Program-made: the position numbers and the translations under genes
Shown here: positions 1 to 64,000 of the stretch, piece after piece
Numbering within the stretch: the first letter of the stretch is position 1
How the letters are laid out: the number at the start of each line of letters is the position of its first letter
The notes under the pieces: model-generated
What the model saw: the letters and a program-made list of their open reading frames with translations, nothing else
What the model was told of the DNA's origin: nothing
Database searches by the model: none
Source of the DNA: Azolla caroliniana
Taxonomy: Eukaryota > Plantae > Polypodiophyta
DNA length: 64,000 nucleotides
Reading direction: 5' to 3'
Assembly: GCA_043228905.1 (NCBI GenBank)
Contig: JBHGNT010000013.1
Span: 19,654,001-19,718,000 of the forward strand

Positions 1-190
1 TTCATCTCCACGAAAGATTGATTACTTAGCATTTTCCGTCTGTCTTTGTAACTTTTACAGCGAGAGGAATTCATCTCCACGAATGATTGATTACTTGGCA
101 TTTTCGTCTGCATTTGTAACTTTTACACTGAGAGAAATTCATTTCCACGAATGATTGATTGAGCATTTTCGTCTGCCTTTTGTAACTTTT
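1..190. repeat. ~69-bp tandem repeat, about 2.8 copies (may extend left of the window)
   Basis: Unit ttcatctccacgaa.gattgattactt.gcatttt..gtctg..tttgtaacttttaca recurs at 1, ~70 and ~138. Confidence 0.8.
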
Positions 191-1104
191 GAGGGATTTA
201 TTATGGTGGAAAATTGATGAGTGAGGCATTCATAAAAGCTATAAAGATTAACTTAAAGAGACAAAGCATTTTAATTAAAGAGAAGCCTGTATTTTCTTGT
301 CTAGAATAAAATATGTTAAAGTAATTGACACGAGTATTCTACTACATTTTAAAACTCCATACATATATTTAACGTATTATAACTCATAGGTATTCCACAT
401 ATTTAACATTTATTTATTTATTTTTTCCCAATTATTTAACAATTATTTTACGGCTCCTAAGTATGAAATTAAAAAATTTATTGTAGTAATTATCATCCAA
501 CTACTTTAATTACGGATTCTATTGGCGTAGAAGTGCATTGTATGAAATTAGTTACCCATTGGACATTTAATCCTAGTTTTAATCAATTAGAGAACATTTT
601 CTAATAGTAGTTTGCATTAAACTAATTAAAAATCAATTATTTACGACGAGGATCCATTCGGAATTGACTAATCAATGGTGACTAAAAATCGCAGAATAAT
701 TAATTATGGAACTAGAGTACCGTAGAAGAATTTTCCATTGCTCACTAGCAAGGATCGAGTGTTTAACTAGAATTTCCCATTGCAATAATTTGGTAGAATT
801 AACCATAAGAAACAATAGATTCTATGGTTGATTAGAGACATCAACATTGGTCTAATTTAATAAGAGTTGATTAAATGGATTAATCACCGAAAATAACAAC
901 CCGTGGGATTTTCATTCAAGTCATTGCCAATGGGATTAATTGTAGTGACAAGTGTGACTAAGGCACGAGCACATACACCATGGAATTTTAATTCAAGTCC
1001 ATTGCCTATGGTATTAATTGCAGTGACAAGTGTGACTAAGTTTCGAGCACATGTATGTTTATATCCGCATCACGAACCCACGAGCGTGCCCTCGCGCGCG
1101 CGCG

Positions 1105-1143
<39 letters not shown>

Positions 1144-2018
1144 TTGTAAGGTTTATTTTATGTGCACAAATGTTATTTAAAGGGTTACCCCCCAATATTC
1201 TAGAGAGAATTGATAAGTGTAATACGGTCTAATATTTCTAATCTAGAATATGGCTCATAGACCAAATGTATAATTTAGGGGGAATTATTGTTTACTAAAT
1301 GGTAATGGCTAGTAACAATGGGCTTGTAATGTCAAAGGGACCCCCCCCCCCCACCTTTCATGTTTCAAACATGTATAAAAAAGGGCAAGAGCTCTCATGT
1401 AAAAGGAACCTTTTGGTGCCTCAAATTTGGGGTTAACTCTCATTAAGAGACACTTTCCTCCACAGAACAAATTGCTTGAGATATACATATTGTTTGGCAA
1501 CAATTATCTATTTAGTTGAGACAACTTATATGTTTTCTTAGGGGTAACTTTCAATTATAGGAACTTATGAACCTAAGTATTTAGGTAGTATGTACTATGA
1601 ATGTCTAATGTTATTTATTTCTAAGGGATTTGGTTTATGTTTGAGAGAGAGAGAGAGAGAGAGAGAGATTCTATTATCATCTTCGGAGATCAAATATGAC
1701 ATATGAGACCAAAAAATATTACATTTCATATGATACATGTAAAAGTTAATAGCAACTCTCGATGTTCAAGAGCTTTACCGATGAATTTGTTTAGGGCAAA
1801 GTCTGCATAGTTTATCACTCTCATCATGTGTGCTTCAACGCCTTGTCTCACATTGCAATGCATATGAGGTAAGTCACATGAAAGCAATGGTTTGAATGGC
1901 AGACAATGGGATGGACTCTAACATGTATTTCCCCGTTCCACGAAGAATATGGTTTTGTACTTAGGTGCAGCATGTGTAGTAAAATGTGTGATGCGTGAGC
2001 CCTATCGTGACTTGAGAG

Positions 2019-2058
<40 letters not shown>

Positions 2059-2264
2059 AAAAAGATGATGGTAAAAGGTAGAGAGAGAGTGAATGAGAGA
2101 GAAAGAAGACTTGAAATGGAAAGGAGTTTATATATTATAAGAGAACAAGGGTTAGAAAGAGTAGGCTACGGGGCTCAAGACTGGTTAATAATTAGGTAAT
2201 TAGTTAAGGGTTAATTAGTAACTAATTATATGAGTAGTTAATCACATATGTGATTAAGCAACGG

Positions 2265-3223
2265 TGTCGTAGTGTAAATCACACACTATGAGAAAATTGC
2301 ATTTTTAGTCCCTCTGGACGGGATGAAGTAGACCCGGCAAGAGCCAGATGAAGAAGGTCGGTGAGAGTCAATAAGAATCGAATGAAGAGTACCCGATGAG
2401 AACTGGACGAAGCAGACCGGCAAGAGCCGAATGAAGAAGGCTAAGGAGAACCAGTGAGAACCGGATGAAGGAGGAACCGGCAAGGAGGACCCGGTAAGGA
2501 GACTCAATAAGAACCGGCCAGAGCCGGATAAAGAAGGCCGGTGAGAGTCTCTCACCAGATGGAGAGACAAATTTGTAAATAAAAGAAAAGATCGTTACAT
2601 GCATAGGGCAAGATTCAAACCCTATACCTCCACGTAGACAAACCCCAACCTTACCATTGTACTATCTTATTCTAAATGTTCTAAATATAGATTTAATACA
2701 TATAAGACCTTTATTTACGCCTACCTTTATTAAAAGGTAAGTCATGCATTTTTAGAATGCGTGAATACTTTATTTATAAGAAAAATGTACACCAATACAA
2801 AATTACTTGTGCACATCTAGTGAGCATGAGCACTATATTTAGGAAATAAAAGCATAGTGTAAAAAGGCAACTCATGCACATTTAGTGTACATGAACACTT
2901 TAGAAAAAGCATGAAGTTATGCTTAGCCTCTTCCATCCTTATATAAGGAGGAGAGAAAGATGTATGATGTTGTTGATTATTTTACAAGGATTGATCAATC
3001 TAATATATTTGTGGGATTCACGAGTTTATCATCAAAATTCTCTTTCTTACAATCTAAATATTGACTAAATACACTAAAAACATGGAATTCATAAGTTTTA
3101 TTACTTACTTCTCTTTCTACCTATTCATAACTAGCCTTATATTGTATTCTTCTTTCTCCTAGTCCAAAACCTCAGCGGTTCCCACCCGACTCACGCAACG
3201 ATCCGAAGCCGAAAGGCACGACA
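2265..3223 (+). mobile_element. Solo LTR (959 bp) with TGTCGT...ACGACA termini
   Basis: Inverted termini tgtcgt/acgaca; 4-bp TSD ACGG at 2261-2264 and 3224-3227; CCGG-rich short repeats 2320-2560; TATA-like tatataagg at ~2940. Confidence 0.8.
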
Positions 3224-3849
3224 ACGGAAGATTATGTGATATGTGTATGTATGTGTATGAGAGGAAGAGAGAGAGGAAGATACACTTATGAACAATAAGA
3301 TAAATGGGGGATGATTAACAAGAGTGTAGCTAAAGACCTTTCTCTATATTAATAAGCAGGAAATTACAAAAATAGCCGCAATGAGGTATATATACATCTC
3401 ATGTGCAAAGGTGCACATGTGTGAGGAGAATATATGTACAAGGGTGTAAGTCTTAAATTGAATGAGCTCAATAGTGGGGAATCTAGAGATCTCCTACTTA
3501 AATATTATGAACAAAATCCTTATAGTCAACATTCAAAATAGATTCTATTTATGTAACTACTAAGTTACATGTTGACAAAAACTTCCAGACTTAGTTGAGC
3601 TTGATATCTCAACACTAGTGTTGAACCAAATGAGTTGTGATGAATAAGTAGACACCTATTTATGTCCTTATGGAGCATTCTAGAATGTTCTAGAGTATTT
3701 TAGATATTTAAGATAATGATAATGGTTAAGGGTTCGACACATATACAAAGAGGTTGTGGGTTCGAATCCTTGTAAGCCAAAATGTATATAATCATGATAG
3801 CCTCCACATTTGTCCCATGTCATGATACATTGGCGTTGCAAAAAGACCT

Positions 3850-4760
3850 CATTTTCATAGGAATCTAGTGATGCATCATGAAGCAAATGTGTTGCATCCC
3901 ATCTACCAAACCACTTTTTCATATCTTGCATCCAACCAGAACACAAAATTTTGCTTTTATACGTCTTTTGGATCTTTTTGCTTGCTTCCCAGGCAATTCT
4001 AGAAAGTCGATGTGAGGGATTTTTTTAAATCTTAAGCATGTATTGAACAACCCTTTCTATGACCATGATCTCAATGGGAAGTGATTCCGTCTTAAGGAAG
4101 AGGGTATAGGTTCAAAATGTTTTTCGATGTTTTCAATCTCTTTTAATGTAGATTTAGGTATGCTACCACCCATACTTCCACCCCATAGAGAAGCATCGGT
4201 GTCACAAAAGTGTCGAAAATGTATTACTTGAGGAACAAACACTTAATATCTCCATGATTGCATGTGTTCTCATTTAATGCATAATATGCCCTCTTTTCCC
4301 CATCTAAGCCAAGTGTAGCACATTCATTCCATCTATGATTTGAAGGAACTTCAAGGCCAAGATATCCAAAGCTTTCTACGCATTCAAGTGGCTCATTATT
4401 GTACATAATGTATGGTTTATCTTTTTGTTTACTCTTCACAAGAATGGTGTTACGGGATATTAAATGGTCATGCATGTTACGGGCATGACCATTTAATATC
4501 CCGTGGTGAGAATTTATTGTAGTATTCTATACACGTGGATAAGTAAATGGTCATGCCCGTAACAAATGGTCTTTGTTTTATAGTTATTGACACTTAATTT
4601 AGTATGCATGCAAAATAAATTCAATGCCTTCATAAGATTTTGTGCATCTTCTAAAGTATTTGCAAAAAGCACAACATCATCTGCATATAACAAAAGTATA
4701 ATGACTACATTTCCAATGACACTTTTCAAACATATATTGTATGCATATATAAATAAATAA
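3850..4760 (-). pseudogene. Decayed LINE reverse transcriptase fragment
   Basis: Minus frames give LLYADDVVLFANT, LSVNNYKTKTILV (once the 4448-4564 insert is removed) and VESFGYLG; many stops and frameshifts; ends approximate. Confidence 0.75.
4448..4564. mobile_element. 117-bp foldback element built only from one LTR terminus
   Basis: TGTTACGGG...CCCGTAACA termini; 5-bp TSD AATGG (4443-4447, 4565-4569); 4475-4543 closely matches the reverse complement of the LTR end at ~8946-9014 and ~40489-40557. Confidence 0.85.
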
Positions 4761-5220
4761 ATAAATAAATTCAAGATAGTGTAGTGGAGAAAGTTATAAA
4801 TAGATTGTAGGTTTGAATCTAGTAAGAAGCATAATAAACTTCTATTCTTCCACTTGCAAACTAATATATGATGTGAGGCATCGGGTTCTCGTGCTAAGTA
4901 TAAAATGTCGATGGTTTTGGTTTAGTAAATTTGAAGCAATAATCCAATTCTTGCTTGTTATGCAATTATGTTTTACAATAATCTATGTATATTGATCCCA
5001 CATTATGAGACGACCTTAATTGCTTGCTATGCAATTGCGTTTTACGTTAATGTATATATATTGAGCCTACATTATGAGATGACCATACTTAAACGTCACC
5101 TCAAAGATGAATATATATCCATCCCAAAAGAAAATGGATAGCATTGTGATATAGACGTTTGTGATCTCAAAACCCATCCTCATCCAATTTCACAAGTTTC
5201 ACTAAGCTCCCCAACAATAC

Positions 5221-5541
5221 TGTTGGGATTACAGTCCCTCCGGATGGGATGGTCAGATGTCCGGGAATCGGGAATGAAGACCCGGTTCCGGAGCCGGATG
5301 ATGAAGACCCGGTTCCGGATCCGGATGATGAAGACCCCCGGCTACGGAGCCGGATGATGAAGACCCCGGAGAGAGATCCGGATGCGGGGACATATTTGTG
5401 AATATGTTTGCCAAGGGCCCTTGAGGCTATATTTGTAAATAGCCCGAAAGTCATATGTGTATAAATATGACTTAGGGCAAACAGTTTGTTGTTGTTGCTC
5501 ATTTTTCTGCTTTCCACTTAGAGGGAGCGAAGTGAGAGCAG

Positions 5542-5578
<37 letters not shown>

Positions 5579-5842
5579 GAAGAGGTTGTTGCCTCTGTGT
5601 ATTACCGCCGCCTGTGGCGAAGACAGTGAGCTCAAGGTTGTTGCCTTGTAGCTTCGCCATTGTACATCTCTGCGTATAGTGATAGTTGGAGTCTTGCACT
5701 CCCGTGGTTTTTTCCCATTTAGGGTTTTCCACGTAAAACATCCCGTATACTCTTCTCTCTATTGTCTTCGTGCATTTTGCATTTCCTGTTTTCTGTGAGT
5801 TGATCCTATTCCTCGGTGGTGGCCGAGCACTGTTTTTCAACA
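5221..5842 (+). mobile_element. Solo LTR (622 bp), probably Ty1/copia type
   Basis: TGTTG...CAACA termini; 5-bp TSD AATAC (5216-5220, 5843-5847); internal gaagacccggttccgga repeats; TATA at ~5460; (GA)n tract. Confidence 0.85.
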
Positions 5843-6015
5843 AATACTACACAATAAGAAAATGTAGACAACAACCTCAACATCTTAGTAATGGACAGGC
5901 GAGATAATGAGAATTGCTTAGAAACCTTGATCCAAATCATCGAAAGAAAATGAATGGTAAGAATGAGCGGAAGTGAAGTGCTAAAAATAAATATACCAAT
6001 TTTCAAAGAGAGATC

Positions 6016-7772
6016 TGTTACCCGTATAGGTGTACGGGAGGGTTAGGTGTAATGTGGAAGGTGGTGTGTGATGTGTAATATGAAATGTGAATGTGTGAGA
6101 GTTAGGTGAGGTAAGTAGGTGTACCTACGTCCATTCGGCTTTTTGTAAAGATCTTCTATTATATAAATCCTCACTCATGGGGCATGAAAAGATGATATCG
6201 AAGTTGCTCTAAATTGTGTCTGTCTCGATTCTCACTCTCTCTCATTCGTTCGCTCTGTGGATCTCATCTCTCCCTCTCTCTCCTCACACTCAAACCCCCT
6301 TGGGAGGGGGGTGGAGCCGATCTTGGCTCCACCCCCCACCCATAAACACATGGCACGCCCTACGGCCTACCCCCCTTGAGTAGAAGTCTCTCTTTCCCTC
6401 TCTGTTCCCCTATGTGTCTCTAGGTCTTCATCTTTATGTTGTGTGTGTTTGTGCCACTCTATTGCTTGTATGCAGGAGGAGGAAGAAGCTGATTCAGAAA
6501 TTAATAAATTGCAAGAAACTAACAATCAAACACCTTCTAAATCACTCCATCAAGAGGTTCATGGCAGAGTTTGAAGGAAATGACAACAGTAGCCATAGCT
6601 AACCTATTCTGGAATAAAGTGGTGAAGTCACTTGTATATCTGGTTTAGTGCCAAGATCTGCCAATGATTCAAGTTTAGAGAAAAGAGGAATGCAAGTCAT
6701 GAGCAAGGAAGATAAAGCTGCATATGATCGATGTATAATGATGTATCAACAGAGTGCTTGTGCTTCATTAATGCTCTTCTTTGATTCTCATGAAGGGTTT
6801 GTGGTGGAACCGAATAGTGAGATCAAGTATTTAACCATTGTAGCAGAGTATATAGGTGATGTAGATTATATAAGCAAATGTAAAAGAGTAACAGAAATGA
6901 TAGAGTTAGCATTATAATGGGTTTACTCCTTACAAATTTTCTAGATAACGATTGGGTCATATGTCCTAATAAAAGAGGCCACATTGCTCTATTTGGATCA
7001 AGTATCATTAACCATGCACTAGAAGGGAAGAAGAAACAAAACCTAAGGTGTATAAGGTTCAATATTGAAGAGAAAACACATGCTTTGTTTATTTCCATCG
7101 ACAACAAGAGCCAAACGGACAAAGAGTCGGCTGGTGGATAAAGACGACCAACGCACTGAGTCAGCAGCCGGATGGCAGCAACTAGCCATGCAAATGGTTC
7201 GGCAACCAACTAGCCGATAGCCGAGATGGCCAAAGTCCTGCTAGAAAGACACAACCGAACCGAGAGCCGGCCGAACAGACGACCATGGCTAGCCGGTTGA
7301 GACCATCGGACAACGTCGGCATATAGCAACGGCCAAGTGATTTCCAACCATCGAGAGAAGACCGATGGAGTTTCCGGTCAACGAGTTTTTGGCATGGGCT
7401 TGTGGGTACGACGTGCAATGCAGTGTCCCACGGGTGTGCCATGTGTTACCCGTATAGGTATACGGGAGGGTTAGGTGTAATGTGGAAGGTGGTGTATGAG
7501 GTGTAATATGAAATGTGAATGTGTGAGTGTTAGGTGAGGTAAGTAGGTGTACCTACGTCCATTTGGCTTTTTGTAAAGATCTTCTATTATATAAATCCTC
7601 ACTCATGGGCCATGAAAAGATGATATCGAAGTTACTCTAAATTGTGTCTGCCTCCATTCTCTCTCTCTCATTCGTTCTCTCTGTGCATCTCATCTCTCCC
7701 TCTCTCCTCACACTCGAACACCCTTGGGAGGGGGGTGGAGCCGATCTTGGCTCCACCCCCCACCCATAAACA
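6016..7772 (+). mobile_element. Non-autonomous LTR element (TRIM/LARD-like, 1757 bp) with a captured gene fragment
   Basis: LTRs 6016-6348 and 7444-7772 (TGTT...AACA, ~95% identical by eye); TSD AGATC (6011-6015, 7773-7777); PBS-like TGGCACGCCC at 6351-6360; no gag or pol. Confidence 0.92.
6545..7105 (+). pseudogene. Decayed, intronless ATXR5/ATXR6-like SET-domain (H3K27 monomethyltransferase) fragment
   Basis: Motifs PRSAN..LEKRGMQVMSKED, FDSHEGFVVE, TIVAEYIGDVDY, VICPNKRGHIA, INHALEGKKKQNLRCIRFNI match the ATXR5/6 SET region; frameshift near 6900; terminal YYDYN motif absent. Confidence 0.85.
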
Positions 7773-9029
7773 AGATCTCTACCCAACCCACAGGGGTTAT
7801 CAAGAGTATTACCTCCAAGATTGAATTTGTCAGATCGATAAGATACACATTCCTTAATTTATCAACCACCACATAGGGGGGAAACATGCTTTAGACTCAT
7901 AATAGTTTTAGGGAGGCTAGATCACTCAAATAAACACAACTTATCAGTTGAACATCACTAGATTGCTTAATCCTACACAAGACAAAGAGAAAAGGCACAT
8001 TGGGATTGCAAAGACACTTAATTAAATTCAATCTTACTCTTCCCCAGGAAAATGGAAAGATCAATTGATAGTAAGTTCGTTTATAAAGTAGTTGTATTTT
8101 CCCATGACACCCTTAGACTTATGATCAATGGAAATCTTCAAGGGTTTTTCCTAGTAATTCCCAAAATGCCCTTCTATTTATGTCATATACTTATCCTAGA
8201 TTATCTTATCATATTTCTAGAACTAATTCACTTACTTAAGGCACAATCACTTATTAGATGATTAATAGTGTTCCAAAATAAAGGCCTTTGGGGATGCCAC
8301 ATCAACGTAGAGGAATGGGGAAGATATGAAGCATGGTTTAACGAAAATGTGATAAAACATACTATAAGGGAATGGATCTAGCGAGACCTAACATATAGCC
8401 GAGAGTAAGTGTTAAAAAGAGTTGTGTAGACCATCCACCTAGAGTAGGAGGGCATCCACCCATATTGAGAGGGAATCCACTCAAGAAATGAGGATCCACC
8501 CAAGGGTGAAGATAACCCAAAGAGAGAGGATATCTACTCAAAGGGACCATGTACTATGTATTAGAGATATGTACTAATGTAAGCAAAGGATAAGGATAAA
8601 TGATAGATCTAGATAGAGAGGAAAGAGAGAAAGAAGGGTGTTGATCCACCCGACCACCCCCGAGCGAAGGGATTGAGACGGACTCGAGCCTTGATCGGCG
8701 TCCCATACCACCGTCGTGGCGTCGAGTCGTACCTGGTGTTGGCGCGCTTGCTACAAGAGTTGAACACCCGAGAAACAGAGTCTCGACGTAGTCAAAAAGA
8801 TCATGAAATGAGTGTAGCTAGGCCTCTTATTTATAACAATACCCAAGGCCCCCATGCAAGTTCACACTTGGCCTAATGGGTTGTCTCAATCCCGAGGATT
8901 AAAAAGTAATCCTCCCCTTCTTTACACTCTCGTTTAACCCTCACCCTTATCCACGTGTATAGAATACTACGATAAATTCTCGCCACGGGATATTATATGG
9001 TCATGCCCGTAACATACTCCCCCTCTTTA

Positions 9030-12000
9030 AAACATTGCACTCTTGCAATGCAAAGTTAGGGAAGTTAGTTCTGAGAGTATTTTCGTGTTCCCATGTGGCA
9101 TCTTTTATTGATTTATCCATCCATTTTATTTTAAACTCTCGGATTTCTTTAGTACGTAATGTTTTTGTTTTAACATCGAGAATTCTTTTTGGTACATGTG
9201 GTTAGAAGATTATTCTTCAGAAGTAACCAGAGTTTCAGTTGTAACTGTATTGTTGCCAGAACCTAGAAGTTCTTTTAGACGACTCACATGAAAAAATGGA
9301 TGAATGTCAACACCATCGGGAAGAGCGAGACGATAGGCTGATGACCCAATGCGTTTGAGGATTGTAAAAGGTCCACAAAACCGTGGGGCTAACTTAGCGC
9401 ACGTACCCTTAGACAATGTCTTAGAATTGTGAGGTACACGTAAAAATACCTTCTGTCCAAGGTTGAATACACGAGGTTGCCTATGATGATCGGCATAAAA
9501 ACACGCTCTATCTTGAGCTGTTTTTATATTATCTCGTGCAATATGCAACATATCTTGCATATCCCGAAGAAAGTTTTGCGTACTTCGCAACTCATCATGA
9601 TGTATATTAACATCAATCGGGGCTCGTGGCTGAAAACCATACATCAACATAAAAGGACTATATCCCGTCGACGTATGCTTGGAGCTATTATAAGCAAACT
9701 CTAAAATTGGGAGATAACGTTCCCATTTTGTTGGTTTTGTACCAACATATGCTTGAAGCATGTCCTCAATAATTTGATTTACTCATTTTGTCTGTCCATC
9801 GGATTGAGGATGATCCGTGGAGCTCATGCTCAATGTAGTTTCTAACTTCTTGAGGACTTGAGTCCAGAAGTCACTAGTAAACTTTGGATCTCGATCACTC
9901 ACAATACCATCAGTAACCCATAAAAACGAAATAACTCGTCAACGAATTGGTAAGCCAATTCAGGAGTTGTTACCGTGGTTTTAGTAGCAATAAATCTGGC
10001 CATTTTAGTTAGTCTATCAACCACAACCTAGATGGCGTCATGGCCTTTTTGGGTGCGAGGAAGGCTAACAATAAAATACATGGATATACTTTCCCACTTA
10101 TTATTGGGAATTTCCAAGGGATGTAAAAGTCCTACGGCTTTAAGTCGCTCGACTTTGTTAACCTGACATTGGTGACATTTAGTCACATAGCTATGTATGT
10201 CAGGACGCATCTTAGGCCAATAGAATTGAGTGGAGATGAGAATGAGTGTACGATATATTCCATGGTGCCCCGTAGAGGGTGCATCATGGCATTCAAAAAT
10301 AATTCTCTTTTTGACCTCAGGCAAATCTAGAACACAAACCTTCCCATTACGGTAGAGCAGACCATTAGCAATGTGGAAGTATTCCTTCGAGGATGTGGTG
10401 GTGTCTGATCCATACTCAACTCTTGCCCAGTATTTCGCAAAATAACTGTCATCAGAATACTTTCCTCGAAGGTGATCATAAAGATCTGATGTTATTTCAG
10501 TGAAGCTAAGCATGTTAACTTCACAGATGCGACTTAGTGTATCAGTGACAGTGTTCATGGAACCTTTGCGATATCATATGGAAAAATCAAAGTCCTGGAT
10601 GAGATCAACCCATCGTGCCTTACGACCTTTCAGGTCTTGTTGGTCACAAAAATATTTAAAGGACTCGTGGCTCGTAGTTACCCCAAAGCGATTTACATAA
10701 ACATAATGGCGTCATGTTTTGAGCGCATGTATAATTGCAAATAACTCCTTTTCTTGAACGGTATACCAACATTGAGAAAAATCAAATTTCTTACTCTCGA
10801 ATGCTATTGGTTTACCATCTTGATATAAGACAACACATATAGCATAATTGCTTGCATCGGTTTCAACCTCAAAAGGTTTTGAGGAATCAAGTAAAAGAAG
10901 TGAAGGAGCCTTGCACACCAGTTCCTTGAGTTCCTTAAAGTCGAGGTCTAGTGTAGCATTCCAAACAAGAGGTTTTGTAGACTTATGATGTCGTGAAGAT
11001 TGTCGGCAATGGTGTGAAAATCACATAAAACGTACAAAATCGAGTATGAATCACATAAAACAATAATAGTGAATATAACATTTTAAATAATTTTAATATC
11101 TAAGTACAAAATGATAGAGGTCTTCAAGAACTTTCGAATGCACTTTATTACACGAGAAACGGACAACTAGATGTCAAGATATGAGGGTATAAAGTTTGTG
11201 AAAGGAAAAGAGAAAATTGTGAGATATCCCACATAGGCACGACAAATACGGCTCTCATCATATATAAGGTAGAGCAAAAGTTATTACCTTTGTGTCTATG
11301 TGTGGAGCATAGAGAGTTCAAGGTAACTTGAACTAAGAGTGGAGGTGGCCTAGCTACTTGTAAAGGTTTTGGCCAACCAAAACCGGACCGGTGATCCCCG
11401 GCAAAGCGACGGTGGCACACCGGCAACCGGCGAGACGGCGGAACCGACATCCGGTGCCGGCGAGGCAACGACATCCGACATCCGGCGACTAGATAAATAA
11501 ATATATAAATATATATACATATACATACAAGGAGGGCAAGTAAGGATTTGAACCTTACACCTCCAAGTTAGGAGTCAATTGGCTTACCACTAAGCCAAGA
11601 TATCTAGTTGAAATTACATTTCTATTATTGTACTTTTACATATAAATTCTCATACATGAGAGCTAAAATGAGTGACATGGTTATCATGCACTACATGTAA
11701 TACATGAGCGCCAAATGGCAAACATGCATTTTATGCATGTCTTGAACCCTCAAATGCATGAGGGAATCTATAAATGAGGGAATGAAAAAGATCAAAGGGG
11801 GATTTTCTTGGAAAAAAAAGCTTGGTACTTTAAATTAAAATTAATATTAAGAAGAAAATTCGTTATCGAATTGATCATGTAACTTGTTTCTGAAATCTAA
11901 AGTCAAGTGTTCTTAATCTCTCTCTCAATCTAAAATCAAGCGTTCTATCTTATCTCAATCTCTCTCTCTTTCAATCTATCTTAATTCCTTTCCCGCTAAC

Positions 12001-13210
12001 GCTTGTGCAAACTTCGAGTCCTTCTGGTCCAGAACCCCGGCGATTCCACCTCGCGATCCGCACCTAGTGACGGATCTTCATGACAACGCGTTTGACCTTT
12101 TAGAAGATCAATAAACGGCGTTGTCAATTGGGAGTAATTATGAAGGGATTTTCGCAAAAACCCGACAAAACCAAGGAATGGTCGAACTTCTCGAATATTA
12201 CGAAGAGTGGGCCAAAGCTTGATTTTCTCGATGCGAGAAGGATCAATTTCAACTCGTTCGGTTATGAGATATTCAAGATAAGTAATTGATTTCTTGAAGA
12301 ACTCACATTTTGAGATCTTCGCATAAAATTGTTTGTCACGCAATGTTTGTAAAACAAAGCGGACATGTTTAGCATATTCTTGTAATGTACGGCTATAAAC
12401 TAAAATATCATCCAAGAAAATAACGACAAATTTTCCAAGTTGTTCTCGGAAAATGTCATTCATTTCTTGTTGAAATGTAGCCGGAGCATTGGTCAAACCA
12501 AAAGGCATAACCAAAACCTCATAATGGCCATAGCGCGTACGAAAGGCCGTTTTAAGAACATCATCCTCACTTATACGAATTTGATGGTAGCCAGTATGGA
12601 GATCAAGTTTCGTAAAATACCGAGCTCCCCGGAGACAGTCAATTAGATCATCAACCCGGGGCAATGGATACGAATTCTTGATCGTCACTTTATTCAAGCG
12701 TCGGTAATTAATACACATACACCATGTGCCCTCTTTCTTTTTAACCGTGAGAACTAGTGCACCCCATGGAGATTTACTATAACGTATATAACCCATTCGT
12801 AAATAGTACTTCAGTTGCTTAGATACCTCATCCTCTTCGGATCGACTTAAGCGATAAGGAGGTATACTTATTGGTGCAACGCCAGGTACAATATCTACAT
12901 GATGGTCTATATTATTTTTAGGAGGTAACCCATCTAGTAATTCACTCGGAAAAACATCACGAAAATCATTTAAGATTTCATCAAGTTGTTGTTCAAAATA
13001 TGTTAATTGAACCGAGACATTATCGATATTGTAAACGTGAATGTCCGAATCAAGTACACAATAAAATAGAGTAGAACAAGACAACTCGGATATATTGATG
13101 GAGAGGAAACAATCGAGAGGGATTGTTTTTTTACACATTGAATAAAATGAGTACAATCGTTCAGTACAGAAGTTATTGAATGATGAACCCAATCAATAGA
13201 TAAAGAAGAG

Positions 13211-13215
<5 letters not shown>
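9030..13215 (-). pseudogene. pol of the outer chromovirus: RT, RNase H, integrase, chromodomain (broken)
   Basis: RT ([16 protein letters not shown]) 12086-13192; RNase H (ETDASN) 10712-10918; integrase zinc-finger remnant 10028-10558 and GPF motif in 9210-9761; chromodomain FKIKW..DATWE at ~9085-9140. Confidence 0.9.
10989..12085 (+). mobile_element. Solo LTR (1097 bp), TGTCGTGAAGA...TCTTCATGACA, inserted between RT and RNase H of the outer element
   Basis: 11-bp imperfect inverted termini; decayed 4-bp TSD ATGA/ACGC; removing it restores [16 protein letters not shown]; TATA at ~11769. Confidence 0.8.
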
Positions 13216-13246
<31 letters not shown>

Positions 13247-14893
13247 CTTCCTCGTCTCTGTGTAACAGCTCTTTCTGCCGTTGTTGTCGCCGTTTATTGT
13301 CGTCCTCGTCGTCGTCGCCGTCGTCTGCAGCCGGTGTCTGTTGCCGACTGTTGCTGTCGTCGTCTGATGACTACCGTTGTCTGTTGTCGTCGCCGTCTGC
13401 TACTATCTGCAGCTAACGTCTGCCGTCGTTTGACGACTGCCACCGTCACCGTCGCCGTCGCGGGGTGTTTCTTCTCCATTTTCTCTTGACGTTGTGAAGT
13501 GCCATTTTCTTGACAAGTTCGTGGGTGGGTTCTTTTGGTGTGCTCGTCGTGTGCTACAAAATGCCGATGTGATTGCGACATACACACAAACTCGGCTAAG
13601 TCTCGAACCCATTTATTTTACCTTTTTTTCTTATTGACACCACAATGACGTCTAAACGAACTAAGGAACATAAGGATATACAAGACGAGGCTATAAGTAA
13701 GGAGCACTTTTTAGATATGTTTAATCGTTTAACAAAAATAGAGATGGATATGAAAAAATGGGTGAAAGACGCCGAAACCCACAAGAAAAAAGATAGAGAG
13801 GAAAAAGACGCCCTCAAGGCCGAAATAGAACAACTTAAAGTGGAAAACACCGACCTTAAAAAACAACTTAAGGACATCGAGGTATCTCGAGAAGACGGTG
13901 AAATATCCTCTATAGAGGATATAAAGGACGAAATTAAAAAAGTTAAAGAGGAAGTTAATAATAACATAGAGTTAGCTAAAACGGGTTGGGTAGATGTGGT
14001 TAAAAGAAACATTAAATAAGAAATAAAAGATGAAAATATTGTTAATACCACCCTTGAAGAAGAGAAAATGCGTCAGGCCCGACGCTTAAATGTACGTTGT
14101 CGTGAAGAAAACCGTTCATAGGCGGAATCGGCGCACCAAGGCGTGGGAACCGGTTCTTCACGCGCGCACGCTCCAAGTTGTACATAGAAGCGAATTAGGA
14201 GGATAATCGGCAGGAACGGGCCCTAACACAAGTGGAGACAAAGACCGCGCGAACAGTCTTTTCGGTCGCGCGCGCGAGCTAAGGAACTGTACGAGTCGGC
14301 GACGTAACTACGCGGGTGCGTGAAGAACGGAGCGGATCCCTGCTCGAAAGGGACAGGGAATAAAGCTGACATGACGGCCTGCTCGTCGGCCTATATAAGG
14401 AGCAGGAAAGAGCTGTTGCAGGGATCTGGCGCAGAGAGGACGAAGTGCTGTCGGACCGTTTCTGGACGCTTCTCTCTCTGTTTCCTTCCTTCTTGAGCTC
14501 GATAGCTTTTCTGTGCAGGGTTCCGAGGAGGCTCGCGCTGTTTCGAGGAACGCCCGAGTGCTTCCGGCAGCACCTCCGACCTGCTACCCCTTTGTGCGTC
14601 GAAGCGAACAGGCATCGGCATCTGTTCGCCGGCCTGTTCGGTTGTAGCCAACCTGTGCCCCATCGAGGGTTGTAGTCGTGTTAGCCATTTTGTTAATATA
14701 CATATTTAGTCATTCGCATCTGTCTGTGTCGGTGTCTGTTCGCGTTCTCCGTGCTGAAGGGCCGTGTCCCTGTGTATCCCCGGTCCTGCGTAGCCGGTTC
14801 TCTCTCTTTCTCCTCCCTCGCTTGCTCTTTGGTTCGAGACCCCCGCGGTCCCGCCTCGTTTCCACACGCACTTGCGTAATATCTCGACATCTT

Positions 14894-14910
14894 TGGTGAA
14901 CCCGACGTGA
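14894..14910 (+). promoter_or_regulatory. Primer-binding site complementary to tRNA-Trp
   Basis: TGGTGAACCCGACGTGA is the reverse complement of the plant tRNA-Trp 3' end (TCACGTCGGGTTCA-CCA); the same site is in copy 2 at ~34823-34839. Confidence 0.85.
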
Positions 14911-14933
14911 AGGAGGCGGCAGAAGAGCAGAAG

Positions 14934-17900
14934 ATGAGGGGGTCGGATCTTGCAGAGGCCATGGCTTCGGCCGTGGACCGGATTGTAAACGCGCACGAGG
15001 GCACCGGTGCCCTCGACAGAGCCATTGAGGCGGTCGTCGGCACGATCGGCCGGTTCGATGGGAAGGATGCCACGAAGTATTTGGCGTCCTACGGTCCAGA
15101 GATGCTGATGCGGGACATTCCGGAAGAAAGGCGTCTTGCCGGATTTCCCCGAGTGGCGATGCTGAGCATCCATGCGGAGGTGCTCGAGGTGCGGGCGGAG
15201 AGTCGTACCTGGGAGGAGTTCGAAGGTCGGCTCCTAGAGAAATACGGGCTGGACGACGCGCTCCGGCTTTCGAAGCGAAGGTTCATGGAATGGGTGGAGT
15301 CCCCGGGGAAGGGAAGAAACGCGTCGGCACTCCTCCGGGAGTTCGAGGAAAACTTTGCGCGCCTTTCGGCGCTCGACCGAACCATCCTGGACACGAGCCG
15401 GGTCTTGCTGTTTGTCAAGTCGGTCGACGAGCGGGATCGGGAGCAAGTGGGCCTCTTGCTGGAAACCGAAGACGGGCTCACTACCGACTGGGCGGCTGTC
15501 AAGAAAGTCTGTGGCCGTTTCGACAAACGGCGAGAATGGGCGGATAACGGGGCAACCGGGTCGGGCTCGGTCGCAGCAAGGGAGCTCGAACCAGCGCCAC
15601 AGGTGCGAAAGGAAGAGACCCGAGAATGGTTGGAAACCGGTTCGGCTTCAATCGGCGTAGTCAAAGGCTCAACCGGAGGAGCGGCGCTGGAGGAATTGAC
15701 GAGGGCGATAAAGGACCTCCAAATCGCGCAAGCCCGAAGGGAAGGTGGCGAACCGGCTCGTGACCGACGGCCGGCGGCAGGAAACAGGTGCATGTGGTGC
15801 GATGAAGTCGGCCACATTCGGAAGGACTGCGGCGACTTCGCGGAGGCGCTGAGGAACAGGGTGGTGTACCTGTGGGAAGGACGGGTGCATGCCAGCGACA
15901 CCCGAAGGGCCCTGAGCCGAAACGACGGGCGAGGTGGTATGAAAAGGTTGATGGAAGAGGCGGCGGCCCGACACGCGGAAACCGTCCACTACTCGGCGTC
16001 GGCCGGCATTCGAGTCGGGGGCGGCGAGGCCCGAAGGGAAAGCAAAGCCGGATTCTGGCCGACGATGCTGGAAGGCCTTGCCGGTGCAAGGCTTAAAAGG
16101 GAGGAATCGGACCGTGCGGAGAAACGGGTACGGGAGATGACCGGGTGGAGCGACCCGGTCGAGGAAAAGACGGGCTTCGTGGAAGCCGCTTGCCAGAACT
16201 ACGAGGCTCTGGTAGAAGAGAAGCGGGTGGGGAAACCCGGGACGACCGGGCCCTCACAACGATACGAGACCCGGTCCGGGCCACGACGGGACGAAACCGG
16301 CGGGGCCGGTACGCAAGATAAACCCCAGAAGGGCAGGTACCGTCTGGGGACGGAGATAGAAAGGACCACGGACTTACGAAAGGTCCTGGAGGAACGGATC
16401 CTCGACAGCAAGGTGGAGCTGTCGTTACAAGAGGTGCTGGGAATCGCCAAGAAGGAGTTCCACGACTCCATCGTGGACTTGGTAAAACGGAAGAGGCTGT
16501 CAACGGAGACAGAACTGGAAAGACCGGTGGAAGTGCGGACGACGCACCTAGACGACATGGCGCTGGGAGACGAGTGGGCGGAAAGCCACTATTCGAGACC
16601 ACACTGGGCCCGAGCGACCACGGAAACCCCGGTGAAGATCGGCGATGTCCAGGAACCGGTGATAGCTTTGGTGGACCACGGATCGGAGATCAATTTGATG
16701 TCCATGGACTTCTATAAGAAGGGCAGATGGCCGATCAACACCAAGCACGGGTGGAAAATAAGGGCAGCAATGCGCGCCACCGAGGAACTGCACGGGGCCT
16801 GTCCGAATGTGCAAGTCAAGATCGGCGACGTCGAGATTGACCAGCACTTCTTCGTGCAGGAGACGTCTTCGCATCCGGTCATACTGGGAGAGCCGTACAT
16901 CACGGCGGCGCGAATGGAGACCAAGGTGCTGGACAATGGTTCAGCCTACGCGAGGGTCAAAAGCCAAGACGGGCGCCATTCGGTCCAGTTTCTGACGGTA
17001 CGGCCGAACCACGAACGTAACCGCGACTCCCTGGAACCGAGGGGATTTTTAGAGAGGACTGCCAAGGCGTGGGGCCGCGACAGTCTGGATGCTCCGGGAA
17101 AACCCCACATCTGTACGATAAAACCGTGTACAATAGGTAGGAAATTTTGCTTCTCCGACAGCGGAGCATGTACGATGGTCGGCATCGCCGGCCGAGAGAA
17201 AACAAAGACGGAGGGGAGACTTCGAGCGTGCGGAGTTCTCGGCCCTGACGAAGAAATCAGTGGCACCGTGGAGGCGGTCTCCTTCGACGACACCTTGGGA
17301 ATGCTGGGGAAGGTAGTCGAAGAAGACCTTAACGAAGACCGGACGATACCGGTATGTTCCGAAGAAATGTACGAAGTCATCGCGGACTTTGGTCAGGGGC
17401 TCGAGTCGGATCGGACGGCCCGAGTAAGCACCAAGTACAAGACCGTGGACCGGAAGGTAAGGCCAGTCGCGGTACCGTTACCGGAGGGCAGCGAGTCGCG
17501 AATCAAAGGGGTTGCATCGGACCCCAGCTTACGAGATCCGGCCTGTATAGGACACACCTTCACCAACGAGACGCTCCGAGAGCTCAAAATCGGTGGGGGC
17601 GGGTTCCTACTACCGGCGGAGGAAGACCGGTTTCGGAGAATGCTCGGAAGGCACGGGAAAGCCTTCGCATTCTCACCGGAGGAAATCGGGTGCGTAGACC
17701 CGACGATCGTAGAGCCAATGGTGATATTCACGGTACCGCATGTACCGTGGAATCTCAAGCCAATTCCGGTTCCGAGAGCTCACATCCCGAAGTTGATGGA
17801 GTTGTTGAAGCAGAAAGTTGATATGGGCATTCTCGAGCCGTCGAGCGCCCCATATTCAAACCGATGGTTTACCGTACCAAAGAAAAACGGATCGTTGCGC

Positions 17901-20531
17901 TTCATTCAGGACCTGCAGCCGGTCAACAGAGTGACCATTCGGAACGCAGGGATCGGACCGACCATAGACGAGTTCGCGGAGGCCTTCGCCGGAAGGTCGA
18001 TTTTCTCGGTCGGTGATCTATACTCAGGGTACGACCAGTTCCAGCTAGCCGTGGAAAGCAGAGACATTATGACGATGCGAACTCCCCTCGGCCTAGTGCG
18101 GATGTGTACGCTGCCGCAAGGAGGGACCAACTCGGTGGCCCACATGGTGAATGCAATGAACAAGGTGCTGAGGGACTGCATCCCGGACATCACCATGCCG
18201 TTTCTAGACGACATCCCGATCAAGGGATGCCCGGTAGAAGAGAAGGACGAGACGATCAGGCCGGACGGATGCCGGCGATTCGTGATGACGCACATCGACG
18301 ACTGCGAGAAGGTGCTGCAAAGGCTAGAGGATGCGAGGCTCACCTTCTCGGGGGAGAAGTCAGCCTTCGGGCAGTCAGAAATCATGGTGGTCGGACATTT
18401 ATGTGGACCATATGGCCGGAAACCGTCTCCGGCAAAGGTAGAAGCCATCTCCGCGATGAAGCCTGATTGCAGCTCGGTCACGGAAGTACGAAGATTCTTG
18501 GGAGCATGCGCCTTCTACCACATATGGATCCCGCATTACGCGCACGTCGCGGAGCCGCTGTACGGATTATTGAAGAAAGGGCGAAGATTCGAATGGCTAG
18601 ACAAGCACACGGAGTCGGTCCGGAAGCTGAAGGAGGCTCTTTCGGCAGCACCGGCGCTCCGAAAGGCCGTCTACAGGAAGGGCACCCCAGTGTACATAAC
18701 GGTTGACACGAGTCCGACCGGAATCGGGTGGGTCGTCAACCAAGAAGACGAGGACGGCAATCGGTTCCCGATCCGATTCGGCGCGAAGGTCCTCAGTGAG
18801 CGGCAGCGAGGATACGCCCAGGTTAAACGCGAACTCTGGGGTATCGTTTCGGCGATGAAGGCCGACAAGGACTATCTGATCGGGACAGAGGTAATCATAG
18901 AGACGGATTGCATGCCGATTCTCGGCATGGTTTCCGGATGCGCGACGCCGGACCTGGCAATGCTCAGGTGGATAGCGTACATCAAGTCCCTGGACCCGGA
19001 AATACGACACATTTCCGGGAAAGACAACGCCATGGCCGACATGCTTTCAAGCGCGAGATTCGATGACGAGGGCGGCATGGTTTCGGAGGACGAAGAGGTC
19101 GGCGTGGACTTCTTCGAGGCAGCATACGTAACAACCGGCGGGACGAGCACTCCGGCGCTTAACGACTTTGACGCGAGCAAGTACGACGGGGAGTGGCTGC
19201 AGATCGGCGGGTTCTTGAGGACAATGGCGCCGGATGCGTCATGGACGAAAGACGAGGCCAACCGGATCCGGAAGAAAGCGTACCGGTTCTTTCTCCGGGA
19301 TGGCTATCTATGGAAGCACCCGAAGAAGAGGGACGGCGCTCCGCTCCGGGTGGTGGCGATGAAGGAAGAACAGGAGGAGCTGCTGACGGCCTACCACGAC
19401 AGCCCTTGGGCCGGACACCGTGGAACTTGGGCCACGTTCGAGAAGATAAAGGAGAAGTACTGGTGGCCGGGACTGTACCGGGACGTGCATCGATTAGTGA
19501 CAACTTGCGAGAGCTGTCAGATGCACTCCGTGGTCCGACACCGGGACGAGCTTCACCCTACGTACCCTCCGACCATCCACTTCAAATGGATGGTAGATCT
19601 GGTGACGATGCCAATGGGGGTAGGACAGATGCGGTACCTGGTCCTAGCGCGGGAGGATCTGACGAACCAGGTGGAAGGCCGGGCCCTTCCGAACAAAACG
19701 ACCGCGGCCGTATGTCGGTTCCTAATCGAGGACGTGATATGCCGGTACGGGTGCGTCGGGAAGATCGTGGCCGACCGAGGGGAGTTGGACGCCGAAGAAG
19801 CCGCGGAGCTGTTCGACCGGCTGGGAGTCAAGCTCTCGCTCACCACTGCGTACAATCCGGAGGCGAATGGAAAGGTGGAGCGCGGACACGGACCGATCGT
19901 CAAGGCGTTGGTTCGAGCATGCGGAGGCCAAGTCGGTAACTGGCCGCGGCTGCTACCTTATGCTTTGTGGGCAGACCGGACCACGCACAGTTCGGTAACC
20001 GGGTACATGCCGACGGAGCTCATGTTCGGCCAGAAGCCGATCATGCCGATGGAACGGACGATCTCCTCGTGGGCAACGGTCGACTGGAGGGACGAGATGA
20101 GCCGGGAGGAGTTGTTGGCCGCGCGTATACGACAGCTCGAGCGGAGACCGGAGGACGTGGAGCTGGCTGCGGAGAAGCTCCGGGTGGCGAGGACAAAGAA
20201 CAAAGCCAGGTTCGACCGAACGCACCGGCTCCGACCGAAGAAAATCGACGAAGGTGACTGGGTGCTCGTCTACGACAGCAGCCTCGACAACCAGCACCGA
20301 GCTACACGGAAGTTCGCACGAAGGTGGTTCGGGCCTTACGTGGTACGGAGCGCCAATGACAACGGGACATATCACCTGGCGGAACTAGACGGCACGAGAA
20401 TGGCGATACCGGTTGCAGGGAAGCGGATCAAAGCGTTCAAGAAGCGACACGACGACGAGCCAGACCCGGCTCTCCTAGTCAGCAGTGACGAACGATCCGA
20501 AAACGAGGAAGAACCAACGGGCGAGGAATGA
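14934..20531 (+). CDS. Gag-PR-RT-RNase H-integrase polyprotein (one frame in this copy)
   Basis: CCHC CMWCDEVGHIRKDC; protease LVDHGSEIN; RT DLYSGYDQF, LPQG, FLDD; RNase H VDTS; integrase HHCC, DDE and GPY; no chromodomain. First ATG at 14934; the track starts at GTG 14907. Confidence 0.92.
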   Translation: MRGSDLAEAMASAVDRIVNAHEGTGALDRAIEAVVGTIGRFDGKDATKYLASYGPEMLMRDIPEERRLAGFPRVAMLSIHAEVLEVRAESRTWEEFEGRLLEKYGLDDALRLSKRRFMEWVESPGKGRNASALLREFEENFARLSALDRTILDTSRVLLFVKSVDERDREQVGLLLETEDGLTTDWAAVKKVCGRFDKRREWADNGATGSGSVAARELEPAPQVRKEETREWLETGSASIGVVKGSTGGAALEELTRAIKDLQIAQARREGGEPARDRRPAAGNRCMWCDEVGHIRKDCGDFAEALRNRVVYLWEGRVHASDTRRALSRNDGRGGMKRLMEEAAARHAETVHYSASAGIRVGGGEARRESKAGFWPTMLEGLAGARLKREESDRAEKRVREMTGWSDPVEEKTGFVEAACQNYEALVEEKRVGKPGTTGPSQRYETRSGPRRDETGGAGTQDKPQKGRYRLGTEIERTTDLRKVLEERILDSKVELSLQEVLGIAKKEFHDSIVDLVKRKRLSTETELERPVEVRTTHLDDMALGDEWAESHYSRPHWARATTETPVKIGDVQEPVIALVDHGSEINLMSMDFYKKGRWPINTKHGWKIRAAMRATEELHGACPNVQVKIGDVEIDQHFFVQETSSHPVILGEPYITAARMETKVLDNGSAYARVKSQDGRHSVQFLTVRPNHERNRDSLEPRGFLERTAKAWGRDSLDAPGKPHICTIKPCTIGRKFCFSDSGACTMVGIAGREKTKTEGRLRACGVLGPDEEISGTVEAVSFDDTLGMLGKVVEEDLNEDRTIPVCSEEMYEVIADFGQGLESDRTARVSTKYKTVDRKVRPVAVPLPEGSESRIKGVASDPSLRDPACIGHTFTNETLRELKIGGGGFLLPAEEDRFRRMLGRHGKAFAFSPEEIGCVDPTIVEPMVIFTVPHVPWNLKPIPVPRAHIPKLMELLKQKVDMGILEPSSAPYSNRWFTVPKKNGSLRFIQDLQPVNRVTIRNAGIGPTIDEFAEAFAGRSIFSVGDLYSGYDQFQLAVESRDIMTMRTPLGLVRMCTLPQGGTNSVAHMVNAMNKVLRDCIPDITMPFLDDIPIKGCPVEEKDETIRPDGCRRFVMTHIDDCEKVLQRLEDARLTFSGEKSAFGQSEIMVVGHLCGPYGRKPSPAKVEAISAMKPDCSSVTEVRRFLGACAFYHIWIPHYAHVAEPLYGLLKKGRRFEWLDKHTESVRKLKEALSAAPALRKAVYRKGTPVYITVDTSPTGIGWVVNQEDEDGNRFPIRFGAKVLSERQRGYAQVKRELWGIVSAMKADKDYLIGTEVIIETDCMPILGMVSGCATPDLAMLRWIAYIKSLDPEIRHISGKDNAMADMLSSARFDDEGGMVSEDEEVGVDFFEAAYVTTGGTSTPALNDFDASKYDGEWLQIGGFLRTMAPDASWTKDEANRIRKKAYRFFLRDGYLWKHPKKRDGAPLRVVAMKEEQEELLTAYHDSPWAGHRGTWATFEKIKEKYWWPGLYRDVHRLVTTCESCQMHSVVRHRDELHPTYPPTIHFKWMVDLVTMPMGVGQMRYLVLAREDLTNQVEGRALPNKTTAAVCRFLIEDVICRYGCVGKIVADRGELDAEEAAELFDRLGVKLSLTTAYNPEANGKVERGHGPIVKALVRACGGQVGNWPRLLPYALWADRTTHSSVTGYMPTELMFGQKPIMPMERTISSWATVDWRDEMSREELLAARIRQLERRPEDVELAAEKLRVARTKNKARFDRTHRLRPKKIDEGDWVLVYDSSLDNQHRATRKFARRWFGPYVVRSANDNGTYHLAELDGTRMAIPVAGKRIKAFKKRHDDEPDPALLVSSDERSENEEEPTGEE

Positions 20532-21764
20532 AGACGGGCCGGTTTTCTCCGTCCCAACTCTCTTGGCGCATACCGGAGGATGCGCGGTTAGGTGGGGGCG
20601 GATGTCGTGAAGAAAACCGTCCATAGGCGGAATCGGCGCACCAAGGCGTGGGAACCGGTTCTTCACGCGCGCACGCTCCAAGTTGTACATAGAAGCGAAT
20701 TAGGAGGATAATCGGCAGGAACGGGCCCTAACACAAGTGGAGACAAAGACCGCGCGAACAGTCTTTTCGGTCGCGCGCGCGAGCTAAGGAACTGTACGAG
20801 TCGGCGACGTAACTACGCGGGTGCGTGAAGAACGGAGCGGATCCCTGCTCGAAAGGGACAGGGAATAAAGCTGACATGACGGCCTGCTCGTCGGCCTATA
20901 TAAGGAGCAGGAAAGAGCTGTTGCAGGGATCTGGCGCAGAGAGGACGAAGTGCTGTCGGACCGTTTCTGGACGCTTCTCTCTCTGTTTCCTTCCTTCTTG
21001 AGCTCGATAGCTTTTCTGTGCAGGGTTCCGAGGAGGCTCGCGCTGTTTCGAGGAACGCCCGAGTGCTTCCGGCAGCACCTCCGACCTGCTACCCCTTTGT
21101 GCGTCGAAGCGAACAGGCATCGGCATCTGTTCGCCGGCCTGTTCGGTTGTAGCCAACCTGTGCCCCATCGAGGGTTGTAGTCGTGTTAGCCATTTTGTTA
21201 ATATACATATTTAGTCATTCGCATCTGTCTGTGTCGGTGTCTGTTCGCGTTCTCCGTGCTGAAGGGCCGTGTCCCTGTGTATCCCCGGTCCTGCGTAGCC
21301 GGTTCTCTCTCTTTCTCCTCCCTCGCTTGCTCTTTGGTTCGAGACCCCCGCGGTCCCGCCTCGTTTCCACACGCACTTGCGTAATATCTCGACAACGTGT
21401 CACTGGGCTCAAGGAAGGTGCATCCCCAAATGAGGATGCACAAACACTTGGGAAAATGTTAGGGTACACAGAGGCCCTACCTATCACCAAAGCATGGAGG
21501 GCCGGGCATGACACAACTAGGAAGAGAGCCTTAGTCCTTCAATTTAAAGACTTAGACTCTAGAATCACTTTCTTTAAGAAGAGACCAATCCTTCGAGGAA
21601 TGGGTGGGGACCCCATCTATCTCGATGAAGACCTCACTAAGATGCAAATTGAGCATCGCAAGAGTTGTATGCCACGAGTTATGCAAGCTCGTAAAGAAGG
21701 CCATCGCGCCTTTTACCGAGACGGGTGAGTGATCATAAATGATCGCACTACTAATTGACAGTGT

Positions 21765-24700
21765 GTGGCTCATGTGACAGAAAATGCACTTAGGATGACC
21801 TTATGGAATTGTAACGGCGCACTCTGGGCACACCCCGGCCGCCTAGAGGAGATACTAAAGGTATCTGATATACTTTTCTTGGTAGAAACACATCAGAGCC
21901 CAAATAGAGGACTCCCACGGGTCGAAGGACTCCGTTGGGAGTCCGCTTTTAGACAAACCTCACGTCGACACACTACTGGGGGATCTTGAGGTGTCGCGAT
22001 ACTGTTTCATAGAGAGCTACATAATAGGATAGAAATAATGAAGATAGACCCAGAAGCTCGTTTTATGTGGGTGAAAGTCTCCACAAGCAAAGACCAAGCA
22101 GTATTTTTCGCCATTTGTTACTTTCCCCCAAAAGGATCCCGTTATAATATTGGTGGCTTGGCGAGATTAGTTGATGAAGGAATGCCACATGGGCCTTCCC
22201 CATACGAACCCCTATCGGATGACATAATCCGATATTCTTCCCAAGGAGAAGTATTTCTTGTAGGAGACTTCAATGCGAGAACCCAATCCTGACAATGCAC
22301 AGTATTTCAGATGAATAGAAACCTAGAAATGGTAAATGTCGATCCTTTAGACATAGGCACCACACGTAGATCAAAGGATCAAGGTGCGGACACCACGAGC
22401 TTTGGCCATCATCTGTTCGAACTTGGCAGTCGGCACCGGATGGTCATATATAATGGTTTAGCTAAGTGGCCGGGCTCGGAAGAGCTCACATGTTTCCCAC
22501 ATGGAGGAGGGGAAAGCACAGTTGATTATCTAATAGGACGCCCTGAAGCTACCCACATGATTAACTCCTTCCGAGTGGCCCCATGCCCTATTGGCGCAGA
22601 CTATAGTTTCTTATACTTCGAGCTAAAATGTGATATCACTAATGTCACCAAGTCTGGTCAACCATGCCATCACACCACAATACATTTCACACATGAGCTC
22701 TCTGACATATACTCTCAACATGTTCAGGCCCATCTCCCCTCCCTTGATCCCTCCCTACCGTTAGAAAGCCTTAGTACGAAACTCACACACATCCTTCACT
22801 CCGCAGCAGCTAGCAATTTCCCATATACAAAACACTCAAATCAAGGTAGATCAGGATCAATGCCACAAAATAAATGGTATGATGAGGATTGTAGGGACTT
22901 ACATAGACAACTTACAGTATCGCAACTTAATGGTAGTATTACCTCCATACAAGCTCGCAAAGAAATGCGCAAGATGACACGTCGTAAGAGACGAGCGTGG
23001 GAGGCATCCCAATATTGGGAACTCTACCATATGCTCATGAGTGGCGATTGCGCCACGGCATGGAAGAGACTACAGGAGCCAAGACCACAAACACCCATCG
23101 AAGATCCCGAAACTTGGCACACATATACAGAGAGACTTTACCAAATCCCAAACCAACCACCCATTCCAATGCCTTCCACACCCCGGCCTACCACGGGGAC
23201 ACTTTTCACGACCTCTAGGGTCGTGAAGGTCATAAAGAAATTACAACATAGGAAGTCCATGGACCACACTGGATTGCGAGCAGAACACATTATATATGCG
23301 AGAGAGTACCTAGCTCCCTTGCTAACTCTAATCTTCAATCGTGCCCTTGCGGAGGGTTTTCCACCACAATGGACTATGAATACAGTGGCCCCCATACATA
23401 AAGGGGGGGACCCCATGGACCCAAATACATATAGGACCATTATGATAGGCCATACCCTTGCTAAGTTATATGGTGCAGTAATGGAAGCAGAGCTTAGCGA
23501 CTATATGGAGACCCTAAACCTTCGTGCACCTGAACAAGCTGGCTTTAGATGAGCCTTCTCCACTATTGATCATATCTTCACACTTAGATGCCTAATTGAC
23601 CAAACTAAGGCTCTCAAGAAGAAATTATATTGTTGTTTTGTGGACTTCCGCAAAGCCTTTGACACAGTCCCTAGAGAGCGGTTGTTTGATAGACTTAAAA
23701 GCTTGAGGATACCAAATGATATGGTATGGGCCATCTACGCACTATATGAACAAGTGTTCGGGTGTGTCCGATGCCTGGTGGCCTAGGTGTAAAACAAGGT
23801 TGCCCCCTATCACCGACACTTTTTGGGATCTACATTGATGAGATCATAGATTTTATTGCTCGTGAGGGAGGCACCGGAGTGGTCCTTGGGGATACGCAAG
23901 TTCGTATCTTCCTCTATGTGGATGACATAGTTTTGCTCTCTGAATCCGAACACGACCTACAAAGGCACCTTAATACCTTAGATGACTTTTGTGTACAACG
24001 AGGATTGGTAGTGAATCTAGGGAAAACGAAAGTCCTTATCTTCCACACATCGGCCCAAGTTAGAGTTAAGTGTCACCTAACTATCTCCCATAGCCCAGTT
24101 GAGGTGGTTGAATCATACGTCTATCTCGGAGTCACTTTTAGTGCCCGCTCAGGTAAATTTTCGATGACACGGGCAACAAAGGATAGACTCACGAGAGGAC
24201 ATGCATCCCTCTCACTCCTAGAGAGACAATGCCACCAAGCACACTTTCAAGAGCCAGGGACTAAAGGGTGGCTCTTTGACTCATTAGTGACCCCCTCCCT
24301 CATGTATGCATCAGTGGTTTGGGCTCCGGGACCATCTTTCATGTGGACGCAATTAGAGAGACCATTGGTGATGATGCTATCATGCCAACTCCGAAGCAAA
24401 TCGATTGTACCACATGACATTATTAGGGCTGAGTTCACGTTACCCCCAATGTTAGTAGAGGCACTTTTTCAACTTGTAGTCTTCATTCACAGGATACATA
24501 GCCAACCACATGATAGAATATCTCATCAAGCCTTTAAGGCCTCTCGATCATTGTATGAGTCCGGCTATACTAGCTCATGGTATGGCATGATGGTGAGTTG
24601 GCTTCTTGAGAATGGTCTAGACATTAATAACCTACCTCCCCTTAGGTACAACCACACGAGTGATAACACTTTAATCTCTCATGAGGACCGCAATAAAGTA

Positions 24701-25480
24701 ATACGCCAAGAAATATTGCAAATTTACACTCGGTGTAAATGGATCACCCCACTAGAGCCACTCCCATCTAAAATGTCGTACTATAAGAAACACTTCATGC
24801 ACTTCTCTGAGTTAGGTTTTATCACACGGCCAAAATATCTACATGTATTCTTACCACATGCACTAAGGGTTGCCATTGGACAACTTAGAATATCATCTCA
24901 CCAACTTGAGATTGAGAATGGCCGTACTAGTGGAGTCCCTAGGGAGGAAAGGATATGTAGGTTATGTCACATAGAGATAGAGGATGAGTACCACTTTACA
25001 TGCAAGTGGCCAACCTATGCCGAGATAAGGGCAAAATACCAAGACATACTTGGTTCTTCTCCCACCCTCCCCAAACTATTAGATACTCTAGATATAAAGA
25101 AATTAGGCAAATACATTCTAGAGCTAAAACAACACAGAGAGAATAAGTTACAAAATGTTGACAATAATGTTGCTAATGATCACGAACATGTAACAAATGA
25201 AGTTTTTCAGGAACAAGGGGAGACAACGAATGTCGACACACTTGCACCACTCGGCCTTTCCATTGATGAGGCAGAAAACCAGAGAAGAACCAGACGTCCT
25301 CGGGTGCTGGGTTTCAAAGCAACTCGACGTGATGTGGAAGCAATATTGAAAATAAGGGAACGTGAGCTACACCGCCTAGAAGCCATGGCTAGGGCACTCT
25401 CTACATTGGAACCATGGGTCACACCCACATCAAGACCCTTTGACCCCCCACTTCTTTTCGAGAGGCTTGGGTGGAAATAA
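21765..25480 (+). pseudogene. LINE ORF2 (AP endonuclease, RT, C-terminal CCHC), copy A
   Basis: WNCNG, VETH, GDFNA, STVDY; EQAGFR, DFRKAFD, KQGCPLSP, YVDD, YLG; ERICRLC...HF; stops at 21987, 22290 and 23550, and a frameshift at ~23775. Confidence 0.9.
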
Positions 25481-26198
25481 AATTAGGCTTAGTGTATGTC
25501 ACTTTCGAGTATACTATGTATTGTACACTACTAGACTCTTTTAGTTTAAGTTCTATTTTTTACTTAATTTTATTTTAGTTATGATGACTGCATAAATACT
25601 CTTTTGTTGTAAACCAATTGTCTCATGGGCCAAATTTGGCCTTAGAAGACGTTAATATATCTTTCTTTCTTTCTTTCTTTCTATTATAGAACCAGGTGTC
25701 ATGGCAAGACTCGAACCCATGACTTTATGCTACATGGGTCGAGCTCTTACCATTAGATTAGGAATTGTATTTTGTAGGATATTATCTTCATTTATACTTT
25801 ATCATAGAAAATTGATGTATATTCCAGATCTCTCTGGAACATTCTAGAAGCTTCAAGATTATTCCTAAAAACACTATAAAAGGAGGCACAAGGCATTGTT
25901 TTGAACCAAATTGGTTCAACGCCAGTCTTAAGCCTCCTAGCCGCTTGTACTTATCTTTTCACATAATATATAGCTGCTGTCATCATCTCTCTCATTCTCG
26001 CTATCTCTCTCTCTCTCTCCTCTTCTCACTTCCTCTCTCGGGAATCTTACGCAATCCCGTCCTCTTAGTACTAATAGTACTGCTGTTCTTAGTACTAATT
26101 CCATCTCTGTTTTAGTACTATTCCTGACAGTTTGAACCAATTTCCACCTCTAGCCTACTTGTCACTCTCCCTCATCCTCCTACCCTTTTCCCTATACT

Positions 26199-27356
26199 AT
26201 GGCTACTGTTAGCGCCCAAGAATACCAATCCGTTTTCTCCGAGCTACAGTGCCTAAAAGAAAAGTTTGTTGCCCTGGAACAAGAAAACCAACGGCTGATA
26301 GGGGATCTGCAACAAATCGCTCTAGAAAAACAACAAACGCAACAACAACATGGGGAGTTAGCGTTACGGGTACAACAACTCGAAGCAGCGTTGCAACAAC
26401 AAGGATCCAGTCCCCAAGGATTTCATAAAGAGCCCAAGATTGGACTTCCTGTGAAATTTGATGGAACGCGTTCGCAATTCCGGGGATTCCTTAATCAGGT
26501 ACGCTTAGTCATCCAAATGCATCCTTCCCGATATCCCACTGATGCATCTCGAGTCGGCCTAATAGGCACGCTACTTAGCGGCTCAACCTTGGCATGGTTT
26601 GCTCCGCTTCTAGAAAAACAATCACCCTTACTTAATAACTTTGAAGATTTTATTGGTGAGTTTAAAGCCTGCTTTGGAGACACCGACAGCATCAGGACGG
26701 CGATCAACAAGATCCGGCGATTGCGTCAAGGCGATCGTCCAGCCTCTGCCTACGCGGCGGATTTCCGCCTACTTGCTTCAGATATACCCTGGGATGATCA
26801 AGCACTAATGGAGCAGTTTCGCTATGGCTTGCGAAACGATGTCAAAGATCTACTTCTAACTTTCCCCGAAGAACCAAAGTCTCTTACGGAGGCAATCAGT
26901 CGAGCAGTTCGATGTGACAACCGCCTTTTTGAACGGCGTTCAGAACGTCAATTACAGATACCACGCTCTAGGCCAGAGCCCACTTACGCCGCAGTCGCGG
27001 CTAAACCGTTTGCACGAGACACACCTCAAGCAAATACTTCGACACCGATGGAGATCGATACCATGCGTCGACGCGGCCCGTTATCGGAAGAAGAAAAGCA
27101 ACGACGACGTGCCAATCGATTATGTCTTTATTGCGGTGGACCAGGACATATCGCCATCAATTGTCCCCATAGGCCAAGAAGACAGGTAAATCAAATCGTC
27201 GCCTGTACTAAACCCGAGTCAATTCTTCCCTTTGGAGTGTCTGATAGTATTAATAGTACTAATAGAGTGTCAGATAGTATTCATAGTACTAATAGCCCAA
27301 GTATCTCAAATAAATTTGAAATCCTTAGTCAATTAGATGAAGAGTTAAACGATTGA
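26199..27356 (+). CDS. Gag (sushi/Tcn1/PEG10-like) with CCHC knuckle
   Basis: Coiled-coil N-terminus, PVKFDGTR..FRGFLNQ, LRQG..SAYAADF, PMEID, CLYCGGPGHIAINC. Confidence 0.9.
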   Translation: MATVSAQEYQSVFSELQCLKEKFVALEQENQRLIGDLQQIALEKQQTQQQHGELALRVQQLEAALQQQGSSPQGFHKEPKIGLPVKFDGTRSQFRGFLNQVRLVIQMHPSRYPTDASRVGLIGTLLSGSTLAWFAPLLEKQSPLLNNFEDFIGEFKACFGDTDSIRTAINKIRRLRQGDRPASAYAADFRLLASDIPWDDQALMEQFRYGLRNDVKDLLLTFPEEPKSLTEAISRAVRCDNRLFERRSERQLQIPRSRPEPTYAAVAAKPFARDTPQANTSTPMEIDTMRRRGPLSEEEKQRRRANRLCLYCGGPGHIAINCPHRPRRQVNQIVACTKPESILPFGVSDSINSTNRVSDSIHSTNSPSISNKFEILSQLDEELND

Positions 27357-28796
27357 GTCCAGCCAAAATAGGAGCCATTTGGTTGGACAGCAGCCCTAGA
27401 TCTGTACAGCCCATTAGTGGTTCCATTCCTTCCAAGCAAGTTAGCAATGTGTTCCTAGCCCAAGTCATTGTTAGTACTAAAAGTACTCCCCCAGTACCCG
27501 TCCTAGCACTTTTAGATTCCGGAGCTAATTCCTGTTTCATGGATCGAAATTTTGCCCAAGCTTCTCAGATATCCTTAAGAAAACTTCCTTGTCCCGCATC
27601 TGTAGTGGTCATTGATGGTCGTCCCATTGCTTCCGGGAATATTGTAGAAGAATCAGAACCCATTCAAGTTGTCCTAGGTAGTTTTGTGTGTATAATATCA
27701 TTTAATATAATTAGTAGTCCAGAGCATCCCATTGTCCTAGGATTACCTTGGCTTGAATTACATAATCCAGCCATAGATTGGAGAACAAGAGAAGTCCGAT
27801 ATCGACCACCCCAAGAATCAACTCACCGAGTTTCGACCATTTCACTCCATCAACTACGCGAAGAAGGACCCAAGGAGGCAATGTTCCTATTTGCCATATC
27901 AGTACATCCTTCTAGCACTATTAAGAAGGACTCCTCAATACAACTTCCGGCAAAATATCATCCTTATGCCGATGTATTTGACAAGGTAAAAGCCGGTACC
28001 CTTCCTCATCACCGTCCCTATGACTGTCCCATCGATTTACAACCAGGAACCGAGCCACCATGGGGACCAATTTACAACTTGTCACCCACCGAGTTAGAAG
28101 TCCTTCGAGCCTACATAGAGGAGAACTTGGCAAGCGGGTTCATCCGTCATTCGAAATCTTCGGCCGGCGCACCCATCTTCTTTGTCAAGAAGAAAGATGG
28201 CTCACTTCGTCTTGTCGTTGATTACCGCGGATTGAATAAAGTCACCATCCGGAATAGGTATGCACTTCCTCTTATATCAAGTCTTTTAGAGCGAGTTAAT
28301 GGTGCCAAGTTTTTTACTAAAATCGACCTACGAGGAGCGTATAATCTCGTGCGGATCCGACCGGGAGATGAGTGGAAGACCGCTTTTCGCACGCGGTATG
28401 GGCATTTCGAGTATACTGTTATGCCGTTTGGCCTAACCAATGCACCCGCAGTCTTCCAACACATGGCAAATGATATATTCAGAGACCTCTTGGATATCTG
28501 TTTGATCATTTATCTGGATGATCTGTTGATTTATTCGAAGACCCAGGAAGAGCACGATTCTCATGTACTATTAGTACTAAAGCGACTCCGCGAGAATGGT
28601 CTTTATGCCAAGCTAGAGAAATGTAGCTTTGACTGCAAGCAAGTGGAATTTCTAGGCTACGTCATCTCCTCAAAGGGCATCGCCATGGATCCAGCTAAAA
28701 TCCAAACTGTACTAGAGTGGCAAATTCCACAGTCGGTACGAGATGTACAATGTTTTCTAGGCTTTGCTAACTTCTACCGTAAGTTTATACAGGATT
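27344..28796 (+). CDS. Pol (protease, RT; truncated by the gap) in the -1 frame relative to gag
   Basis: [54 protein letters not shown]. Confidence 0.88.
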
Positions 28797-28896
28797 NNNN
28801 NNNNNNNNNNNNNNNNNNNNNNNNNNNNNNNNNNNNNNNNNNNNNNNNNNNNNNNNNNNNNNNNNNNNNNNNNNNNNNNNNNNNNNNNNNNNNNNN
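28797..28896. other. Assembly gap (100 N)
   Basis: Run of 100 n. Confidence 1.
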
Positions 28897-30751
28897 AAAC
28901 CTAGAAATGGTAAATGTCGATCCTTTAGACATAGGCACCACACGTAGATCAAAGGATCAAGGTGCGGACACCACGAGCTTTGGCCATCATCTGTTCGAAC
29001 TTGGCAGTCGGCACCGGATGGTCATATATAATGGTTTAGCTAAGTGGCCGGGCTCGGAAGAGCTCACATGTTTCCCACATGGAGGAGGGGAAAGCACAGT
29101 TGATTATCTAATAGGACGCCCTGAAGCTACCCACATGATTAACTCCTTCCGAGTGGCCCCATGCCCTATTGGCGCAGACTATAGTTTCTTATACTTCGAG
29201 CTAAAATGTGATATCACTAATGTCACCAAGTCTGGTCAACCATGCCATCACACCACAATACATTTCACACATGAGCTCTCTGACATATACTCTCAACATG
29301 TTCAGGCCCATCTCCCCTCCCTTGATCCCTCCCTACCGTTAGAAAGCCTTAGTACGAAACTCACACACATCCTTCACTCCGCAGCAGCTAGCAATTTCCC
29401 ATATACAAAACACTCAAATCAAGGTAGATCAGGATCAATGCCACAAAATAAATGGTATGATGAGGATTGTAGGGACTTACATAGACAACTTACAGTATCG
29501 CAACTTAATGGTAGTATTACCTCCATACAAGCTCGCAAAGAAATGCGCAAGATGACACGTCGTAAGAGACGAGCGTGGGAGGCATCCCAATATTGGGAAC
29601 TCTACCATATGCTCATGAGTGGCGATTGCGCCACGGCATGGAAGAGACTACAGGAGCCAAGACCACAAACACCCATCGAAGATCCCGAAACTTGGCACAC
29701 ATATACAGAGAGACTTTACCAAATCCCAAACCAACCACCCATTCCAATGCCTTCCACACCCCGGCCTACCACGGGGACACTTTTCACGACCTCTAGGGTC
29801 GTGAAGGTCATAAAGAAATTACAACATAGGAAGTCCATGGACCACACTGGATTGCGAGCAGAACACATTATATATGCGAGAGAGTACCTAGCTCCCTTGC
29901 TAACTCTAATCTTCAATCGTGCCCTTGCGGAGGGTTTTCCACCACAATGGACTATGAATACAGTGGCCCCCATACATAAAGGGGGGGACCCCATGGACCC
30001 AAATACATATAGGACCATTATGATAGGCCATACCCTTGCTAAGTTATATGGTGCAGTAATGGAAGCAGAGCTTAGCGACTATATGGAGACCCTAAACCTT
30101 CGTGCACCTGAACAAGCTGGCTTTAGATGAGCCTTCTCCACTATTGATCATATCTTCACACTTAGATGCCTAATTGACCAAACTAAGGCTCTCAAGAAGA
30201 AATTATATTGTTGTTTTGTGGACTTCCGCAAAGCCTTTGACACAGTCCCTAGAGAGCGGTTGTTTGATAGACTTAAAAGCTTGAGGATACCAAATGATAT
30301 GGTATGGGCCATCTACGCACTATATGAACAAGTGTTCGGGTGTGTCCGATGCCCAGGTGACCTATCTAATAAACAAGGTTGCCCCCTATCACCGACACTT
30401 TTTGGGATCTACATTGATGAGATCATAGATTTTATTGCTCGTGAGGGAGGCACCGGAGTGGTCCTTGGGGATACGCAAGTTCGTATCTTCCTCTATGCGG
30501 ATGACATAGTTTTGCTCTCTGAATCCGAACACGACCTACAAAGGCACCTTAATACCTTAGATGACTTTTGTGTACAACGAGGATTGGTAGTGAATCTAGG
30601 GAAAACGAAAGTCCTTATCTTCCACACATCGGCCCAAGTTAGAGCTAAGTGTCACCTAACTATCTCCCATAGCCCAGTTGAGGTGGTTGGATCATACGTC
30701 TATCTCGGAGTCACTTTTAGTGCCCGCTCAGGTAAATTTTCGATGACACGG

Positions 30752-33700
30752 TGTCGTGATATTAAGCAAGTGCGTGTGGAATCGAGGCGGGACCGCGGGG
30801 GTCTCGAACCAAAGAGCAAGCGAGGGAGGAGAAAGAGAGAGAACCGGCTACGCAGGACCGGGGATACACAGGGACACGGCCCTTCAGCACGGAGAACGCG
30901 AACAGAGACCGACACAGACAGATGTGAATGACTTAATATGTATATTAAGAAAATGGCTAATCACGACTACAACCCTCGACGGGGCACAGGTTGGTTACAA
31001 CCGAACAGGCCGGCGAACAGATGCCGATGCCTGTTCACTTCGACGCACAAAGGGGCTGCCGGAAGCACTCGGGCGTTCCTCGAAACAGCGCGAGCCTCCT
31101 CGGAACCCTGCACAGAAAGCTATGGAGCTCAAGAAGGAAGGAAACAGAGAGAGAGAAGCGTCCAGAAACGGTCCGACAGCACTTCGTCCTCTCCGTCCCA
31201 GCCCCCCCTGCAACAGCTCTTTCCTGCTCTTATATATCCCGACGAGCAGGCCGTCCTGTCATCTTTATTCCCTGTCCCTTTCGAACAGGGATCCGCTCCG
31301 TTCTTCGCGCATCCGCGTAGTTACGCCGCCGACTCGTGCCGTCCCTTAGCTCGCGCGCGCGACCGAAAAGACTGTTCGCGCGGTCTTTGTCTCCACCTAT
31401 GTTAGGGCCCGTTCCTGCCGATTATCCCCCTAACTCGCTTCTTCGTACTACTTGGAGCTTGCGCGCGTGAAGAACCGGTTCCCACGCCTAGGTGCGCCGA
31501 TTCCGCCTATGGACGGTTTTCTTCACGACATCCGCCCCCACCTAACCGCGCATCCTCCGGTATGCGCCAAGAGAGTTGGGACTGAGAAAACCGGCCCGTC
31601 TTCATTCCTCGTTTTCGGATCGTTCGTCACTGCCGACCAGGAGAGCTGGGTCTGGCTCGTCGTCGTGTCGCTTCTTGAACGCTTTGATCCGCTTCCCTGC
31701 AACCGGTATCGTCATTCTCGTGCCGTCGAGTTCCGCCAGGTGGTATGTCCCGTTGTCATTGGCGCTCTGTACCATGTAAGGCCCGAACCACCTTCGTGCG
31801 AACTTCCGTGTAGCTCGGTGCTGGTTGTCGAGGCTGCTATCGTAGACGAGCACCCAGTCACCTTCTTCGATTTTCTTCGGTCGGAGCCGGTGCGTTCGGT
31901 CGAACCTGGCTTTGTTCTTTTTCCTCGCTACTCGGAGCTTCTCCGTAGCCAGTTCCACGTCCTCCGGCCTTCGCTCGAGCTGTCGTATGCGCGCGGCCAA
32001 CAACTCCTCCCGGCTCATCTCGTCCCTCCAGTCGACCGTTGCCCACGAGGAGATCGTCCGTTCCATCGGCATGATCGGCTTCTGGCCGAACATGAGCTCT
32101 GTCGGCATGTACCCGGTTACCGAACTGTGCGTGGTCCGGTCTGCCCACAAAGCATAAGGTAGGGAAGGTGTGTCCTATGCAGGCCGGATCCCGTAAGCTG
32201 GGGTCCGATGCAACCCCTTTGATTCGGGATTCGCTGCCCTCCGGTAGGGGCGCCGCAATTGGCCTCACCTTCCGGTCCACAGTCTTGTACTTGGTGCTAA
32301 CTCGGGCCGTCCGTTCCGACTCGAGCCCTCGACCGAAGTCCGCGATGACTTCGTACATTTCTTCTGAACATACCGGTATCGCCCGGTCCTCGATAAGGTC
32401 TTCTTCGACTACCCTCCCCAGCATTCCCAAGGTGTCGTCGAAGGAGACTGCCTCCACGGCTCCGTTGATTTCTTCGTCAGGGCCGAGAACTCCGCACGCC
32501 CGAAGTCTCCCCTCCGTCTTGGTTTTCTCTCGGCCGGTGATGCCGGCCAACGCACATGCTCCGCTGTCGGAGAAGCAAAATTTCCTACCTATTGTACACG
32601 GTTTTTTCGTACAGATGTGGGGTTTTCCCGGAGCATCCGGACTGCCGCGGCCCCACGCCTTGGCAGTCCTCTCTAAAAATCCTCTCGGTTTGCGGAACCG
32701 AGGGAGTCGCGGTTACGTTCGTGGTTCGGCCGTACCGTCAGAAACTGGACCGAATGGCGCCCGTCTTGGCTTTTGACCCTCGCGTAGGCCGAACCGTTGT
32801 CCAGCACCTTGGTCTCCATCCGCGCCGCCGTGATGTACGGTTCTCCCAGTATGACCGGATGCGAAGATGTCTCCTGCACGAAGAAGTGCTGGTCAATCTC
32901 GACGTCGCCGATCTTGACTCGCACATTCGGACAGGCCCCGTGCAGCTCCTCGGTGGCGCGCGTTGCCGCCCTTATTTTCCACCCGTGCTTGGTGTTGATC
33001 GGCCATTTGCCCTTCTTATAGAAGTCCATGGACATCAAGTTGATCTCCGATCCGTGGTCAACCAAAGCTATCACCGGTTCCTGGACATCGCCGATCTTCA
33101 CCGGGGTTTCCGTGGTCGCTCGGGCCCAGTGTGGTCTCGAATAGTGGCTTTCCGCCCACTCGTCTCCCAGCGCCATGTCGTCTAGGTGCGTCGTCCGCAC
33201 TTCCACTGGTCTTTCCGGTTCTGTCTCCGTTGACAGCCTCTTCCGTTTCACCAAGTCCACGATGGAGTCGTGGAACTCCTTCTTGGCGATTCCCAGCACC
33301 TCTCGTAACGACAGCTCCACCTTACTGTCGAGGATCCGTTCTTCCAGGACCTTTCGTAAGTCCGTGGTCCTTTCTATCTCCGTCCCCAGACGGTACCCGC
33401 CCTTCTGGGGTTTATCTTTCGTACCGGCCCCGCCGGCTTCGTCCCGTCGTGGCCCGGACCGGGTCTCGTATCGTTGTGAGGGCCCGGTCGTCCCGGGTCT
33501 CCCCACCCGCTTCTCTTCTACCAGAGCCTCGTAATTCTGGCAAGCGGCTTCCACGAAGCCCGTCCTTTCCTCGACCGGGTCGCTCCACCCGGTTATCTCC
33601 CGTACTCGTTTCTCCGCGCGGTCCGATTCCTCCCCTTCAAGCCTTGCACCGGCAAGGCCTTCCAGCATCGTCGGCCAGAATCCGGCTTTGCTTTCCCTTC

Positions 33701-35622
33701 GGGCCTCGCCGCCCCCGACTCGAATGCCGGCCGACGCCGAGTAGTGGACGATTTCCGCGTGTCGGGCCGCCGCCTCTTCCATCAGCCTTTTCATACCACC
33801 CTTTCCGTCGTTTCGGCTCAGGGCCCTTCGGGTGTCGCTGGCATGCACCCGTCCTTCCCACAGGTACACCACCCTGTTCCTCAGCGCCTCCGCGAAGTCG
33901 CCGCAGTCCTTCCGAATGTGGCCGACTTCATCGCACCACATGCACCTGTTTCCTGCCGCCGGCCGTCGGTCACGAGCCAGTTCGCCTCCTTCCCTTCGGG
34001 CCTGCGCGATTTGGAGGTCCTTTATCGCCTTCGTCAATTCCTCCAGCGCCGCTCCTCCGGTTGAGCCTCTGACTACGCCGGTCGAAGCCGAACTGGTTTC
34101 CAACCACTCCCGGTTCTCTTCCTTGCGCACCTGTGGCGCTGGTTCGAGCTTCCTTGCTGCGACCGAGCCCGACCCGGTCGCCCCGTTATCCGCCCATTCT
34201 CGCCGTTTGTCGAAACGGCCACAGACCTTCCTGACAGCCGCCCAGTCGGTAGTGAGCCCGTCTTCGGTTTCCAGCAAGAGGCCCACTTGCTCCCGATCCC
34301 GCTCGTCGACCGACTTGACAAACAGCAAGACCCGGCTCGTGTCCAGGATGGTTCGGTCGAGCGCCGAAAGGCGCGCAAAGTTTTCCTCGAACTCCCGGAG
34401 GAGCGCCGACGCGTTTCTTCCCTTCCCTGGGGACTCCACCCATTCCATGAACCTTCGCTTCGAAAGCCGGAGCGCGTCGTCCAGCCCGTATTTCTCTAGG
34501 AGCCGACCTTCGAACTCCTCCCAGGTACGGCTCTCCGTCCGCACCTCGAGCACCTCCGCATGGATGCTCGGCATCGCCACTCGGGGAAATCCGGCAAGAC
34601 GCCTTTCTTCCGGAATGTCCCGCATCAGCATCTCTGCACCGTAGGACGCCAAATACTTCGTGGCATCCTTCCCATCGAACCGGCCGATCGTGCCGACGAC
34701 CGCCTCAATAGCTCTGTCGAGGGCACCGGTGCTCTCGCGCGCGTTTACAATCCGATCCACGGCCGAAGCCATGGCCTCTGCGAGATCCGACCCCCTCATC
34801 TTCTGCTCTTCTGCCGCCTCTTTCACGTCGGGTTCACCAAAGATGTCGTGATATTAAGCAAGTGCGTGTGGAATCGAGGCGGGACCGCGGGGGTCTCGAA
34901 CCAAAGAGCAAGCGAGGGAGGAGAAAGAGAGAGAACCGGCTACGCAGGACCGGGGATACACAGGGACACGGCCCTTCAGCACGGAGAACGCGAACAGAGA
35001 CCGACACAGACAGATGTGAATGACTTAATATGTATATTAAGAAAATGGCTAATCACGACTACAACCCTCGACGGGGCACAGGTTGGTTACAACCGAACAG
35101 GCCGGCGAACAGATGCCGATGCCTGTTCACTTCGACGCACAAAGGGGCTGCCGGAAGCACTCGGGCGTTCCTCGAAACAGCGCGAGCCTCCTCGGAACCC
35201 TGCACAGAAAGCTATGGAGCTCAAGAAGGAAGGAAACAGAGAGAGAGAAGCGTCCAGAAACGGTCCGACAGCACTTCGTCCTCTCCGTCCCAGCCCCCCC
35301 TGCAACAGCTCTTTCCTGCTCTTATATATCCCGACGAGCAGGCCGTCCTGTCATCTTTATTCCCTGTCCCTTTCGAACAGGGATCCGCTCCGTTCTTCGC
35401 GCATCCGCGTAGTTACGCCGCCGACTCGTGCCGTCCCTTAGCTCGCGCGCGCGACCGAAAAGACTGTTCGCGCGGTCTTTGTCTCCACCTATGTTAGGGC
35501 CCGTTCCTGCCGATTATCCCCCTAACTCGCTTCTTCGTACTACTTGGAGCTTGCGCGCGTGAAGAACCGGTTCCCACGCCTAGGTGCGCCGATTCCGCCT
35601 ATGGACGGTTTTCTTCACGACA
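30752..35622 (-). mobile_element. Internally deleted GC-rich Ty3/gypsy (copy 2, same family as 14098-21394)
   Basis: 779-bp LTRs 30752-31530 and 34844-35622 with no differences seen; TSD ACGG; Trp PBS and PPT kept; ~2.4-kb deletion at ~32163 removes RT, RNase H and the integrase core. Confidence 0.95.
32673..34799 (-). CDS. Gag-protease ORF of copy 2, ending at slippery site G GAT TTT TAG
   Basis: Nearly identical to the N-terminal ~700 aa of the copy 1 ORF, but stops after the protease (REDF*). Confidence 0.88.
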   Translation of the reverse strand: MRGSDLAEAMASAVDRIVNARESTGALDRAIEAVVGTIGRFDGKDATKYLASYGAEMLMRDIPEERRLAGFPRVAMPSIHAEVLEVRTESRTWEEFEGRLLEKYGLDDALRLSKRRFMEWVESPGKGRNASALLREFEENFARLSALDRTILDTSRVLLFVKSVDERDREQVGLLLETEDGLTTDWAAVRKVCGRFDKRREWADNGATGSGSVAARKLEPAPQVRKEENREWLETSSASTGVVRGSTGGAALEELTKAIKDLQIAQARREGGELARDRRPAAGNRCMWCDEVGHIRKDCGDFAEALRNRVVYLWEGRVHASDTRRALSRNDGKGGMKRLMEEAAARHAEIVHYSASAGIRVGGGEARRESKAGFWPTMLEGLAGARLEGEESDRAEKRVREITGWSDPVEERTGFVEAACQNYEALVEEKRVGRPGTTGPSQRYETRSGPRRDEAGGAGTKDKPQKGGYRLGTEIERTTDLRKVLEERILDSKVELSLREVLGIAKKEFHDSIVDLVKRKRLSTETEPERPVEVRTTHLDDMALGDEWAESHYSRPHWARATTETPVKIGDVQEPVIALVDHGSEINLMSMDFYKKGKWPINTKHGWKIRAATRATEELHGACPNVRVKIGDVEIDQHFFVQETSSHPVILGEPYITAARMETKVLDNGSAYARVKSQDGRHSVQFLTVRPNHERNRDSLGSANREDF

Positions 35623-37135
35623 ACGGGCAACAAAGGATAGACTCACGAGAGGACATGCATCCCTCTCACTCCTAGAGAGACAATGCCACCAAGCACACTT
35701 TCAAGAGCCACGGACTAAAGGGTGGCTCTTTGACTCATTAGTGACCCCCTCCCTCATGTATGCATCAGTGGTTTGGGCTCCGGGACCATCTTTCATGTGG
35801 ACGCAATTAGAGAGACCATTGGTGATGATGCTATCACGCCAACTCCGAAGCAAATCGACTGTACCACATGACATTATTAGGGTTGAGTTCACGTTACCCC
35901 CAATGTTAGTAGAGGCACTTTTTCATCTTGTAGTCTTCATTCACAGGATACATAGCCAACCACATGATAGAATATCTCATCAAGCCTTTAAGGCCTCTCA
36001 ATCATTGTATGAGTCCGGCTATACTAGCTCATGGTATGGCATGATGGTGAGTTGGCTTCTTGCGAATGGTCTAGACATTAATAACCTACCTCCCCTTAGG
36101 TACAACCACACGAGTGATAACACTTTAATCTCTCATAAGGACCGCAATAAAGTAATACGCCAAGAAATATTGCAAATTTACACTCGGTGTAAATGGATCA
36201 CCCCACTAGAGCCACTCCCATCTAAAATGCCGTACTATAAGAAACACTTCATGCACTTCTCTGAGTTAGGTTTTATCACACGGCCAAAATATCTACATGT
36301 ATTCTTACCACATGCACTAAGGGTTGCCATTGGACAACTTAGAATATCATCTCACCAACTTGAGATTGAGAATGGCCGTACTAGTGGAGTCCCTAGGGAG
36401 GAAAGGATATGTAGGTTATGTCACATAGAGATAGAGGATGAGTACCACTTTACATGCAAGTGTCCAACCTATGCCGAGATAAGGGCAAAATACCAAGACA
36501 TACTTGGTTCGTCTCCCACCCTCCCCAAACTATTAGATACTCTAGATATAAAGAAATTAGGCAAATACATTCTAGAGCTAAAACAACACAGAGAGAATAA
36601 GTTACAAAATGTTGACAATAATGTTGCTAATGATCACGAACATGTAACAAATGAAGTTTTTCAGGAACAGGGGGAGACAACGAATGTCGACACACTTGCA
36701 CCACTCGGCCTTTCCATTGATGAGGCAGAAAACCAGAGAAGAACCAGACGTCCTCGGGTGCTGGGTTTCAAAGCAACTCGACGTGATGTGGAAGCAATAT
36801 TGAAAATAAGGGAACGTGAGCTACACCGCCTAGAAGCCATGGCTAGGGCACTCTCTACATTGGAACCATGGGACACACCCACATCAAGACCCTTTGACCC
36901 CCCACTTCTTTTCGAGAGGCTTGGGTGGAAATAAAATTAGGCTTAGTGTATGTCACTTTCGAGTATACTATGTATTGTACACTACTAGACTCTTTTAGTT
37001 TAAGTTCTATTTTTTACTTAATTTTATTTTAGTTATGATGACTGGATAAATACTCTTTTGTTGTAAACCAATTGTCTCATGGGCCAAATTTGGCCTTAGA
37101 AGACGTTAATATATCTTTCTTTCTTTCTTTCTTTC

Positions 37136-38430
37136 TATTATAGAACCAGGGATAACCCAGTATTACATCAGTGGTACAAAGATTCATTACATGGAAGTCT
37201 ACTTCCTCTAGATATAAGTATCAATAGAAATTCCTAATGAATGAATCGCCTCATTGATGTATTGTACTCTTCCATCAGCCAAGTGCATTGTATAGGTGTG
37301 ATCACTTATGGTGGGTTGGAATCCCCATATCTGAACCAAACCATCATTCACAAAGTTGTGTGAGCTTCCCGAATCAAACAAAAATTGTACGAGAGATCCA
37401 TACATAGTAAATCATTGGGACCCAATACATAGTGAGGGAAAGAACATTGACAATTACTTAAATGATGTGTATAGACTTGAAGGACATTAGGAATCTGACC
37501 TTTATGGTCTGCAGCTTTAGCTTTACTATCGTGCTCTTTCCGTTGGAGCTTTCGACATTGCTCTTTTGTATGACCCTTCTTTTTGTAGAATACGCAAAAA
37601 GGCTATTGTCGCTTACAATCGCGATCCATGAATTCATTGGGTGTCTTGCGTTTCCCAGCGAATTGTGACTGCTTAGTCCCGGGCGCTTCATTAGGTTTGT
37701 TGTGGTCCTTCGAAGTGCGTTGATAGCGAAGAACTATTTCAACGGCCTCTTCGAAGGATTTTGAATCCTTATCGTGCACTATCTAGTGATAGTCCGAATT
37801 GGGGATGCCATTGACAAAACAAGCTATTAACCAATTGTCCCTTTCTAGACCCAATTTTTGGATTTGGGTTCTAGCATGGTGGACATAGTCTTCTAGCGAA
37901 GAAAATTTCCTACTAGAGAGGTTCATTAAAGATTGAGCTGCCTCGGTTCGAGAGGGAGGTTGCAGAAATTGGCCCTTAAAAACTGTGACAAAATCTGTCC
38001 AGGTATCAGACAATTTCCCCAAAGTTCGGAGCCCACGCCACCAGGCGGCGGCCTTACCCCCTAGTTCTCGGCCGACATATGCAATCTTCGTACTAGTTGG
38101 CATGGGATAGAGCTCAAAATGAGACTCCCATCGGCCCAGCCACGTGCAGATTGCTTCTTCGGTTCTTTCCTTATTTTCTCCCATAAATGGCTTAACGACA
38201 AACAATGGTTCACCTTGTCGCTCATCAAGTCTATTAGTCTCATGTTGTAAACTAATGACACGTGCCTCGAGAGCACTTTGAGATTGCCGAAGTTCGGTCA
38301 TCTGTTGAGCGGTGAAACTAAGGTATTAGCTTATTTGTGAAAAATACATCTCAATGGACATTTGTCCAGGAGGATTTGCTTGAGTTCCTTCCGCTTGAAC
38401 GGATGACATCGGGTCATTATTTTGAGCCAT
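37136..38430 (-). pseudogene. gag and protease of the outer chromovirus (broken)
   Basis: Retrotransposon gag (WLGRWESHF, LGGKAAAWW, W.DF..VFKGQF), degenerate knuckle CVFYKKKGHTKEQC, protease FLFDSGSSHNFV and DVILGYPW. Confidence 0.85.
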
Positions 38431-40557
38431 TGAATGATTATTTCTAGCAAAGAAATAGGATAAGGTCAGACAAATAGTCATAACATCATGTCGTGATGTA
38501 AACATATCATGGGCAAACATTAATCGATATCATGATCTCACGTCAATACCCCTCTAGATGTATGAGATGAGGTTCAAGATCAGGTTACTATGGTAACACA
38601 AAGGTGTTTTAAAAACCATGGGGGTGACAAATAAATGTCTTTCCCTAATCTCTATATCGATTTTTTTCATGGCGGCTCCCCGAGGCTCAACCATGTATGT
38701 TTGCGTCATGAATAGTTTATACACGAAAAAAATGTCAACAATAAACTATGTTTCGGTGCCCACATATGTGGTTTCGGCTCTTTAAGTCCTATTACGAGGA
38801 CCCCGAAGTGCACTTAGACCTCAAGTCTAAACATGTGTTATAGTCATATGTATCAACAATGTTGTATGGTCTTGGTTATATTTGAACTCGAGACCTCGAG
38901 AACAAATACATTAAACACTTGAGCTAACCAATTAGGTTGCTCTTTTTGAATGTTATGTCTCATGCGTATAAGAGATATGCAAGGCATTTGCCCATATATG
39001 TTTTTGTAAAAGAAACATATATGTCAAGAGTCCTTATTTCCCCCTCGTTTACCACAAACTTTGTTGGTACGTTACCTAACCTCAAGTCTCGTAATTACGA
39101 TGGCATACGCCAAAGTGCAACCTAATGGTCAAGCCAAATGAGCCCTCTTTTCGTAGTAGGCCCATCACATGGTTACGTCATTATGAATGCCTTTCGTAAG
39201 AATGATCTCATGGTGGCATCGTATCCATGTAATGAGGGAGGGATGTTGGATATGTGTGTCATAGGAGCGACCTCACACGAAGTGGGTTAAGCCCTATGTA
39301 CTCAACACCATTGTGGCTATGATTGTTTCATTACGTAACGAAATCGAAGTCACCAACGGGGATGTCAACCAATAAAAAGTTGTTGAAAAAGGGATGGTGA
39401 CAATGCCATTCTCACAAAAATGTGAGGACGGCCACCAAAATCCTTTCCCCGAAAAGGAAAACATTTGATATTAAAATCACGTAATAACTTATATACACAT
39501 ATGTATATTATCACATATATACGATCAAATACGTATACACGTGACCACATATGCATATATAAAAGAAATCATAATATAAATTAGCCAAAAATGATGTAAT
39601 CGAGATACGTAAGCGAGGCATATACCCTCTATGCACACGAAACATCTAAAAATAAGGGTTAATCGTAATACGCAATTACGGTATTGACCTCATACGCATA
39701 TCAATTACATACAAATCAAGGTAATGACCTCATACGCAAACATAACATGTGTTTGTGAACGTAATACGTAATTGAGGTATTAACCTCGTACGCATACGAC
39801 ACCAATCACATATTAAATATATGTCAAATGAGGTATTGACCTCGTGCACATATGTAAACATTTTATATAACCAATTAATTACCACTACAACATCATTGAA
39901 TTAATGAAAAAAAAATTACATATGACCATATACATGATTAGAAGGGAGAAGAAAAAATAGAAAAACAAATAAGGAAAGAGTTACCGAAGTTCTTTGTTGA
40001 TCGTTGTCTGGATCAAGGCCGACAGCACATTGATCGATCACCATCAATCAAGAACACCAAAGACAACAAAAGGAACATTAGAACATGAGCTCGGATACCA
40101 ACTATTAGAGATATGTACTAATGTAAGCAAAGGATAAGGATAAACGATAGATCTAGATAGAGAGGAAAGAGAGAAAGAAGGGTGTCGATCCACCCGACCA
40201 CCCCCGAGCGAAGGGATCAAGACGGACTCGAGCCTCGATCGGCGTCCCATACCACCGTCCTGGTGTCGAGTCGTACTTGGTGCTGGCGCGCTTGCCACAA
40301 GAGTTGAACCACCGAGAAACAGAGTCTCGACATAGTCAAAAAGATCATGAAATGAGGGTAGCTAGGCCTCTTATTTATAGCAATACCCAAGGGCCCCAGG
40401 CAAGTTCACACTTGGCCTAATGGATTGTCTCAATACCGAGGATTAAAAGTAATCCTCCCCTTCTTTACACTCTCATTTAACCCTCACACTTATCCACGTG
40501 TATAGAATACTATAGTAAATTCTCACCACAGGATATTATATGGTCATGCCCGTAACA

Positions 40558-43175
40558 CTATGAGTAAGAGTATCCGCTCGATACATGCGTGAGACCATCT
40601 ACCTAAACTAAACGAATGGTGTTGAGTGACATGATGTCTACTAGAACTAAGTTCACATAGCAAGATAATTTCCATTTGAACGAAAGCATGTACTATGAGT
40701 AACAGTGTTCACTCAATACATGCATGAGATCATCTACCTAAACTAAATGAATGAAGTTGAGTGAAACAATGTCTACTAGAACTAAGTTCACATAGCAAGA
40801 TAATGTGCATTTGAACGGTGTCGCGGTATTCCACGCGGATACGTGGAAACGGGGCAGGACCACGGGGGTCTTGAACCAAGGAATCGAGAAAAGAGGAAGG
40901 GGCCCGCGCATCACGTAAACACAAACACCGCGAACCGGTAAAGAGGAGTAGGAAGGAGCTGGTCGTAGGTGTCGGACTCAAGGTAGTACGAGAGAATGGC
41001 AACACAAGAACGACACAGTAGAAAGACAACGCAAACAACAGAATAGGTTATCACTGGTAGTTAGGACGCGCGCATGAAGCATAGGGGATACAACCGGTCA
41101 GAGCCGGGAATAGAGCTTCGAGCTCTAGAAAAAACACAGGAAAAAGAGGACCTCTGGCCGGGAGCGCGCGAGCCGGGGGTTCCTTCCCGAGATTGGTCGT
41201 AGAGGTCCCGGAGAGAATGGATGAGCGAGCTCCTTCCCCCTGTTCAATAGCGTCCTCTTCTTCTTAAGAAAGAAGAGAAAAAAAAACACAACAACCCCCA
41301 ACAGTTTGAGGCCGCCCCTTTTATAGCACAAGGAGCAGTCGTTACACCCGGTTTAATGATACCCCGATATTCTCTCCTTTCTTTCCGCGCCCCTACCCAC
41401 GTGACATTAAATCCCCTAAAAGTGCCTAACTTCCTAGTAATCCACAAAACCTACCGACACCTAGTACTTACACAAGTTAGTACAAAAGGGGGTGCACTTG
41501 TGCACACCTGCGTTCCCACGCTTTTGGCGACATTTCCCCCGATGGCCTGGAATCTTCACGACATCCACCCCCACCAAATTGCACATCCTTTGGTATGTGC
41601 CAGGTAGCGAGTTTAGTGGAGGATTCCAGGGCTAACCGTTACTCGTCCTCTCGGTCCGAATTATCGCTTTTGATTCCCATTGTCACATCTAATTCTGCTT
41701 CGTTCCGCCTTTTGAAGGCCTTTATCCACTTCTCTGCTACCAGTGTCGTCATCCGGGTTCCGTCGAGCTCCGCAAGAACCATGTATGGCCCGAACCACCG
41801 TTTTGTGAACTTATGCGTAGACTGATGCTGGTTGTCGAGGTTGTTGTCGTAGACCAGCACTCAGTCGCCTTCCTCGCTCTTTTCTTAGCCAAAGTGTGCG
41901 TCCAGTCGAACCTGGTGTTGTTTCTGCTCCGTGACTCTTTTACCCTCGTTGGCCTTCGCTCAAGTTGTCGGATGCATGCCGCCTACAATTCTTCTCGGCT
42001 CATTTCATCGGCCCAATTGACCGCCATCCAGGAGGTAATTGTTCGTTCCACCGGCATGATGGGTTTCTGCCCGAACATGAATTCCGCAGGCATCTACCCG
42101 GTCACCGAACTGTGGGTAGTCCAGTCCGCCCATAGCACGTAAGGGAGTAGTCTCGGCCAGTTGCCGACTCGTCCTTCGCATGCGCGTACTATGGCCTTTA
42201 CGATCGGTCCATGACCCCGCTCGACCTTCCCATTTGCTTATAGGTTGTACGTCGTTGCGAGGGTCAACTTCACCCCTAGTTGATCAAACAGTTCCTTCGC
42301 CTCCTCCGCATCCAGCTCTCCTCGATCAGCCACAATCTTTCCTATGCACCCGTATCGGCAGACGACATCTTCAATCAAAAACTTGCACATGGCCGCGGTG
42401 GTCTTGTTTGTCAACGCTCAACCCTCCACCTAGTTTGGCATATCTTCCCTTGCTAGCACAAGGTATCGCATCTGTCCTACTCTCATTGGCACCGTCACCA
42501 AGTCGACCATCCACTTGAAGTGTATGGCCGACAGGTCAGAGCCGGGAATAGAGCTTCGAGCTCTAGAACAAACACAGGAAAAAGAGCACCTCTAGCCGGG
42601 AGCGCGCGGGTGTCTAACGCGAGCCGAGGGTTCCTTCCCGAGATTGGTCGTAGAGGTCCCGAAGAGAATGGATGAGCGAGCTCCTTCCCCCCTATTCGGC
42701 AGCGTCCTCTTCTTCTTAAGAAAGAAGAGAAAAGAAAAACACAACAACCCCCAACAGTCTGAAGCCACCCCTTTTATAGCACAAGGAGCAACCATTACAC
42801 CTAGTTTAATGATCCCCTGATATTCTCTCTTGATATTCTCTCCTTTCTTTCCGCACCCCTACCCACGCGACATTAAATCCCCTAAAAGTGCCTAACTTCC
42901 TAATAATCCACAAAACCTACCTACACCTAGTACTTACATAAGTTAGTACAAAAGGGGGTGCACTTGTGCACACCCGCATTCCCATGCTTTTGGCGATGTT
43001 TCCCCCGATGGCCTGGAATCTTCACGACAACAGAAGCATGTACTATGAGTAAGAGTATTCACTCAATACATGCATGAGACCATCTACCTAAACTAAACGA
43101 ATGAAGTTGCGTGAAACGATGTCTACTAGAACTAAGTTCACATACCAAGATAATGTCCATTTCAACGGAAGCATC
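40558..43175. repeat. ~135-bp tandem repeat (3 units) interrupted by an LTR element
   Basis: Units starting ctatgagtaa at 40558, 40693 and 43043 share catctacctaaactaaa..gaa..tgtctactagaactaagttcacata. Confidence 0.85.
40819..43029 (-). mobile_element. Older deleted relative of the TGTCG gypsy family
   Basis: 3' LTR 40819-41563, PPT, integrase remnant 41639-42530 (HKFTKRWFGPY), truncated 5' LTR ~42534-43029; TSD ACGG/ACAG. Confidence 0.85.
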
Positions 43176-43570
43176 TAGTTGGAATGATCATCTCAAGGAA
43201 ATGTCTTCCCATACTGAAGTATCAATGTGAAGCAAAATGTGCATTGCGAACACCAATGTAATCAACTCGAACTATTGGAGGACTTAATATCCAATGAAGG
43301 TCAATTAAAGTTAAACTTGTCAATGGCACCAATAGAATGATCCCTAACATGTAAGGAAGGAGAAACTAGTTGGCCAATATGAAAAAAGGTAGTGGAAGAG
43401 AAAGGGGTAAATACGAGGTGGTGCATGTACTTACAAGAGGGGTTTTCCACACACCAACAAAGGGTCTTATCATTCAAGTGAAGGGAAGTGAAATGAGAAG
43501 TGGCATGGTAGGATCGCAAGAAGGTCAAACCTGGAGTTAGTGAGGGAGTGATCATCTAGTATGAGGAGGC

Positions 43571-43608
<38 letters not shown>

Positions 43609-44313
43609 CAGCTTACCCCAATGTGAGACAGGGCATTGGGGCGACATTGCACACTTGGCCCTAAACAAGTTCAAGAGTCTAAGTATCACACTTTGATACA
43701 ATGCTCTGCCTTTGATCATATTTGACCATGCTTTCCACACATCTTCGACTAAGCCCAATCCTTGCACGAATTTCTCTCACAACCACAATGTGCACTCTTG
43801 ATTGCAAAATTAATTGGTAAAGTTCTTGAACATCGAGAGCCACTACTCACTTTCACACATATCATGTGAAATGTAATAGTTTTGGTCTCATTGGTCATAT
43901 TTTACCTCCGAAGACGATAATAGAATCTATCTATCTATCTATCTATCTATCTCTCAATGAAAACACACAATTTTATTAGTAACTATGTGTGAATACTCTC
44001 CAAATGAAGTCCTTTGCTACAAATGGCGTTTTAGAATGGCAACTATGTTTCAAGATCTACCACCATGCATAATTAGAGTTACAAACCCTCCATTCTTGCT
44101 CGGCCTTAGATAAATGCCACGGAAGAGACTCAATGGAGCAATGATACAAGAGATTAGAAATCACTTGTAAAACCATAGCCTAACCTTGTAAACAACCACT
44201 CTCTCTCTCTCTCTCTCAGCTTACCCTAGTGGTAAATTGTTACACTATATGCATTATGTCTTGGGTTTGAAACCCAATTTTCTCACTCTATTAGATACTT
44301 CTTCACACATATC

Positions 44314-44600
44314 TCTTAATTCACTAGATGCCATTGTGGAATGTAAGGGCTGAACCCATGACCTCCTGGTCTTAATTGGTCTCTTAATTCACTAGATGTC
44401 ATTGTGGAATGTAGGGGTTGAACCCATGATCATGACCTCCCGGTCTCCATTGGTCTCTTAATTCACTAGATGCCATTGTGGAATGTAGGCGTTGAACCCA
44501 TGACCATGACCTCGTGATCTCCATTGGTCTCTTAATTCACTAGATGCCATTGTGGAATGTAGGCGTTGAACCCATGACCTCGTGGTCTCCATTGGTCTCT
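44314..44600. repeat. Tandem ~65-70-bp repeats (4 copies) containing a tRNA B-box-like motif on the minus strand
   Basis: tctcttaattcactagatgccattgtggaatgtagg.gttgaacccatgacc is repeated; the reverse complement contains gggttcaaccc. Confidence 0.75.
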
Positions 44601-44620
44601 CTCGCTCTCAGAAGATATAT

Positions 44621-44683
44621 TGTGTCATGGGCCAATTTTGGCCTTAGAAGACATTAATATTTCTTTCTTTCTTTCTTTCTTTC
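44621..44683 (+). mobile_element. Short 3' remnant of the same LINE family
   Basis: tcatgggccaa.tttggccttagaagac.ttaata..(TTTC)n matches the LINE end at 25623-25681. Confidence 0.8.
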
Positions 44684-45047
44684 TCTCTGGTCTCTTCTTC
44701 TGAGTTACACCATTAGACTACCGATAACTCTTCTGGGTTTAGGGTTTGGGGTTTAGAAGTGGTCTCTTTCTGAGTTACTCCATTAGGCTACTAATAATAA
44801 TAATAATTATGGGGAGAAGAAGTTTTAGCAGATACTACAAGAAAGCATCAATTTTTTTACCACACAAAACCAAGACACAACACACTAACTAGTTTTGATT
44901 CATTACAATTTACAATAAAGGCTCTGAATTTTGCGTATGAAGAAAAAACGAAGGTTTTGTGGATAACACACACACACACACATACATACATACATACACA
45001 CGCAGAGAACGAACGAGCTACTCTCTCTGGAGCTATTTCACTCAGCC

Positions 45048-47060
45048 ATGGCGGCAGCTCAAACCTGCACGGTCGCCTTTGCCTTGCCATCCCTTCATCT
45101 TCATCTTCATCATCACAGATCTTCCTGCATTCTTCTTCAACGTCGTAATAGATCACTCCTTGGCTCATCTTCCCTCGCACTGCGGAAGCTTTGCCCTCCC
45201 TCTTCTTCTCGTGTCACTGCCTGGTTCAAATTCGGTACAGATTCAGAGAAAGCAGGAATCTATGGAAGCCAAGGTCGTGATGACTTCGATCGAGACGATG
45301 TGGAACAGGTCTCGTCTTCTTCTCCCCACCTTCTTCTTGCTTTCTCTGCAGATTTCTTGCTTTTATTTCTCCGTAATATAGCTTTGTTCCATTGCTGCAG
45401 AAGCATTTATTTTTCGAAATCCTACTTTCTCCTTTGTGTCGTGCCTCATTTTGTGCGTTTAAATCTTCTATTTCTGGCCTTCTTCTCTGTGCTTACACCT
45501 TCGCATTCTGCTTGTGTGCTCGAAAAAACTAATTCTGGTTTCTTTTCTGCGTTTTCACTTAGTAGTTACGCAATTGTCTTTCTTTTCTGTATCATGTTCC
45601 GTTTCTATATTTAAATTTTACATTATCTTATTCTGATACCATGTTATTCACAGCGTTTGCTGTTTCCTTTTTGTGATTCAGTTTCTGTGCTTACATATTC
45701 TTTTCACGATCTCTATATTTCTTGTTTCCTTTTCTATGATCATATCATGTTATTCTGATTCCATGTTTTCATTCTTGTGTGTTCTTTTAAGTGAATTGTT
45801 TATTCCTCGTTCAAATGGCCTGTAGAAATTAATTGTTTTTTTAATATTTCTGCTTTTTTTTTTGTTTGCAATGTGTTATTCTACTTCCATGGCCACAAAA
45901 AACATTTTTTTATTTTGATCAATATAAAATATTTCTGCGGTCTTTTCCATGTTTATACCTTGTTCTATTTTAGGAAAAGCTACAGACACAATCCTTTCTG
46001 TTTTCTGAAAAAATGTCGATTTCCTACATATTTCTTTATCTCTTGCTTGCAAGGAAGCGCTGCTTCCATCCATGTGCATTGAAATCCCGGAAATGTTGGA
46101 GACATGACTCTTAGGCCTTTTGTTTCACTTTAGGGATGAAATATGACCAGTGGATGAGCAGGAGATAGTCTCATTTTATGTTAAGATTAGTGTTGTTGGA
46201 GAATCCAGTGCCAAAGATACCAGTATTTTTTTATAAGATTTGAAGTATTCCCTTAGTGTTGGTAAGTTTACTGTTGAAAAAGGCTACATGAATTCAGAAA
46301 ACTCTTATTTTGTGATAAGATTGTAAGTATTCCAGTGTATTCATGTTGTATGATTTCCCATAGGGTTGGTAAGTTTAATATTATAAAAATACTACATGAA
46401 TTTAAGAAACATACTTAGCTTTCTCACATCTATATTCAACAATATGATTATTGCTTGTAATGGTACTGTTGTACACATGCTTCATTATGAGATTCAGGCA
46501 ACATAGGTCTTGCCTCCATATCCAATGCCATATATAAGCATTCAGACCCTTTAGGTTTTAAAACTTCTCTGATTAGGCCTACATAGTAGTGAGTTTGGTC
46601 ATAGAATAAGAATGTTCTGTTAATTTCTGAAAACTTATTTGGGGTATCCTGGTAAATACCCAACAAGCTAGTGATATATTTTGGTGTTTTTACCTCGAAC
46701 ATAATTTTTTCCATCCACGTTAGAATTATGTTGCACTGAATTTGTCAAGCTTGATAAGTTTTGTACTATGGAATGAAAATGTTAACTGAATATCCTTCTA
46801 TTTTTTTATAGTATTTCAACTACATGGGAATGCTTGCAACAGAAGGAACATATGATAAAATGGATGCATTGTTGACAAAAGGTATCCATCCCGTAGATAT
46901 TCTATTACTTCTGGCAGCTTCTGAAGGTGACAAGCCAAAAATACAAGAGTTGATGAAAGCTGGAGCCAAATATGATGTAACTGATGTAGAAGGAAGAACA
47001 GCTTTGGATCGATCCCAGGATGACGGCATTCGAGATTTTATATTATCATTTTCGAAGTGA
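45048..47060 (+). CDS. LTD: LHCP translocation defect protein (LTD/GDC1), chloroplast ankyrin protein, ~169 aa; exons 45048-45308 and 46812-47060
   Basis: Transit-peptide-like N-terminus, WFKFG..AGIYGSQGRDDFDRDDVEQ|YFNYMGMLA.EGTYDKM..IHPVDILL..GRTALDR; phase-0 GT-AG intron. Confidence 0.93.
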
Positions 47061-47730
47061 AGTTTTTGCCTGGTGCTATGTGTTTTATTCGAGATTGTGT
47101 AGAAAAGCTGTAGGTTTTGAGGTATTTGGAATAATTAAGTACATTTCTGTCTTTAACATCTTCATGATTTCCTCATGTATGAGGCTCAAGAAATGTTGAT
47201 CCATTGGAAGGTTTTTCCTCACAGCATTGGTCGTTGAACGATTCAAGATTTCTGTACAGCAGCTCTGGATGAGTGAAAGTATTAGTATATATGCCCAAGT
47301 ATAAAATGCGGAGTTATTGATTTTTCAAGGCATACATTCTATCTTCATTTATGTTTCCCAAAACTGTAAATAGATGTTGATCAATCATGCGTATTATTTT
47401 CTGTGAATGTTGTAGACCACATGTTCTATCTATTAAATTCTATGCATAGACTCTTTGTGTCCATATTTAATGCTTGAAAAGTGTTCCATCACACTAGTAA
47501 TGTATTAAGGCACTTTTGGCCTCACTTCTAGTATGTATTGGCAACGAGGAGCTATCTAAACACATGGGTTTAAAAAAGAAATCCATGTGCATTATTTACT
47601 TGTAATTGGGACTTCACAGTAGATGATAAACACCTACAGCAAATATCAAAGTGTTTATATTTATAGCAACCAAGGCAGTGAGAGTTGCTATTAATGTGGA
47701 GAATCAAATAGGATGAAGAGTAGTTACTAT

Positions 47731-50700
47731 TATTAGAAATATTCAGAATCGAGTAGATAGGTATATAGAGTTACAACTGCAGAGATGGATATATGAAAAC
47801 AGAATTTCTATTACATATGAGAGTAGTTCAAAATGGTAGTTTTCCCATGCGCTCACACCTTAGAGCTTAGATAGGATATGGACCGACTCACTACAAAATT
47901 AGTGGGGACTAATGATCAATCTGACCACTGTGTGAGAAAAGTGACTTATAATCTATGTTTGGTCTTAGTATAAATGTGCAAGTCAGTTGACAGTAGTGGA
48001 GATATTCCTTTTCTGTCAACTGACTTGTCATTTAATATGACCCAACTCCCTAGGTACAGGCTAGTGCTAGATAATACTTATCTTGAAGTCAATGACGCAT
48101 ATTTCAAGACTAAGTACATCGTAACTTGCCCACAAAATATTCTAGCTGACTTGATTAGCCAATCCTTTTATCTATTTCTCTCTTTCCTAAATATATTGTG
48201 TCCTACGCATCTACGGTTTCCTAGATTAACACCTTATCGACCCATATGGTCGAGTTGCACACTAGCCGCTCCTCATTTGGGGCGCTATCACAAAATGTGC
48301 ACTCTAAGAGCACATATGGGGATAGATTTACAACTTGGGGCTGATCATTGATTATATCTAACACGCCCCCTCAATGATCAACCCATTGAGTTCACTTGGA
48401 ATTGGGCCAACACCTAGTCGTCGAAGGTGTTGTTGCAACTGTTCTGCTCCAAGCGCCTTTGTGAAGATATCTGCAGCATTTTCTGATGTTGGACAGTACT
48501 CAAGCTCCACAATCTCATCATTTATTAGCTCCCGCACATAGTGATACTGAATCTCTATGTGTTTAGTACGTGCATGAAATACGGGGTTCTTGGCAATGGC
48601 CATGCAACTCTGATTGTCACACCTCAATACCGTTGCCGTCCTTATTGGGACTGCCACATCCATAAGGATTCTTCTTAGCCAAACTACCTCGCATGCCGCT
48701 ATGCATGCTGCTTTGTATTCTGCCTCCGTTGAAGATAGTGCCACTGTTGGTTGTTTTTTACTACTCCATGAAACAGCTCCAGATCCTATTGAAAAACAAT
48801 ATCCAGAAACTGATTTTCTGGAATCACTATCTCCAGCCCAATCGGAGTCGCAATATCCACTAAGTTGGTCAATTGTTGGCTTGTAGAAGATTCCATAATT
48901 TAAAGTACCCACAATGTACTTTAATACACGTAGAGCAGCTTTCCAATGAGTCTCCTTCGGCTTGTTGCTGAATCGACTCACCACATTGACTGCAAAACAA
49001 ATATCCGGCCTAGTGTTGCATAGGAAAATTAGACTTCCTACTAGTTGTCTATACTTCCTTATGTCAACCATTGGTGATGAGTCTTCTTGGGATAGCTTGC
49101 AGTTTGACTCCATTGGAGTCGACTTCGACTTGTTGTCCATCATCCCGAAGGTCTTCAAGATCTCTGTTGCATACTTTCTTTGTGACATGAAGATGCCGAC
49201 CGAGGTTTGCCAAACCTCAATTCCAAGGAAGTAGTGTAGAATCCCCAAGTCTGTCATTTCAAACTCAGTTTTCAAACACTCTTGTGTTTGGCCAATGCAC
49301 TCTTCATGGTCACCAGTAAGTACTAGATCATCCACGTAAATGATAATGATGACTTGTTTCCCGTCCTTCATTTTGACATACATACTTGCATCCGAAGCAC
49401 ATTGCTTAAAGTCGATTGATCGTAAGAAGCTGTCTATCCTCTTGTTCCAAGCTCTTGGTGCTTGCTTTAGACCATATAGTGCCTTCTTCAGCTTGCAAAC
49501 TTTGTTTTCTGAATTCGGTATCTCAAACCCCGGTGGTTGTGTCACATATACCTCCTCCTTGAGATGCCCATTCAGAAATGCTGATTTGACATCCATTTGA
49601 TAAATCGGCCATCCTCTTGAAGCAGCCAACGCTATGACCATTCGAATTGTTGTCATGCGAGCTGTCGGGGCAAATGTTTCTTGTACATCGAACCCTTCAA
49701 TTTGGGAGTATCCTTGCGCTACTAGCATGGCCTTGAATTTCTCCAAAGAGCCATCAGCTTTATACTTTACTTTCCATACCCACTTCGTGCCTATCACCTT
49801 CTTCTTTGTTGGCCTCTCTACCAACTCCCATGTGTCATTTTTCATGATGCTATCATATTCTGATATCATCGCCTCTTTCCACTTCGGGTCGGCCATAGCT
49901 TCCTCCACCGAGGTCGGCTCACTCACTGAGCCTATGATGTCCACCATCAGAGCCATGTTGACAATGTGGTCAGAGGTTCTTCCTTGCTCCTGTATTCTTC
50001 TTGATCTTCGTAATCCATCAGTTGAAGTTTCAGGAAACTCAACTTTAGGAGTATGATCATTGAAGAGTTGTTGAGCCCACTTAGGTATTTTCTTTACATG
50101 TGGGACTGGCATAGGCTGAACTAGTGAACCATTACCATCAGATGGTTCAGCTTCCTTTTTTGGATAATGGGTCGGGATTGGGTAAAATACTTCTTCAGTT
50201 GATGAGATAACTTGAGAATCGTTGTTCTCAGCTAGTTGTGGTTGTTCCTCATCGAACACCACATCGCGGCTTGTCAATATCTTTCTTGCCTCTGGATCGT
50301 AGAGTCGATAGGCCTTTGACTCTTCACTATATCCGAGAAAGATACACTTTTTGCTTTTAGCATCCAACTTCTTTCTGCTCACATCTGGAATATGTGCGTA
50401 GCACATACACCCAAAGGTTCTGAAGTGCAGCACTGAAGGTTTCTTGCCTGAATAAGCTTCTTGGGGTGTTTTCCCTTGAAGTGCCTTCGTGTAGCTCCGA
50501 TTGAGGATGTAAACTGTTGTGTTCACTGCTTCAGCCCAGAATGGGTCGGGCAGCGCTTGTGCCTTCAACATACACCTAGCCATCTCGACAACTGTTCGAT
50601 TTCGACGTTCGACAACGCCATTTTGTTGTGGGGTGTAGGCAGTTGTAAGTTGGCGCTTAATTCCATGCTCTTTGCAATACTCACAGAATTCTATTGATAA

Positions 50701-53190
50701 GAATTCTCCACCTCGATCAGAGCGTAGCTCCTTCACTAACTTTCCAGACTCTCGCTCGACAAACTTATGCCATCTTTTGAAGATTTTAAAAGCTTCAGCC
50801 TTCTCCCAAAGGAAGTAAACCCACATCTTTCTGCTGAAGTCGTCGACTATTAGCATATAGTAGAGAGATCCACCCATTGCAGGAGTCACCATTTTTCCAG
50901 AGAGGTCAATGTGTATTAGTTGTAGAGGAGTCTTTGCCCGATTTTGACTCTCTTTTGGAATGGCTGATCTTTGATGCTTGCCCATCATACAAGCATCACA
51001 AACATGACTTAAGTCAGATAGGGTTGGCAACCCAACTACCATATTCGACTTCTTCATCTCCTTCAACACAGCAACGTTGAGATGCCCAAATCTCTCATGC
51101 CATTGCTTTGTGTTGGTACTTGTGCTGTGGTCAGTAGAAATGGTAAACGCACTCAGCTCATAGAGATTGTTGCGCCTCACCCCTATTCCTACAACCTTGC
51201 CAGCAGAATCTGTTATTTCTGCACCCGACTTCTTGAATCGAACATCAAGACCCTTGTCAGTCAGTGCAGAAATGGACAGTAGATTCTTCTTCAGATCTGG
51301 CACGTACAACACTTGAGAGAGATGCTTTGTCCCACCGGTCGTTGCTTTGAGGGAGACGGTTCCGGTTCCTTTGGCCGGACATCGAGCATTGTTCCCGACC
51401 ACAACATTGATGGGCTCTTGTAGAGGTGTCCAAGAACTGTACCAGTCACGATTACTGGTCATATGTCGGGATGCTCCACTATCGAGAATCCAAGACTCAT
51501 CAACAACTTGAGTGTCAACTGAAGAACACACTTCTTCAGTTGCGACCCATAACTCAAGTTCATCTACGACATTGTTAGCGGACTCGGGCTCTCTCCAAGA
51601 AGTCTTATTAGAACCATTCTTCTCATCCGCCATCTTCTTTCGACAATCCTTGATTGTGTGACCCTTCTTGTCACAGTAGAAACACGATCCATTGAACTTC
51701 TTCTTCTTTGGTATCCTATTCGCATTGTTTGAATTGGATGCCCCTTCACCCTTAGTCCTAGAGACAAATGCTGAATCTTCCCTTTCTTCTCTTGTCTTCA
51801 GCCGAAGCTCCTCTTCAAGCAGCATTGCACTTAGTTCATCAAATTTTAAAGGAGTGGGTCGAACCTGAGTGTTCAATGCTGTCACAATGCCATCATACTT
51901 GAAAGGAAGTACTCGAATGCACCGACGAGCCATATCCTCTTGAGAGACGACTACTCCAACAGCCGCCAGCTGATCTTGAAGATCCTTAATCCTTTTTACA
52001 AAGGATTCTACTTTCTCTCCATCAGCGAGCTTCTCTGCAGCAAGCTGATTTTCGAGGTTTTGTATCCTTGTATAGTTTCTGGTCTCATACTGGCTGGCCA
52101 ATATGCTCCAAGCTTCATGTGCCCTAGTTGTATGTTGCACTAGTGTTAGTACGGAGTCACATACACCAGTGACTATGGTACATAGCGCATCAGCATTCCT
52201 TCTCTTCCAGGCTCGAAGTAGATCAGCATTTGGAGGAATTGATGTGGTAGGGTGTGCAGGGTCAAAGGTTGCCATGGGCTCAGGGTCTCCCCCTGTGGGT
52301 CCCATGATTGTTTCCAACAACTCGTAGGAATCCAAAATGGCAGACATTTTGAACTTCCATAGAGTGTAGTTGGTTCCATCTAGCTTTCCATCAGACAATG
52401 GAGGTGGGCGAATGCGCAATGGAGCAGCTGCAACATTCGTGGACAAGGCCATTGATACTCTGTCTCTCTCTCTCTCTCTCTCTCTATTTCTCTCTGTTGC
52501 TAGACAGCAACTACCCGTATATACCTAATCTAGATCAACCTCTTCGCTCTGATACCATATTAGAAATATTGAGAATCGAGTAGATAGGTATATAGAGTTA
52601 CAACTGCAGAGATGGATATATGAAAACAGAATTTCTATTACATATGAGAGTAGTTCAAAATGGTAGTTTTCCCATGCGCTCACACCTTAGAGCTTAGATA
52701 GGATATGGACCGACTCACTACAAAATTAGTGGGGACTAATGATCAATCTGACCACTGTGTGAGAAAAGTGACTTATAATCTATGTTTGGTCTTAGTATAA
52801 ATGTGCAAGTCAGTTGACAGTAGTGGAGATATTCCTTTTCTGTCAACTGACTTGTCATTTAATATGACCCAACTCCCTAGGTACAGGCTAGTGCTAGATA
52901 ATACTTATCTTGAAGTCAATGACGCATATTTCAAGACTAAGTACATCGTAACTTGCCCACAAAATATTCTAGCTGACTTGATTAGCCAATCCTTTTATCT
53001 ATTTCTCTCTTTCCTAAATATATTGTGTCCTACGCATCTACGGTTTCCTAGATTAACACCTTATCGACCCATATGGTCGAGTTGCACACTAGCCGCTCCT
53101 CATTTGGGGCGCTATCACAAAATGTGCACTCTAAGAGCACATATGGGGATAGATTTACAACTTGGGGCTGATCATTGATTATATCTAACA
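47731..53190 (-). mobile_element. Young full-length Ty1/copia element
   Basis: 633-bp LTRs 47731-48363 and 52558-53190 (one mismatch seen); TSD ACTAT; PBS TGGTATCAGAGC (iMet) 52546-52557; PPT next to 48364. Confidence 0.97.
48358..52452 (-). CDS. Copia gag-PR-IN-RT-RNase H polyprotein, 1364 aa
   Basis: [14 protein letters not shown]; WILDSGAS; WHERFGH...CDAC; DDE; [14 protein letters not shown]; [15 protein letters not shown]; stop codon lies inside the 3' LTR. Confidence 0.96.
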
Positions 53191-54524
53191 ACTATGCCTA
53201 TCATCGTCATTGTCATTGTTATTATTAATTAATTGCAATTCCCATCTCCAATAGTGGTCATCTCAATAGTCATTAAGCCACCAAGAATCATCACTTCAAT
53301 TGATCATGCCAACATTGAAATATCACATTTCACATTCATAACATCACTTTAGCCACTTTGTTGCATGAAGGTTGTGGGCATTTTTTTACATGATTGCCAA
53401 GTGTTAAGAGGGATGGAGAAGCGATTGGGAAAGAAGGGAAGAGTAAGAAAATAGAGAGATGAGGTACAATTTTGTGGCCTATTGATTTTGCTTATGTATT
53501 TGTCACATTAATTATGGTGACCAGCCTCCTAAGTAGTTGAACCAACCATTGATGCCCAATAGTTTATTCATGGCAACCTAAAACACATCCACATAAATTC
53601 TAGAACCAGCTTGAAATAGACTCAAGAGTAACATTCTATTATATGGTTGTGCTGAATATAACTAGGCAAGCGATGAAATGGGAATTATTTAATAAGAAAT
53701 GTGCAGCCACATTGCAATAATGATTGTGATTGTATATGTTGTGTATGTACGTACATTACAGGATTCTTGTTGATTGACAGACACGAGTCCCTAATATTCA
53801 AGTTTGATTATGTGGTTGTGCTTGCCAATCAAAAAGTCTCCCTCAATGTCTATACACAAGGAAATCCTATCATAGTCATTGTTGTGAGGTAGGTGCAACT
53901 TTCTTATTAATGAATCCACCCGTCAAGAAACTTGCATCTACCTTGCAAAGATCGGATTGTTGTGTACATACATTGAGGAGTTCTTTCTGATCGGCAGCAA
54001 CTTCAATGTACAGGAGATGTGCCAACCAATGAAAAGGAATCCGTCAATATCGTTTGCACGCAACGACATCCAATCACAAACAATCATTGCTCCAAGGTAG
54101 GTGCAAGTTTCTAGTTGCATATTCACTTCACCTCTTGCCTAGCAACCATTTGACAAGAGATGGAGTCATCATAGTTGTTGAACGGCTCCGATAACCAAGG
54201 CATACATACCCATCATCAGTTTTTTTGTGTCTTTACCATACCAGAATTCTCAAGGTGAATTCAGAAGTGCAATAATGCGAGCAAACATGATACAGTTACA
54301 TTCACAAAAGCATTATGTGTCTATAGTGTGGATGCTCTCCACATACATATACATATGTTCAGTAAGGATGCCTCTCATTTGTTTGCCATTTGCTTAAGTG
54401 TGATCACTTCTTCTTGCCAATAGCTTTGGCCATGTGACCCACCCCCCCTCCTCACAGAAGATCTCTCTGTGTTCTGGATAATGAACCATTAGCAGCGAGA
54501 CAGACACAGCGAGCGAAGCTTTCC

Positions 54525-57500
54525 ATGGCTTCTGTGAACACCCATTGCTCCATCTCTCCCATCGTCTCCGCCCCTCTCTGTACACCTTCCTCTGTTGTTG
54601 ATCCCCCCCTCCCTGCTCCCCCTAATGGTCCCGCTTTGCTTACTCCTGGCAGAATCCGCCATACCCTTCTCCAGGCACGGATGGCTCCAGATACGCTGCG
54701 GCCATTTCCATATCCAGGTTCCTGATCCATTCTCTCCATAAGTCTGCATTAGAGAAAGAATTTGTGAAGCTATCATCTTTTGCACTCAGTAGGCTGTGTT
54801 ATTTGGTTCGTCTCTGCAATAGATTTTTCTCTGTATTGTTTTTATTTTTGAAGTTTTTGACGTGTTCAATCATTCTCATTGATCTGGTTTTCAGATAATG
54901 GATTTATCTAGTTCCTTTTACATTCTTTCTTTTCCTCTCCTTTTCTCTTTTATAGCTAAGGATAATCTAAGCCAGAACAGTGAGAATGGAGGTCTTCCTT
55001 ATTCTCTACAGCCGTGGAAGGAAGAAGAAACAGTGAACAAAGTAAGGTACTTTCCCATATAAGCTTGTACACAAATTGTATTTATTCATATATCAATCCA
55101 GATATAGGTATACTTTACCTTGATGATAGTTATCTGGCACTAATTGTAATAGATGAGAGATCAAGATGTAAGCTTAGAAAATGACACCGAGCATGCGGAA
55201 TGGAAGAATGAATGGGGCATGCCTGAAGATGGATTTCACTTGACTAAGCTTTTGGAAAGAAAATCAAGAGCATTTGATATAGAAGAAAGTTTTTTTATAG
55301 CTCCTATTCTAGCAGAACAAGAAGCAAAATTTAATGATATTGGCAAGGTTAACAGTTTCAAGGGAAAAGTTGAAGATACTGAACTCAAAACATTTGATCC
55401 AGATGTCACTTCACTTCATCGCCCAACAGATTCTGAACCTTTGGATATCGAATACCTAATGGTTATGGCCAAAACATGGCATGGAAATATTACACTACAG
55501 AATGTCAGATCCTTACATAGATATATCTACAGCAAGGGATTGGAAAGTCTCACTTGTATTATGAACCATGTTATTAGTTTGTATATTGAATGCCAGAGTA
55601 TGCATAACGCTGAACAGGTGCTCGAAATGTTGTCTTATCGGAACGAACATTCATGGACTTCCCTAATCTCAGGACATGTTAAAAGCGGCCAGTTTGAATT
55701 CGCACTTAATTTGCACCAGAAAATGCTGGAGGATTGTGTCCTGCCCAGTAGCTATACATTGGTGGCTTTGTTGAAAGCATGTGCGGGACTAAAAGATCTT
55801 GAGAGGGGAAAGCATATTCATGAGCAAATAAAGAAAATGAACTTTTTGAAAGAATTGCCTGTCGGTAACACTCTGATTGGAATGTATGCAAAATGTGGAT
55901 CTCTTGAAGACGCGCAGGAGATATTTGACAATTTATTGTTCCGGAATGTCGTATCGTGGACTGCCTTGATTGGAGGGTATGCAGAGCATGGCCCTTTTGA
56001 AGAGGCGCTTAGATTTTTCTCACAAATGCACAAAGGCGGTGTATCACCGAATGATGTATCTTTTGCTTGTGCTTTGAAAGCATGTGGTAACCTTGGAGCA
56101 ATCAACAAAGGCCATGAGATACACGCCAATGTTGTATTGACAGGATCTGGAAGTGACCTTCTTGTAGGCAACAGTCTCATCGATATGTATGCAAGATGTG
56201 GTTCTCTGGTTGAAGCAGATTATGTGTTTCACAAACTAGATTCGCGAAATGTAGTTTCTTGGACGACATTAATAGGTGGCTATGCTGAAGGTGGACATGG
56301 CCTGGATGCCCTTCGATATTTTGATCAGATGAAATCAGAGGGCATCCAAGGGAATGCATTTACTTTGGCATGTGCCTTGAAAGCATGTGGTAGCATAGGA
56401 TCAATTAAAAGAGGTCAAGAAATCCACTTTGAAATTGCTCAAAATGGATATGATCTTGATCTTTCTTTGGCCAATACTTTGATTGGCATGTATGCCAAAT
56501 GCGGTTCACTTACTGAGGCTCACGATGTTTTTGATGATATGCAAATCCATGATGTTGTGTCATGGTCTGCGCTTGCTTCAGGATATGCCGAACATGGCCG
56601 TGCCCAAGATGCAGTGAAGTGCTTTGAGCAAATGCAATTGGATGGTGTCTCTCCCAATAGAGTTACATTTGCTTGTGTCTTGAAAGCCTGTGGAAGTATT
56701 GGGGCAATAGATAAGGGTAATGAGGTACATCTACTGGTGACAAAGAATGGTTTGGAAGAAGATCCACATGTTGTGAACTCCCTAATTAGCATGTATGCTA
56801 GATGTTGCTGCCTTCCTGAAGCACAGAGTGTTTTCAGAATGCTTCCTGTTTTGGATGTTGTCACGTGGAGCTCAATGATCAAAGGATATGCTCTGAATCA
56901 TGAAGGTGAGATGGCAGTGCAATGTTTCGAGGACATGAAAGAACATGGTATTAAGCCAAATTCTGTAACATTCACTTGCCTTCTCACAGCATGCAGTCAT
57001 ACTAGCCTCGTTGTTGATGGGATGAATTATTTCAAATCAATGAGAGAAGAGTACAAGATCTTGCCACTACCTGAACATTATGCATGTATACTTACATTAT
57101 TGGCAAGGTCAGGGCATCTGTTTGAAGCTGAGAGATTTCTAGACTCGATGTGTCCTTTGAGTAAAGAAACATGGGTGGCTTTGTTGACTGCTTGCAAAAC
57201 ACATGGGGAAATAGAATTAGGGTTTAGATGCTTTCAGGAGCTTGCTGAGCTAGATGAACAGGATGGGGCTGCATGGTATGTGCTAATGGCCGAGATGTAC
57301 GCTAATGCTGGTCAGTGGGAGGATGTGTATAGAATTGAACAGCTAAGGATGCAAGCAAGAGCTTATAAGAAACCTGCCATTGCCGTGATAGAAGTGAAAG
57401 GAAAGCTTCATGAGTTCATAGTAGGCCAAAATCAGAATAAAGAAGTCTCTTTGATGCTACAAAACTGGAAAGAACGCTTAAAAGATGAAGGGCATGTACC

Positions 57501-57771
57501 CCGCGTGAATCAGATCTTAAGACCTATCTCTGATAAGAATAAGGAATCATCTCTTTGTGAACATGCAGAAAAATTAGCTATGGCCTTTGGCATCCTAAAT
57601 ACTTTGGATGGGCAAACCTTGCGAATCTCAAAAAATTTACGAGTGTGTAACGATTGTCACATCACGAGTAAGATGCTAACCAAGATTGAAAAGCGTGAAA
57701 TCATTCTTCAAGACACCTCTTGTATTCATCATTTTAAGGATGGTGAGTGTTCTTGTGGTGATATGTTCTGA
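54525..57771 (+). CDS. PLS-class PPR protein with E and DYW:KP-type domain, ~965 aa; exons 54525-54717, 54956-55041, 55153-57771
   Basis: Repeated P-L-S triplets (NVVSWTALIGGY, FACALKAC, VGNSLIDMYARCG); KKPAIAVIEV, HAEKLA, CNDC, HHF..CSCGDMF. The two 5' exons are inferred from in-phase GT-AG sites and are less certain. Confidence 0.9.
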
Positions 57772-60700
57772 AGGCTGTCATTTTTATGTGCTTTTGTTTT
57801 CTGTATTGGAGAAGAACCCACATCCTTCTCTTTGTAATTGTAGCTCATCTTCAACATGAGAGTATATCTTCAGAATAAGCCATGAGAATGGACCTACCAC
57901 ATAAGTCAAGAGTTTGATTCTCACCTTGGGATGCCACAAATGGCATTCAGCCCCTGCATGAAGAGAAGGACCAGGTAAGAATGATCACTGAGTGTTTTAA
58001 TCCCCTCGGCATGTAACCCTAGTACAATATTGCATTATGCAATTGTCTTGCAAACCTAAAAGACAATGAAAGCACATGCATTTAAATATCTTGTGATGCA
58101 ATCAAGTATAACACATGGCAATAATCAGCCAGACAGATTTCCTTTCAATCTATCCATTGAGTCTTGGATATAAATCCCTATTTGATACTCGGTAAGAGAT
58201 GAGAATTGTGTTACATATAGAGCAAAATTGGAGTTATCATAATCTCTCAGTTCAAAGAGACGACTAATTCTTTGTGTAGATATCTGGTTGGCATTAACAT
58301 GGGTTTGCTTTGTTCATGTTTGTAAACAAAAGATGTGTATTGTTCTCTACCGTGTATGAATACATTTGAAAAACAAATTGCATAGCCACCTTTATAATTT
58401 ACACATCCATAGTTGTAGATAGTGACTATTTCACCTCAGTAATATTATGTAATTAAGTGTTTCACATGTGGTACATGAAGTTTGTAATTTTATGTCCATA
58501 CTCTTCAACAATGAAACTTCGTACTGTTTGCATGCATCCATCCACCCAATGGTTTCTCAGTTTTTCATTGTCAGTTTCAGTTTGTCAGTGGATTTCAGTT
58601 TGACTTTCTTATTATATATACAGATCCTAATTTGTAACATAATTAAGTTGTCTTGAAAGCATCCAACTTAACATCAACAACATTTTACAGCAAACATGTG
58701 CTCATCAACTAACCAACCACCTGGGCTATGATTATTGGTTATATTTTTGTTGTAGAGAGCATATACATATAGACTTTCAACATGAGACACACCTACATAT
58801 AAAACAAAAACTCAGGTTGTTCAAACTTCACACTACATATTATGATAGAATCAGAAAGAAGAAGTAACACAGGAAAATGACAATACATTGACAGCGCTTC
58901 AGACCAACAAGGGCACAGCAAAGGTAGATTATTGCCATCCTCGAAACAAAAAAATTCAGATGAAATACCAGGAAGAAATGCAAAAGCACGTTGCTTCTAA
59001 TCACTCAATATGTCATTTTTATTTGAGTCTCACCAAGCATATCAAGATGTACAAATGTCATCGAAATGTCAAAACCACATGCATCCAAAACTTTGATTCT
59101 AACCAGGATTGTGACTAAGTAACATATGGAAGTTGATTCACTCTCAAAAAAAAAACTCTGTGAAAAATATGGAGGTATGCAACGAGTCTTCACAGCACAG
59201 AACATCAAACCCATTTGTGCGCCTCACTCCATCATGGTGACATTGATGAGAAAGCCCAAAACAAAGACTACTCACTATACAAGCATTTTATGACATACGA
59301 GCACATGAATTCCTGTGACATGATAACATCAGAGGGGCAAATGTAATCATCCAATTAGGGCACCATACAGACAATTAGAAGCAATCCCATGTGACTTCCT
59401 ATCATGAGGATGATACAGAGTCTCTCTCAACGGTTACAACTCTAGACAAGCAAGGTCATAGCCCCCATGGGCTACACAAAGAAAGGAATGACCTTGACTG
59501 CGGCAGTTGCTGATCCTCAGTGACAACAAAAGTAAGGTAGGCAACAAACAGAACACAAGACATAAGAATAATGATCCCAGGAAGAAGCAAAACAAAACAA
59601 CTCAGGCAGATCCAGAAATAAAAACGTAACATAAGAATAATGATCCCAGGAAGAAGCAAAATACCCTCTCCCAAATGTTTGTTCACTCTCCTGTATACAG
59701 CAAGAGGACATTGACCCGTGAATTCACCTTGACTCCACAAAGCAGCAAAGATTCCACATGAAGTGTGCCAGAGTGGGAGTTATGTGTCTAGCAAATCTAC
59801 ACAGATATCCCCAAAAAGAAGAAAGGAGCACAACACAACCACAGCCTACAGGCATTAGGGAGGAGGATTGTCAGACAGGATTTACCATCAAGGTCATCCT
59901 TCACCACAGGAAGGATTGGTCCTTCACAGCAGGGCAACTCTATCCTAAAACAAGAATTAAGTTCCAACACAGCATACAAGCAGGAGTAGGGAGAGCCATT
60001 TACTACCTCTTCCTCCTACTTCACTATCAATGTTGGGGCACTTAATATACCCATGTTTTGTTACAACTGTTTTACCAAATGAAGAAGCAAGAAACACCAC
60101 AGTGCCCTACTGTTAGCTTTTCCCTATTGGTTTTAATTAAAAGCATATGAGAGGACGATTTCTTTGCACAAATTTTATATTTGATGACATAGAAAAAGAC
60201 AATGATTTCCTCAAATTTTTCCCAGTTGTGCAACCATCAGTAGGGACCACAACAACATGCACTATCAAAAGACTTCTTCTGTTCTATTCTTTACTATTTT
60301 TATTGGCCATTAATACAATATTATTTCCACTTAATGCTAAGGAGTTTGCTGAACACTAACGGCAAACCCACATACCTGTACAATATACCTGTATAAGACA
60401 AAAAAATATGCAGATAACTGTAATATATGTAATTCTTGCAGATATGAATAAGGAAACACTTCTCATAAAACTACAAGACATTGTTCCAAAAATACAACCT
60501 TGCAGACAGGGCTGAGGCAATTATTCAAACCTTGTGTTCTGGACCATTAATTTTTCGATTTTTGAAAATCTTACCAATCATAATAATGCTGTATATTGCA
60601 GTTGCAGCACAAAACATGTGAATAAAAGCAGAAAAAACTAGTGAAATTATCAGAAAACCCAGTAAAAAATAGGCACTCGATTACAAAACTTTTTGATGAT

Positions 60701-60859
60701 AACCAAGAGAGGCTGACAGCAGAAATAACAAGAGGCGGCATCACATACACTTGCATAGCACACACCCAAATACCTTCAAAAAAAAGGAGTGAAACATCAC
60801 AAACTCCTAGATGTTCAATTAAGAGACAAGAAGCAATGCTACATAATAACCATGTCTCT

Positions 60860-62875
60860 CTATCTCCTATCTGTCTTCCCAATTGATCGCTTCCCAGAAA
60901 ACAGATGTTTCGGCTTAAGGTTATATACAACCCTATCAGCTTCACCTTTCTTTGCATCCTTGTTCCTTTGCTTGACAGCTTTCTTACCTAGCTTCACAGC
61001 CTTCATTTTCTGTGCTGTATCCTTGAAACCTTCGCCTGGTTGAGCTTCCATAAGAGCTCTCGATGCCGACCTTGAACGCAATCTCAACTTCTTTGAAGGT
61101 TTATCCACATCCATTGCATCACCATCACCATCGATATCCATTGCAGAAGATCTTTCTCTTTTCCTACCTTGTCTAGATTGAGACTTGCTGCGTGCCCTAG
61201 CTACAGCAGCTGATGGGTCCATACCCATGCTTGAGAGATGTCTCTCCATTCTCAAAGCACCGAATTTCCTATCCTTATCAAACTTTCTAGGCACAATTGG
61301 CTTGCTTGACGCCGTCGTCTTCTTTGCCCTATGCTCTTCCAATAGTTTCTTCTTCCTCCTCCTTATTGCATCGAGTGCCTCTTTCTCCTCAGGAGTAAGA
61401 TCTTCATCACTCATTTCAGAGCCTTCTTCACCCTCCTCAGCTTCTCGAAGGCCTTGCTCATCTTCCAATTCTTCCAGTCGTTGTAGAATGTCCTTGTCAA
61501 TGAAATCTGCAACGTTGTGCCCATCCATGATTTCAGGAATGATATCTTCTTTCCATTCATCATCAGCCAAGATATACTTCTTGCGAAGGTTGGACGAGTA
61601 AACACCTGCACCACCATTCTCATTCTCCAGATCCTTTTCAAGCTTCTTTTCCTTTGTGGGAGCTTTGGCCCAACCTTCAAGAACAGCCTGAGGGATACAG
61701 GGAGGTCTATCCTTACCATCTCTGGGCCGGGGCATGGCTACATGAATCCTATTTAAACAATCGCTAAGCTTCTTGGACTTCATCTTCACCTCCACGCGTT
61801 GAGATAATAGCCTCTCACATGCTGCATTCCTCACAGCTATGACACCTTCCTCAGTGAGAGTGCTCATAGTAACCAAGCAGTCATCAGAGCTAGTTAATTC
61901 ATCCATAACCAGGCCAGCTCCATCACATTTTGCAGCTTCGGCTTTCATGTTCATGATAATCTTTTTATCTTCTTCTGGGAGTGTCTCAAGGGGTTGCAAA
62001 TCTACTTTATTGCACACCACTAGCAATGGCTTGTTTACAAACAAAGGCTTGATACTATGAAATAATGCAGCTTGCTGCTCTAAAGTATAGCCACAAGCAC
62101 CTGATATGTCTACAAAGAAGAGAACGGCAGCTCTTAAATGAGCCAAAGCAGTAATACTAAGCATTTCAATAGTGTTCCGATCCTCCAAGGGATGATCTAA
62201 AATCCCTGGAGTATCAATAACTTGCCATCTAAGATACTTATAATCGGTATGGCCAACAAAGAGAGACTTGGTTGTGAATGCGTAGGGCTGAACATCCACA
62301 TCAGCTCTGGTTATCTTGTTAATGAAAGAGCTTTTACCAACGTTAGGGTAACCACAAATCAAGATAGTTCTAGTGTTTGGATCAATGCTGGGGAGCCTTG
62401 ACATATGTTGCCTAACTTGTTCTAAGTAAGCTAAACTCGGACCGATTCTCTTCATTATAGTACACATCCTACCGAGTGCGGAAACCTTCAGTTTCTTACA
62501 TCTATACAGAGTATCACCATACTTAAGCAGCCTCACATAGTCTTTGCATACCTTGCTGATGAGGTTTCTTGCAGTGTTTATCTGACCAAGGGCAAGCTTG
62601 TAGTGGTCTTTGTCATACAGAACGTTGAGAAGGTCCGCATAGAAAGGATGGATGTCATCAACGCGAGGGAAGTCTTCGATGATTTTGGAAAGCTTCTCAT
62701 GGAAGTTCTGCTGAGTGTATTTCACCTTACGCATGTAGAACTGACGTAGGCGATTGATGGAGTAACCCTTGTGGACGACGGTGGGGGTCTGCCGCTGCGT
62801 GCGAGAGAGGATGATGTCGATGAAGTCTTTGGAAGTGGGGACGATGGTGATCTGCTTGAAATTGTAGAGCACCAT
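60860..62875 (-). CDS. NOG1: Nucleolar GTP-binding protein 1 (NOG1), 671 aa, single coding exon
   Basis: MVLYNFK.I..VP, RTQRQTPTVVH, G1 GYPNVGKS, G3 DTPG, G4 NKVD, C-terminal KPKHLFSGKR.IGKTDRR. Confidence 0.96.
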   Translation of the reverse strand: MVLYNFKQITIVPTSKDFIDIILSRTQRQTPTVVHKGYSINRLRQFYMRKVKYTQQNFHEKLSKIIEDFPRVDDIHPFYADLLNVLYDKDHYKLALGQINTARNLISKVCKDYVRLLKYGDTLYRCKKLKVSALGRMCTIMKRIGPSLAYLEQVRQHMSRLPSIDPNTRTILICGYPNVGKSSFINKITRADVDVQPYAFTTKSLFVGHTDYKYLRWQVIDTPGILDHPLEDRNTIEMLSITALAHLRAAVLFFVDISGACGYTLEQQAALFHSIKPLFVNKPLLVVCNKVDLQPLETLPEEDKKIIMNMKAEAAKCDGAGLVMDELTSSDDCLVTMSTLTEEGVIAVRNAACERLLSQRVEVKMKSKKLSDCLNRIHVAMPRPRDGKDRPPCIPQAVLEGWAKAPTKEKKLEKDLENENGGAGVYSSNLRKKYILADDEWKEDIIPEIMDGHNVADFIDKDILQRLEELEDEQGLREAEEGEEGSEMSDEDLTPEEKEALDAIRRRKKKLLEEHRAKKTTASSKPIVPRKFDKDRKFGALRMERHLSSMGMDPSAAVARARSKSQSRQGRKRERSSAMDIDGDGDAMDVDKPSKKLRLRSRSASRALMEAQPGEGFKDTAQKMKAVKLGKKAVKQRNKDAKKGEADRVVYNLKPKHLFSGKRSIGKTDRR

Positions 62876-62965
62876 GTCTGCAGAACGAGGGGGGGGGAGA
62901 AAGATCTCTCGGCGTGGCTGCTGTGAGAAAGACACAGACCGAAGAGGAGTGCTCAGCGAAGGGAA

Positions 62966-63090
62966 TTAGGGTTTTGACAGCCTTCTTTCTCTGTGCAGTT
63001 TTGCAGGGGGGCGAGGGAGATCTCTCTGCGTGTCTGGTGCGAGAAACACACAGACCAAAGGGGAGAATTCAGCGAAGGGAATTAGGGTTT
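62966..63090 (-). promoter_or_regulatory. Two telo-boxes (AAACCCTAA) upstream of NOG1, within a ~117-bp duplication
   Basis: TTAGGGTTT at 62966-62974 and 63082-63090; telo-boxes are typical of plant ribosome-biogenesis gene promoters and 5' UTRs. Confidence 0.6.
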
Positions 63091-64000
63091 TGTCAGCCTT
63101 CTCTCTCTCTCTCTCTCTCTCTGTCGTGTGTGGTTTTGGCTATTTACATGAATACCCCCATCTCGAGTGAGTGTGTGTAATATCAATATATGTATTCTAG
63201 AGACTTTTGAAAACTCGACAAATGCCCTCCTCTCCAAGTGGGTGCCCATGGGGTTAGGGTTATGCACAAGCGGAAAGCTCAATGTCAAGAATTAGGGTTA
63301 GGGTTATGCCCAACCCTCCATCAATGCATGCTTGCACCTACCTAATAACTATCTCTCCGAGAGGGGTTACCCTCAACATGGAGCTGCTCCTTCCACACAA
63401 GTAGAGCTCGATGCCGAGAATTAAGGGGTAGGGTTGTGCCCCACCCTCCATCTCTCCGTGCCTGCACTTGCCTACCTGCCTACCTATCTCGCCAAATCAT
63501 TGTATGTCCTTGTAGCTTCTGAAAACTTTGAGCTTCCTCAAAACCCATCTAGGAGTACGTCATAAATATCCTAGAGGTTTTCCCTACAGAGTCGTTGGAA
63601 TGTCGCTAATCTTTTTGGTTATTTACAACGATACTCCTCTAAGATTCCAACTGATCTACATAAGGGTATTCCACTAGCTTTAAAATCTTAGGGGTATTCC
63701 GATAAATACCCAAAGGTATTTACGTGTCCTTTGTTAAGTATAAACACTCTTTCCACACAAATGTCATGTCACCTTTTGTATATTATGTTACGACAAATTA
63801 AGCTTTTATTGTCTACTAGGTATATAGTTGGGTAAAAGATACACCTTAATCAATGTTATAAAAGGAGACAATAGGGTTTGTTAAATATAGTGAATAAGTT
63901 TTGTGAGCATTTCAAGGTTCTCCGCTTGCTTTTTTAGCATTGGGGTAATCATCCTACTTCTTTGTGATAATGTATTATTATTGTAGGATTATGTGGGCAT

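What the first reader, a model, noticed from the sequence alone, without database searches (positions are those of the whole stretch)
2261..43033. Five independent TGTCG-terminus LTR insertions all have 4-bp TSDs centred on CpG (ACGN)
Seen: insertions at 2265, 10989, 14098, 30752 and 40819 all begin TGTCG and end (C/T)GACA. Their TSDs are 4 bp: ACGG, ATGA/ACGC (decayed), ACGT, ACGG and ACGG/ACAG. Every other LTR insertion here with both ends visible has a 5-bp TSD with no CpG (AATGG, AATAC, AGATC, CTATG, ACTAT), and CpG is rare in the host flanks. The LTRs belong to at least four distinct families and both orientations. Known: plant LTR elements normally make 5-bp TSDs with weak sequence bias. 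Inference: this lineage has an integrase that targets CpG (possibly methyl-CpG) without a chromodomain, which could steer it into methylated repeats.
Basis: partly seen in the sequence, partly recalled or inferred. Interest (0 to 1): 0.8.

Follow-up and report, generated by a model that had tools for sequence, protein, structure and literature searches.

The report
Fern retrotransposons that insert at CpG
A group of jumping genes in a fern genome inserts almost only into the middle of CG letter pairs; the pattern is real, but the same habit was already published for a moss group (Phygy) to which these likely belong, and a link to DNA methylation is untested.

Summary
Five Ty3/gypsy LTR insertions from four LTR families of one lineage carry 4-bp duplications centred on CG: three are intact and two have one decayed copy. 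The 4-bp length is fixed independently for four of the five, by empty sister sites or by host reading frames. All five other LTR-type insertions have 5-bp duplications without CpG. The preference holds outside the window. 19 of 20 relatives' LTR starts follow NCGN against 4.1% background (19 of 22 before two false hits were dropped). Contigs of three samples leave the E1 LTR mostly through ACG. It is not new: Neumann et al. 2019 report the moss clade Phygy with 4-bp NCGN duplications in 100% of 186 elements, tRNA-Trp priming and no extra domain. These elements match those traits; placement in a tree with Phygy references could not be tested. What is added: a fern host, several families, a VCGB refinement and candidate integrase residues. 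Methyl-CpG targeting is neither shown nor excluded. The scan's index held no earlier report of this.

The parts
2265..3223 (+). E1: solo LTR (959 bp), TSD ACGG/ACGG
   Evidence: The family is followed by the lineage's PBS in contigs of four runs and in loci L064, L127, L129.
10989..12085 (+). E2: solo LTR (1097 bp) inside a minus-strand gypsy pol; TSD ATGA/ACGC (one copy decayed)
   Evidence: frame register. Its start and body match the LTR of L092, which has the same PBS and a gag related to E3.
14098..21394 (+). E3: two-LTR Ty3/gypsy element (7297 bp; LTRs 14098-14889 and 20603-21394, 1 mismatch in 792) inside a LINE; TSD ACGT/ACGT
14894..14911 (+). Primer-binding site, tRNA-Trp type, after a 4-nt spacer
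   Evidence: 16 of 18 identical to the tRNA-Trp PBS listed for ALV in PMC4635179
14880..20531 (+). gag-pol reading frame (stop to stop, 1883 aa): DUF4100, RT, RNase H, integrase; no chromodomain or extra RNase H hit
19317..20531 (+). Integrase: HHCC, DDE, SH3/GPY-F domain and a short acidic tail; candidate target-reading positions E156 and loop 320-337 (numbered from 19317)
20591..20602 (+). Polypurine tract before the 3' LTR
   Evidence: the same type precedes LTR starts in related loci
30752..35622 (-). E4: internally deleted copy of the E3 family, LTRs identical (779 of 779), inside a LINE; TSD ACGG/ACGG
24169..24172 (+). Empty site of E4 (single ACGG) in the sister LINE copy
40819..43029 (-). 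E5: deleted element (3' LTR 40819-41563, integrase remnant, truncated 5' LTR 42531-43029) in a 135-bp tandem repeat; TSD ACGG/ACAG
   Evidence: 72% nucleotide identity to E3's integrase region

Best explanation
These are copies of one chromodomain-less Ty3/gypsy lineage of a fern, likely the Phygy clade or its close sister, that insert with a 4-bp duplication centred on CG, likely because the integrase itself selects that dinucleotide. Shown: the 4-bp duplication, the central CG, a shared PBS, PPT and TGTCG...CGACA ends across four LTR families, and no extra reader domain by Pfam or fold search. Inferred: a 4-bp stagger needs a sharp bend at a central pyrimidine-purine step, as in foamy-virus intasomes. 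Restriction to CG, rather than any such step, would need base contacts, probably from the conserved loop before the GPY/F motif and from the residue at the position of PFV Ala188. The two imperfect duplications are likely later deamination of methylated CpG. A predicted side effect is frequent insertion into the lineage's own CpG-rich copies.
For: Window: 5 of 5 with CG at positions 2-3 in at least one copy, against 2.5% background. Related loci: 19 of 20 LTR starts follow NCGN and the 20th ATGG; background 4.1%, binomial p 8e-26. T is absent at position 1 and A at position 4 in 20 of 20, the same edge bias reported for retroviruses with 4-bp duplications (PMC4422553, passages). E1 family, contigs leaving the LTR end: X3 51 after ACG against 10 after A and 8 after AC; X5 48+11 against 10; X4 43+13 against 10; the contigs that fail continue mostly as ATG or ACA. 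Phygy traits: 4 bp, 100% NCGN of 186, tRNA-Trp 81%, no extra domain. The PBS is 16 of 18 identical to a published tRNA-Trp PBS. The integrase model (pLDDT 85.5) matches PFV and Ty3 integrases first. K332 is kept in 61 of 61 aligned sequences, R336 55, Q326 50, H327 49, E156 52.
Against: No Phygy reference sequence was obtained: the paper's FASTA and element table were too large to read, and no listed homologue was named from Physcomitrium. E3 (7297 bp) is below Phygy's 7656-9968 range, and Phygy was defined as specific to P. patens. The RT is only 25-27% identical to the window's other gypsy elements and groups with liverwort and fern sequences and, on a long branch, a fungal one, so a convergent lineage is possible. 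No contact residue was tested, and the loop was not aligned to PFV Arg329 (that alignment ended at residue 245). The related loci come mostly from one series of assemblies and give half-sites only. The read table was cut (80 rows not shown), and X1 and X3 are one sample.
Confidence: 0.8

Rival explanations
1. The integrase prefers methylated CpG, so insertions are steered into silenced repeats without a chromodomain.
For: Repeats here bear the marks of methylation: 12 of 26 differences between the LTRs at 8559/40103 and 13 of 30 between E5's LTRs are CpG transitions. Four of five window sites lie in repeats. Some sites are rare CpGs in CpG-poor DNA (E1 flank 2 in 400 bp; L081 1 in 300).
Against: No methyl-binding or chromo domain at Pfam E up to 1 or among the listed fold-search rows. 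Decay of the duplicated CpG shows methylation after insertion, not before. Relatives' flanks span 0.3-10% CpG. The LINE copies at E4's site differ at CpG in only 3 of 24 mismatches. Retroviral base preferences are largely independent of chromatin (PMC4422553, abstract).
Confidence: 0.12
2. The fern lineage is not Phygy but a separate, fungus-related gypsy lineage (Ylt1/SN_1006-like) that reached the same target preference on its own.
For: Very divergent RT. The nearest named non-plant homologue is from the fungus Tilletia. Ylt1-like and SN_1006 groups are the fungal non-chromovirus gypsy lineages (PMC2864245, passages). A similar preference exists in Ginger1 transposons, so it can arise more than once.
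Against: It matches Phygy in duplication length, motif, primer tRNA, absence of extra domains and compact layout together. Its relatives are abundant in liverworts, where Phygy is reported (PMC12885004, passages). Phygy could itself be the fungus-related lineage, so the two readings may coincide.
Confidence: 0.12
3. Ascertainment or chance: the reader noticed only insertions with neat CG-bearing ends, or misplaced the boundaries.
For: Five cases, pattern defined after the fact, two of them decayed.
Against: Boundaries are fixed by paired LTRs, empty sites and frames. The outside test defined LTR starts by similarity to PPT-defined starts, blind to the flank, and gave 19 of 20. Five 5-bp controls lack CpG.
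Confidence: 0.01

Closest known systems
Phygy clade, non-chromovirus Ty3/gypsy of Physcomitrium patens (Neumann et al. 2019, PMC6317226; passages, section 9, supplementary file 5 read)
   Same: 4-bp duplication with NCGN motif, tRNA-Trp PBS, no chromodomain or aRH, polyprotein filling almost the whole internal region
   Different: Fern host rather than moss; E3 is 7.3 kb against 7.7-10.0 kb; common ancestry not tested; the passages read give no mechanism and no methylation test
Ginger1 DNA transposons (Bao et al. 2010, PMC2836005; abstract and passages read)
   Same: Gypsy-like integrase with GPY/F motif, TGT ends, 4-bp duplications CCGG (75%) or CCGT/ACGG (24%)
   Different: [quoted passage not shown]
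Foamy virus and other retroviral integrases with 4-bp duplications (Serrao et al. 2015, PMC4422553; abstract and passages read)
   Same: 4-bp stagger, central pyrimidine-purine step, T and A disfavoured at the edges; best sequence and fold matches of this integrase
   Different: Their preference is weak and for any flexible step; here it is nearly absolute for CG
TatI and Selgy clades (PMC6317226, supplementary file 5)
   Same: 4-bp duplications; TatI also uses tRNA-Trp
   Different: TatI carries an extra archaeal RNase H and Selgy uses tRNA-Ala; neither has a listed target motif

Membership tests
Ty3/gypsy LTR retrotransposon | Paired LTRs, PBS, PPT, domain order RT-RH-INT | tested here: met
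Phygy | 4-bp target-site duplication | tested here: met
Phygy | NCGN target motif | tested here: met
   5 of 5 in the window (two with one decayed copy); 19 of 20 related starts
Phygy | PBS for tRNA-Trp | tested here: met
   16 of 18 identical to a published vertebrate tRNA-Trp PBS; the host's own tRNA-Trp gene was not found
Phygy | No chromodomain, aRH or extra ORF; polyprotein fills the internal region | tested here: met
   ORF 14880-20531 against internal region 14890-20602; Pfam
Phygy | Clusters with Phygy RT-RH-INT sequences (the primary definition) | not testable with these tools
   Reference FASTA too large to read; no listed homologue named from Physcomitrium; the tree has no Phygy row
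Phygy | Length 7656-9968 bp (descriptive; the paper rates size as of little weight) | tested here: not met
   E3 is 7297 bp
Phygy | Host P. patens (as sampled in 2019) | tested here: not met
   The window's NOG1 gene is 83-86% identical to fern proteins and at most 77% to other named plants; later work applies the name in a liverwort
Chromovirus | Chromodomain at the integrase C-terminus | tested here: not met
TatI | Extra archaeal RNase H domain | tested here: not met
   No RNase H hit beyond the RT-associated one
Ylt1/SN_1006 fungal gypsy | Clusters with Ylt1 or SN_1006 references | tested here: inconclusive
   One fungal homologue on a long branch, no labelled reference

The most novel reading that the evidence does not exclude
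A lineage of chromodomain-less plant retrotransposons, spread across mosses, liverworts and ferns, has an integrase that reads 5-methyl-CpG directly in target DNA: an epigenetic mark read by the integration machinery itself, homing it to silenced repeats and to its own CpG-rich copies.
Probability: 0.12. Interest if true: 0.8.

Novelty: new member of a known kind. Interest (0 to 1): 0.3.

Why it matters
Near-absolute sequence specificity is rare among plant LTR retrotransposons; the 2019 survey names Phygy as its only exception. Finding the same rule in several high-copy fern families suggests it is an old, kept property of this integrase and makes it testable: the alignment gives candidate residues, and a young insertion with an empty sister site (E4) is at hand. 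If the integrase read methylation, it would be a way to reach silenced DNA without a chromodomain and a possible tool. As it stands, the headline pattern is already published. A practical point: LTR finders that demand 5-bp or exact duplications will miss these, since the CpG decays.

Tried and rejected
No whole genome is held, so the genome-wide logo was replaced by related loci and contig overlays. A PBS scan of viral contigs gave 25 hits on phage-like contigs, taken as chance and not analysed. The first overlay, on E3's LTR, was crowded by internal variants; it gave only E3's empty site and one ACGG flank row. The search for the priming tRNA gene failed: 0 hits, no tRNA-Trp in 34 loci, no tRNA in 31 loci; the paper search listed unrelated mouse papers. 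Getting a labelled Phygy sequence failed (two picture PDFs of PMC6911290 were not searchable). The Atlas gave only generic gypsy clusters. PMC5014426 gave no Ylt1 duplication data in the passages shown; PMC7466625 gave no duplication data; GingerRoot has 6-bp, GC-rich, non-specific sites. Rejected: a 2-bp CG duplication with longer ends (fits E3 only); an ACGN motif (orientation effect); 5-bp duplications. Dropped rows: L040 (part of L041); of 22 non-PPT starts, L088+ (the PBS junction read backwards) and L037- (4 mismatches, reverse strand); of 4 non-PBS ends, L039 (truncated PBS) and L137 (doubtful), leaving ACGT and ACGG. A looser list also showed TCGC (L080, breaks VCGB), ATGT (L036), GCGT (L085) and AATA (L028, an exception if that start is real). 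My notebook remark that two controls were unconfirmed was superseded.
Full report
Observation. Each runs from TGTCG to (C/T)GACA. The flanking four bases are ACGG/ACGG, ATGA/ACGC, ACGT/ACGT, ACGG/ACGG and ACGG/ACAG; fits of 3, 5 or 6 bases are worse. Self-comparison shows paired LTRs for E3, E4 and, partly, E5. E1 and E2 are solo LTRs.

The 4-bp length is fixed without relying on the ends in four cases. E4 sits in a LINE that has a 99% identical copy in the window without E4; the two alignments overlap by exactly 24169-24172. E5 sits in a 135-bp tandem repeat whose sister units carry a single four-base site. For E3, seven contigs of run X3 continue from the left flank straight into the right flank. 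For E2 and E3 the interrupted host reading frames are open in the 4-bp register and stopped in the 3- and 5-bp registers. CpG makes up 2.5% of dinucleotides outside the five elements, so five of five is about 1e-8 by chance, though the pattern was defined after the fact.

One lineage, four LTR families. E3 encodes gag, RT, RNase H and integrase in gypsy order, with no chromodomain or extra RNase H. E4 is a deleted copy of the same family; E5's internal remnant is 72% identical to E3's integrase region. Of 120 PBS junctions in the 119 loci kept, 98 follow CGACA, 6 TGACA and 16 something else; the final ACA was part of the pattern. E1's LTR matches loci with this PBS and a gag related to E3's, and E2's matches L092, which has both. 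Contigs of four runs also show E1's LTR end running into the same PBS. The host is a fern: the NOG1 gene in the window is 83-86% identical to Adiantum and Ceratopteris proteins and at most 77% to other named plants. Named homologues of the pol region come from the liverwort Riccia, the fern Adiantum and, distantly, the fungus Tilletia.

Test outside the window. LTR starts were defined by similarity to starts fixed by a polypurine tract, blind to the flank. Of 38 such starts, 16 followed a PPT and 22 did not. Two of the 22 were reverse-strand false hits (L088+, L037-). Of the remaining 20, 19 follow NCGN and one ATGG; counting all 22 gives 19 of 22. Background CpG in those flanks is 4.1%, p 8e-26. 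Position 1 is A 11, C 6, G 3, T 0; position 4 is C 6, G 7, T 7, A 0, so the motif is VCGB; a looser list holds one TCGC. Two clean right flanks read ACGT and ACGG. In the overlay on E1's 3' end, contigs leave the window sequence after ACG or ACGG far more often than after A or AC: X3 51 against 10 and 8; X5 48+11 against 10; X4 43+13 against 10; X1 34+7 against 6. The early leavers continue mostly as ATG or ACA, the deamination products. That table was cut (80 rows not shown), X1 and X3 are one sample, and contigs with other first letters are mixed into the PBS row. The loci come mostly from one series of assemblies and are half-sites.

What is known. Neumann et al. [quoted passage not shown] Their supplementary table gives Phygy as 186 elements, 4 bp 100% (NCGN), 7656-9968 bp, tRNA-Trp 81%, no extra domain. 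The PBS here is 16 of 18 identical to the tRNA-Trp PBS listed in PMC4635179. So four descriptive traits match; size is slightly short and the host differs. The primary criterion, clustering with Phygy sequences, could not be tested because the reference files were unreadable here. A search for 'NCGN' with 'retrotransposon' returned three papers, of which only Neumann et al. concerns LTR elements by its title; a six-term search on CpG and methylation targeting listed 14 papers, none on this lineage by title. The library lacks most subscription journals and Repbase reports. Ginger1 DNA transposons, with gypsy-like integrases, make CCGG, CCGT or ACGG duplications (PMC2836005), so CpG-centred choice is known twice in this enzyme family.

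Mechanism. Shown: stagger, motif, shared ends and domain content. The integrase model (pLDDT 85.5) has the HHCC, DDE and SH3 layout and matches PFV and Ty3 integrases first; only an acidic tail of about 25 residues follows. Known: integrases with a 4-bp stagger bend the target sharply at a central pyrimidine-purine step and disfavour T and A at the edges; PFV Ala188 and Arg329 touch target bases (PMC4422553). The VCGB edges match that rule. Inferred: bending alone would admit TA, CA and TG, so the near-absolute CG implies base contacts. Candidates are E156, which aligns to PFV Ala188 (allowing for a three-residue offset in the chain numbering) and is kept in 52 of 61 sequences, and the loop before GPY/F (K332 61 of 61, R336 55, Q326 50, H327 49). 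That this loop corresponds to the Arg329 loop is recalled, not aligned here. Because the elements are up to 10% CpG, they should be good targets for themselves; L066, L067 and L075 are inserted in same-lineage sequence, with weaker matches for L035 and L088 (3 to 5 of 20).

Methylation. Repeats in the window are evidently methylated (CpG transitions are 12 of 26 and 13 of 30 differences in two older LTR pairs), which explains the decayed duplications but not the state of the sites before insertion. No reader domain was found, and relatives' flanks run from 0.3% to 10% CpG. Sequence cannot separate CpG from methyl-CpG choice. I put the methyl reading at about 12%.

Verdict. Real, far beyond chance and shared across the lineage, but most likely a fern member of a clade whose NCGN preference is already published. 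New member of a known kind; interest 0.3. The scan's index returned one unrelated note and nothing by sequence or by the first word set.

Noticed in passing
window 22319-25696 and 28897-37150, either side of the 100-N gap at 28797-28896: Two LINE copies 99.1-99.4% identical that share their 3' flank; one carries E4, the other is empty there but has a different gypsy element starting at 25697. Probably two haplotypes scaffolded in tandem, which would make E4 a polymorphic, very young insertion.
   Followed up: partly
window 14880-20531 against 32673-34853 and loci L041, L042, L046, L093: E3 has gag and pol in one frame, whereas E4 and four related loci have them in different frames; the lineage's usual organisation is unresolved.
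   Followed up: partly
window 8559-40557: A 32-kb nested LTR element (LTRs 94% identical, duplication CTATG) encloses E2, E3 and E4; it and E5 both sit in the same 135-bp tandem repeat, about 260 bp apart at its right end.
   Followed up: partly
window 8559 and 47731: Two minus-strand LTR elements begin TATTAG on the plus strand rather than TG, that is, their LTRs end in TA.
   Followed up: no
L034, L043, L047, L069, L076, L084, L096: Loci with the same PBS but AT-rich ends such as GTAAACA and little or no match to E3's protein: another tRNA-Trp-primed lineage, a possible control for target choice.
   Followed up: no
L066, L067, L075: Insertions into the lineage's own integrase, gag and pre-PPT sequence.
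   Followed up: partly
flanks of 20 related LTR starts: C is the base just outside the duplication in 11 of 20; not tested for significance.
   Followed up: no
window 55153-57771 (+) and 60860-62965 (-): Host genes: a DYW-type PPR protein and nucleolar GTPase NOG1.
   Followed up: partly
window 44289-44600: A 74-bp tandem repeat, four copies.
   Followed up: no

What the first reader, a model, noticed from the sequence alone, without database searches (positions are those of the whole stretch)
4443..4569. 117-bp U3-U3 foldback mini-element integrated with a clean 5-bp TSD
Seen: the insert is made only of the U3 terminus of the LTR family at 8559/40103. A 69-bp block (4475-4543) is flanked by inverted copies of itself: a perfect 22-bp IR (4452-4473/4483-4504) and a perfect 21-bp IR (4475-4495/4544-4564). 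Both ends read TGTTACGGG and the TSD is AATGG. There is no U5, PBS or PPT. The parent's other end is non-canonical (TA). Inference: template switching on a nascent strong-stop DNA produced a tiny substrate with two att sites that integrase inserted, i.e. a MITE-like product of an LTR retrotransposon and a possible hairpin siRNA source.
Basis: partly seen in the sequence, partly recalled or inferred. Interest (0 to 1): 0.7.

Follow-up and report, generated by a model that had tools for sequence, protein, structure and literature searches.

The report
Retrotransposon end fold-backs inserted by integrase
This 117-base insert is one of dozens of tiny hairpin-shaped pieces in a plant genome, built only from the left end of one retrotransposon family and mostly flanked by their own 5-base target duplication; they are likely dead-end copying slips that the element's integrase inserted, which would mean it can work on pieces as short as 34 bases.

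Summary
The structure is real: 117 bp made only of U3 bases 1-69 of a chromovirus-type Ty3/gypsy LTR, with two perfect inverted repeats, TG...CA ends and a 5-bp duplication. Empty copies of the host repeat hold exactly 5 bases there.

It is one of a class. A strict U3-U3 pattern gives 71 matches (control 0, chance about 1). Of 65 inspected, 44 have an exact 5-bp duplication and none an exact 4-, 6- or 7-bp one. No two are identical, one junction recurs in five subfamily haplotypes, and the arms share a haplotype in 30 of 34. So they arise repeatedly and do not spread as a MITE. The smallest are 34 bp. U5-U5 forms are rare (3), and two other families showed none with a duplication.

Likely mechanism: short plus strands fold back into hairpins and integrase inserts two U3 ends, probably from two donors. 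Why this family does it is unexplained; the TA end is not required. I found no description in 10 literature searches. The scan noted only Penelope-derived fold-backs in other genomes.

The parts
4443..4447 (+). left copy of the 5-bp target-site duplication (AATGG)
   Evidence: empty paralogs hold one 5-mer here
4448..4456 (+). U3 bases 1-9, left att end (TG...)
   Evidence: exact match to core 1-9
4452..4473 (-). inverted U3 bases 30 to 9; with 4448-4456 it is a truncated copy of the 34-bp fold-back unit that switches at the ACGGG/CCCGT repeat
   Evidence: the same cap occurs at 16 matches genome-wide
4474..4474 (+). single A before the inner U3 start; possibly a remnant of the unprocessed TA dinucleotide (weak)
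   Evidence: one base only
4475..4544 (+). U3 bases 1-69/70 (core); lacks the LTR's TATA box, R, U5, PBS and PPT
   Evidence: 94-96% identical to both window LTRs; 100% to C3:9305561 over 71 bases
4544..4564 (-). inverted U3 bases 21 to 1, right att end (...AACA)
   Evidence: same junction in L007
4565..4569 (+). right copy of the 5-bp target-site duplication
3799..4733 (.). multi-copy host repeat interrupted by the insert (81-89% identical to paralogs over 3799-4445 and 4570-4733); class not determined
40103..40557 (-). 5' LTR of a parent-family element (TG...TA), followed by GT and a Met-type PBS at 40089-40100 (tRNA label recalled)
8559..9014 (-). 3' LTR of the same element, preceded by the PPT (9017-9028) and TA (9015-9016); 94% identical to the 5' LTR
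9210..13192 (-). broken pol of the parent element (RT, integrase zinc finger, Tf2-type SH3); gag at 37783-38325; other elements are nested between

Best explanation
The insert is one of a recurrent class of tiny U3-only fold-back insertions from one chromovirus family, likely made when short plus-strand DNAs fold back during reverse transcription and integrase likely inserts two such U3 ends together. Step 1 (inferred, with Ty3 precedent): repeated priming at the PPT releases short plus strands that start TA-TGTTACGGG. Step 2 (junctions shown, enzyme inferred): their 3' ends pair at short inverted repeats in U3 (5/30, 23/67, 50-60/88-97) and are extended back to base 1, giving hairpins with one complete att end. 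Step 3 (signature shown): both ends stop exactly at CA and the duplication is exactly 5 bp. Step 4 (inferred): the two ends probably belong to two hairpin donors held in one intasome. Swapping of the paired arms plus replication would give the simple class. End-joining of the two tails would give dimer-like forms such as this one, read as a truncated 34-base hairpin (4448-4473) joined to a 90-base hairpin (4475-4564). The products lack PBS and PPT and do not spread.
For: Strict pattern: 71 matches, reversed control 0, chance 1.1, among 2435 U3 starts. 5 of the first 28 distinct U3-start loci on C1 are such inserts. Of 65 inspected, 44 have an exact 5-bp duplication and 57 have at most 1 mismatch (null 0.2% and 2%); exact 4-, 6- and 7-bp duplications number 0. 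30 of 44 two-arm members have junction overlap of 2 or more bases. Both arms share a haplotype in 30 of 34 (permutation mean 9.9, maximum 18 in 20000); the 147-bp junction lies on five haplotypes; there are 0 identical pairs. Unprocessed ends lie inside some products: PPT end plus TA before a 5' LTR in L155 (full element, exact TSD), 12 PPT bases plus TA in L085, and 9 PBS bases in L149. Two 34-bp inserts, a 46-bp one and a 51-bp one have exact duplications. Intasomes integrate two separate oligonucleotide ends in concert (PMC5329712, passages). PPT recycling displaces plus strands in Ty3 (PMC5371799, passages). Self-priming of strong-stop DNA occurs in HIV-1 in vitro (PMC6088434, passages).
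Against: No intermediate was observed, so the two-donor step rests on the size argument (general knowledge of DNA stiffness) and on segment order. Only about 11 of 17 complex members parse as two hairpins joined (counting unresolved 9-base starts as forward); the rest need extra switches. L091 is a perfect palindrome about TATA and L050 has a loop of about 2-3 bases, which intramolecular snap-back cannot easily prime. L079 has discordant arms at one site and L038 at one site. The internal TA in L080 and L157 and the A here have other readings. The family's first 100 bases are not unusually foldable (z -0.57), so its high rate is unexplained. [quoted passage not shown] 8 of 65 have 2-4 mismatches in the duplication.
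Confidence: 0.55

Rival explanations
1. One double-stranded mini-cDNA is made wholly by reverse transcriptase (fold-back or a switch onto the displaced plus strand, then re-priming at the copied PPT) and is integrated by both of its own ends.
For: It explains same-haplotype arms (30 of 34), multi-switch members, internal PPT and TA remnants and perfect palindromes. PPT recycling is described for Ty3 (PMC5371799).
Against: Members of 34, 46 and 51 bp with exact duplications would need both ends of one very short duplex in one intasome. MMTV and RSV intasomes were built on 22-bp ends each (PMC5329712). The bending argument is inference.
Confidence: 0.25
2. Integrase inserts the U3 ends of two separate linear cDNAs, and host microhomology end-joining then fuses the resected tails; no RT fold-back is needed.
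For: Junction microhomology, patchwork junctions, perfect palindromes, rare U5-U5 forms, and two loci with long target duplications that point to host repair (L126, L158).
Against: Arms are short (long arm 54-269 bases, most under 135), and among the first 100 starts on C1 there are 3 facing pairs under 220 bp and none between 220 bp and 9 kb. Full-length donors would need kilobases of resection on both sides. Arms are nearly always the same haplotype. A 4-fold larger family shows none.
Confidence: 0.13
3. A propagating MITE-like family derived once from the LTR end and moved by integrase or a transposase.
For: Terminal inverted repeats, small size, dozens of loci, recurring lengths of 145 and 147 bp.
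Against: 0 identical pairs among 65, best pair 96%; the same junction carries five subfamily haplotypes; lengths run from 34 to 378 bp; no second copy of the 117-mer among 40 scored candidates of 806.
Confidence: 0.04
4. Assembly or amplification artefact (fold-back chimeras), or rearrangement of a solo LTR after integration.
For: The right junction was not covered by any listed contig, and fold-back chimeras are a known library artefact (recalled).
Against: The left junction and cap are in contigs of two studies. Exact 5-bp duplications flank 44 of 65. Empty paralogs have one 5-mer. A later rearrangement would not rebuild a CA end flush with the duplication.
Confidence: 0.03

Closest known systems
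Solo LTRs and short non-autonomous LTR elements (TRIM, SMART; PMC13570524, passages)
   Same: Derived from an LTR family, no coding sequence, TG...CA ends, short target duplication.
   Different: Those have U3...U5 polarity, and TRIM-type elements are defined by direct LTRs with a PBS. Here both ends are U3 in inverted orientation, with no PBS, PPT or U5, and no sign of further copying.
Ty3 PPT recycling with dead-end plus-strand strong-stop DNA (PMC5371799, passages)
   Same: Ty3/gypsy element, Met-type PBS, repeated priming and displacement of short plus strands would supply the raw material.
   Different: There they are described as dead-end products in particles, not as folded back or integrated.
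Self-priming of HIV-1 minus-strand strong-stop DNA (PMC6088434, passages)
   Same: A strong-stop strand folds back and RT extends it into a hairpin.
   Different: Minus strand and U5 side, in vitro, suppressed by nucleocapsid, and not reported as integrated in the passages read.
Concerted integration of two oligonucleotide ends by retroviral intasomes (PMC5329712, passages)
   Same: Two separate short donors of one end type inserted together with a fixed stagger.
   Different: An in vitro assay; here it would be a heritable in vivo product with the break resealed.
Aberrant one-ended retroviral integrations (PMC5041404, passages) and composite Ty1 insertions (PMC2939329, Introduction)
   Same: Integrase-dependent by-products with rearranged element DNA.
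   Different: One-ended events usually have long duplications and one truncated end; here both ends are exact with 5 bp. The Ty1 composites involve transformed DNA.
Auto-integration inversion circles in Arabidopsis particles (PMC7197481, passages) and inverted double insertions (PMC5932611, passages)
   Same: Inverted LTR-element sequence.
   Different: Those are circles or whole elements back to back with a target motif at the junction, not U3 tips facing inward inside one duplication.
MITEs (definition recalled; search listings)
   Same: Short, non-coding, terminal inverted repeats, target duplication.
   Different: No clonal amplification; every copy is re-derived from an LTR.

Membership tests
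Solo LTR | One full LTR from the U3 start to the U5 end | tested here: not met
   Only U3 1-69; the right end is inverted U3
Solo LTR | Target duplication of the family's size | tested here: met
   5 bp, as in the parent
TRIM/SMART | Two direct LTRs | tested here: not met
   Arms are inverted
TRIM/SMART | PBS and PPT for trans-mobilisation | tested here: not met
   None in the window insert; among 65, 1 PBS-like hit and 0 PPT hits by my motifs, though L085 holds a variant PPT by eye
MITE | Terminal inverted repeats, short, non-coding | tested here: met
MITE | Many near-identical copies from amplification of a founder | tested here: not met
   0 identical pairs among 65; one junction on five haplotypes
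MITE | Ends shared with an autonomous DNA transposon | tested here: inconclusive
   The ends are those of an LTR retrotransposon; I did not search for a DNA transposon with the same ends
Integrase-made insertion | Both ends flush at CA with a fixed 5-bp duplication | tested here: met
   44 of 65 exact at 5 bp and 0 at 4, 6 or 7 bp; the ends were selected by the search pattern, the duplications were not
Integrase-made insertion | Dependence on integrase catalysis | not testable with these tools
   Needs an in vitro or mutant assay
Chromovirus (parent family) | Ty3/gypsy order gag-PR-RT-RH-IN with a C-terminal chromodomain | tested here: met
   One copy (L093): Pfam Chromo 29.6 bits against cut-off 25.1, after rve and SH3_Tf2-1
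Chromovirus (parent family) | Placement in a named clade (Tekay, Reina, Tcn1 and others; names recalled) | not tested
   No reference set was at hand
Hairpin small-RNA locus | Transcription and processed small RNAs | not testable with these tools
   Folds at -51.4 kcal/mol, z -7.4, as expected from its construction; no Rfam match; no small-RNA data

The most novel reading that the evidence does not exclude
A plant chromovirus integrase routinely pairs two free hairpin by-products of plus-strand synthesis, with stems as short as 9 bp, in one intasome and inserts them into the germline. This leaves 34-380-bp inverted-repeat elements at up to roughly one in six of the family's U3-start loci. It would be an undescribed in vivo two-donor integration route, a natural map of RT fold-back sites and of the minimal att end, and a source of MITE look-alikes made de novo by a class I element.
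Probability: 0.4. Interest if true: 0.78.

Novelty: new variant of a known kind. Interest (0 to 1): 0.62.

Why it matters
Strong-stop DNAs and their fold-backs are regarded as dead ends inside the particle. Here they appear to reach the germline through integrase at a high rate. The census gives in vivo bounds on how little end sequence an LTR integrase needs (9-bp inverted ends on a 34-bp insert) and a fossil record of where RT switches. It makes testable whether the two ends in an intasome must come from one molecule. It also warns annotators, since these inserts would pass as a MITE family although each is made afresh. They scatter short palindromes of promoter-side LTR sequence through the genome; any regulatory effect is untested.

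Tried and rejected
1. TA end as the cause: rejected as necessary. In a subsample, 23 of 79 U5 ends are CA (counted by eye). 22 of 58 typed inserts carry a haplotype whose 3 sampled LTRs end in CA or CT. A TG...TA copia family in the window gave 0 U3-U3 matches (its copy number was not counted).

2. Unusual U3 secondary structure as the cause: z -0.57, weaker than the other three families tested.

3. General property of LTR families: a second gypsy family has 10016 starts and 6 facing pairs (chance 18.7). None of the 4 inspected has a duplication, and 3 of them run into PPT-side sequence.

4. The first U5-U5 pattern was too narrow (0 matches). The wider one gave 9 strand matches at 4 places, of which 3 are U5-U5 inserts with a duplication.

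5. The loose U3 pattern (136 matches) had a reversed control of 123 from an unidentified source, so it was used only to list loci. 7 of its 50 listed places were not family inserts.

6. A genome-wide count of facing pairs more than 400 bp apart could not be run; only the first 100 starts on C1 were checked.

7. No RNA holder was listed, which is no evidence on expression. No listed contig covered the right junction, which proves nothing. No Rfam match.

8. Dropped before the count of 65: L008 (same flanks as L029), L034 (solo LTR with an internal match), L037 (unrelated), L092 (right end reads AACC; it has a GAAGG duplication) and L002/L019 (read as a nested insertion). The cap-pattern loci new and L112/L113 are reported separately.

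9. Literature searches found no description of U3-U3 integrated mini-elements. The library lacks most subscription papers, including Lauermann and Boeke 1997 (not held). No supplements were read.

Full report
Observation. The 117 bases at 4448-4564 consist only of the first 69-70 bases of an LTR found twice in the window. In order they are U3 1-9, inverted 30-9, one A, U3 1-69 and inverted 21-1. The site lies in a multi-copy repeat: 10 of 11 fetched paralogs could be parsed, and each has exactly five bases between the same flanks, so the duplication is real. Contigs from two studies match 4392-4500 without a difference, bridging the left junction. The right junction was not covered in the listed pieces.

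Parent. The two LTRs (40103-40557 and 8559-9014, minus strand, 94% identical) bound one element with duplication CATAG, a Met-type PBS (label recalled) and a PPT followed by TA. One copy elsewhere carries gag, protease, RT, RNase H, integrase and a chromodomain above the Pfam cut-off, so the family is a chromovirus-type Ty3/gypsy; the clade was not determined. A DYW-type PPR gene in the window indicates a land plant. U5 ends are TA in 56 and CA in 23 of a 79-match subsample.

The class. A strict pattern (13 terminal bases facing their reverse complement within 10-400 bases) gives 71 matches, with reversed control 0 and chance expectation 1.1. Two of the 50 listed rows are one locus. The same 13-mer occurs 2435 times, and 5 of the first 28 distinct loci on C1 are inserts of this kind. 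I inspected 65 loci taken from the listed parts; they are 51-378 bp, median 137. Of these, 44 have an exact 5-bp duplication (43 different 5-mers), 13 have one mismatch and 8 have two to four; random flank pairs match exactly 0.2% of the time. Exact duplications of 4, 6 or 7 bases number 0. A pattern for the left cap of this insert gave 16 matches at 15 loci. They include two 34-bp inserts, a 46-bp one and an 84-bp one with exact duplications (one is GGGGG, low in complexity), a full-length element with the cap in front of its 5' LTR, a whole LTR plus 9 PBS bases closed by a cap, and three loci where no duplication was found.

Recurrent, not propagating. No two of the 65 are identical. The commonest junction (147 bp, at a 10-base imperfect inverted repeat) sits on five subfamily haplotypes. 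Both arms carry the same haplotype in 30 of 34 testable inserts against 9.9 by permutation; two of the four exceptions differ only where a decayed motif could not be parsed, and two differ at one site. Several rare variants are shared by both arms. Two-arm members show junction overlap of 2 or more bases in 30 of 44.

Controls. U5-U5 inserts exist but only 3 were found, of 177-312 bp, mostly CA-ended. A four-fold larger gypsy family has 6 facing pairs, below chance, and none of 4 inspected has a duplication. A TG...TA copia family has none (copy number unknown). The family's U3 does not fold better than shuffles, and inserts also come from a haplotype whose three sampled LTRs end in CA or CT. 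The reason for the high rate in this family is therefore open.

Mechanism. Flush CA ends with a fixed 5-bp duplication point to concerted strand transfer by integrase; one-ended events in HIV-1 usually leave much longer duplications (PMC5041404, passages). PPT or PBS bases inside some products (L155, L085, L149) and the shortness of the arms point to origin before integration, at the start of plus-strand synthesis. Ty3 re-primes its PPT and displaces short plus strands, which accumulate (PMC5371799, passages), and strong-stop DNA can self-prime (PMC6088434, passages). The 34-base unit folds into a 9-bp stem and the 90-base core of this insert into a 21-bp terminal stem, each ending in a complete att end. 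A 34-bp duplex is unlikely to place both ends in one intasome (inference), whereas intasomes accept two separate short ends (PMC5329712, passages). I therefore favour two hairpin donors, resolved by arm swap (simple class) or by end-joining (dimer-like class, about 11 of 17 complex members, including this one), at 0.55. A single RT-made duplex (0.25) and host joining of two linear ends (0.13) remain. At least one perfect palindrome (L091) needs two strands at the priming step.

Comparison and novelty. It fails the membership tests for solo LTR, TRIM and MITE, and works like an aberrant integrase product. Ten literature searches gave no description of integrated U3-U3 minis. I read passages of PMC7197481, PMC5371799, PMC11042837, PMC5932611, PMC13570524, PMC9804982, PMC6088434, PMC5329712 and PMC5041404, and passages plus the Introduction of PMC2939329; no supplements. 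Most subscription papers are outside the library. TG...TA ends are known in plants, mostly in copia elements in lotus (PMC9804982).

Verdict. Real and recurrent, a new variant of LTR-retroelement by-products with a testable and possibly new integration route; probably inert once inserted. Interest 0.62.

Noticed in passing
window 47731-53190 (minus strand): A young copia element (LTRs 99.8% identical, duplication ACTAT) also has TG...TA ends, so non-canonical TA ends occur in both superfamilies here.
   Followed up: partly
window 8559-40557: The parent element is stretched to 32 kb by several nested LTR elements (LTR pairs at 14098/20603, 30752/34844 and others); Ns precede 28897.
   Followed up: no
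L155/L093 (G000:C13:10697.4-10704.4 kb): A full-length family member with an exact duplication (CAAGC) carries a 32-base fold-back cap, including PPT-end bases plus TA, in front of its 5' LTR.
   Followed up: yes
L126, L128, L129: Three U5-U5 inserts (177, 280 and 312 bp) with 5-bp duplications; L126 has one TA end and an extra duplicated target stretch.
   Followed up: partly
L094 207-1208 and L151: Elements that start at U3, jump after 30-92 bases into the end of the integrase region and finish with a normal 3' LTR, with 5-bp duplications: another template-switch product class.
   Followed up: partly
L130-L132: In the second gypsy family, U3 fold-backs attached to PPT-side sequence; L130 is a 109-bp palindrome with PPT on both sides. 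The far ends were not fetched.
   Followed up: no
genome-wide, control: The reversed control pattern had 123 matches, which may be an unrelated inverted-repeat family; it was not inspected.
   Followed up: no
window 6017-7772: A 1.76-kb element with 336-bp direct repeats (TG...CA), TRIM-like in size; both LTR ends fold much better than shuffles (z -4 and -5).
   Followed up: no
window 55153-57771 and 60860-62965: Host genes: a DYW-type PPR protein and a NOG1 GTPase.
   Followed up: no

What the first reader, a model, noticed from the sequence alone, without database searches (positions are those of the whole stretch)
6016..7772. Non-autonomous LTR element carrying an ATXR5/6-like H3K27me1 methyltransferase SET domain
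Seen: between two ~330-bp LTRs with TSD AGATC the only recognisable coding content is a sense, intronless ATXR5/6-like SET fragment (~6545-7105), frameshifted and lacking the final YYDYN motif. By eye the protein is much further from canonical ATXR5/6 than the ~5% LTR divergence would explain. Known: ATXR5/6 deposit H3K27me1, which restrains TE expression and heterochromatin over-replication, and angiosperm copies have introns. Inference: an old mRNA capture carried by a family. A TE holding a piece of its own silencing enzyme could act as a decoy or generate siRNAs against the host gene.
Basis: partly seen in the sequence, partly recalled or inferred. Interest (0 to 1): 0.82.

Follow-up and report, generated by a model that had tools for sequence, protein, structure and literature searches.

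The report
Fern retroelement carries dead ATXR5/6 fragment
A small jumping gene, likely from a fern, carries a spliced, broken piece of the plant's own gene for a chromatin-silencing enzyme in several copies, but the piece decays like unselected DNA, so it is likely an accidental passenger rather than a weapon against silencing.

Summary
The anatomy is real: two LTRs (333 and 329 nt, K2P 0.041), target duplication AGATC, no gag-pol. The insert (6542-7099) is a spliced mRNA piece. An intact six-exon fern ATXR5/6 gene (L002, probably from a related species) matches it at 86%, with three introns cleanly missing. It is a family: two sibling loci, 15 sibling protein fragments, and intron-less joints in two further organisms. 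The capture is older than this insertion (K2P 0.167 to the host gene). But the piece is dead and unselected. It lacks the PHD finger and the SET C-terminus, frameshifts are shared between copies, dN/dS is 0.76-1.09 against the host and 0.85-1.9 between copies, and changes shared by copies hit 17 of 63 near-invariant residues (fern orthologues: 1). A protein decoy is not supported. Cross-talk siRNAs stay possible (99 of 550 21-mers within one mismatch of the host mRNA) but are untested, and I found no selection for them. Verdict: Bs1-like LTR gene capture, a new member of a known kind. Side value: the spliced insert marks the RNA strand of a family whose polypurine tract is replaced by a tRNA-end-like site.

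The parts
6011..6015 (.). left target-site duplication AGATC
6016..6348 (+). 5' LTR, TG...CA; TATA-like TATATAAA at 6140-6147; G+C-rich hairpin at 6301-6342
   Evidence: calling it the 5' LTR is inferred from the polarity of the spliced insert and from earlier notes
6351..6360 (+). 10-nt primer-binding-site-like motif, 2 nt after the LTR; the same motif is in L001 and L003 (spacer CA, CA, CT)
   Evidence: the tRNA-Arg label is recalled and given in earlier notes, not tested here
6361..6541 (+). element leader, pyrimidine-rich, shared with L001 and L003; not derived from the host ATXR5/6 gene
   Evidence: local alignment to L002 no better than shuffles
6542..7099 (+). captured spliced ATXR5/6 mRNA piece = host CDS nt 425-978 (most of exon 3, exons 4 and 5, first half of exon 6); exon joints at 6695/6696, 6796/6797 and 7020/7021; frameshifting indels near 6601, 6617 and 6880; in-frame 3-nt insertion near 6914
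7100..7399 (+). element-derived 3' internal DNA; longer in L001 and L003; not from the host gene
7400..7441 (+). tRNA-3'-end-like segment ending in CCA 2 nt before the 3' LTR (inverted copy of the primer site at 7432-7441), where a polypurine tract would be expected; shared with a very high-copy family
   Evidence: function not tested
7444..7772 (+). 3' LTR, TG...CA
7773..7777 (.). right target-site duplication AGATC

Best explanation
This is a non-autonomous LTR retrotransposon holding a 558-nt spliced, doubly truncated piece of a host ATXR5/6 mRNA, likely captured once by reverse-transcriptase template switching and likely copied since as an unselected passenger by the enzymes of an autonomous relative. 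Shown: LTRs and target duplication, loss of three introns, several copies with the same insert and shared frameshifts, and neutral-looking decay. Inferred: co-packaging of the host mRNA and template switching (the junction microhomology cannot be seen without the parent element), mobilisation in trans, and a fern host. The element likely needs only its LTRs and its two primer sites; the ATXR5/6 piece would act as filler DNA and would make no working or decoy enzyme.
For: Host gene L002: six exons, five GT-AG introns, 352 aa, 78% identical to Adiantum P0069. The insert matches CDS 425-978 at 470 of 547 columns and lacks introns 3, 4 and 5. Tree of 29 rows: the five element-borne rows form one clade (100/100), sister to L002 (100/98), with a stem of 0.33 against a host branch of 0. 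dN/dS over 172 codons, for kappa 1, 2 and 4: host-window 0.76, 0.91, 1.09; host-L001 0.61, 0.74, 0.88; between copies 0.85-1.91; none of 18 Fisher tests below 0.05. Changes shared by window and L001 hit 17 of 63 columns that are at least 95% conserved in 118 plant proteins, and 19 of 113 variable columns; three fern orthologues differ from L002 at only 1 such column each, among 28-33 differences. The 2-nt deletion is in all 3 copies and the 5-nt deletion in 2 of 3. Other copies have lost parts of the insert (L003; joints). PHD finger and SET C-terminus are absent. No poly(A) at the 3' junction. Summed contig depth, a rough hint only, is 4-14 times the flank over the insert but 650-1400 times over the family's ends in run X2, so insert-bearing copies look like a small minority of the family.
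Against: Only three DNA copies were available, and L003 covers just 68-70 codons, so weak selection cannot be excluded. The changes shared by window and L001 give omega 0.60-0.83 (17 synonymous of 54, p 0.06-0.30), although at least 2 of those 17 belong to L002's own lineage. Some siblings keep open frames of 121-173 aa (P0017, P0165, P0175, P0176). The insert has persisted through several rounds of copying and in at least three organism labels. In L001, 21-mers with up to two differences are slightly more frequent than random (2 of 6 tests at p 0.035). L002 is probably not from the window's own species (92 other letters over a 1534-nt contig in run X2). dN/dS says nothing about an RNA-level role.
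Confidence: 0.8

Rival explanations
1. RNA-level conflict: siRNAs made from the insert also match the host ATXR5/6 gene, so the host would moderate silencing of these copies (camouflage), or the host gene would be dampened in trans.
For: 17 of 550 21-mers match the L002 CDS perfectly and 99 of 550 within one mismatch. [quoted passage not shown] The insert is shared across organism labels.
Against: Host-matching stretches are no more clustered than random once each indel counts as one event: window copy 0 of 6 tests below p 0.1. The insert has drifted about 15% from the host and is partly deleted in other copies. The host gene is intact in L002, and a contig joining exon 1 to exon 2, which the element lacks, exists in run X17 (RNA status is a guess). 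In maize, capture gave no rise in copy number.
Confidence: 0.12
2. Protein decoy: some copies express a catalytically dead SET piece that competes with ATXR5/6 for histone H3.1 or partners and lowers H3K27me1.
For: Open frames of 144-173 aa in siblings P0165, P0175 and P0176; an ATG at 6690 opens 75 codons in the window copy; an LTR promoter would lie upstream.
Against: dN/dS near or above 1; invariant SET residues changed on the family stem, including N287H, R290L, G294S and N296I in the NIARF-GINNH motif; frameshifts shared between copies; no PHD finger, which ATXR5 needs for full activity (PMC5499861, passages); the SET C-terminus is missing, so the domain likely would not fold (inference). 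The long-frame siblings are a biased sample because only open frames get called as genes.
Confidence: 0.02
3. The piece was first a LINE-made processed pseudogene, or a DNA-level copy of one, that landed inside the element and was trimmed later; capture did not happen in the LTR particle.
For: LINE-like reverse-transcriptase remains occur in the window; junction microhomology was not demonstrated.
Against: No poly(A) and no duplicated target at the insert's ends; truncation on both sides inside the coding region with gag-pol absent fits the LTR-mediated pattern (PMC5131818, passages).
Confidence: 0.06

Closest known systems
Maize Bs1 and LTR-mediated retrocopies (Tan et al. 2016, PMC5131818; passages read)
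   Same: Partial, intron-less host mRNA between LTRs in place of the element's own genes; several copies across related species that share switch points; secondary retroposition as a non-autonomous element.
   Different: One donor gene found here against three in Bs1; no selected reading frame here; junction microsimilarity and transcription not tested; donor is a chromatin enzyme; host is likely a fern.
Gene-capturing TEs with epigenetic conflict in maize (Muyle et al., 10.1101/777037; abstract and section 11 read)
   Same: Exon fragments of a conserved donor gene inside a TE, close enough in sequence for cross-talk siRNAs.
   Different: No siRNA or methylation data here; most maize captures (71%) were in a single element, whereas this one is in several.
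Host ATXR5/6 H3K27 monomethyltransferases (PDB 4O30, 5VA6, 5VAC, 5VBC; PMC5499861 passages)
   Same: Clear homology to the pre-SET and SET region; direct descent from one fern paralogue.
   Different: No PHD finger, no C-terminal SET segment, three frameshifts, invariant residues changed. A role of ATXR5/6 in TE silencing is known from Arabidopsis (title in a reference list; otherwise recalled) and was not found tested in ferns.
VANDAL/VANC anti-silencing TEs (review PMC13317346, passages)
   Different: VANC is a functional TE-encoded protein acting on sequence motifs; this insert shows no protein-level selection.
Non-chromovirus OTA (Athila/Tat) Ty3/gypsy elements (Neumann et al. 2019, PMC6317226, passages)
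   Same: 5-bp target duplication and a tRNA-type primer site; earlier scan notes place the autonomous relatives here (unchecked).
   Different: No pol sequence, so lineage cannot be assigned from this element; no polypurine tract next to the 3' LTR.

Membership tests
Non-autonomous LTR retrotransposon | Two direct LTRs with TG...CA ends | tested here: met
Non-autonomous LTR retrotransposon | 4-6 bp target-site duplication | tested here: met
   AGATC
Non-autonomous LTR retrotransposon | Primer-binding site just inside the 5' LTR | tested here: inconclusive
   10-nt TGG-starting motif 2 nt after the LTR, kept in 3 of 3 copies; no tRNA gene was at hand to pair it with; the tRNA-Arg label is recalled
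Non-autonomous LTR retrotransposon | Polypurine tract just before the 3' LTR | tested here: not met
   a tRNA-end-like segment sits there instead; 3 of 3 other LTR elements inspected in the window have a purine tract next to one LTR
Non-autonomous LTR retrotransposon | No gag-pol; multiple dispersed copies | tested here: met
LTR-mediated retrocopy (Bs1 type) | Partial host mRNA with introns removed | tested here: met
   3 of 3 introns in the captured span are absent
LTR-mediated retrocopy (Bs1 type) | Copies share switch points | tested here: met
   L001 shares both ends and L003 the 5' end; sibling proteins leave the SET alignment at the same residue
LTR-mediated retrocopy (Bs1 type) | Microsimilarity between element and mRNA at the junctions | not testable with these tools
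   the insert-free parent element was not available (no genome held)
LTR-mediated retrocopy (Bs1 type) | Transcription from the LTR | not testable with these tools
   only contigs were served
Functional ATXR5/6 methyltransferase | PHD finger | tested here: not met
   host exon 1 is not captured
Functional ATXR5/6 methyltransferase | Complete SET domain including the C-terminal YYDYN segment | tested here: not met
   homology ends at CDS 978 of 1059
Functional ATXR5/6 methyltransferase | Intact frame under purifying selection | tested here: not met
TE-borne anti-silencing factor (VANC-like or siRNA-based) | Conserved product that lowers host silencing of the family | tested here: inconclusive
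   protein conservation not met; clustering of RNA matches not found for the window copy; siRNAs and methylation not testable

The most novel reading that the evidence does not exclude
A fern LTR subfamily turns the host's silencing against itself: siRNAs from its captured ATXR5/6 exons hit the host H3K27me1 methyltransferase gene in trans, so silencing the element weakens the silencing machinery, and that feedback has kept the insert through several rounds of copying and speciation.
Probability: 0.06. Interest if true: 0.8.

Novelty: new member of a known kind. Interest (0 to 1): 0.3.

Why it matters
As found, it is a clean example of LTR-mediated gene capture with parent gene, lost introns and neutral decay all visible, in a lineage (likely ferns) for which my searches listed no such case. 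It is ordinary in kind. It has two uses. First, it is a natural test of the capture-conflict model on a gene that is itself part of heterochromatin control, with a built-in control (exons 1-2 not captured, exons 3-6 captured). Second, a spliced mRNA insert should lie in the same sense as the element's RNA, so it independently marks the strand of a family in which a tRNA-end-like site replaces the polypurine tract; this stripped element kept both primer-like sites and kept moving, which fits both being needed in cis (inference).

Tried and rejected
No whole genome is held, so copies could not be counted directly. Pfam found no SET match in 5 frame pieces or in 2 sibling fragments. A 'longer' protein search with the first piece found nothing among 44 candidates, which is weak evidence. 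No RNA holder was listed for the element; this is no evidence on expression. Runs X9 and X12 gave no cover over most L002 introns or exon 1; a hole proves nothing. Rfam gave no tRNA match over 5900-7900, only 20 sub-threshold hairpin hits, and ARAGORN found no tRNA gene in the window. A first clustering test suggested excess host-matching 21-mers (p 0.008 and 0.005); it counted every gap column as a mismatch and vanished for the window copy when indels were counted once. I first leaned to reading the element on the minus strand (insert antisense), because the longer tRNA-like match and a purine run (6367-6378 on the minus strand, about 18 nt from the LTR) lie that way. I dropped this because a spliced insert should be in sense and because earlier notes orient autonomous relatives the other way; it is not strictly excluded. 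Host-versus-host control: of 11 exon differences taken from the 40 rows shown (of 245), 6 change the residue, all upstream of the captured span; the 4 inside it are all synonymous, too few to weigh much. Paper searches for a TE-captured ATXR5/6, for gene capture and for the primer motif listed no such case; I saw listings only for most, and did not open the second paper. No structure or complex prediction was run, since a truncated, frameshifted piece would not decide anything. Supplements were not read; capture lists in supplements could hold an ATXR5/6 case.

Full report
1. Observation. The element runs 6016-7772. Its LTRs are 333 and 329 nt, start TG and end CA, and differ at 13 of 329 columns plus two 2-nt gaps (K2P 0.041). 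AGATC lies on both sides. The frame pieces 6618-6878 and 6893-7090 match solved Ricinus ATXR5 SET structures at E 2e-21 and 5e-13. Pfam SET is missed by the pieces, but even an intact fern protein scores only 30.8 bits. No gag or pol remains were found inside. The neighbourhood is TE-rich: a solo LTR at 5221-5842 and Ty3/gypsy remains from 8557 upward.

2. Host lineage and parent gene. Among the proteins fetched, the best full-length matches to the insert are fern proteins (Adiantum P0069 67% and 60% on the two pieces, then A. nelumboides and Ceratopteris), so the host is likely a fern. A metagenome scan returned 3 loci from 80 candidate stretches. L002 is a complete ATXR5/6 gene: six exons, five GT-AG introns, 352 aa, 78% identical to P0069 and 55% to Nelumbo ATXR6. 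It is probably from a related species, because the single-copy gene in run X2 differs from it at 92 letters over a 1534-nt contig, mostly intron. The insert corresponds to CDS nt 425-978 (window 6542-7099), 470 of 547 columns identical, and runs straight across the sites of introns 3, 4 and 5. This shows capture from spliced RNA. The PHD exon, exon 2 and the last 81 coding nt are absent. The internal DNA on either side does not align to the host gene better than shuffles. A second intron-bearing paralogue about 87% like L002 is seen in three runs; the low dS to L002 (0.14-0.19) and the tree point to the L002 type as parent, though I did not see the paralogue's sequence.

3. It is a family. L001 carries the same LTR, leader and insert (88% over 1350 columns) and L003 the same start with an internal deletion. 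Fifteen sibling protein fragments from ENA contigs were found; two of them belong to L001 and L003, and they may come from several species. In a 29-row tree the five element-borne rows form one clade (100/100) sister to L002 (100/98), with a stem of 0.33 and a host branch of 0. Contigs of four DNA runs show many variants and several deletions across the insert. Summed depth in X2 is 192-633 over the insert against 43-45 in the flanks, and 28,000-61,000 at the two primer-like ends; X3 shows 113-357, 21 and 3,600-8,400. Depth is not a copy number, but it hints at roughly 5-15 insert-bearing copies within a far larger family. Runs labelled organisms C and D contain joints that skip introns 3 and 4 and loose ends like the element's flanks, so the capture likely predates their split. 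One X3 contig bridges the right insertion junction by the tool's 31-letter rule; the other junction contigs cross by only 27-29 letters.

4. Age and decay. K2P is 0.167 from window insert to host, 0.055 between window and L001 inserts, and 0.041 between the window's LTRs. It is not adaptive-looking change. Over 172 gap-free codons (a zone round the 8-nt insertion left out), dN/dS is 0.76-1.09 for host-window, 0.61-0.88 for host-L001 and 0.85-1.91 between copies, depending on the transition weight; none of 18 Fisher tests is below 0.05. A neutral insert compared with a conserved host gene is expected somewhat below 1, because the host branch adds synonymous changes; two of the 17 shared synonymous changes are in fact L002-lineage changes. 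Shared amino-acid changes hit 17 of 63 columns that are at least 95% conserved among 118 plant proteins and 19 of 113 variable columns (p 0.12, no sparing of conserved sites), whereas three fern orthologues each differ from L002 at one such column. The window copy has frameshifting indels near 6601 (2 nt, in 3 of 3 copies), 6617 (5 nt, 2 of 3) and 6880 (8 nt, not in L001; the same altered ending is seen in P0171, P0173 and P0178). Broken copies were thus propagated.

5. Mechanism. The best reading is LTR-mediated retroposition as described by Tan et al. (PMC5131818, passages): a host mRNA packaged with the element's RNA, two template switches, then further copying as a non-autonomous element, as for maize Bs1. 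Shown here: partial spliced insert, LTR flanks, shared switch points, several copies. Inferred: template switching itself and mobilisation in trans. Not testable: junction microsimilarity and transcription. A LINE route is unlikely given no poly(A) and truncation at both ends.

6. The functional ideas. A protein decoy fails on selection, frameshifts and missing domains; the PHD finger is needed for full ATXR5 activity (PMC5499861, passages). An RNA effect is open. 17 of 550 21-mers match the L002 CDS exactly and 99 within one mismatch. Cross-talk is documented in maize, with small advantages for the TEs but no rise in copy number (10.1101/777037, abstract and section 11; review PMC13317346, passages). 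Here the matching stretches are what random decay gives (window copy 0 of 6 tests below p 0.1; L001 2 of 6 at 0.035). The host gene is intact, and run X17, guessed to be RNA, holds a contig joining exon 1 to exon 2. That ATXR5/6 restrain TEs is Arabidopsis knowledge (reference title, abstract start of PMC13725609, otherwise recalled).

7. Orientation and the odd ends. The motif TGGCACRCCC occurs twice in the window (0.15 expected): 2 nt after the first LTR on the plus strand and 2 nt before the second LTR on the minus strand. No purine tract abuts the second LTR, unlike the three other LTR elements inspected. The segment 7398-7443 folds into a hairpin with a free 3' tail. Earlier, unreviewed notes on this genome describe autonomous gypsy elements with such a tRNA-end copy before the 3' LTR. 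I did not check their gag-pol orientation. The spliced insert gives an independent pointer to the plus strand as the RNA strand, since template switching between co-packaged RNAs keeps sense (inference). The tRNA-Arg label is recalled and from those notes.

8. Novelty and verdict. Paper searches listed no TE-captured ATXR5/6, and the scan's own notes had none. The donor is eye-catching, but the kind of object is well known and the insert behaves as a dead passenger. New member of a known kind; interest 0.3.

Noticed in passing
window 6351-6360 and 7400-7441: Primer-site-like motif at both ends in opposite orientation, each 2 nt from an LTR, with no polypurine tract at the 3' LTR. Contig depth there is about 100 times that of the insert, so the ends are shared with a very large family; the 2-nt spacer varies between copies. 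Fits earlier notes on possible tRNA priming of both strands.
   Followed up: partly
window 5221-5842: Solo LTR (TG...CA) of another family with target duplication AATAC, 170 nt left of the element.
   Followed up: partly
L002 2022-2774 (laid runs X2, X9, X12): A second intron-bearing ATXR5/6 paralogue, about 87% like L002 and with longer introns. The tree also shows two fern ATXR5/6 groups that do not correspond to the flowering-plant ATXR5 and ATXR6 split.
   Followed up: no
window 14098-21394 and 30752-35622: Two very young GC-rich Ty3/gypsy copies (LTR pairs 99.9% and 100% identical); the first has a single 1883-codon gag-pol frame, the second is shorter and inverted.
   Followed up: no
window 22319-25696 vs 28897-30751 and 35623-37150: A LINE-like region is duplicated at over 99% on both sides of the 100-N gap at 28797-28896; may be a recent duplication or an assembly artefact.
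   Followed up: no
window 47731-53190: Young Ty1/copia element on the minus strand (LTRs 99.8%, 1388-codon frame, target duplication ACTAT) whose LTRs end in TA rather than CA.
   Followed up: no
window 55153-57768 (+) and 60863-62965 (-): Two host genes in single long frames: a DYW-type PPR protein (872 codons) and NOG1 (701 codons).
   Followed up: no
L003 785-3106: The sibling copy shows no second LTR in the 2.3 kb that follow; it is truncated or much longer than the window copy.
   Followed up: no
window 4452-4564: Short inverted fragments of the LTR end of the gypsy family at 8557-9015, forming a local palindrome.
   Followed up: no

What the first reader, a model, noticed from the sequence alone, without database searches (positions are those of the whole stretch)
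6343..7448. tRNA-Arg-like 3' end replaces the PPT and is complementary to the element's own PBS
Seen: no purine tract precedes the 3' LTR. Instead ~7400-7441 reads TTGTGGGTACGA[13 nt]GTCCCAC-GGGTGTGCCA, resembling the T-arm and acceptor end of plant tRNA-Arg(UCU) (..TTGTGGGTTCGAGTCCCACCGGGTGTGCCA, recalled rather than looked up), including CCA, 2 nt before the LTR. It mirrors the PBS: AACACATGGCACGCCC (6345-6360) pairs with GGGTGTGCCATGTGTT (7432-7447) with one G-U, and the PBS stops matching tRNA after 10 nt. Inference: the RNA may fold into a panhandle and supply its own tRNA-mimic primer, use the segment as plus-strand primer, or be primed by tRNA from either strand. None is the standard PBS/PPT scheme.
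Basis: partly seen in the sequence, partly recalled or inferred. Interest (0 to 1): 0.8.

Follow-up and report, generated by a model that had tools for sequence, protein, structure and literature searches.

The report
tRNA tail replaces retrotransposon polypurine tract
A family of gene-capturing jumping genes from a plant, likely a fern, lacks the purine-rich tract that normally starts the second DNA strand and carries there a conserved, hairpin-split copy of an arginine tRNA's 3' end, so a second host tRNA likely starts that strand too.

Summary
Observation confirmed. 6016-7772 is a non-autonomous LTR element (5-bp TSD) with a 10-nt tRNA-Arg PBS. No purine tract abuts the 3' LTR. Instead 7400-7441 is the last 30 nt of tRNA-Arg, with a 13-nt hairpin inserted and one base missing, ending CCA 2 nt before the LTR. 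It is no one-off: all 3 fetched contigs that hold the 3' junction have it, and so do contigs from four coded organisms, where the hairpin shows matched G-C to A-T shares. Captured ATXR5/6 and HSP70 fragments lie sense on +, arguing that + is the genomic strand. The geometry puts the plus-strand primer end at this CCA. Best reading (0.5): a second host tRNA-Arg anneals to minus-strand DNA and primes the plus strand. Main rival (0.27): the element's own folded RNA piece is the primer. Panhandle self-priming is unlikely. The host tRNA, an autonomous partner and any cDNA intermediate were not seen. Eight literature searches found no description. The scan noted this layout before on other DNA of this genome, including coding Gypsy elements (unchecked notes).

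The parts
6011..6015 (.). left target-site duplication (AGATC)
6016..6348 (+). 5' LTR, TG...CA; TATA-like run at 6160-6168 followed by a CT-rich stretch
   Evidence: TATA role inferred from sequence only
6301..6342 (+). long GC-rich hairpin at the LTR end (putative U5)
   Evidence: -39.7 kcal/mol, z -6.0, 0 of 200 shuffles as stable; present in L001, L002, L003, L006, 5' arm lost in L005
6349..6360 (+). CA spacer and 10-nt PBS complementary to the tRNA-Arg 3' end
   Evidence: spacer CA in 7 of 7 junctions (window plus 6 in fetched loci; the 10-mer itself was in the search pattern)
6361..6380 (+). conserved C-rich stretch after the PBS, role unknown
   Evidence: first 9 bases identical in 7 of 7 junctions
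6621..7087 (+). captured, decayed ATXR5/6 (H3K27 methyltransferase) SET-region fragment in two frames
   Evidence: PDB 5va6/4o30 E 2e-21 and 1e-12; open 171-aa frame in L005
7353..7361 (+). 9-nt purine run 82 nt before the 3' LTR; nearest PPT-like tract, too far from the LTR to set its end
   Evidence: present at 80-82 nt in 4 of 4 sequences
7400..7411 (+). tRNA-Arg-derived segment 1 (5' strand of T stem and first five T-loop bases)
7412..7424 (+). 13-nt inserted hairpin, placed 18 tRNA bases from the 3' end
   Evidence: G7415>A and C7421>T shares match in three runs
7425..7441 (+). tRNA-Arg-derived segments 2 and 3 (3' strand of T stem, one base missing, acceptor strand, CCA); an inverted PBS on the minus strand
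7442..7443 (+). 2-nt spacer (TG here, GG in fetched copies), mirror of the CA spacer at the PBS
7444..7772 (+). 3' LTR
7773..7777 (.). right target-site duplication (AGATC)

Best explanation
This is a non-autonomous, gene-capturing LTR retroelement with no purine tract beside its 3' LTR and a hairpin-split copy of the tRNA-Arg 3' end in that place, which likely lets a second host tRNA-Arg anneal to the new minus-strand DNA and prime the plus strand. Steps: (1, shown as sequence) a 10-nt PBS lies 2 nt after the 5' LTR; (2, inferred, standard) tRNA-Arg primes the minus strand there, using enzymes of an autonomous partner; (3, predicted) once minus DNA has copied 7400-7441 and the RNA is removed, it offers 10 + 7 + 12 bases complementary to the tRNA's last 30, with one tRNA base bulged and the 13-nt hairpin looped out; (4, inferred) extension from that CCA copies the 2-nt spacer and U3, giving a cDNA with two extra bases at each end for integrase; (5, predicted) in the genomic RNA the same segment folds back on itself and partly hides the tail that could otherwise block the PBS.
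For: Mirror geometry, CCA-NN-TG against CA-NN-TGG, in the window and in 3 of 3 fetched contigs that hold the 3' junction. The same end precedes a second, unrelated LTR in L006. 479, 171, 163 and 5 contigs were laid on 7365-7470 in runs of four coded organisms, several spanning internal sequence, site and LTR start. Inside the insert, G7415>A and C7421>T have matched shares (18/18, 27/30, 44/45% in three runs; 0.6/2.7% in the fourth), as a compensatory pair would, while no two-sided change was seen in the tRNA-derived stem. Cofolding a stand-in tRNA with the minus-strand site gives a three-part duplex, net -24 to -35 kcal/mol for L001, L002, L006 and -16 for the window copy. The segment folds more stably as plus RNA (z -1.8 to -2.3) than as its complement (z -0.1 to -1.1) in 3 of 3 copies. 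Captured ATXR5/6 (window, L005) and HSP70 (L002, E 9e-27) are sense on +, which fits template-switch capture into a + genomic RNA (mechanism: PMC13317346, passages; the orientation argument is my inference).
Against: No intermediate was observed. The tRNA used is bacterial; the host gene was not obtained, and energies use RNA-RNA parameters for an RNA-DNA hybrid. In HIV-1, RNase H and NC destroy non-PPT RNA primers on DNA (PMC2665208, passages), so a tRNA on DNA would need protection that is only supposed here. The missing base is shared by all 4 full copies and makes a continuous helix in the plus RNA, with C-G or U-G at three added pairs, which suits an RNA-structure role at least as well. 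The matched shares are not phased on single molecules, and G>A and C>T are also the commonest decay changes. L001 and the first copy in L002 are nearly identical and the contigs may be collapsed. No gag-pol was seen in any copy, so orientation rests on cargo in three copies (two genes); three other cargo frames gave no hit.
Confidence: 0.5

Rival explanations
1. The element's own RNA is the plus-strand primer: the tRNA-like hairpin survives RNase H, is cut after CCA, and presents reverse transcriptase with a folded arm plus a 10-nt hybrid, like a tRNA on the 10-nt PBS.
For: Same geometry. The tail after the hairpin is exactly 10 nt, the PBS length. The missing base and upstream pyrimidines extend the helix in the plus RNA through U-G or C-G pairs. 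It keeps the standard logic that the primer comes from genomic RNA (PMC5371799, passages).
Against: It does not need the T-loop bases, yet the tRNA-type T at 7408 holds 64-97% of depth in four runs. No two-sided change was seen in the tRNA-derived stem. The RNA would be fully paired to fresh minus DNA and must re-fold out of it.
Confidence: 0.27
2. The orientation is reversed or both strands serve as genome: 7441-7425 on the minus strand is an ordinary long PBS with an extra box, and the 10-nt site plus the G-rich run behind it is the plus-strand priming region.
For: The minus-strand site matches 17 of 18 tRNA bases plus 12 more, as extended primer sites do in Ty1 (PMC7969010, passages). Read on minus, a G-rich purine run lies about 17 nt before the left LTR.
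Against: Recognisable cargo is sense on +. Even reversed, the 20 nt before the LTR end in a tRNA 3'-end copy with a longest purine run of 4, so a PPT is still absent.
Confidence: 0.08
3. The segment is a regulatory anti-PBS or cyclization element like Ty1 CYC3, and the plus strand starts at some other RNase H-resistant piece such as the purine run at 7353-7361.
For: The 16-bp long-range helix is in both the minimum-energy and centroid folds of the 1.5-kb transcript. The purine run is kept in 4 of 4 sequences.
Against: Only the last 10 nt are needed for that pairing, not the T arm. A primer 80 nt upstream would give a wrong LTR end, and the correct end is needed for integration (PMC2665208, passages). 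It does not explain the fixed 2-nt distance.
Confidence: 0.08
4. Panhandle self-priming: the RNA is cut after the CCA at 7441 and the tail, paired to the PBS, primes the minus strand in place of tRNA.
For: The tail pairs with exactly the 10 PBS bases; net -8 to -11 kcal/mol.
Against: The stand-in tRNA binds the PBS at least as well (net -13). The cut removes U3-R, which strand transfer needs, and no plus-strand primer is left.
Confidence: 0.05
5. A one-off reverse-transcription accident in this copy.
For: The window copy is decayed, with minority letters at 7408, 7423 and 7435.
Against: Same end in L001, L002, L006 and in contigs of four coded organisms.
Confidence: 0.01

Closest known systems
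Canonical LTR reverse transcription, e.g. yeast Ty3 (PMC5371799, passages) and HIV-1 (PMC2665208, passages)
   Same: LTRs, 5-bp TSD, tRNA PBS two bases after the 5' LTR, a conserved signal right before U3.
   Different: The signal before U3 is a sense copy of the tRNA 3' end with an inserted hairpin, not a purine tract.
Bipartite primer binding sites of Ty3 and Drosophila gypsy (PMC5371799 and PMC1635307, passages) and Ty1 boxes and CYC5/CYC3 (PMC7969010, passages)
   Same: [quoted passage not shown]
   Different: Those sites are complementary to the tRNA on the RNA strand, help minus-strand priming and coexist with a PPT. Here the site is identical in sense to the tRNA on the RNA and can bind tRNA only on minus DNA.
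Helenus TRIMs (Kojima 2024, PMC10886601; part 1 of 6 and passages)
   Same: Non-autonomous LTR elements with tRNA-derived sequence.
   Different: In Helenus the tRNA piece lies inside the LTR as a Pol III promoter and both PBS and PPT are kept; elements are under 1 kb.
Plant non-chromovirus Ty3/gypsy, OTA superclade (Neumann et al. 2019, PMC6317226; passages)
   Same: tRNA-Arg is among the primers these lineages use; 5-bp TSD.
   Different: No coding domains here to place it; the passages read do not describe loss of the PPT.
Template-switch gene capture by plant LTR elements, e.g. Veju TRIMs (review PMC13317346, passages)
   Same: Copies of one family carry different host gene fragments between the same LTRs.
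   Different: This part is ordinary; it serves here as an orientation marker.

Membership tests
LTR retrotransposon (non-autonomous) | Two direct LTRs with TG...CA ends | tested here: met
LTR retrotransposon (non-autonomous) | Target-site duplication of 4-6 bp | tested here: met
   AGATC at 6011-6015 and 7773-7777
LTR retrotransposon (non-autonomous) | PBS just after the 5' LTR | tested here: met
   10 nt complementary to a tRNA-Arg(TCT) 3' end; host tRNA not obtained
PPT-primed LTR elements (the usual scheme) | Polypurine tract abutting the 3' LTR | tested here: not met
   45% purine, longest run 3, against 65-70% and 5-12 in five controls; nearest run of 7 or more is 80-82 nt away in 4 of 4 sequences
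TRIM / Helenus | Under 1 kb with PBS and PPT | tested here: not met
   1757 bp, no PPT; definition from PMC10886601
TRIM / Helenus | tRNA-derived Pol III promoter inside the LTR | tested here: not met
   the tRNA-derived piece lies outside the LTR; no tRNA hit in the LTRs by ARAGORN or Rfam
Ty3/gypsy bipartite PBS systems | Second site complementary to the primer tRNA on the genomic RNA strand | tested here: not met
   the 3' site has the tRNA's own sense on +, if + is the genomic strand
Tf1/Tcn1 self-priming elements | LTR sequence at the transcript 5' end complementary to the PBS | tested here: not met
   no exact copy of the PBS 10-mer on either strand inside the LTRs; transcript start not mapped
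Non-chromovirus Ty3/gypsy (OTA: Athila, Tat) | RT-RH-INT phylogeny and domain order | not testable with these tools
   no gag-pol in the window copy or in the five fetched loci; no genome held
Dual-tRNA-primed element (proposed) | tRNA covalently joined to plus-strand cDNA at the 3' site | not testable with these tools
   needs mapping of replication intermediates

The most novel reading that the evidence does not exclude
A lineage of fern LTR retrotransposons has abandoned the polypurine tract and primes both DNA strands with host tRNA-Arg, the second on a DNA template through a three-part site whose bulge and hairpin shield the tRNA from RNase H; non-autonomous, gene-capturing families keep the same signal.
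Probability: 0.5. Interest if true: 0.88.

Novelty: new variant of a known kind. Interest (0 to 1): 0.75.

Why it matters
Plus-strand priming from an RNase H-resistant purine tract is treated as general for retroviruses and LTR retrotransposons. A natural, high-copy lineage that uses a tRNA or a tRNA-shaped RNA there would show that the rule can be replaced, and gives a short defined substrate for asking how reverse transcriptase tells primers from RNA to be destroyed. It would also make both strands open to control by tRNA fragments, and annotation tools that use PBS and PPT for orientation would misread such elements. That a non-coding family keeps the site shows it is a cis signal of replication.

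Tried and rejected
No genome is held for this window, so copy number, host tRNA genes and an autonomous partner could not be read. Three scans of viral contigs found nothing. Of 8 loci from the metagenome scan, 3 (L004, L007, L008) had no similarity to the element and were dropped as chance matches. ARAGORN and Rfam do not see the fragment as tRNA. No RNA holder listed. Supplement search of PMC6317226 for the PBS 10-mers found nothing in 5 files, 17,418 characters held as text; its large element tables may not be among them and could bear on lineage and novelty. Two sequence-term literature searches gave no plant tRNA or element. Cargo in L001, L003 and L006 was not identified. The pair count on 5 aligned sequences showed no two-sided change and is too small to test covariation; the tRNA row is partly misaligned there. 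The sigma-70 scan does not apply to a eukaryote and was ignored. Absence of listed variants at 7402-7407 and 7437-7447 was not read as invariance, because differences near alignment ends are not listed. Summed contig depths were not read as copy numbers.

Full report
WHAT IS THERE. Window 6016-7772 is a 1757-bp element with LTRs at 6016-6348 and 7444-7772 (TG...CA; 13 mismatches in 329 aligned bases) and the 5-bp duplication AGATC on both sides. It has no gag or pol. The window is plant DNA rich in LTR elements; the best named homologs of its NOG1 gene are from the ferns Adiantum and Ceratopteris at 83-86% identity, against 72-77% for seed plants, mosses and a lycophyte among the 120 listed, so the host is likely a fern. 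No genome is held.

THE OBSERVATION. After the left LTR come CA and TGGCACGCCC (6351-6360). Before the right LTR come 7400-7441, ending CCA, and TG. The 20 nt before the right LTR are 45% purine with a longest purine run of 3; five other elements of the window have 65-70% and runs of 5-12, with G-rich tracts touching the LTR. The site without its insert, used as a pattern, hit 2 loci in the GTDB collection and both are tRNA-Arg genes by ARAGORN. Against the TCT gene of L009, copy L001 matches 29 of the last 30 bases, with 13 nt inserted 18 bases from the 3' end and one base missing 11 bases from it; the window copy has two further differences. This tRNA is bacterial and the match is partly by construction; the host gene was not obtained.

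IT IS A FAMILY TRAIT. A metagenome scan with the 5' junction gave 8 loci, 5 of them family copies. The 3' site was not in the pattern, so it is a fair test: 3 of the 5 contigs hold an internal-to-LTR junction (L001, L002, L006) and all 3 have the split tRNA end, then GG, then the LTR; L003's LTR follows unrelated flank and L005 starts at the LTR. L006 also begins with the last 17 tRNA-like bases and GG before a second, unrelated LTR. L001 and the first copy in L002 are nearly identical, and such contigs may be collapsed, so this is about three independent junctions beside the window's. In public runs, 479, 171, 163 and 5 contigs of four coded organisms were laid on 7365-7470 (4 of the 21 runs listed; laid 4 runs on the whole element). 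Summed depth in X1 is 21,600-27,200 over 7425-7452 and about 1,000 at 7465-7468, so most laid contigs leave this LTR after its first bases and the site is shared with other LTR families. Their orientation cannot be told here, and some may be ordinary PBSs read from the other strand. The insert is a hairpin, 7413-7416 with 7420-7423. G7415>A and C7421>T have matched shares of 18/18, 27/30 and 44/45% in three runs (0.6/2.7% in the fourth), above G7413>A at 3-12% in the same three runs. That fits a compensatory pair but is not phased. The window copy has minority letters at 7408, 7423 and 7435.

ORIENTATION. The internal region holds a decayed ATXR5/6 SET-region fragment on + (PDB 5va6, E 2e-21 and 1e-12); L005 keeps it as an open 171-aa frame, 56% identical to a Riccia protein. 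A second copy in L002 holds an HSP70 5' fragment, also on +. Capture by template switching between co-packaged RNAs is described for plant LTR elements (PMC13317346, passages); it should put mRNA pieces in the sense of the genomic RNA (my inference). Three other cargo frames were not identified. If the orientation were reversed, the sequence before the LTR would still be a tRNA 3'-end copy and not a purine tract.

MECHANISM. In the standard scheme the 3' end of the plus-strand primer sets the left end of the LTR, and the correct end is needed for integration (PMC5371799 and PMC2665208, passages). The mirror geometry, two bases between CCA and TG as between CA and TGG, therefore points to a plus-strand primer that ends at this CCA (inference; about 0.8 for this much). 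Two primers could end there. A host tRNA can pair with the minus DNA over 10 + 7 + 12 bases with the hairpin looped out (net -24 to -35 kcal/mol for three fetched copies, -16 for the window copy; stand-in tRNA, RNA parameters). Retention of the T-loop bases and of both T-stem strands, with two-sided change seen only in the insert, favours this. The interruptions would break the hybrid into short pieces and might shield the tRNA from RNase H (speculation); protection is needed, since HIV-1 RNase H and NC remove non-PPT primers (PMC2665208, passages). Alternatively the element's own RNA piece is the primer. The missing base and the upstream pyrimidines extend the helix in the plus RNA by three C-G or U-G pairs, and the segment folds better as plus RNA than as its complement in 3 of 3 copies. 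This can be read for the rival, or as a way of hiding the tail so that it does not block the PBS. I give 0.5 to trans tRNA and 0.27 to the cis piece.

COMPARISON AND NOVELTY. It works like a non-autonomous LTR retroelement and fails the PPT test. It is not Helenus or a TRIM (PMC10886601, part 1 of 6 and passages), not a bipartite-PBS system of the Ty3 or gypsy type (PMC5371799, PMC1635307, passages), and not a Tf1-type self-primer by the test. tRNA-Arg priming is consistent with non-chromovirus Ty3/gypsy (PMC6317226, passages), but no coding domain allows placement. Eight searches of the held library showed no listing that describes a tRNA 3'-end copy in place of the PPT; I saw only listings for most of those papers, subscription journals are largely missing, and supplements not held as text may bear on this.

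VERDICT. Real, conserved across families and related species, and against a general rule of LTR replication; the mechanism is inferred, not shown. Interest 0.75; new variant of a known kind.

Noticed in passing
window 6621-7087; L005:327-839 (-): The family has captured and amplified an ATXR5/6 (H3K27 monomethyltransferase) fragment; contigs from three coded organisms cover it. The alignment to a full protein stops at residue 369 of 387, so the SET C-terminus is missing and it is likely not catalytic. An element carrying a piece of a heterochromatin enzyme gene could affect the host gene through small RNAs (untested).
   Followed up: partly
L002:94-453 (-): Another copy carries an HSP70 5' fragment directly after the family's leader (Pfam E 9e-27); the family swaps cargo between the same LTRs.
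   Followed up: partly
L002 and L006, whole contigs: Tandem layout LTR-internal-LTR-internal; in L006 an unrelated LTR, also preceded by the tRNA-like end, heads a family-type internal region. Could be real template-switch arrays or assembly collapse.
   Followed up: no
window 6301-6342 and 6361-6380: A very stable LTR-end hairpin (z -6.0) and a conserved C-rich stretch after the PBS that could pair with the hairpin's G-rich arm as an alternative fold; with the stand-in tRNA the stretch was predicted to form a second helix.
   Followed up: partly
window 14098-21394, 30752-35622, 41093-43029: A GC-rich Ty3/gypsy family with a 1883-aa open frame, DUF4100 in its gag region, a different PBS (tRNA-Trp-like by recall, not checked) and an ordinary G-rich PPT, plus an inverted copy and a short relative.
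   Followed up: no
L003, element-strand 270-896: A 209-aa frame in the flank that looks like the end of a Penelope-type reverse transcriptase (resemblance recalled, not tested).
   Followed up: no
window 22319-37150: A duplicated Ty3/gypsy stretch with an N gap just before 28897, interrupted by the 30752-35622 element; may include an assembly duplication.
   Followed up: no
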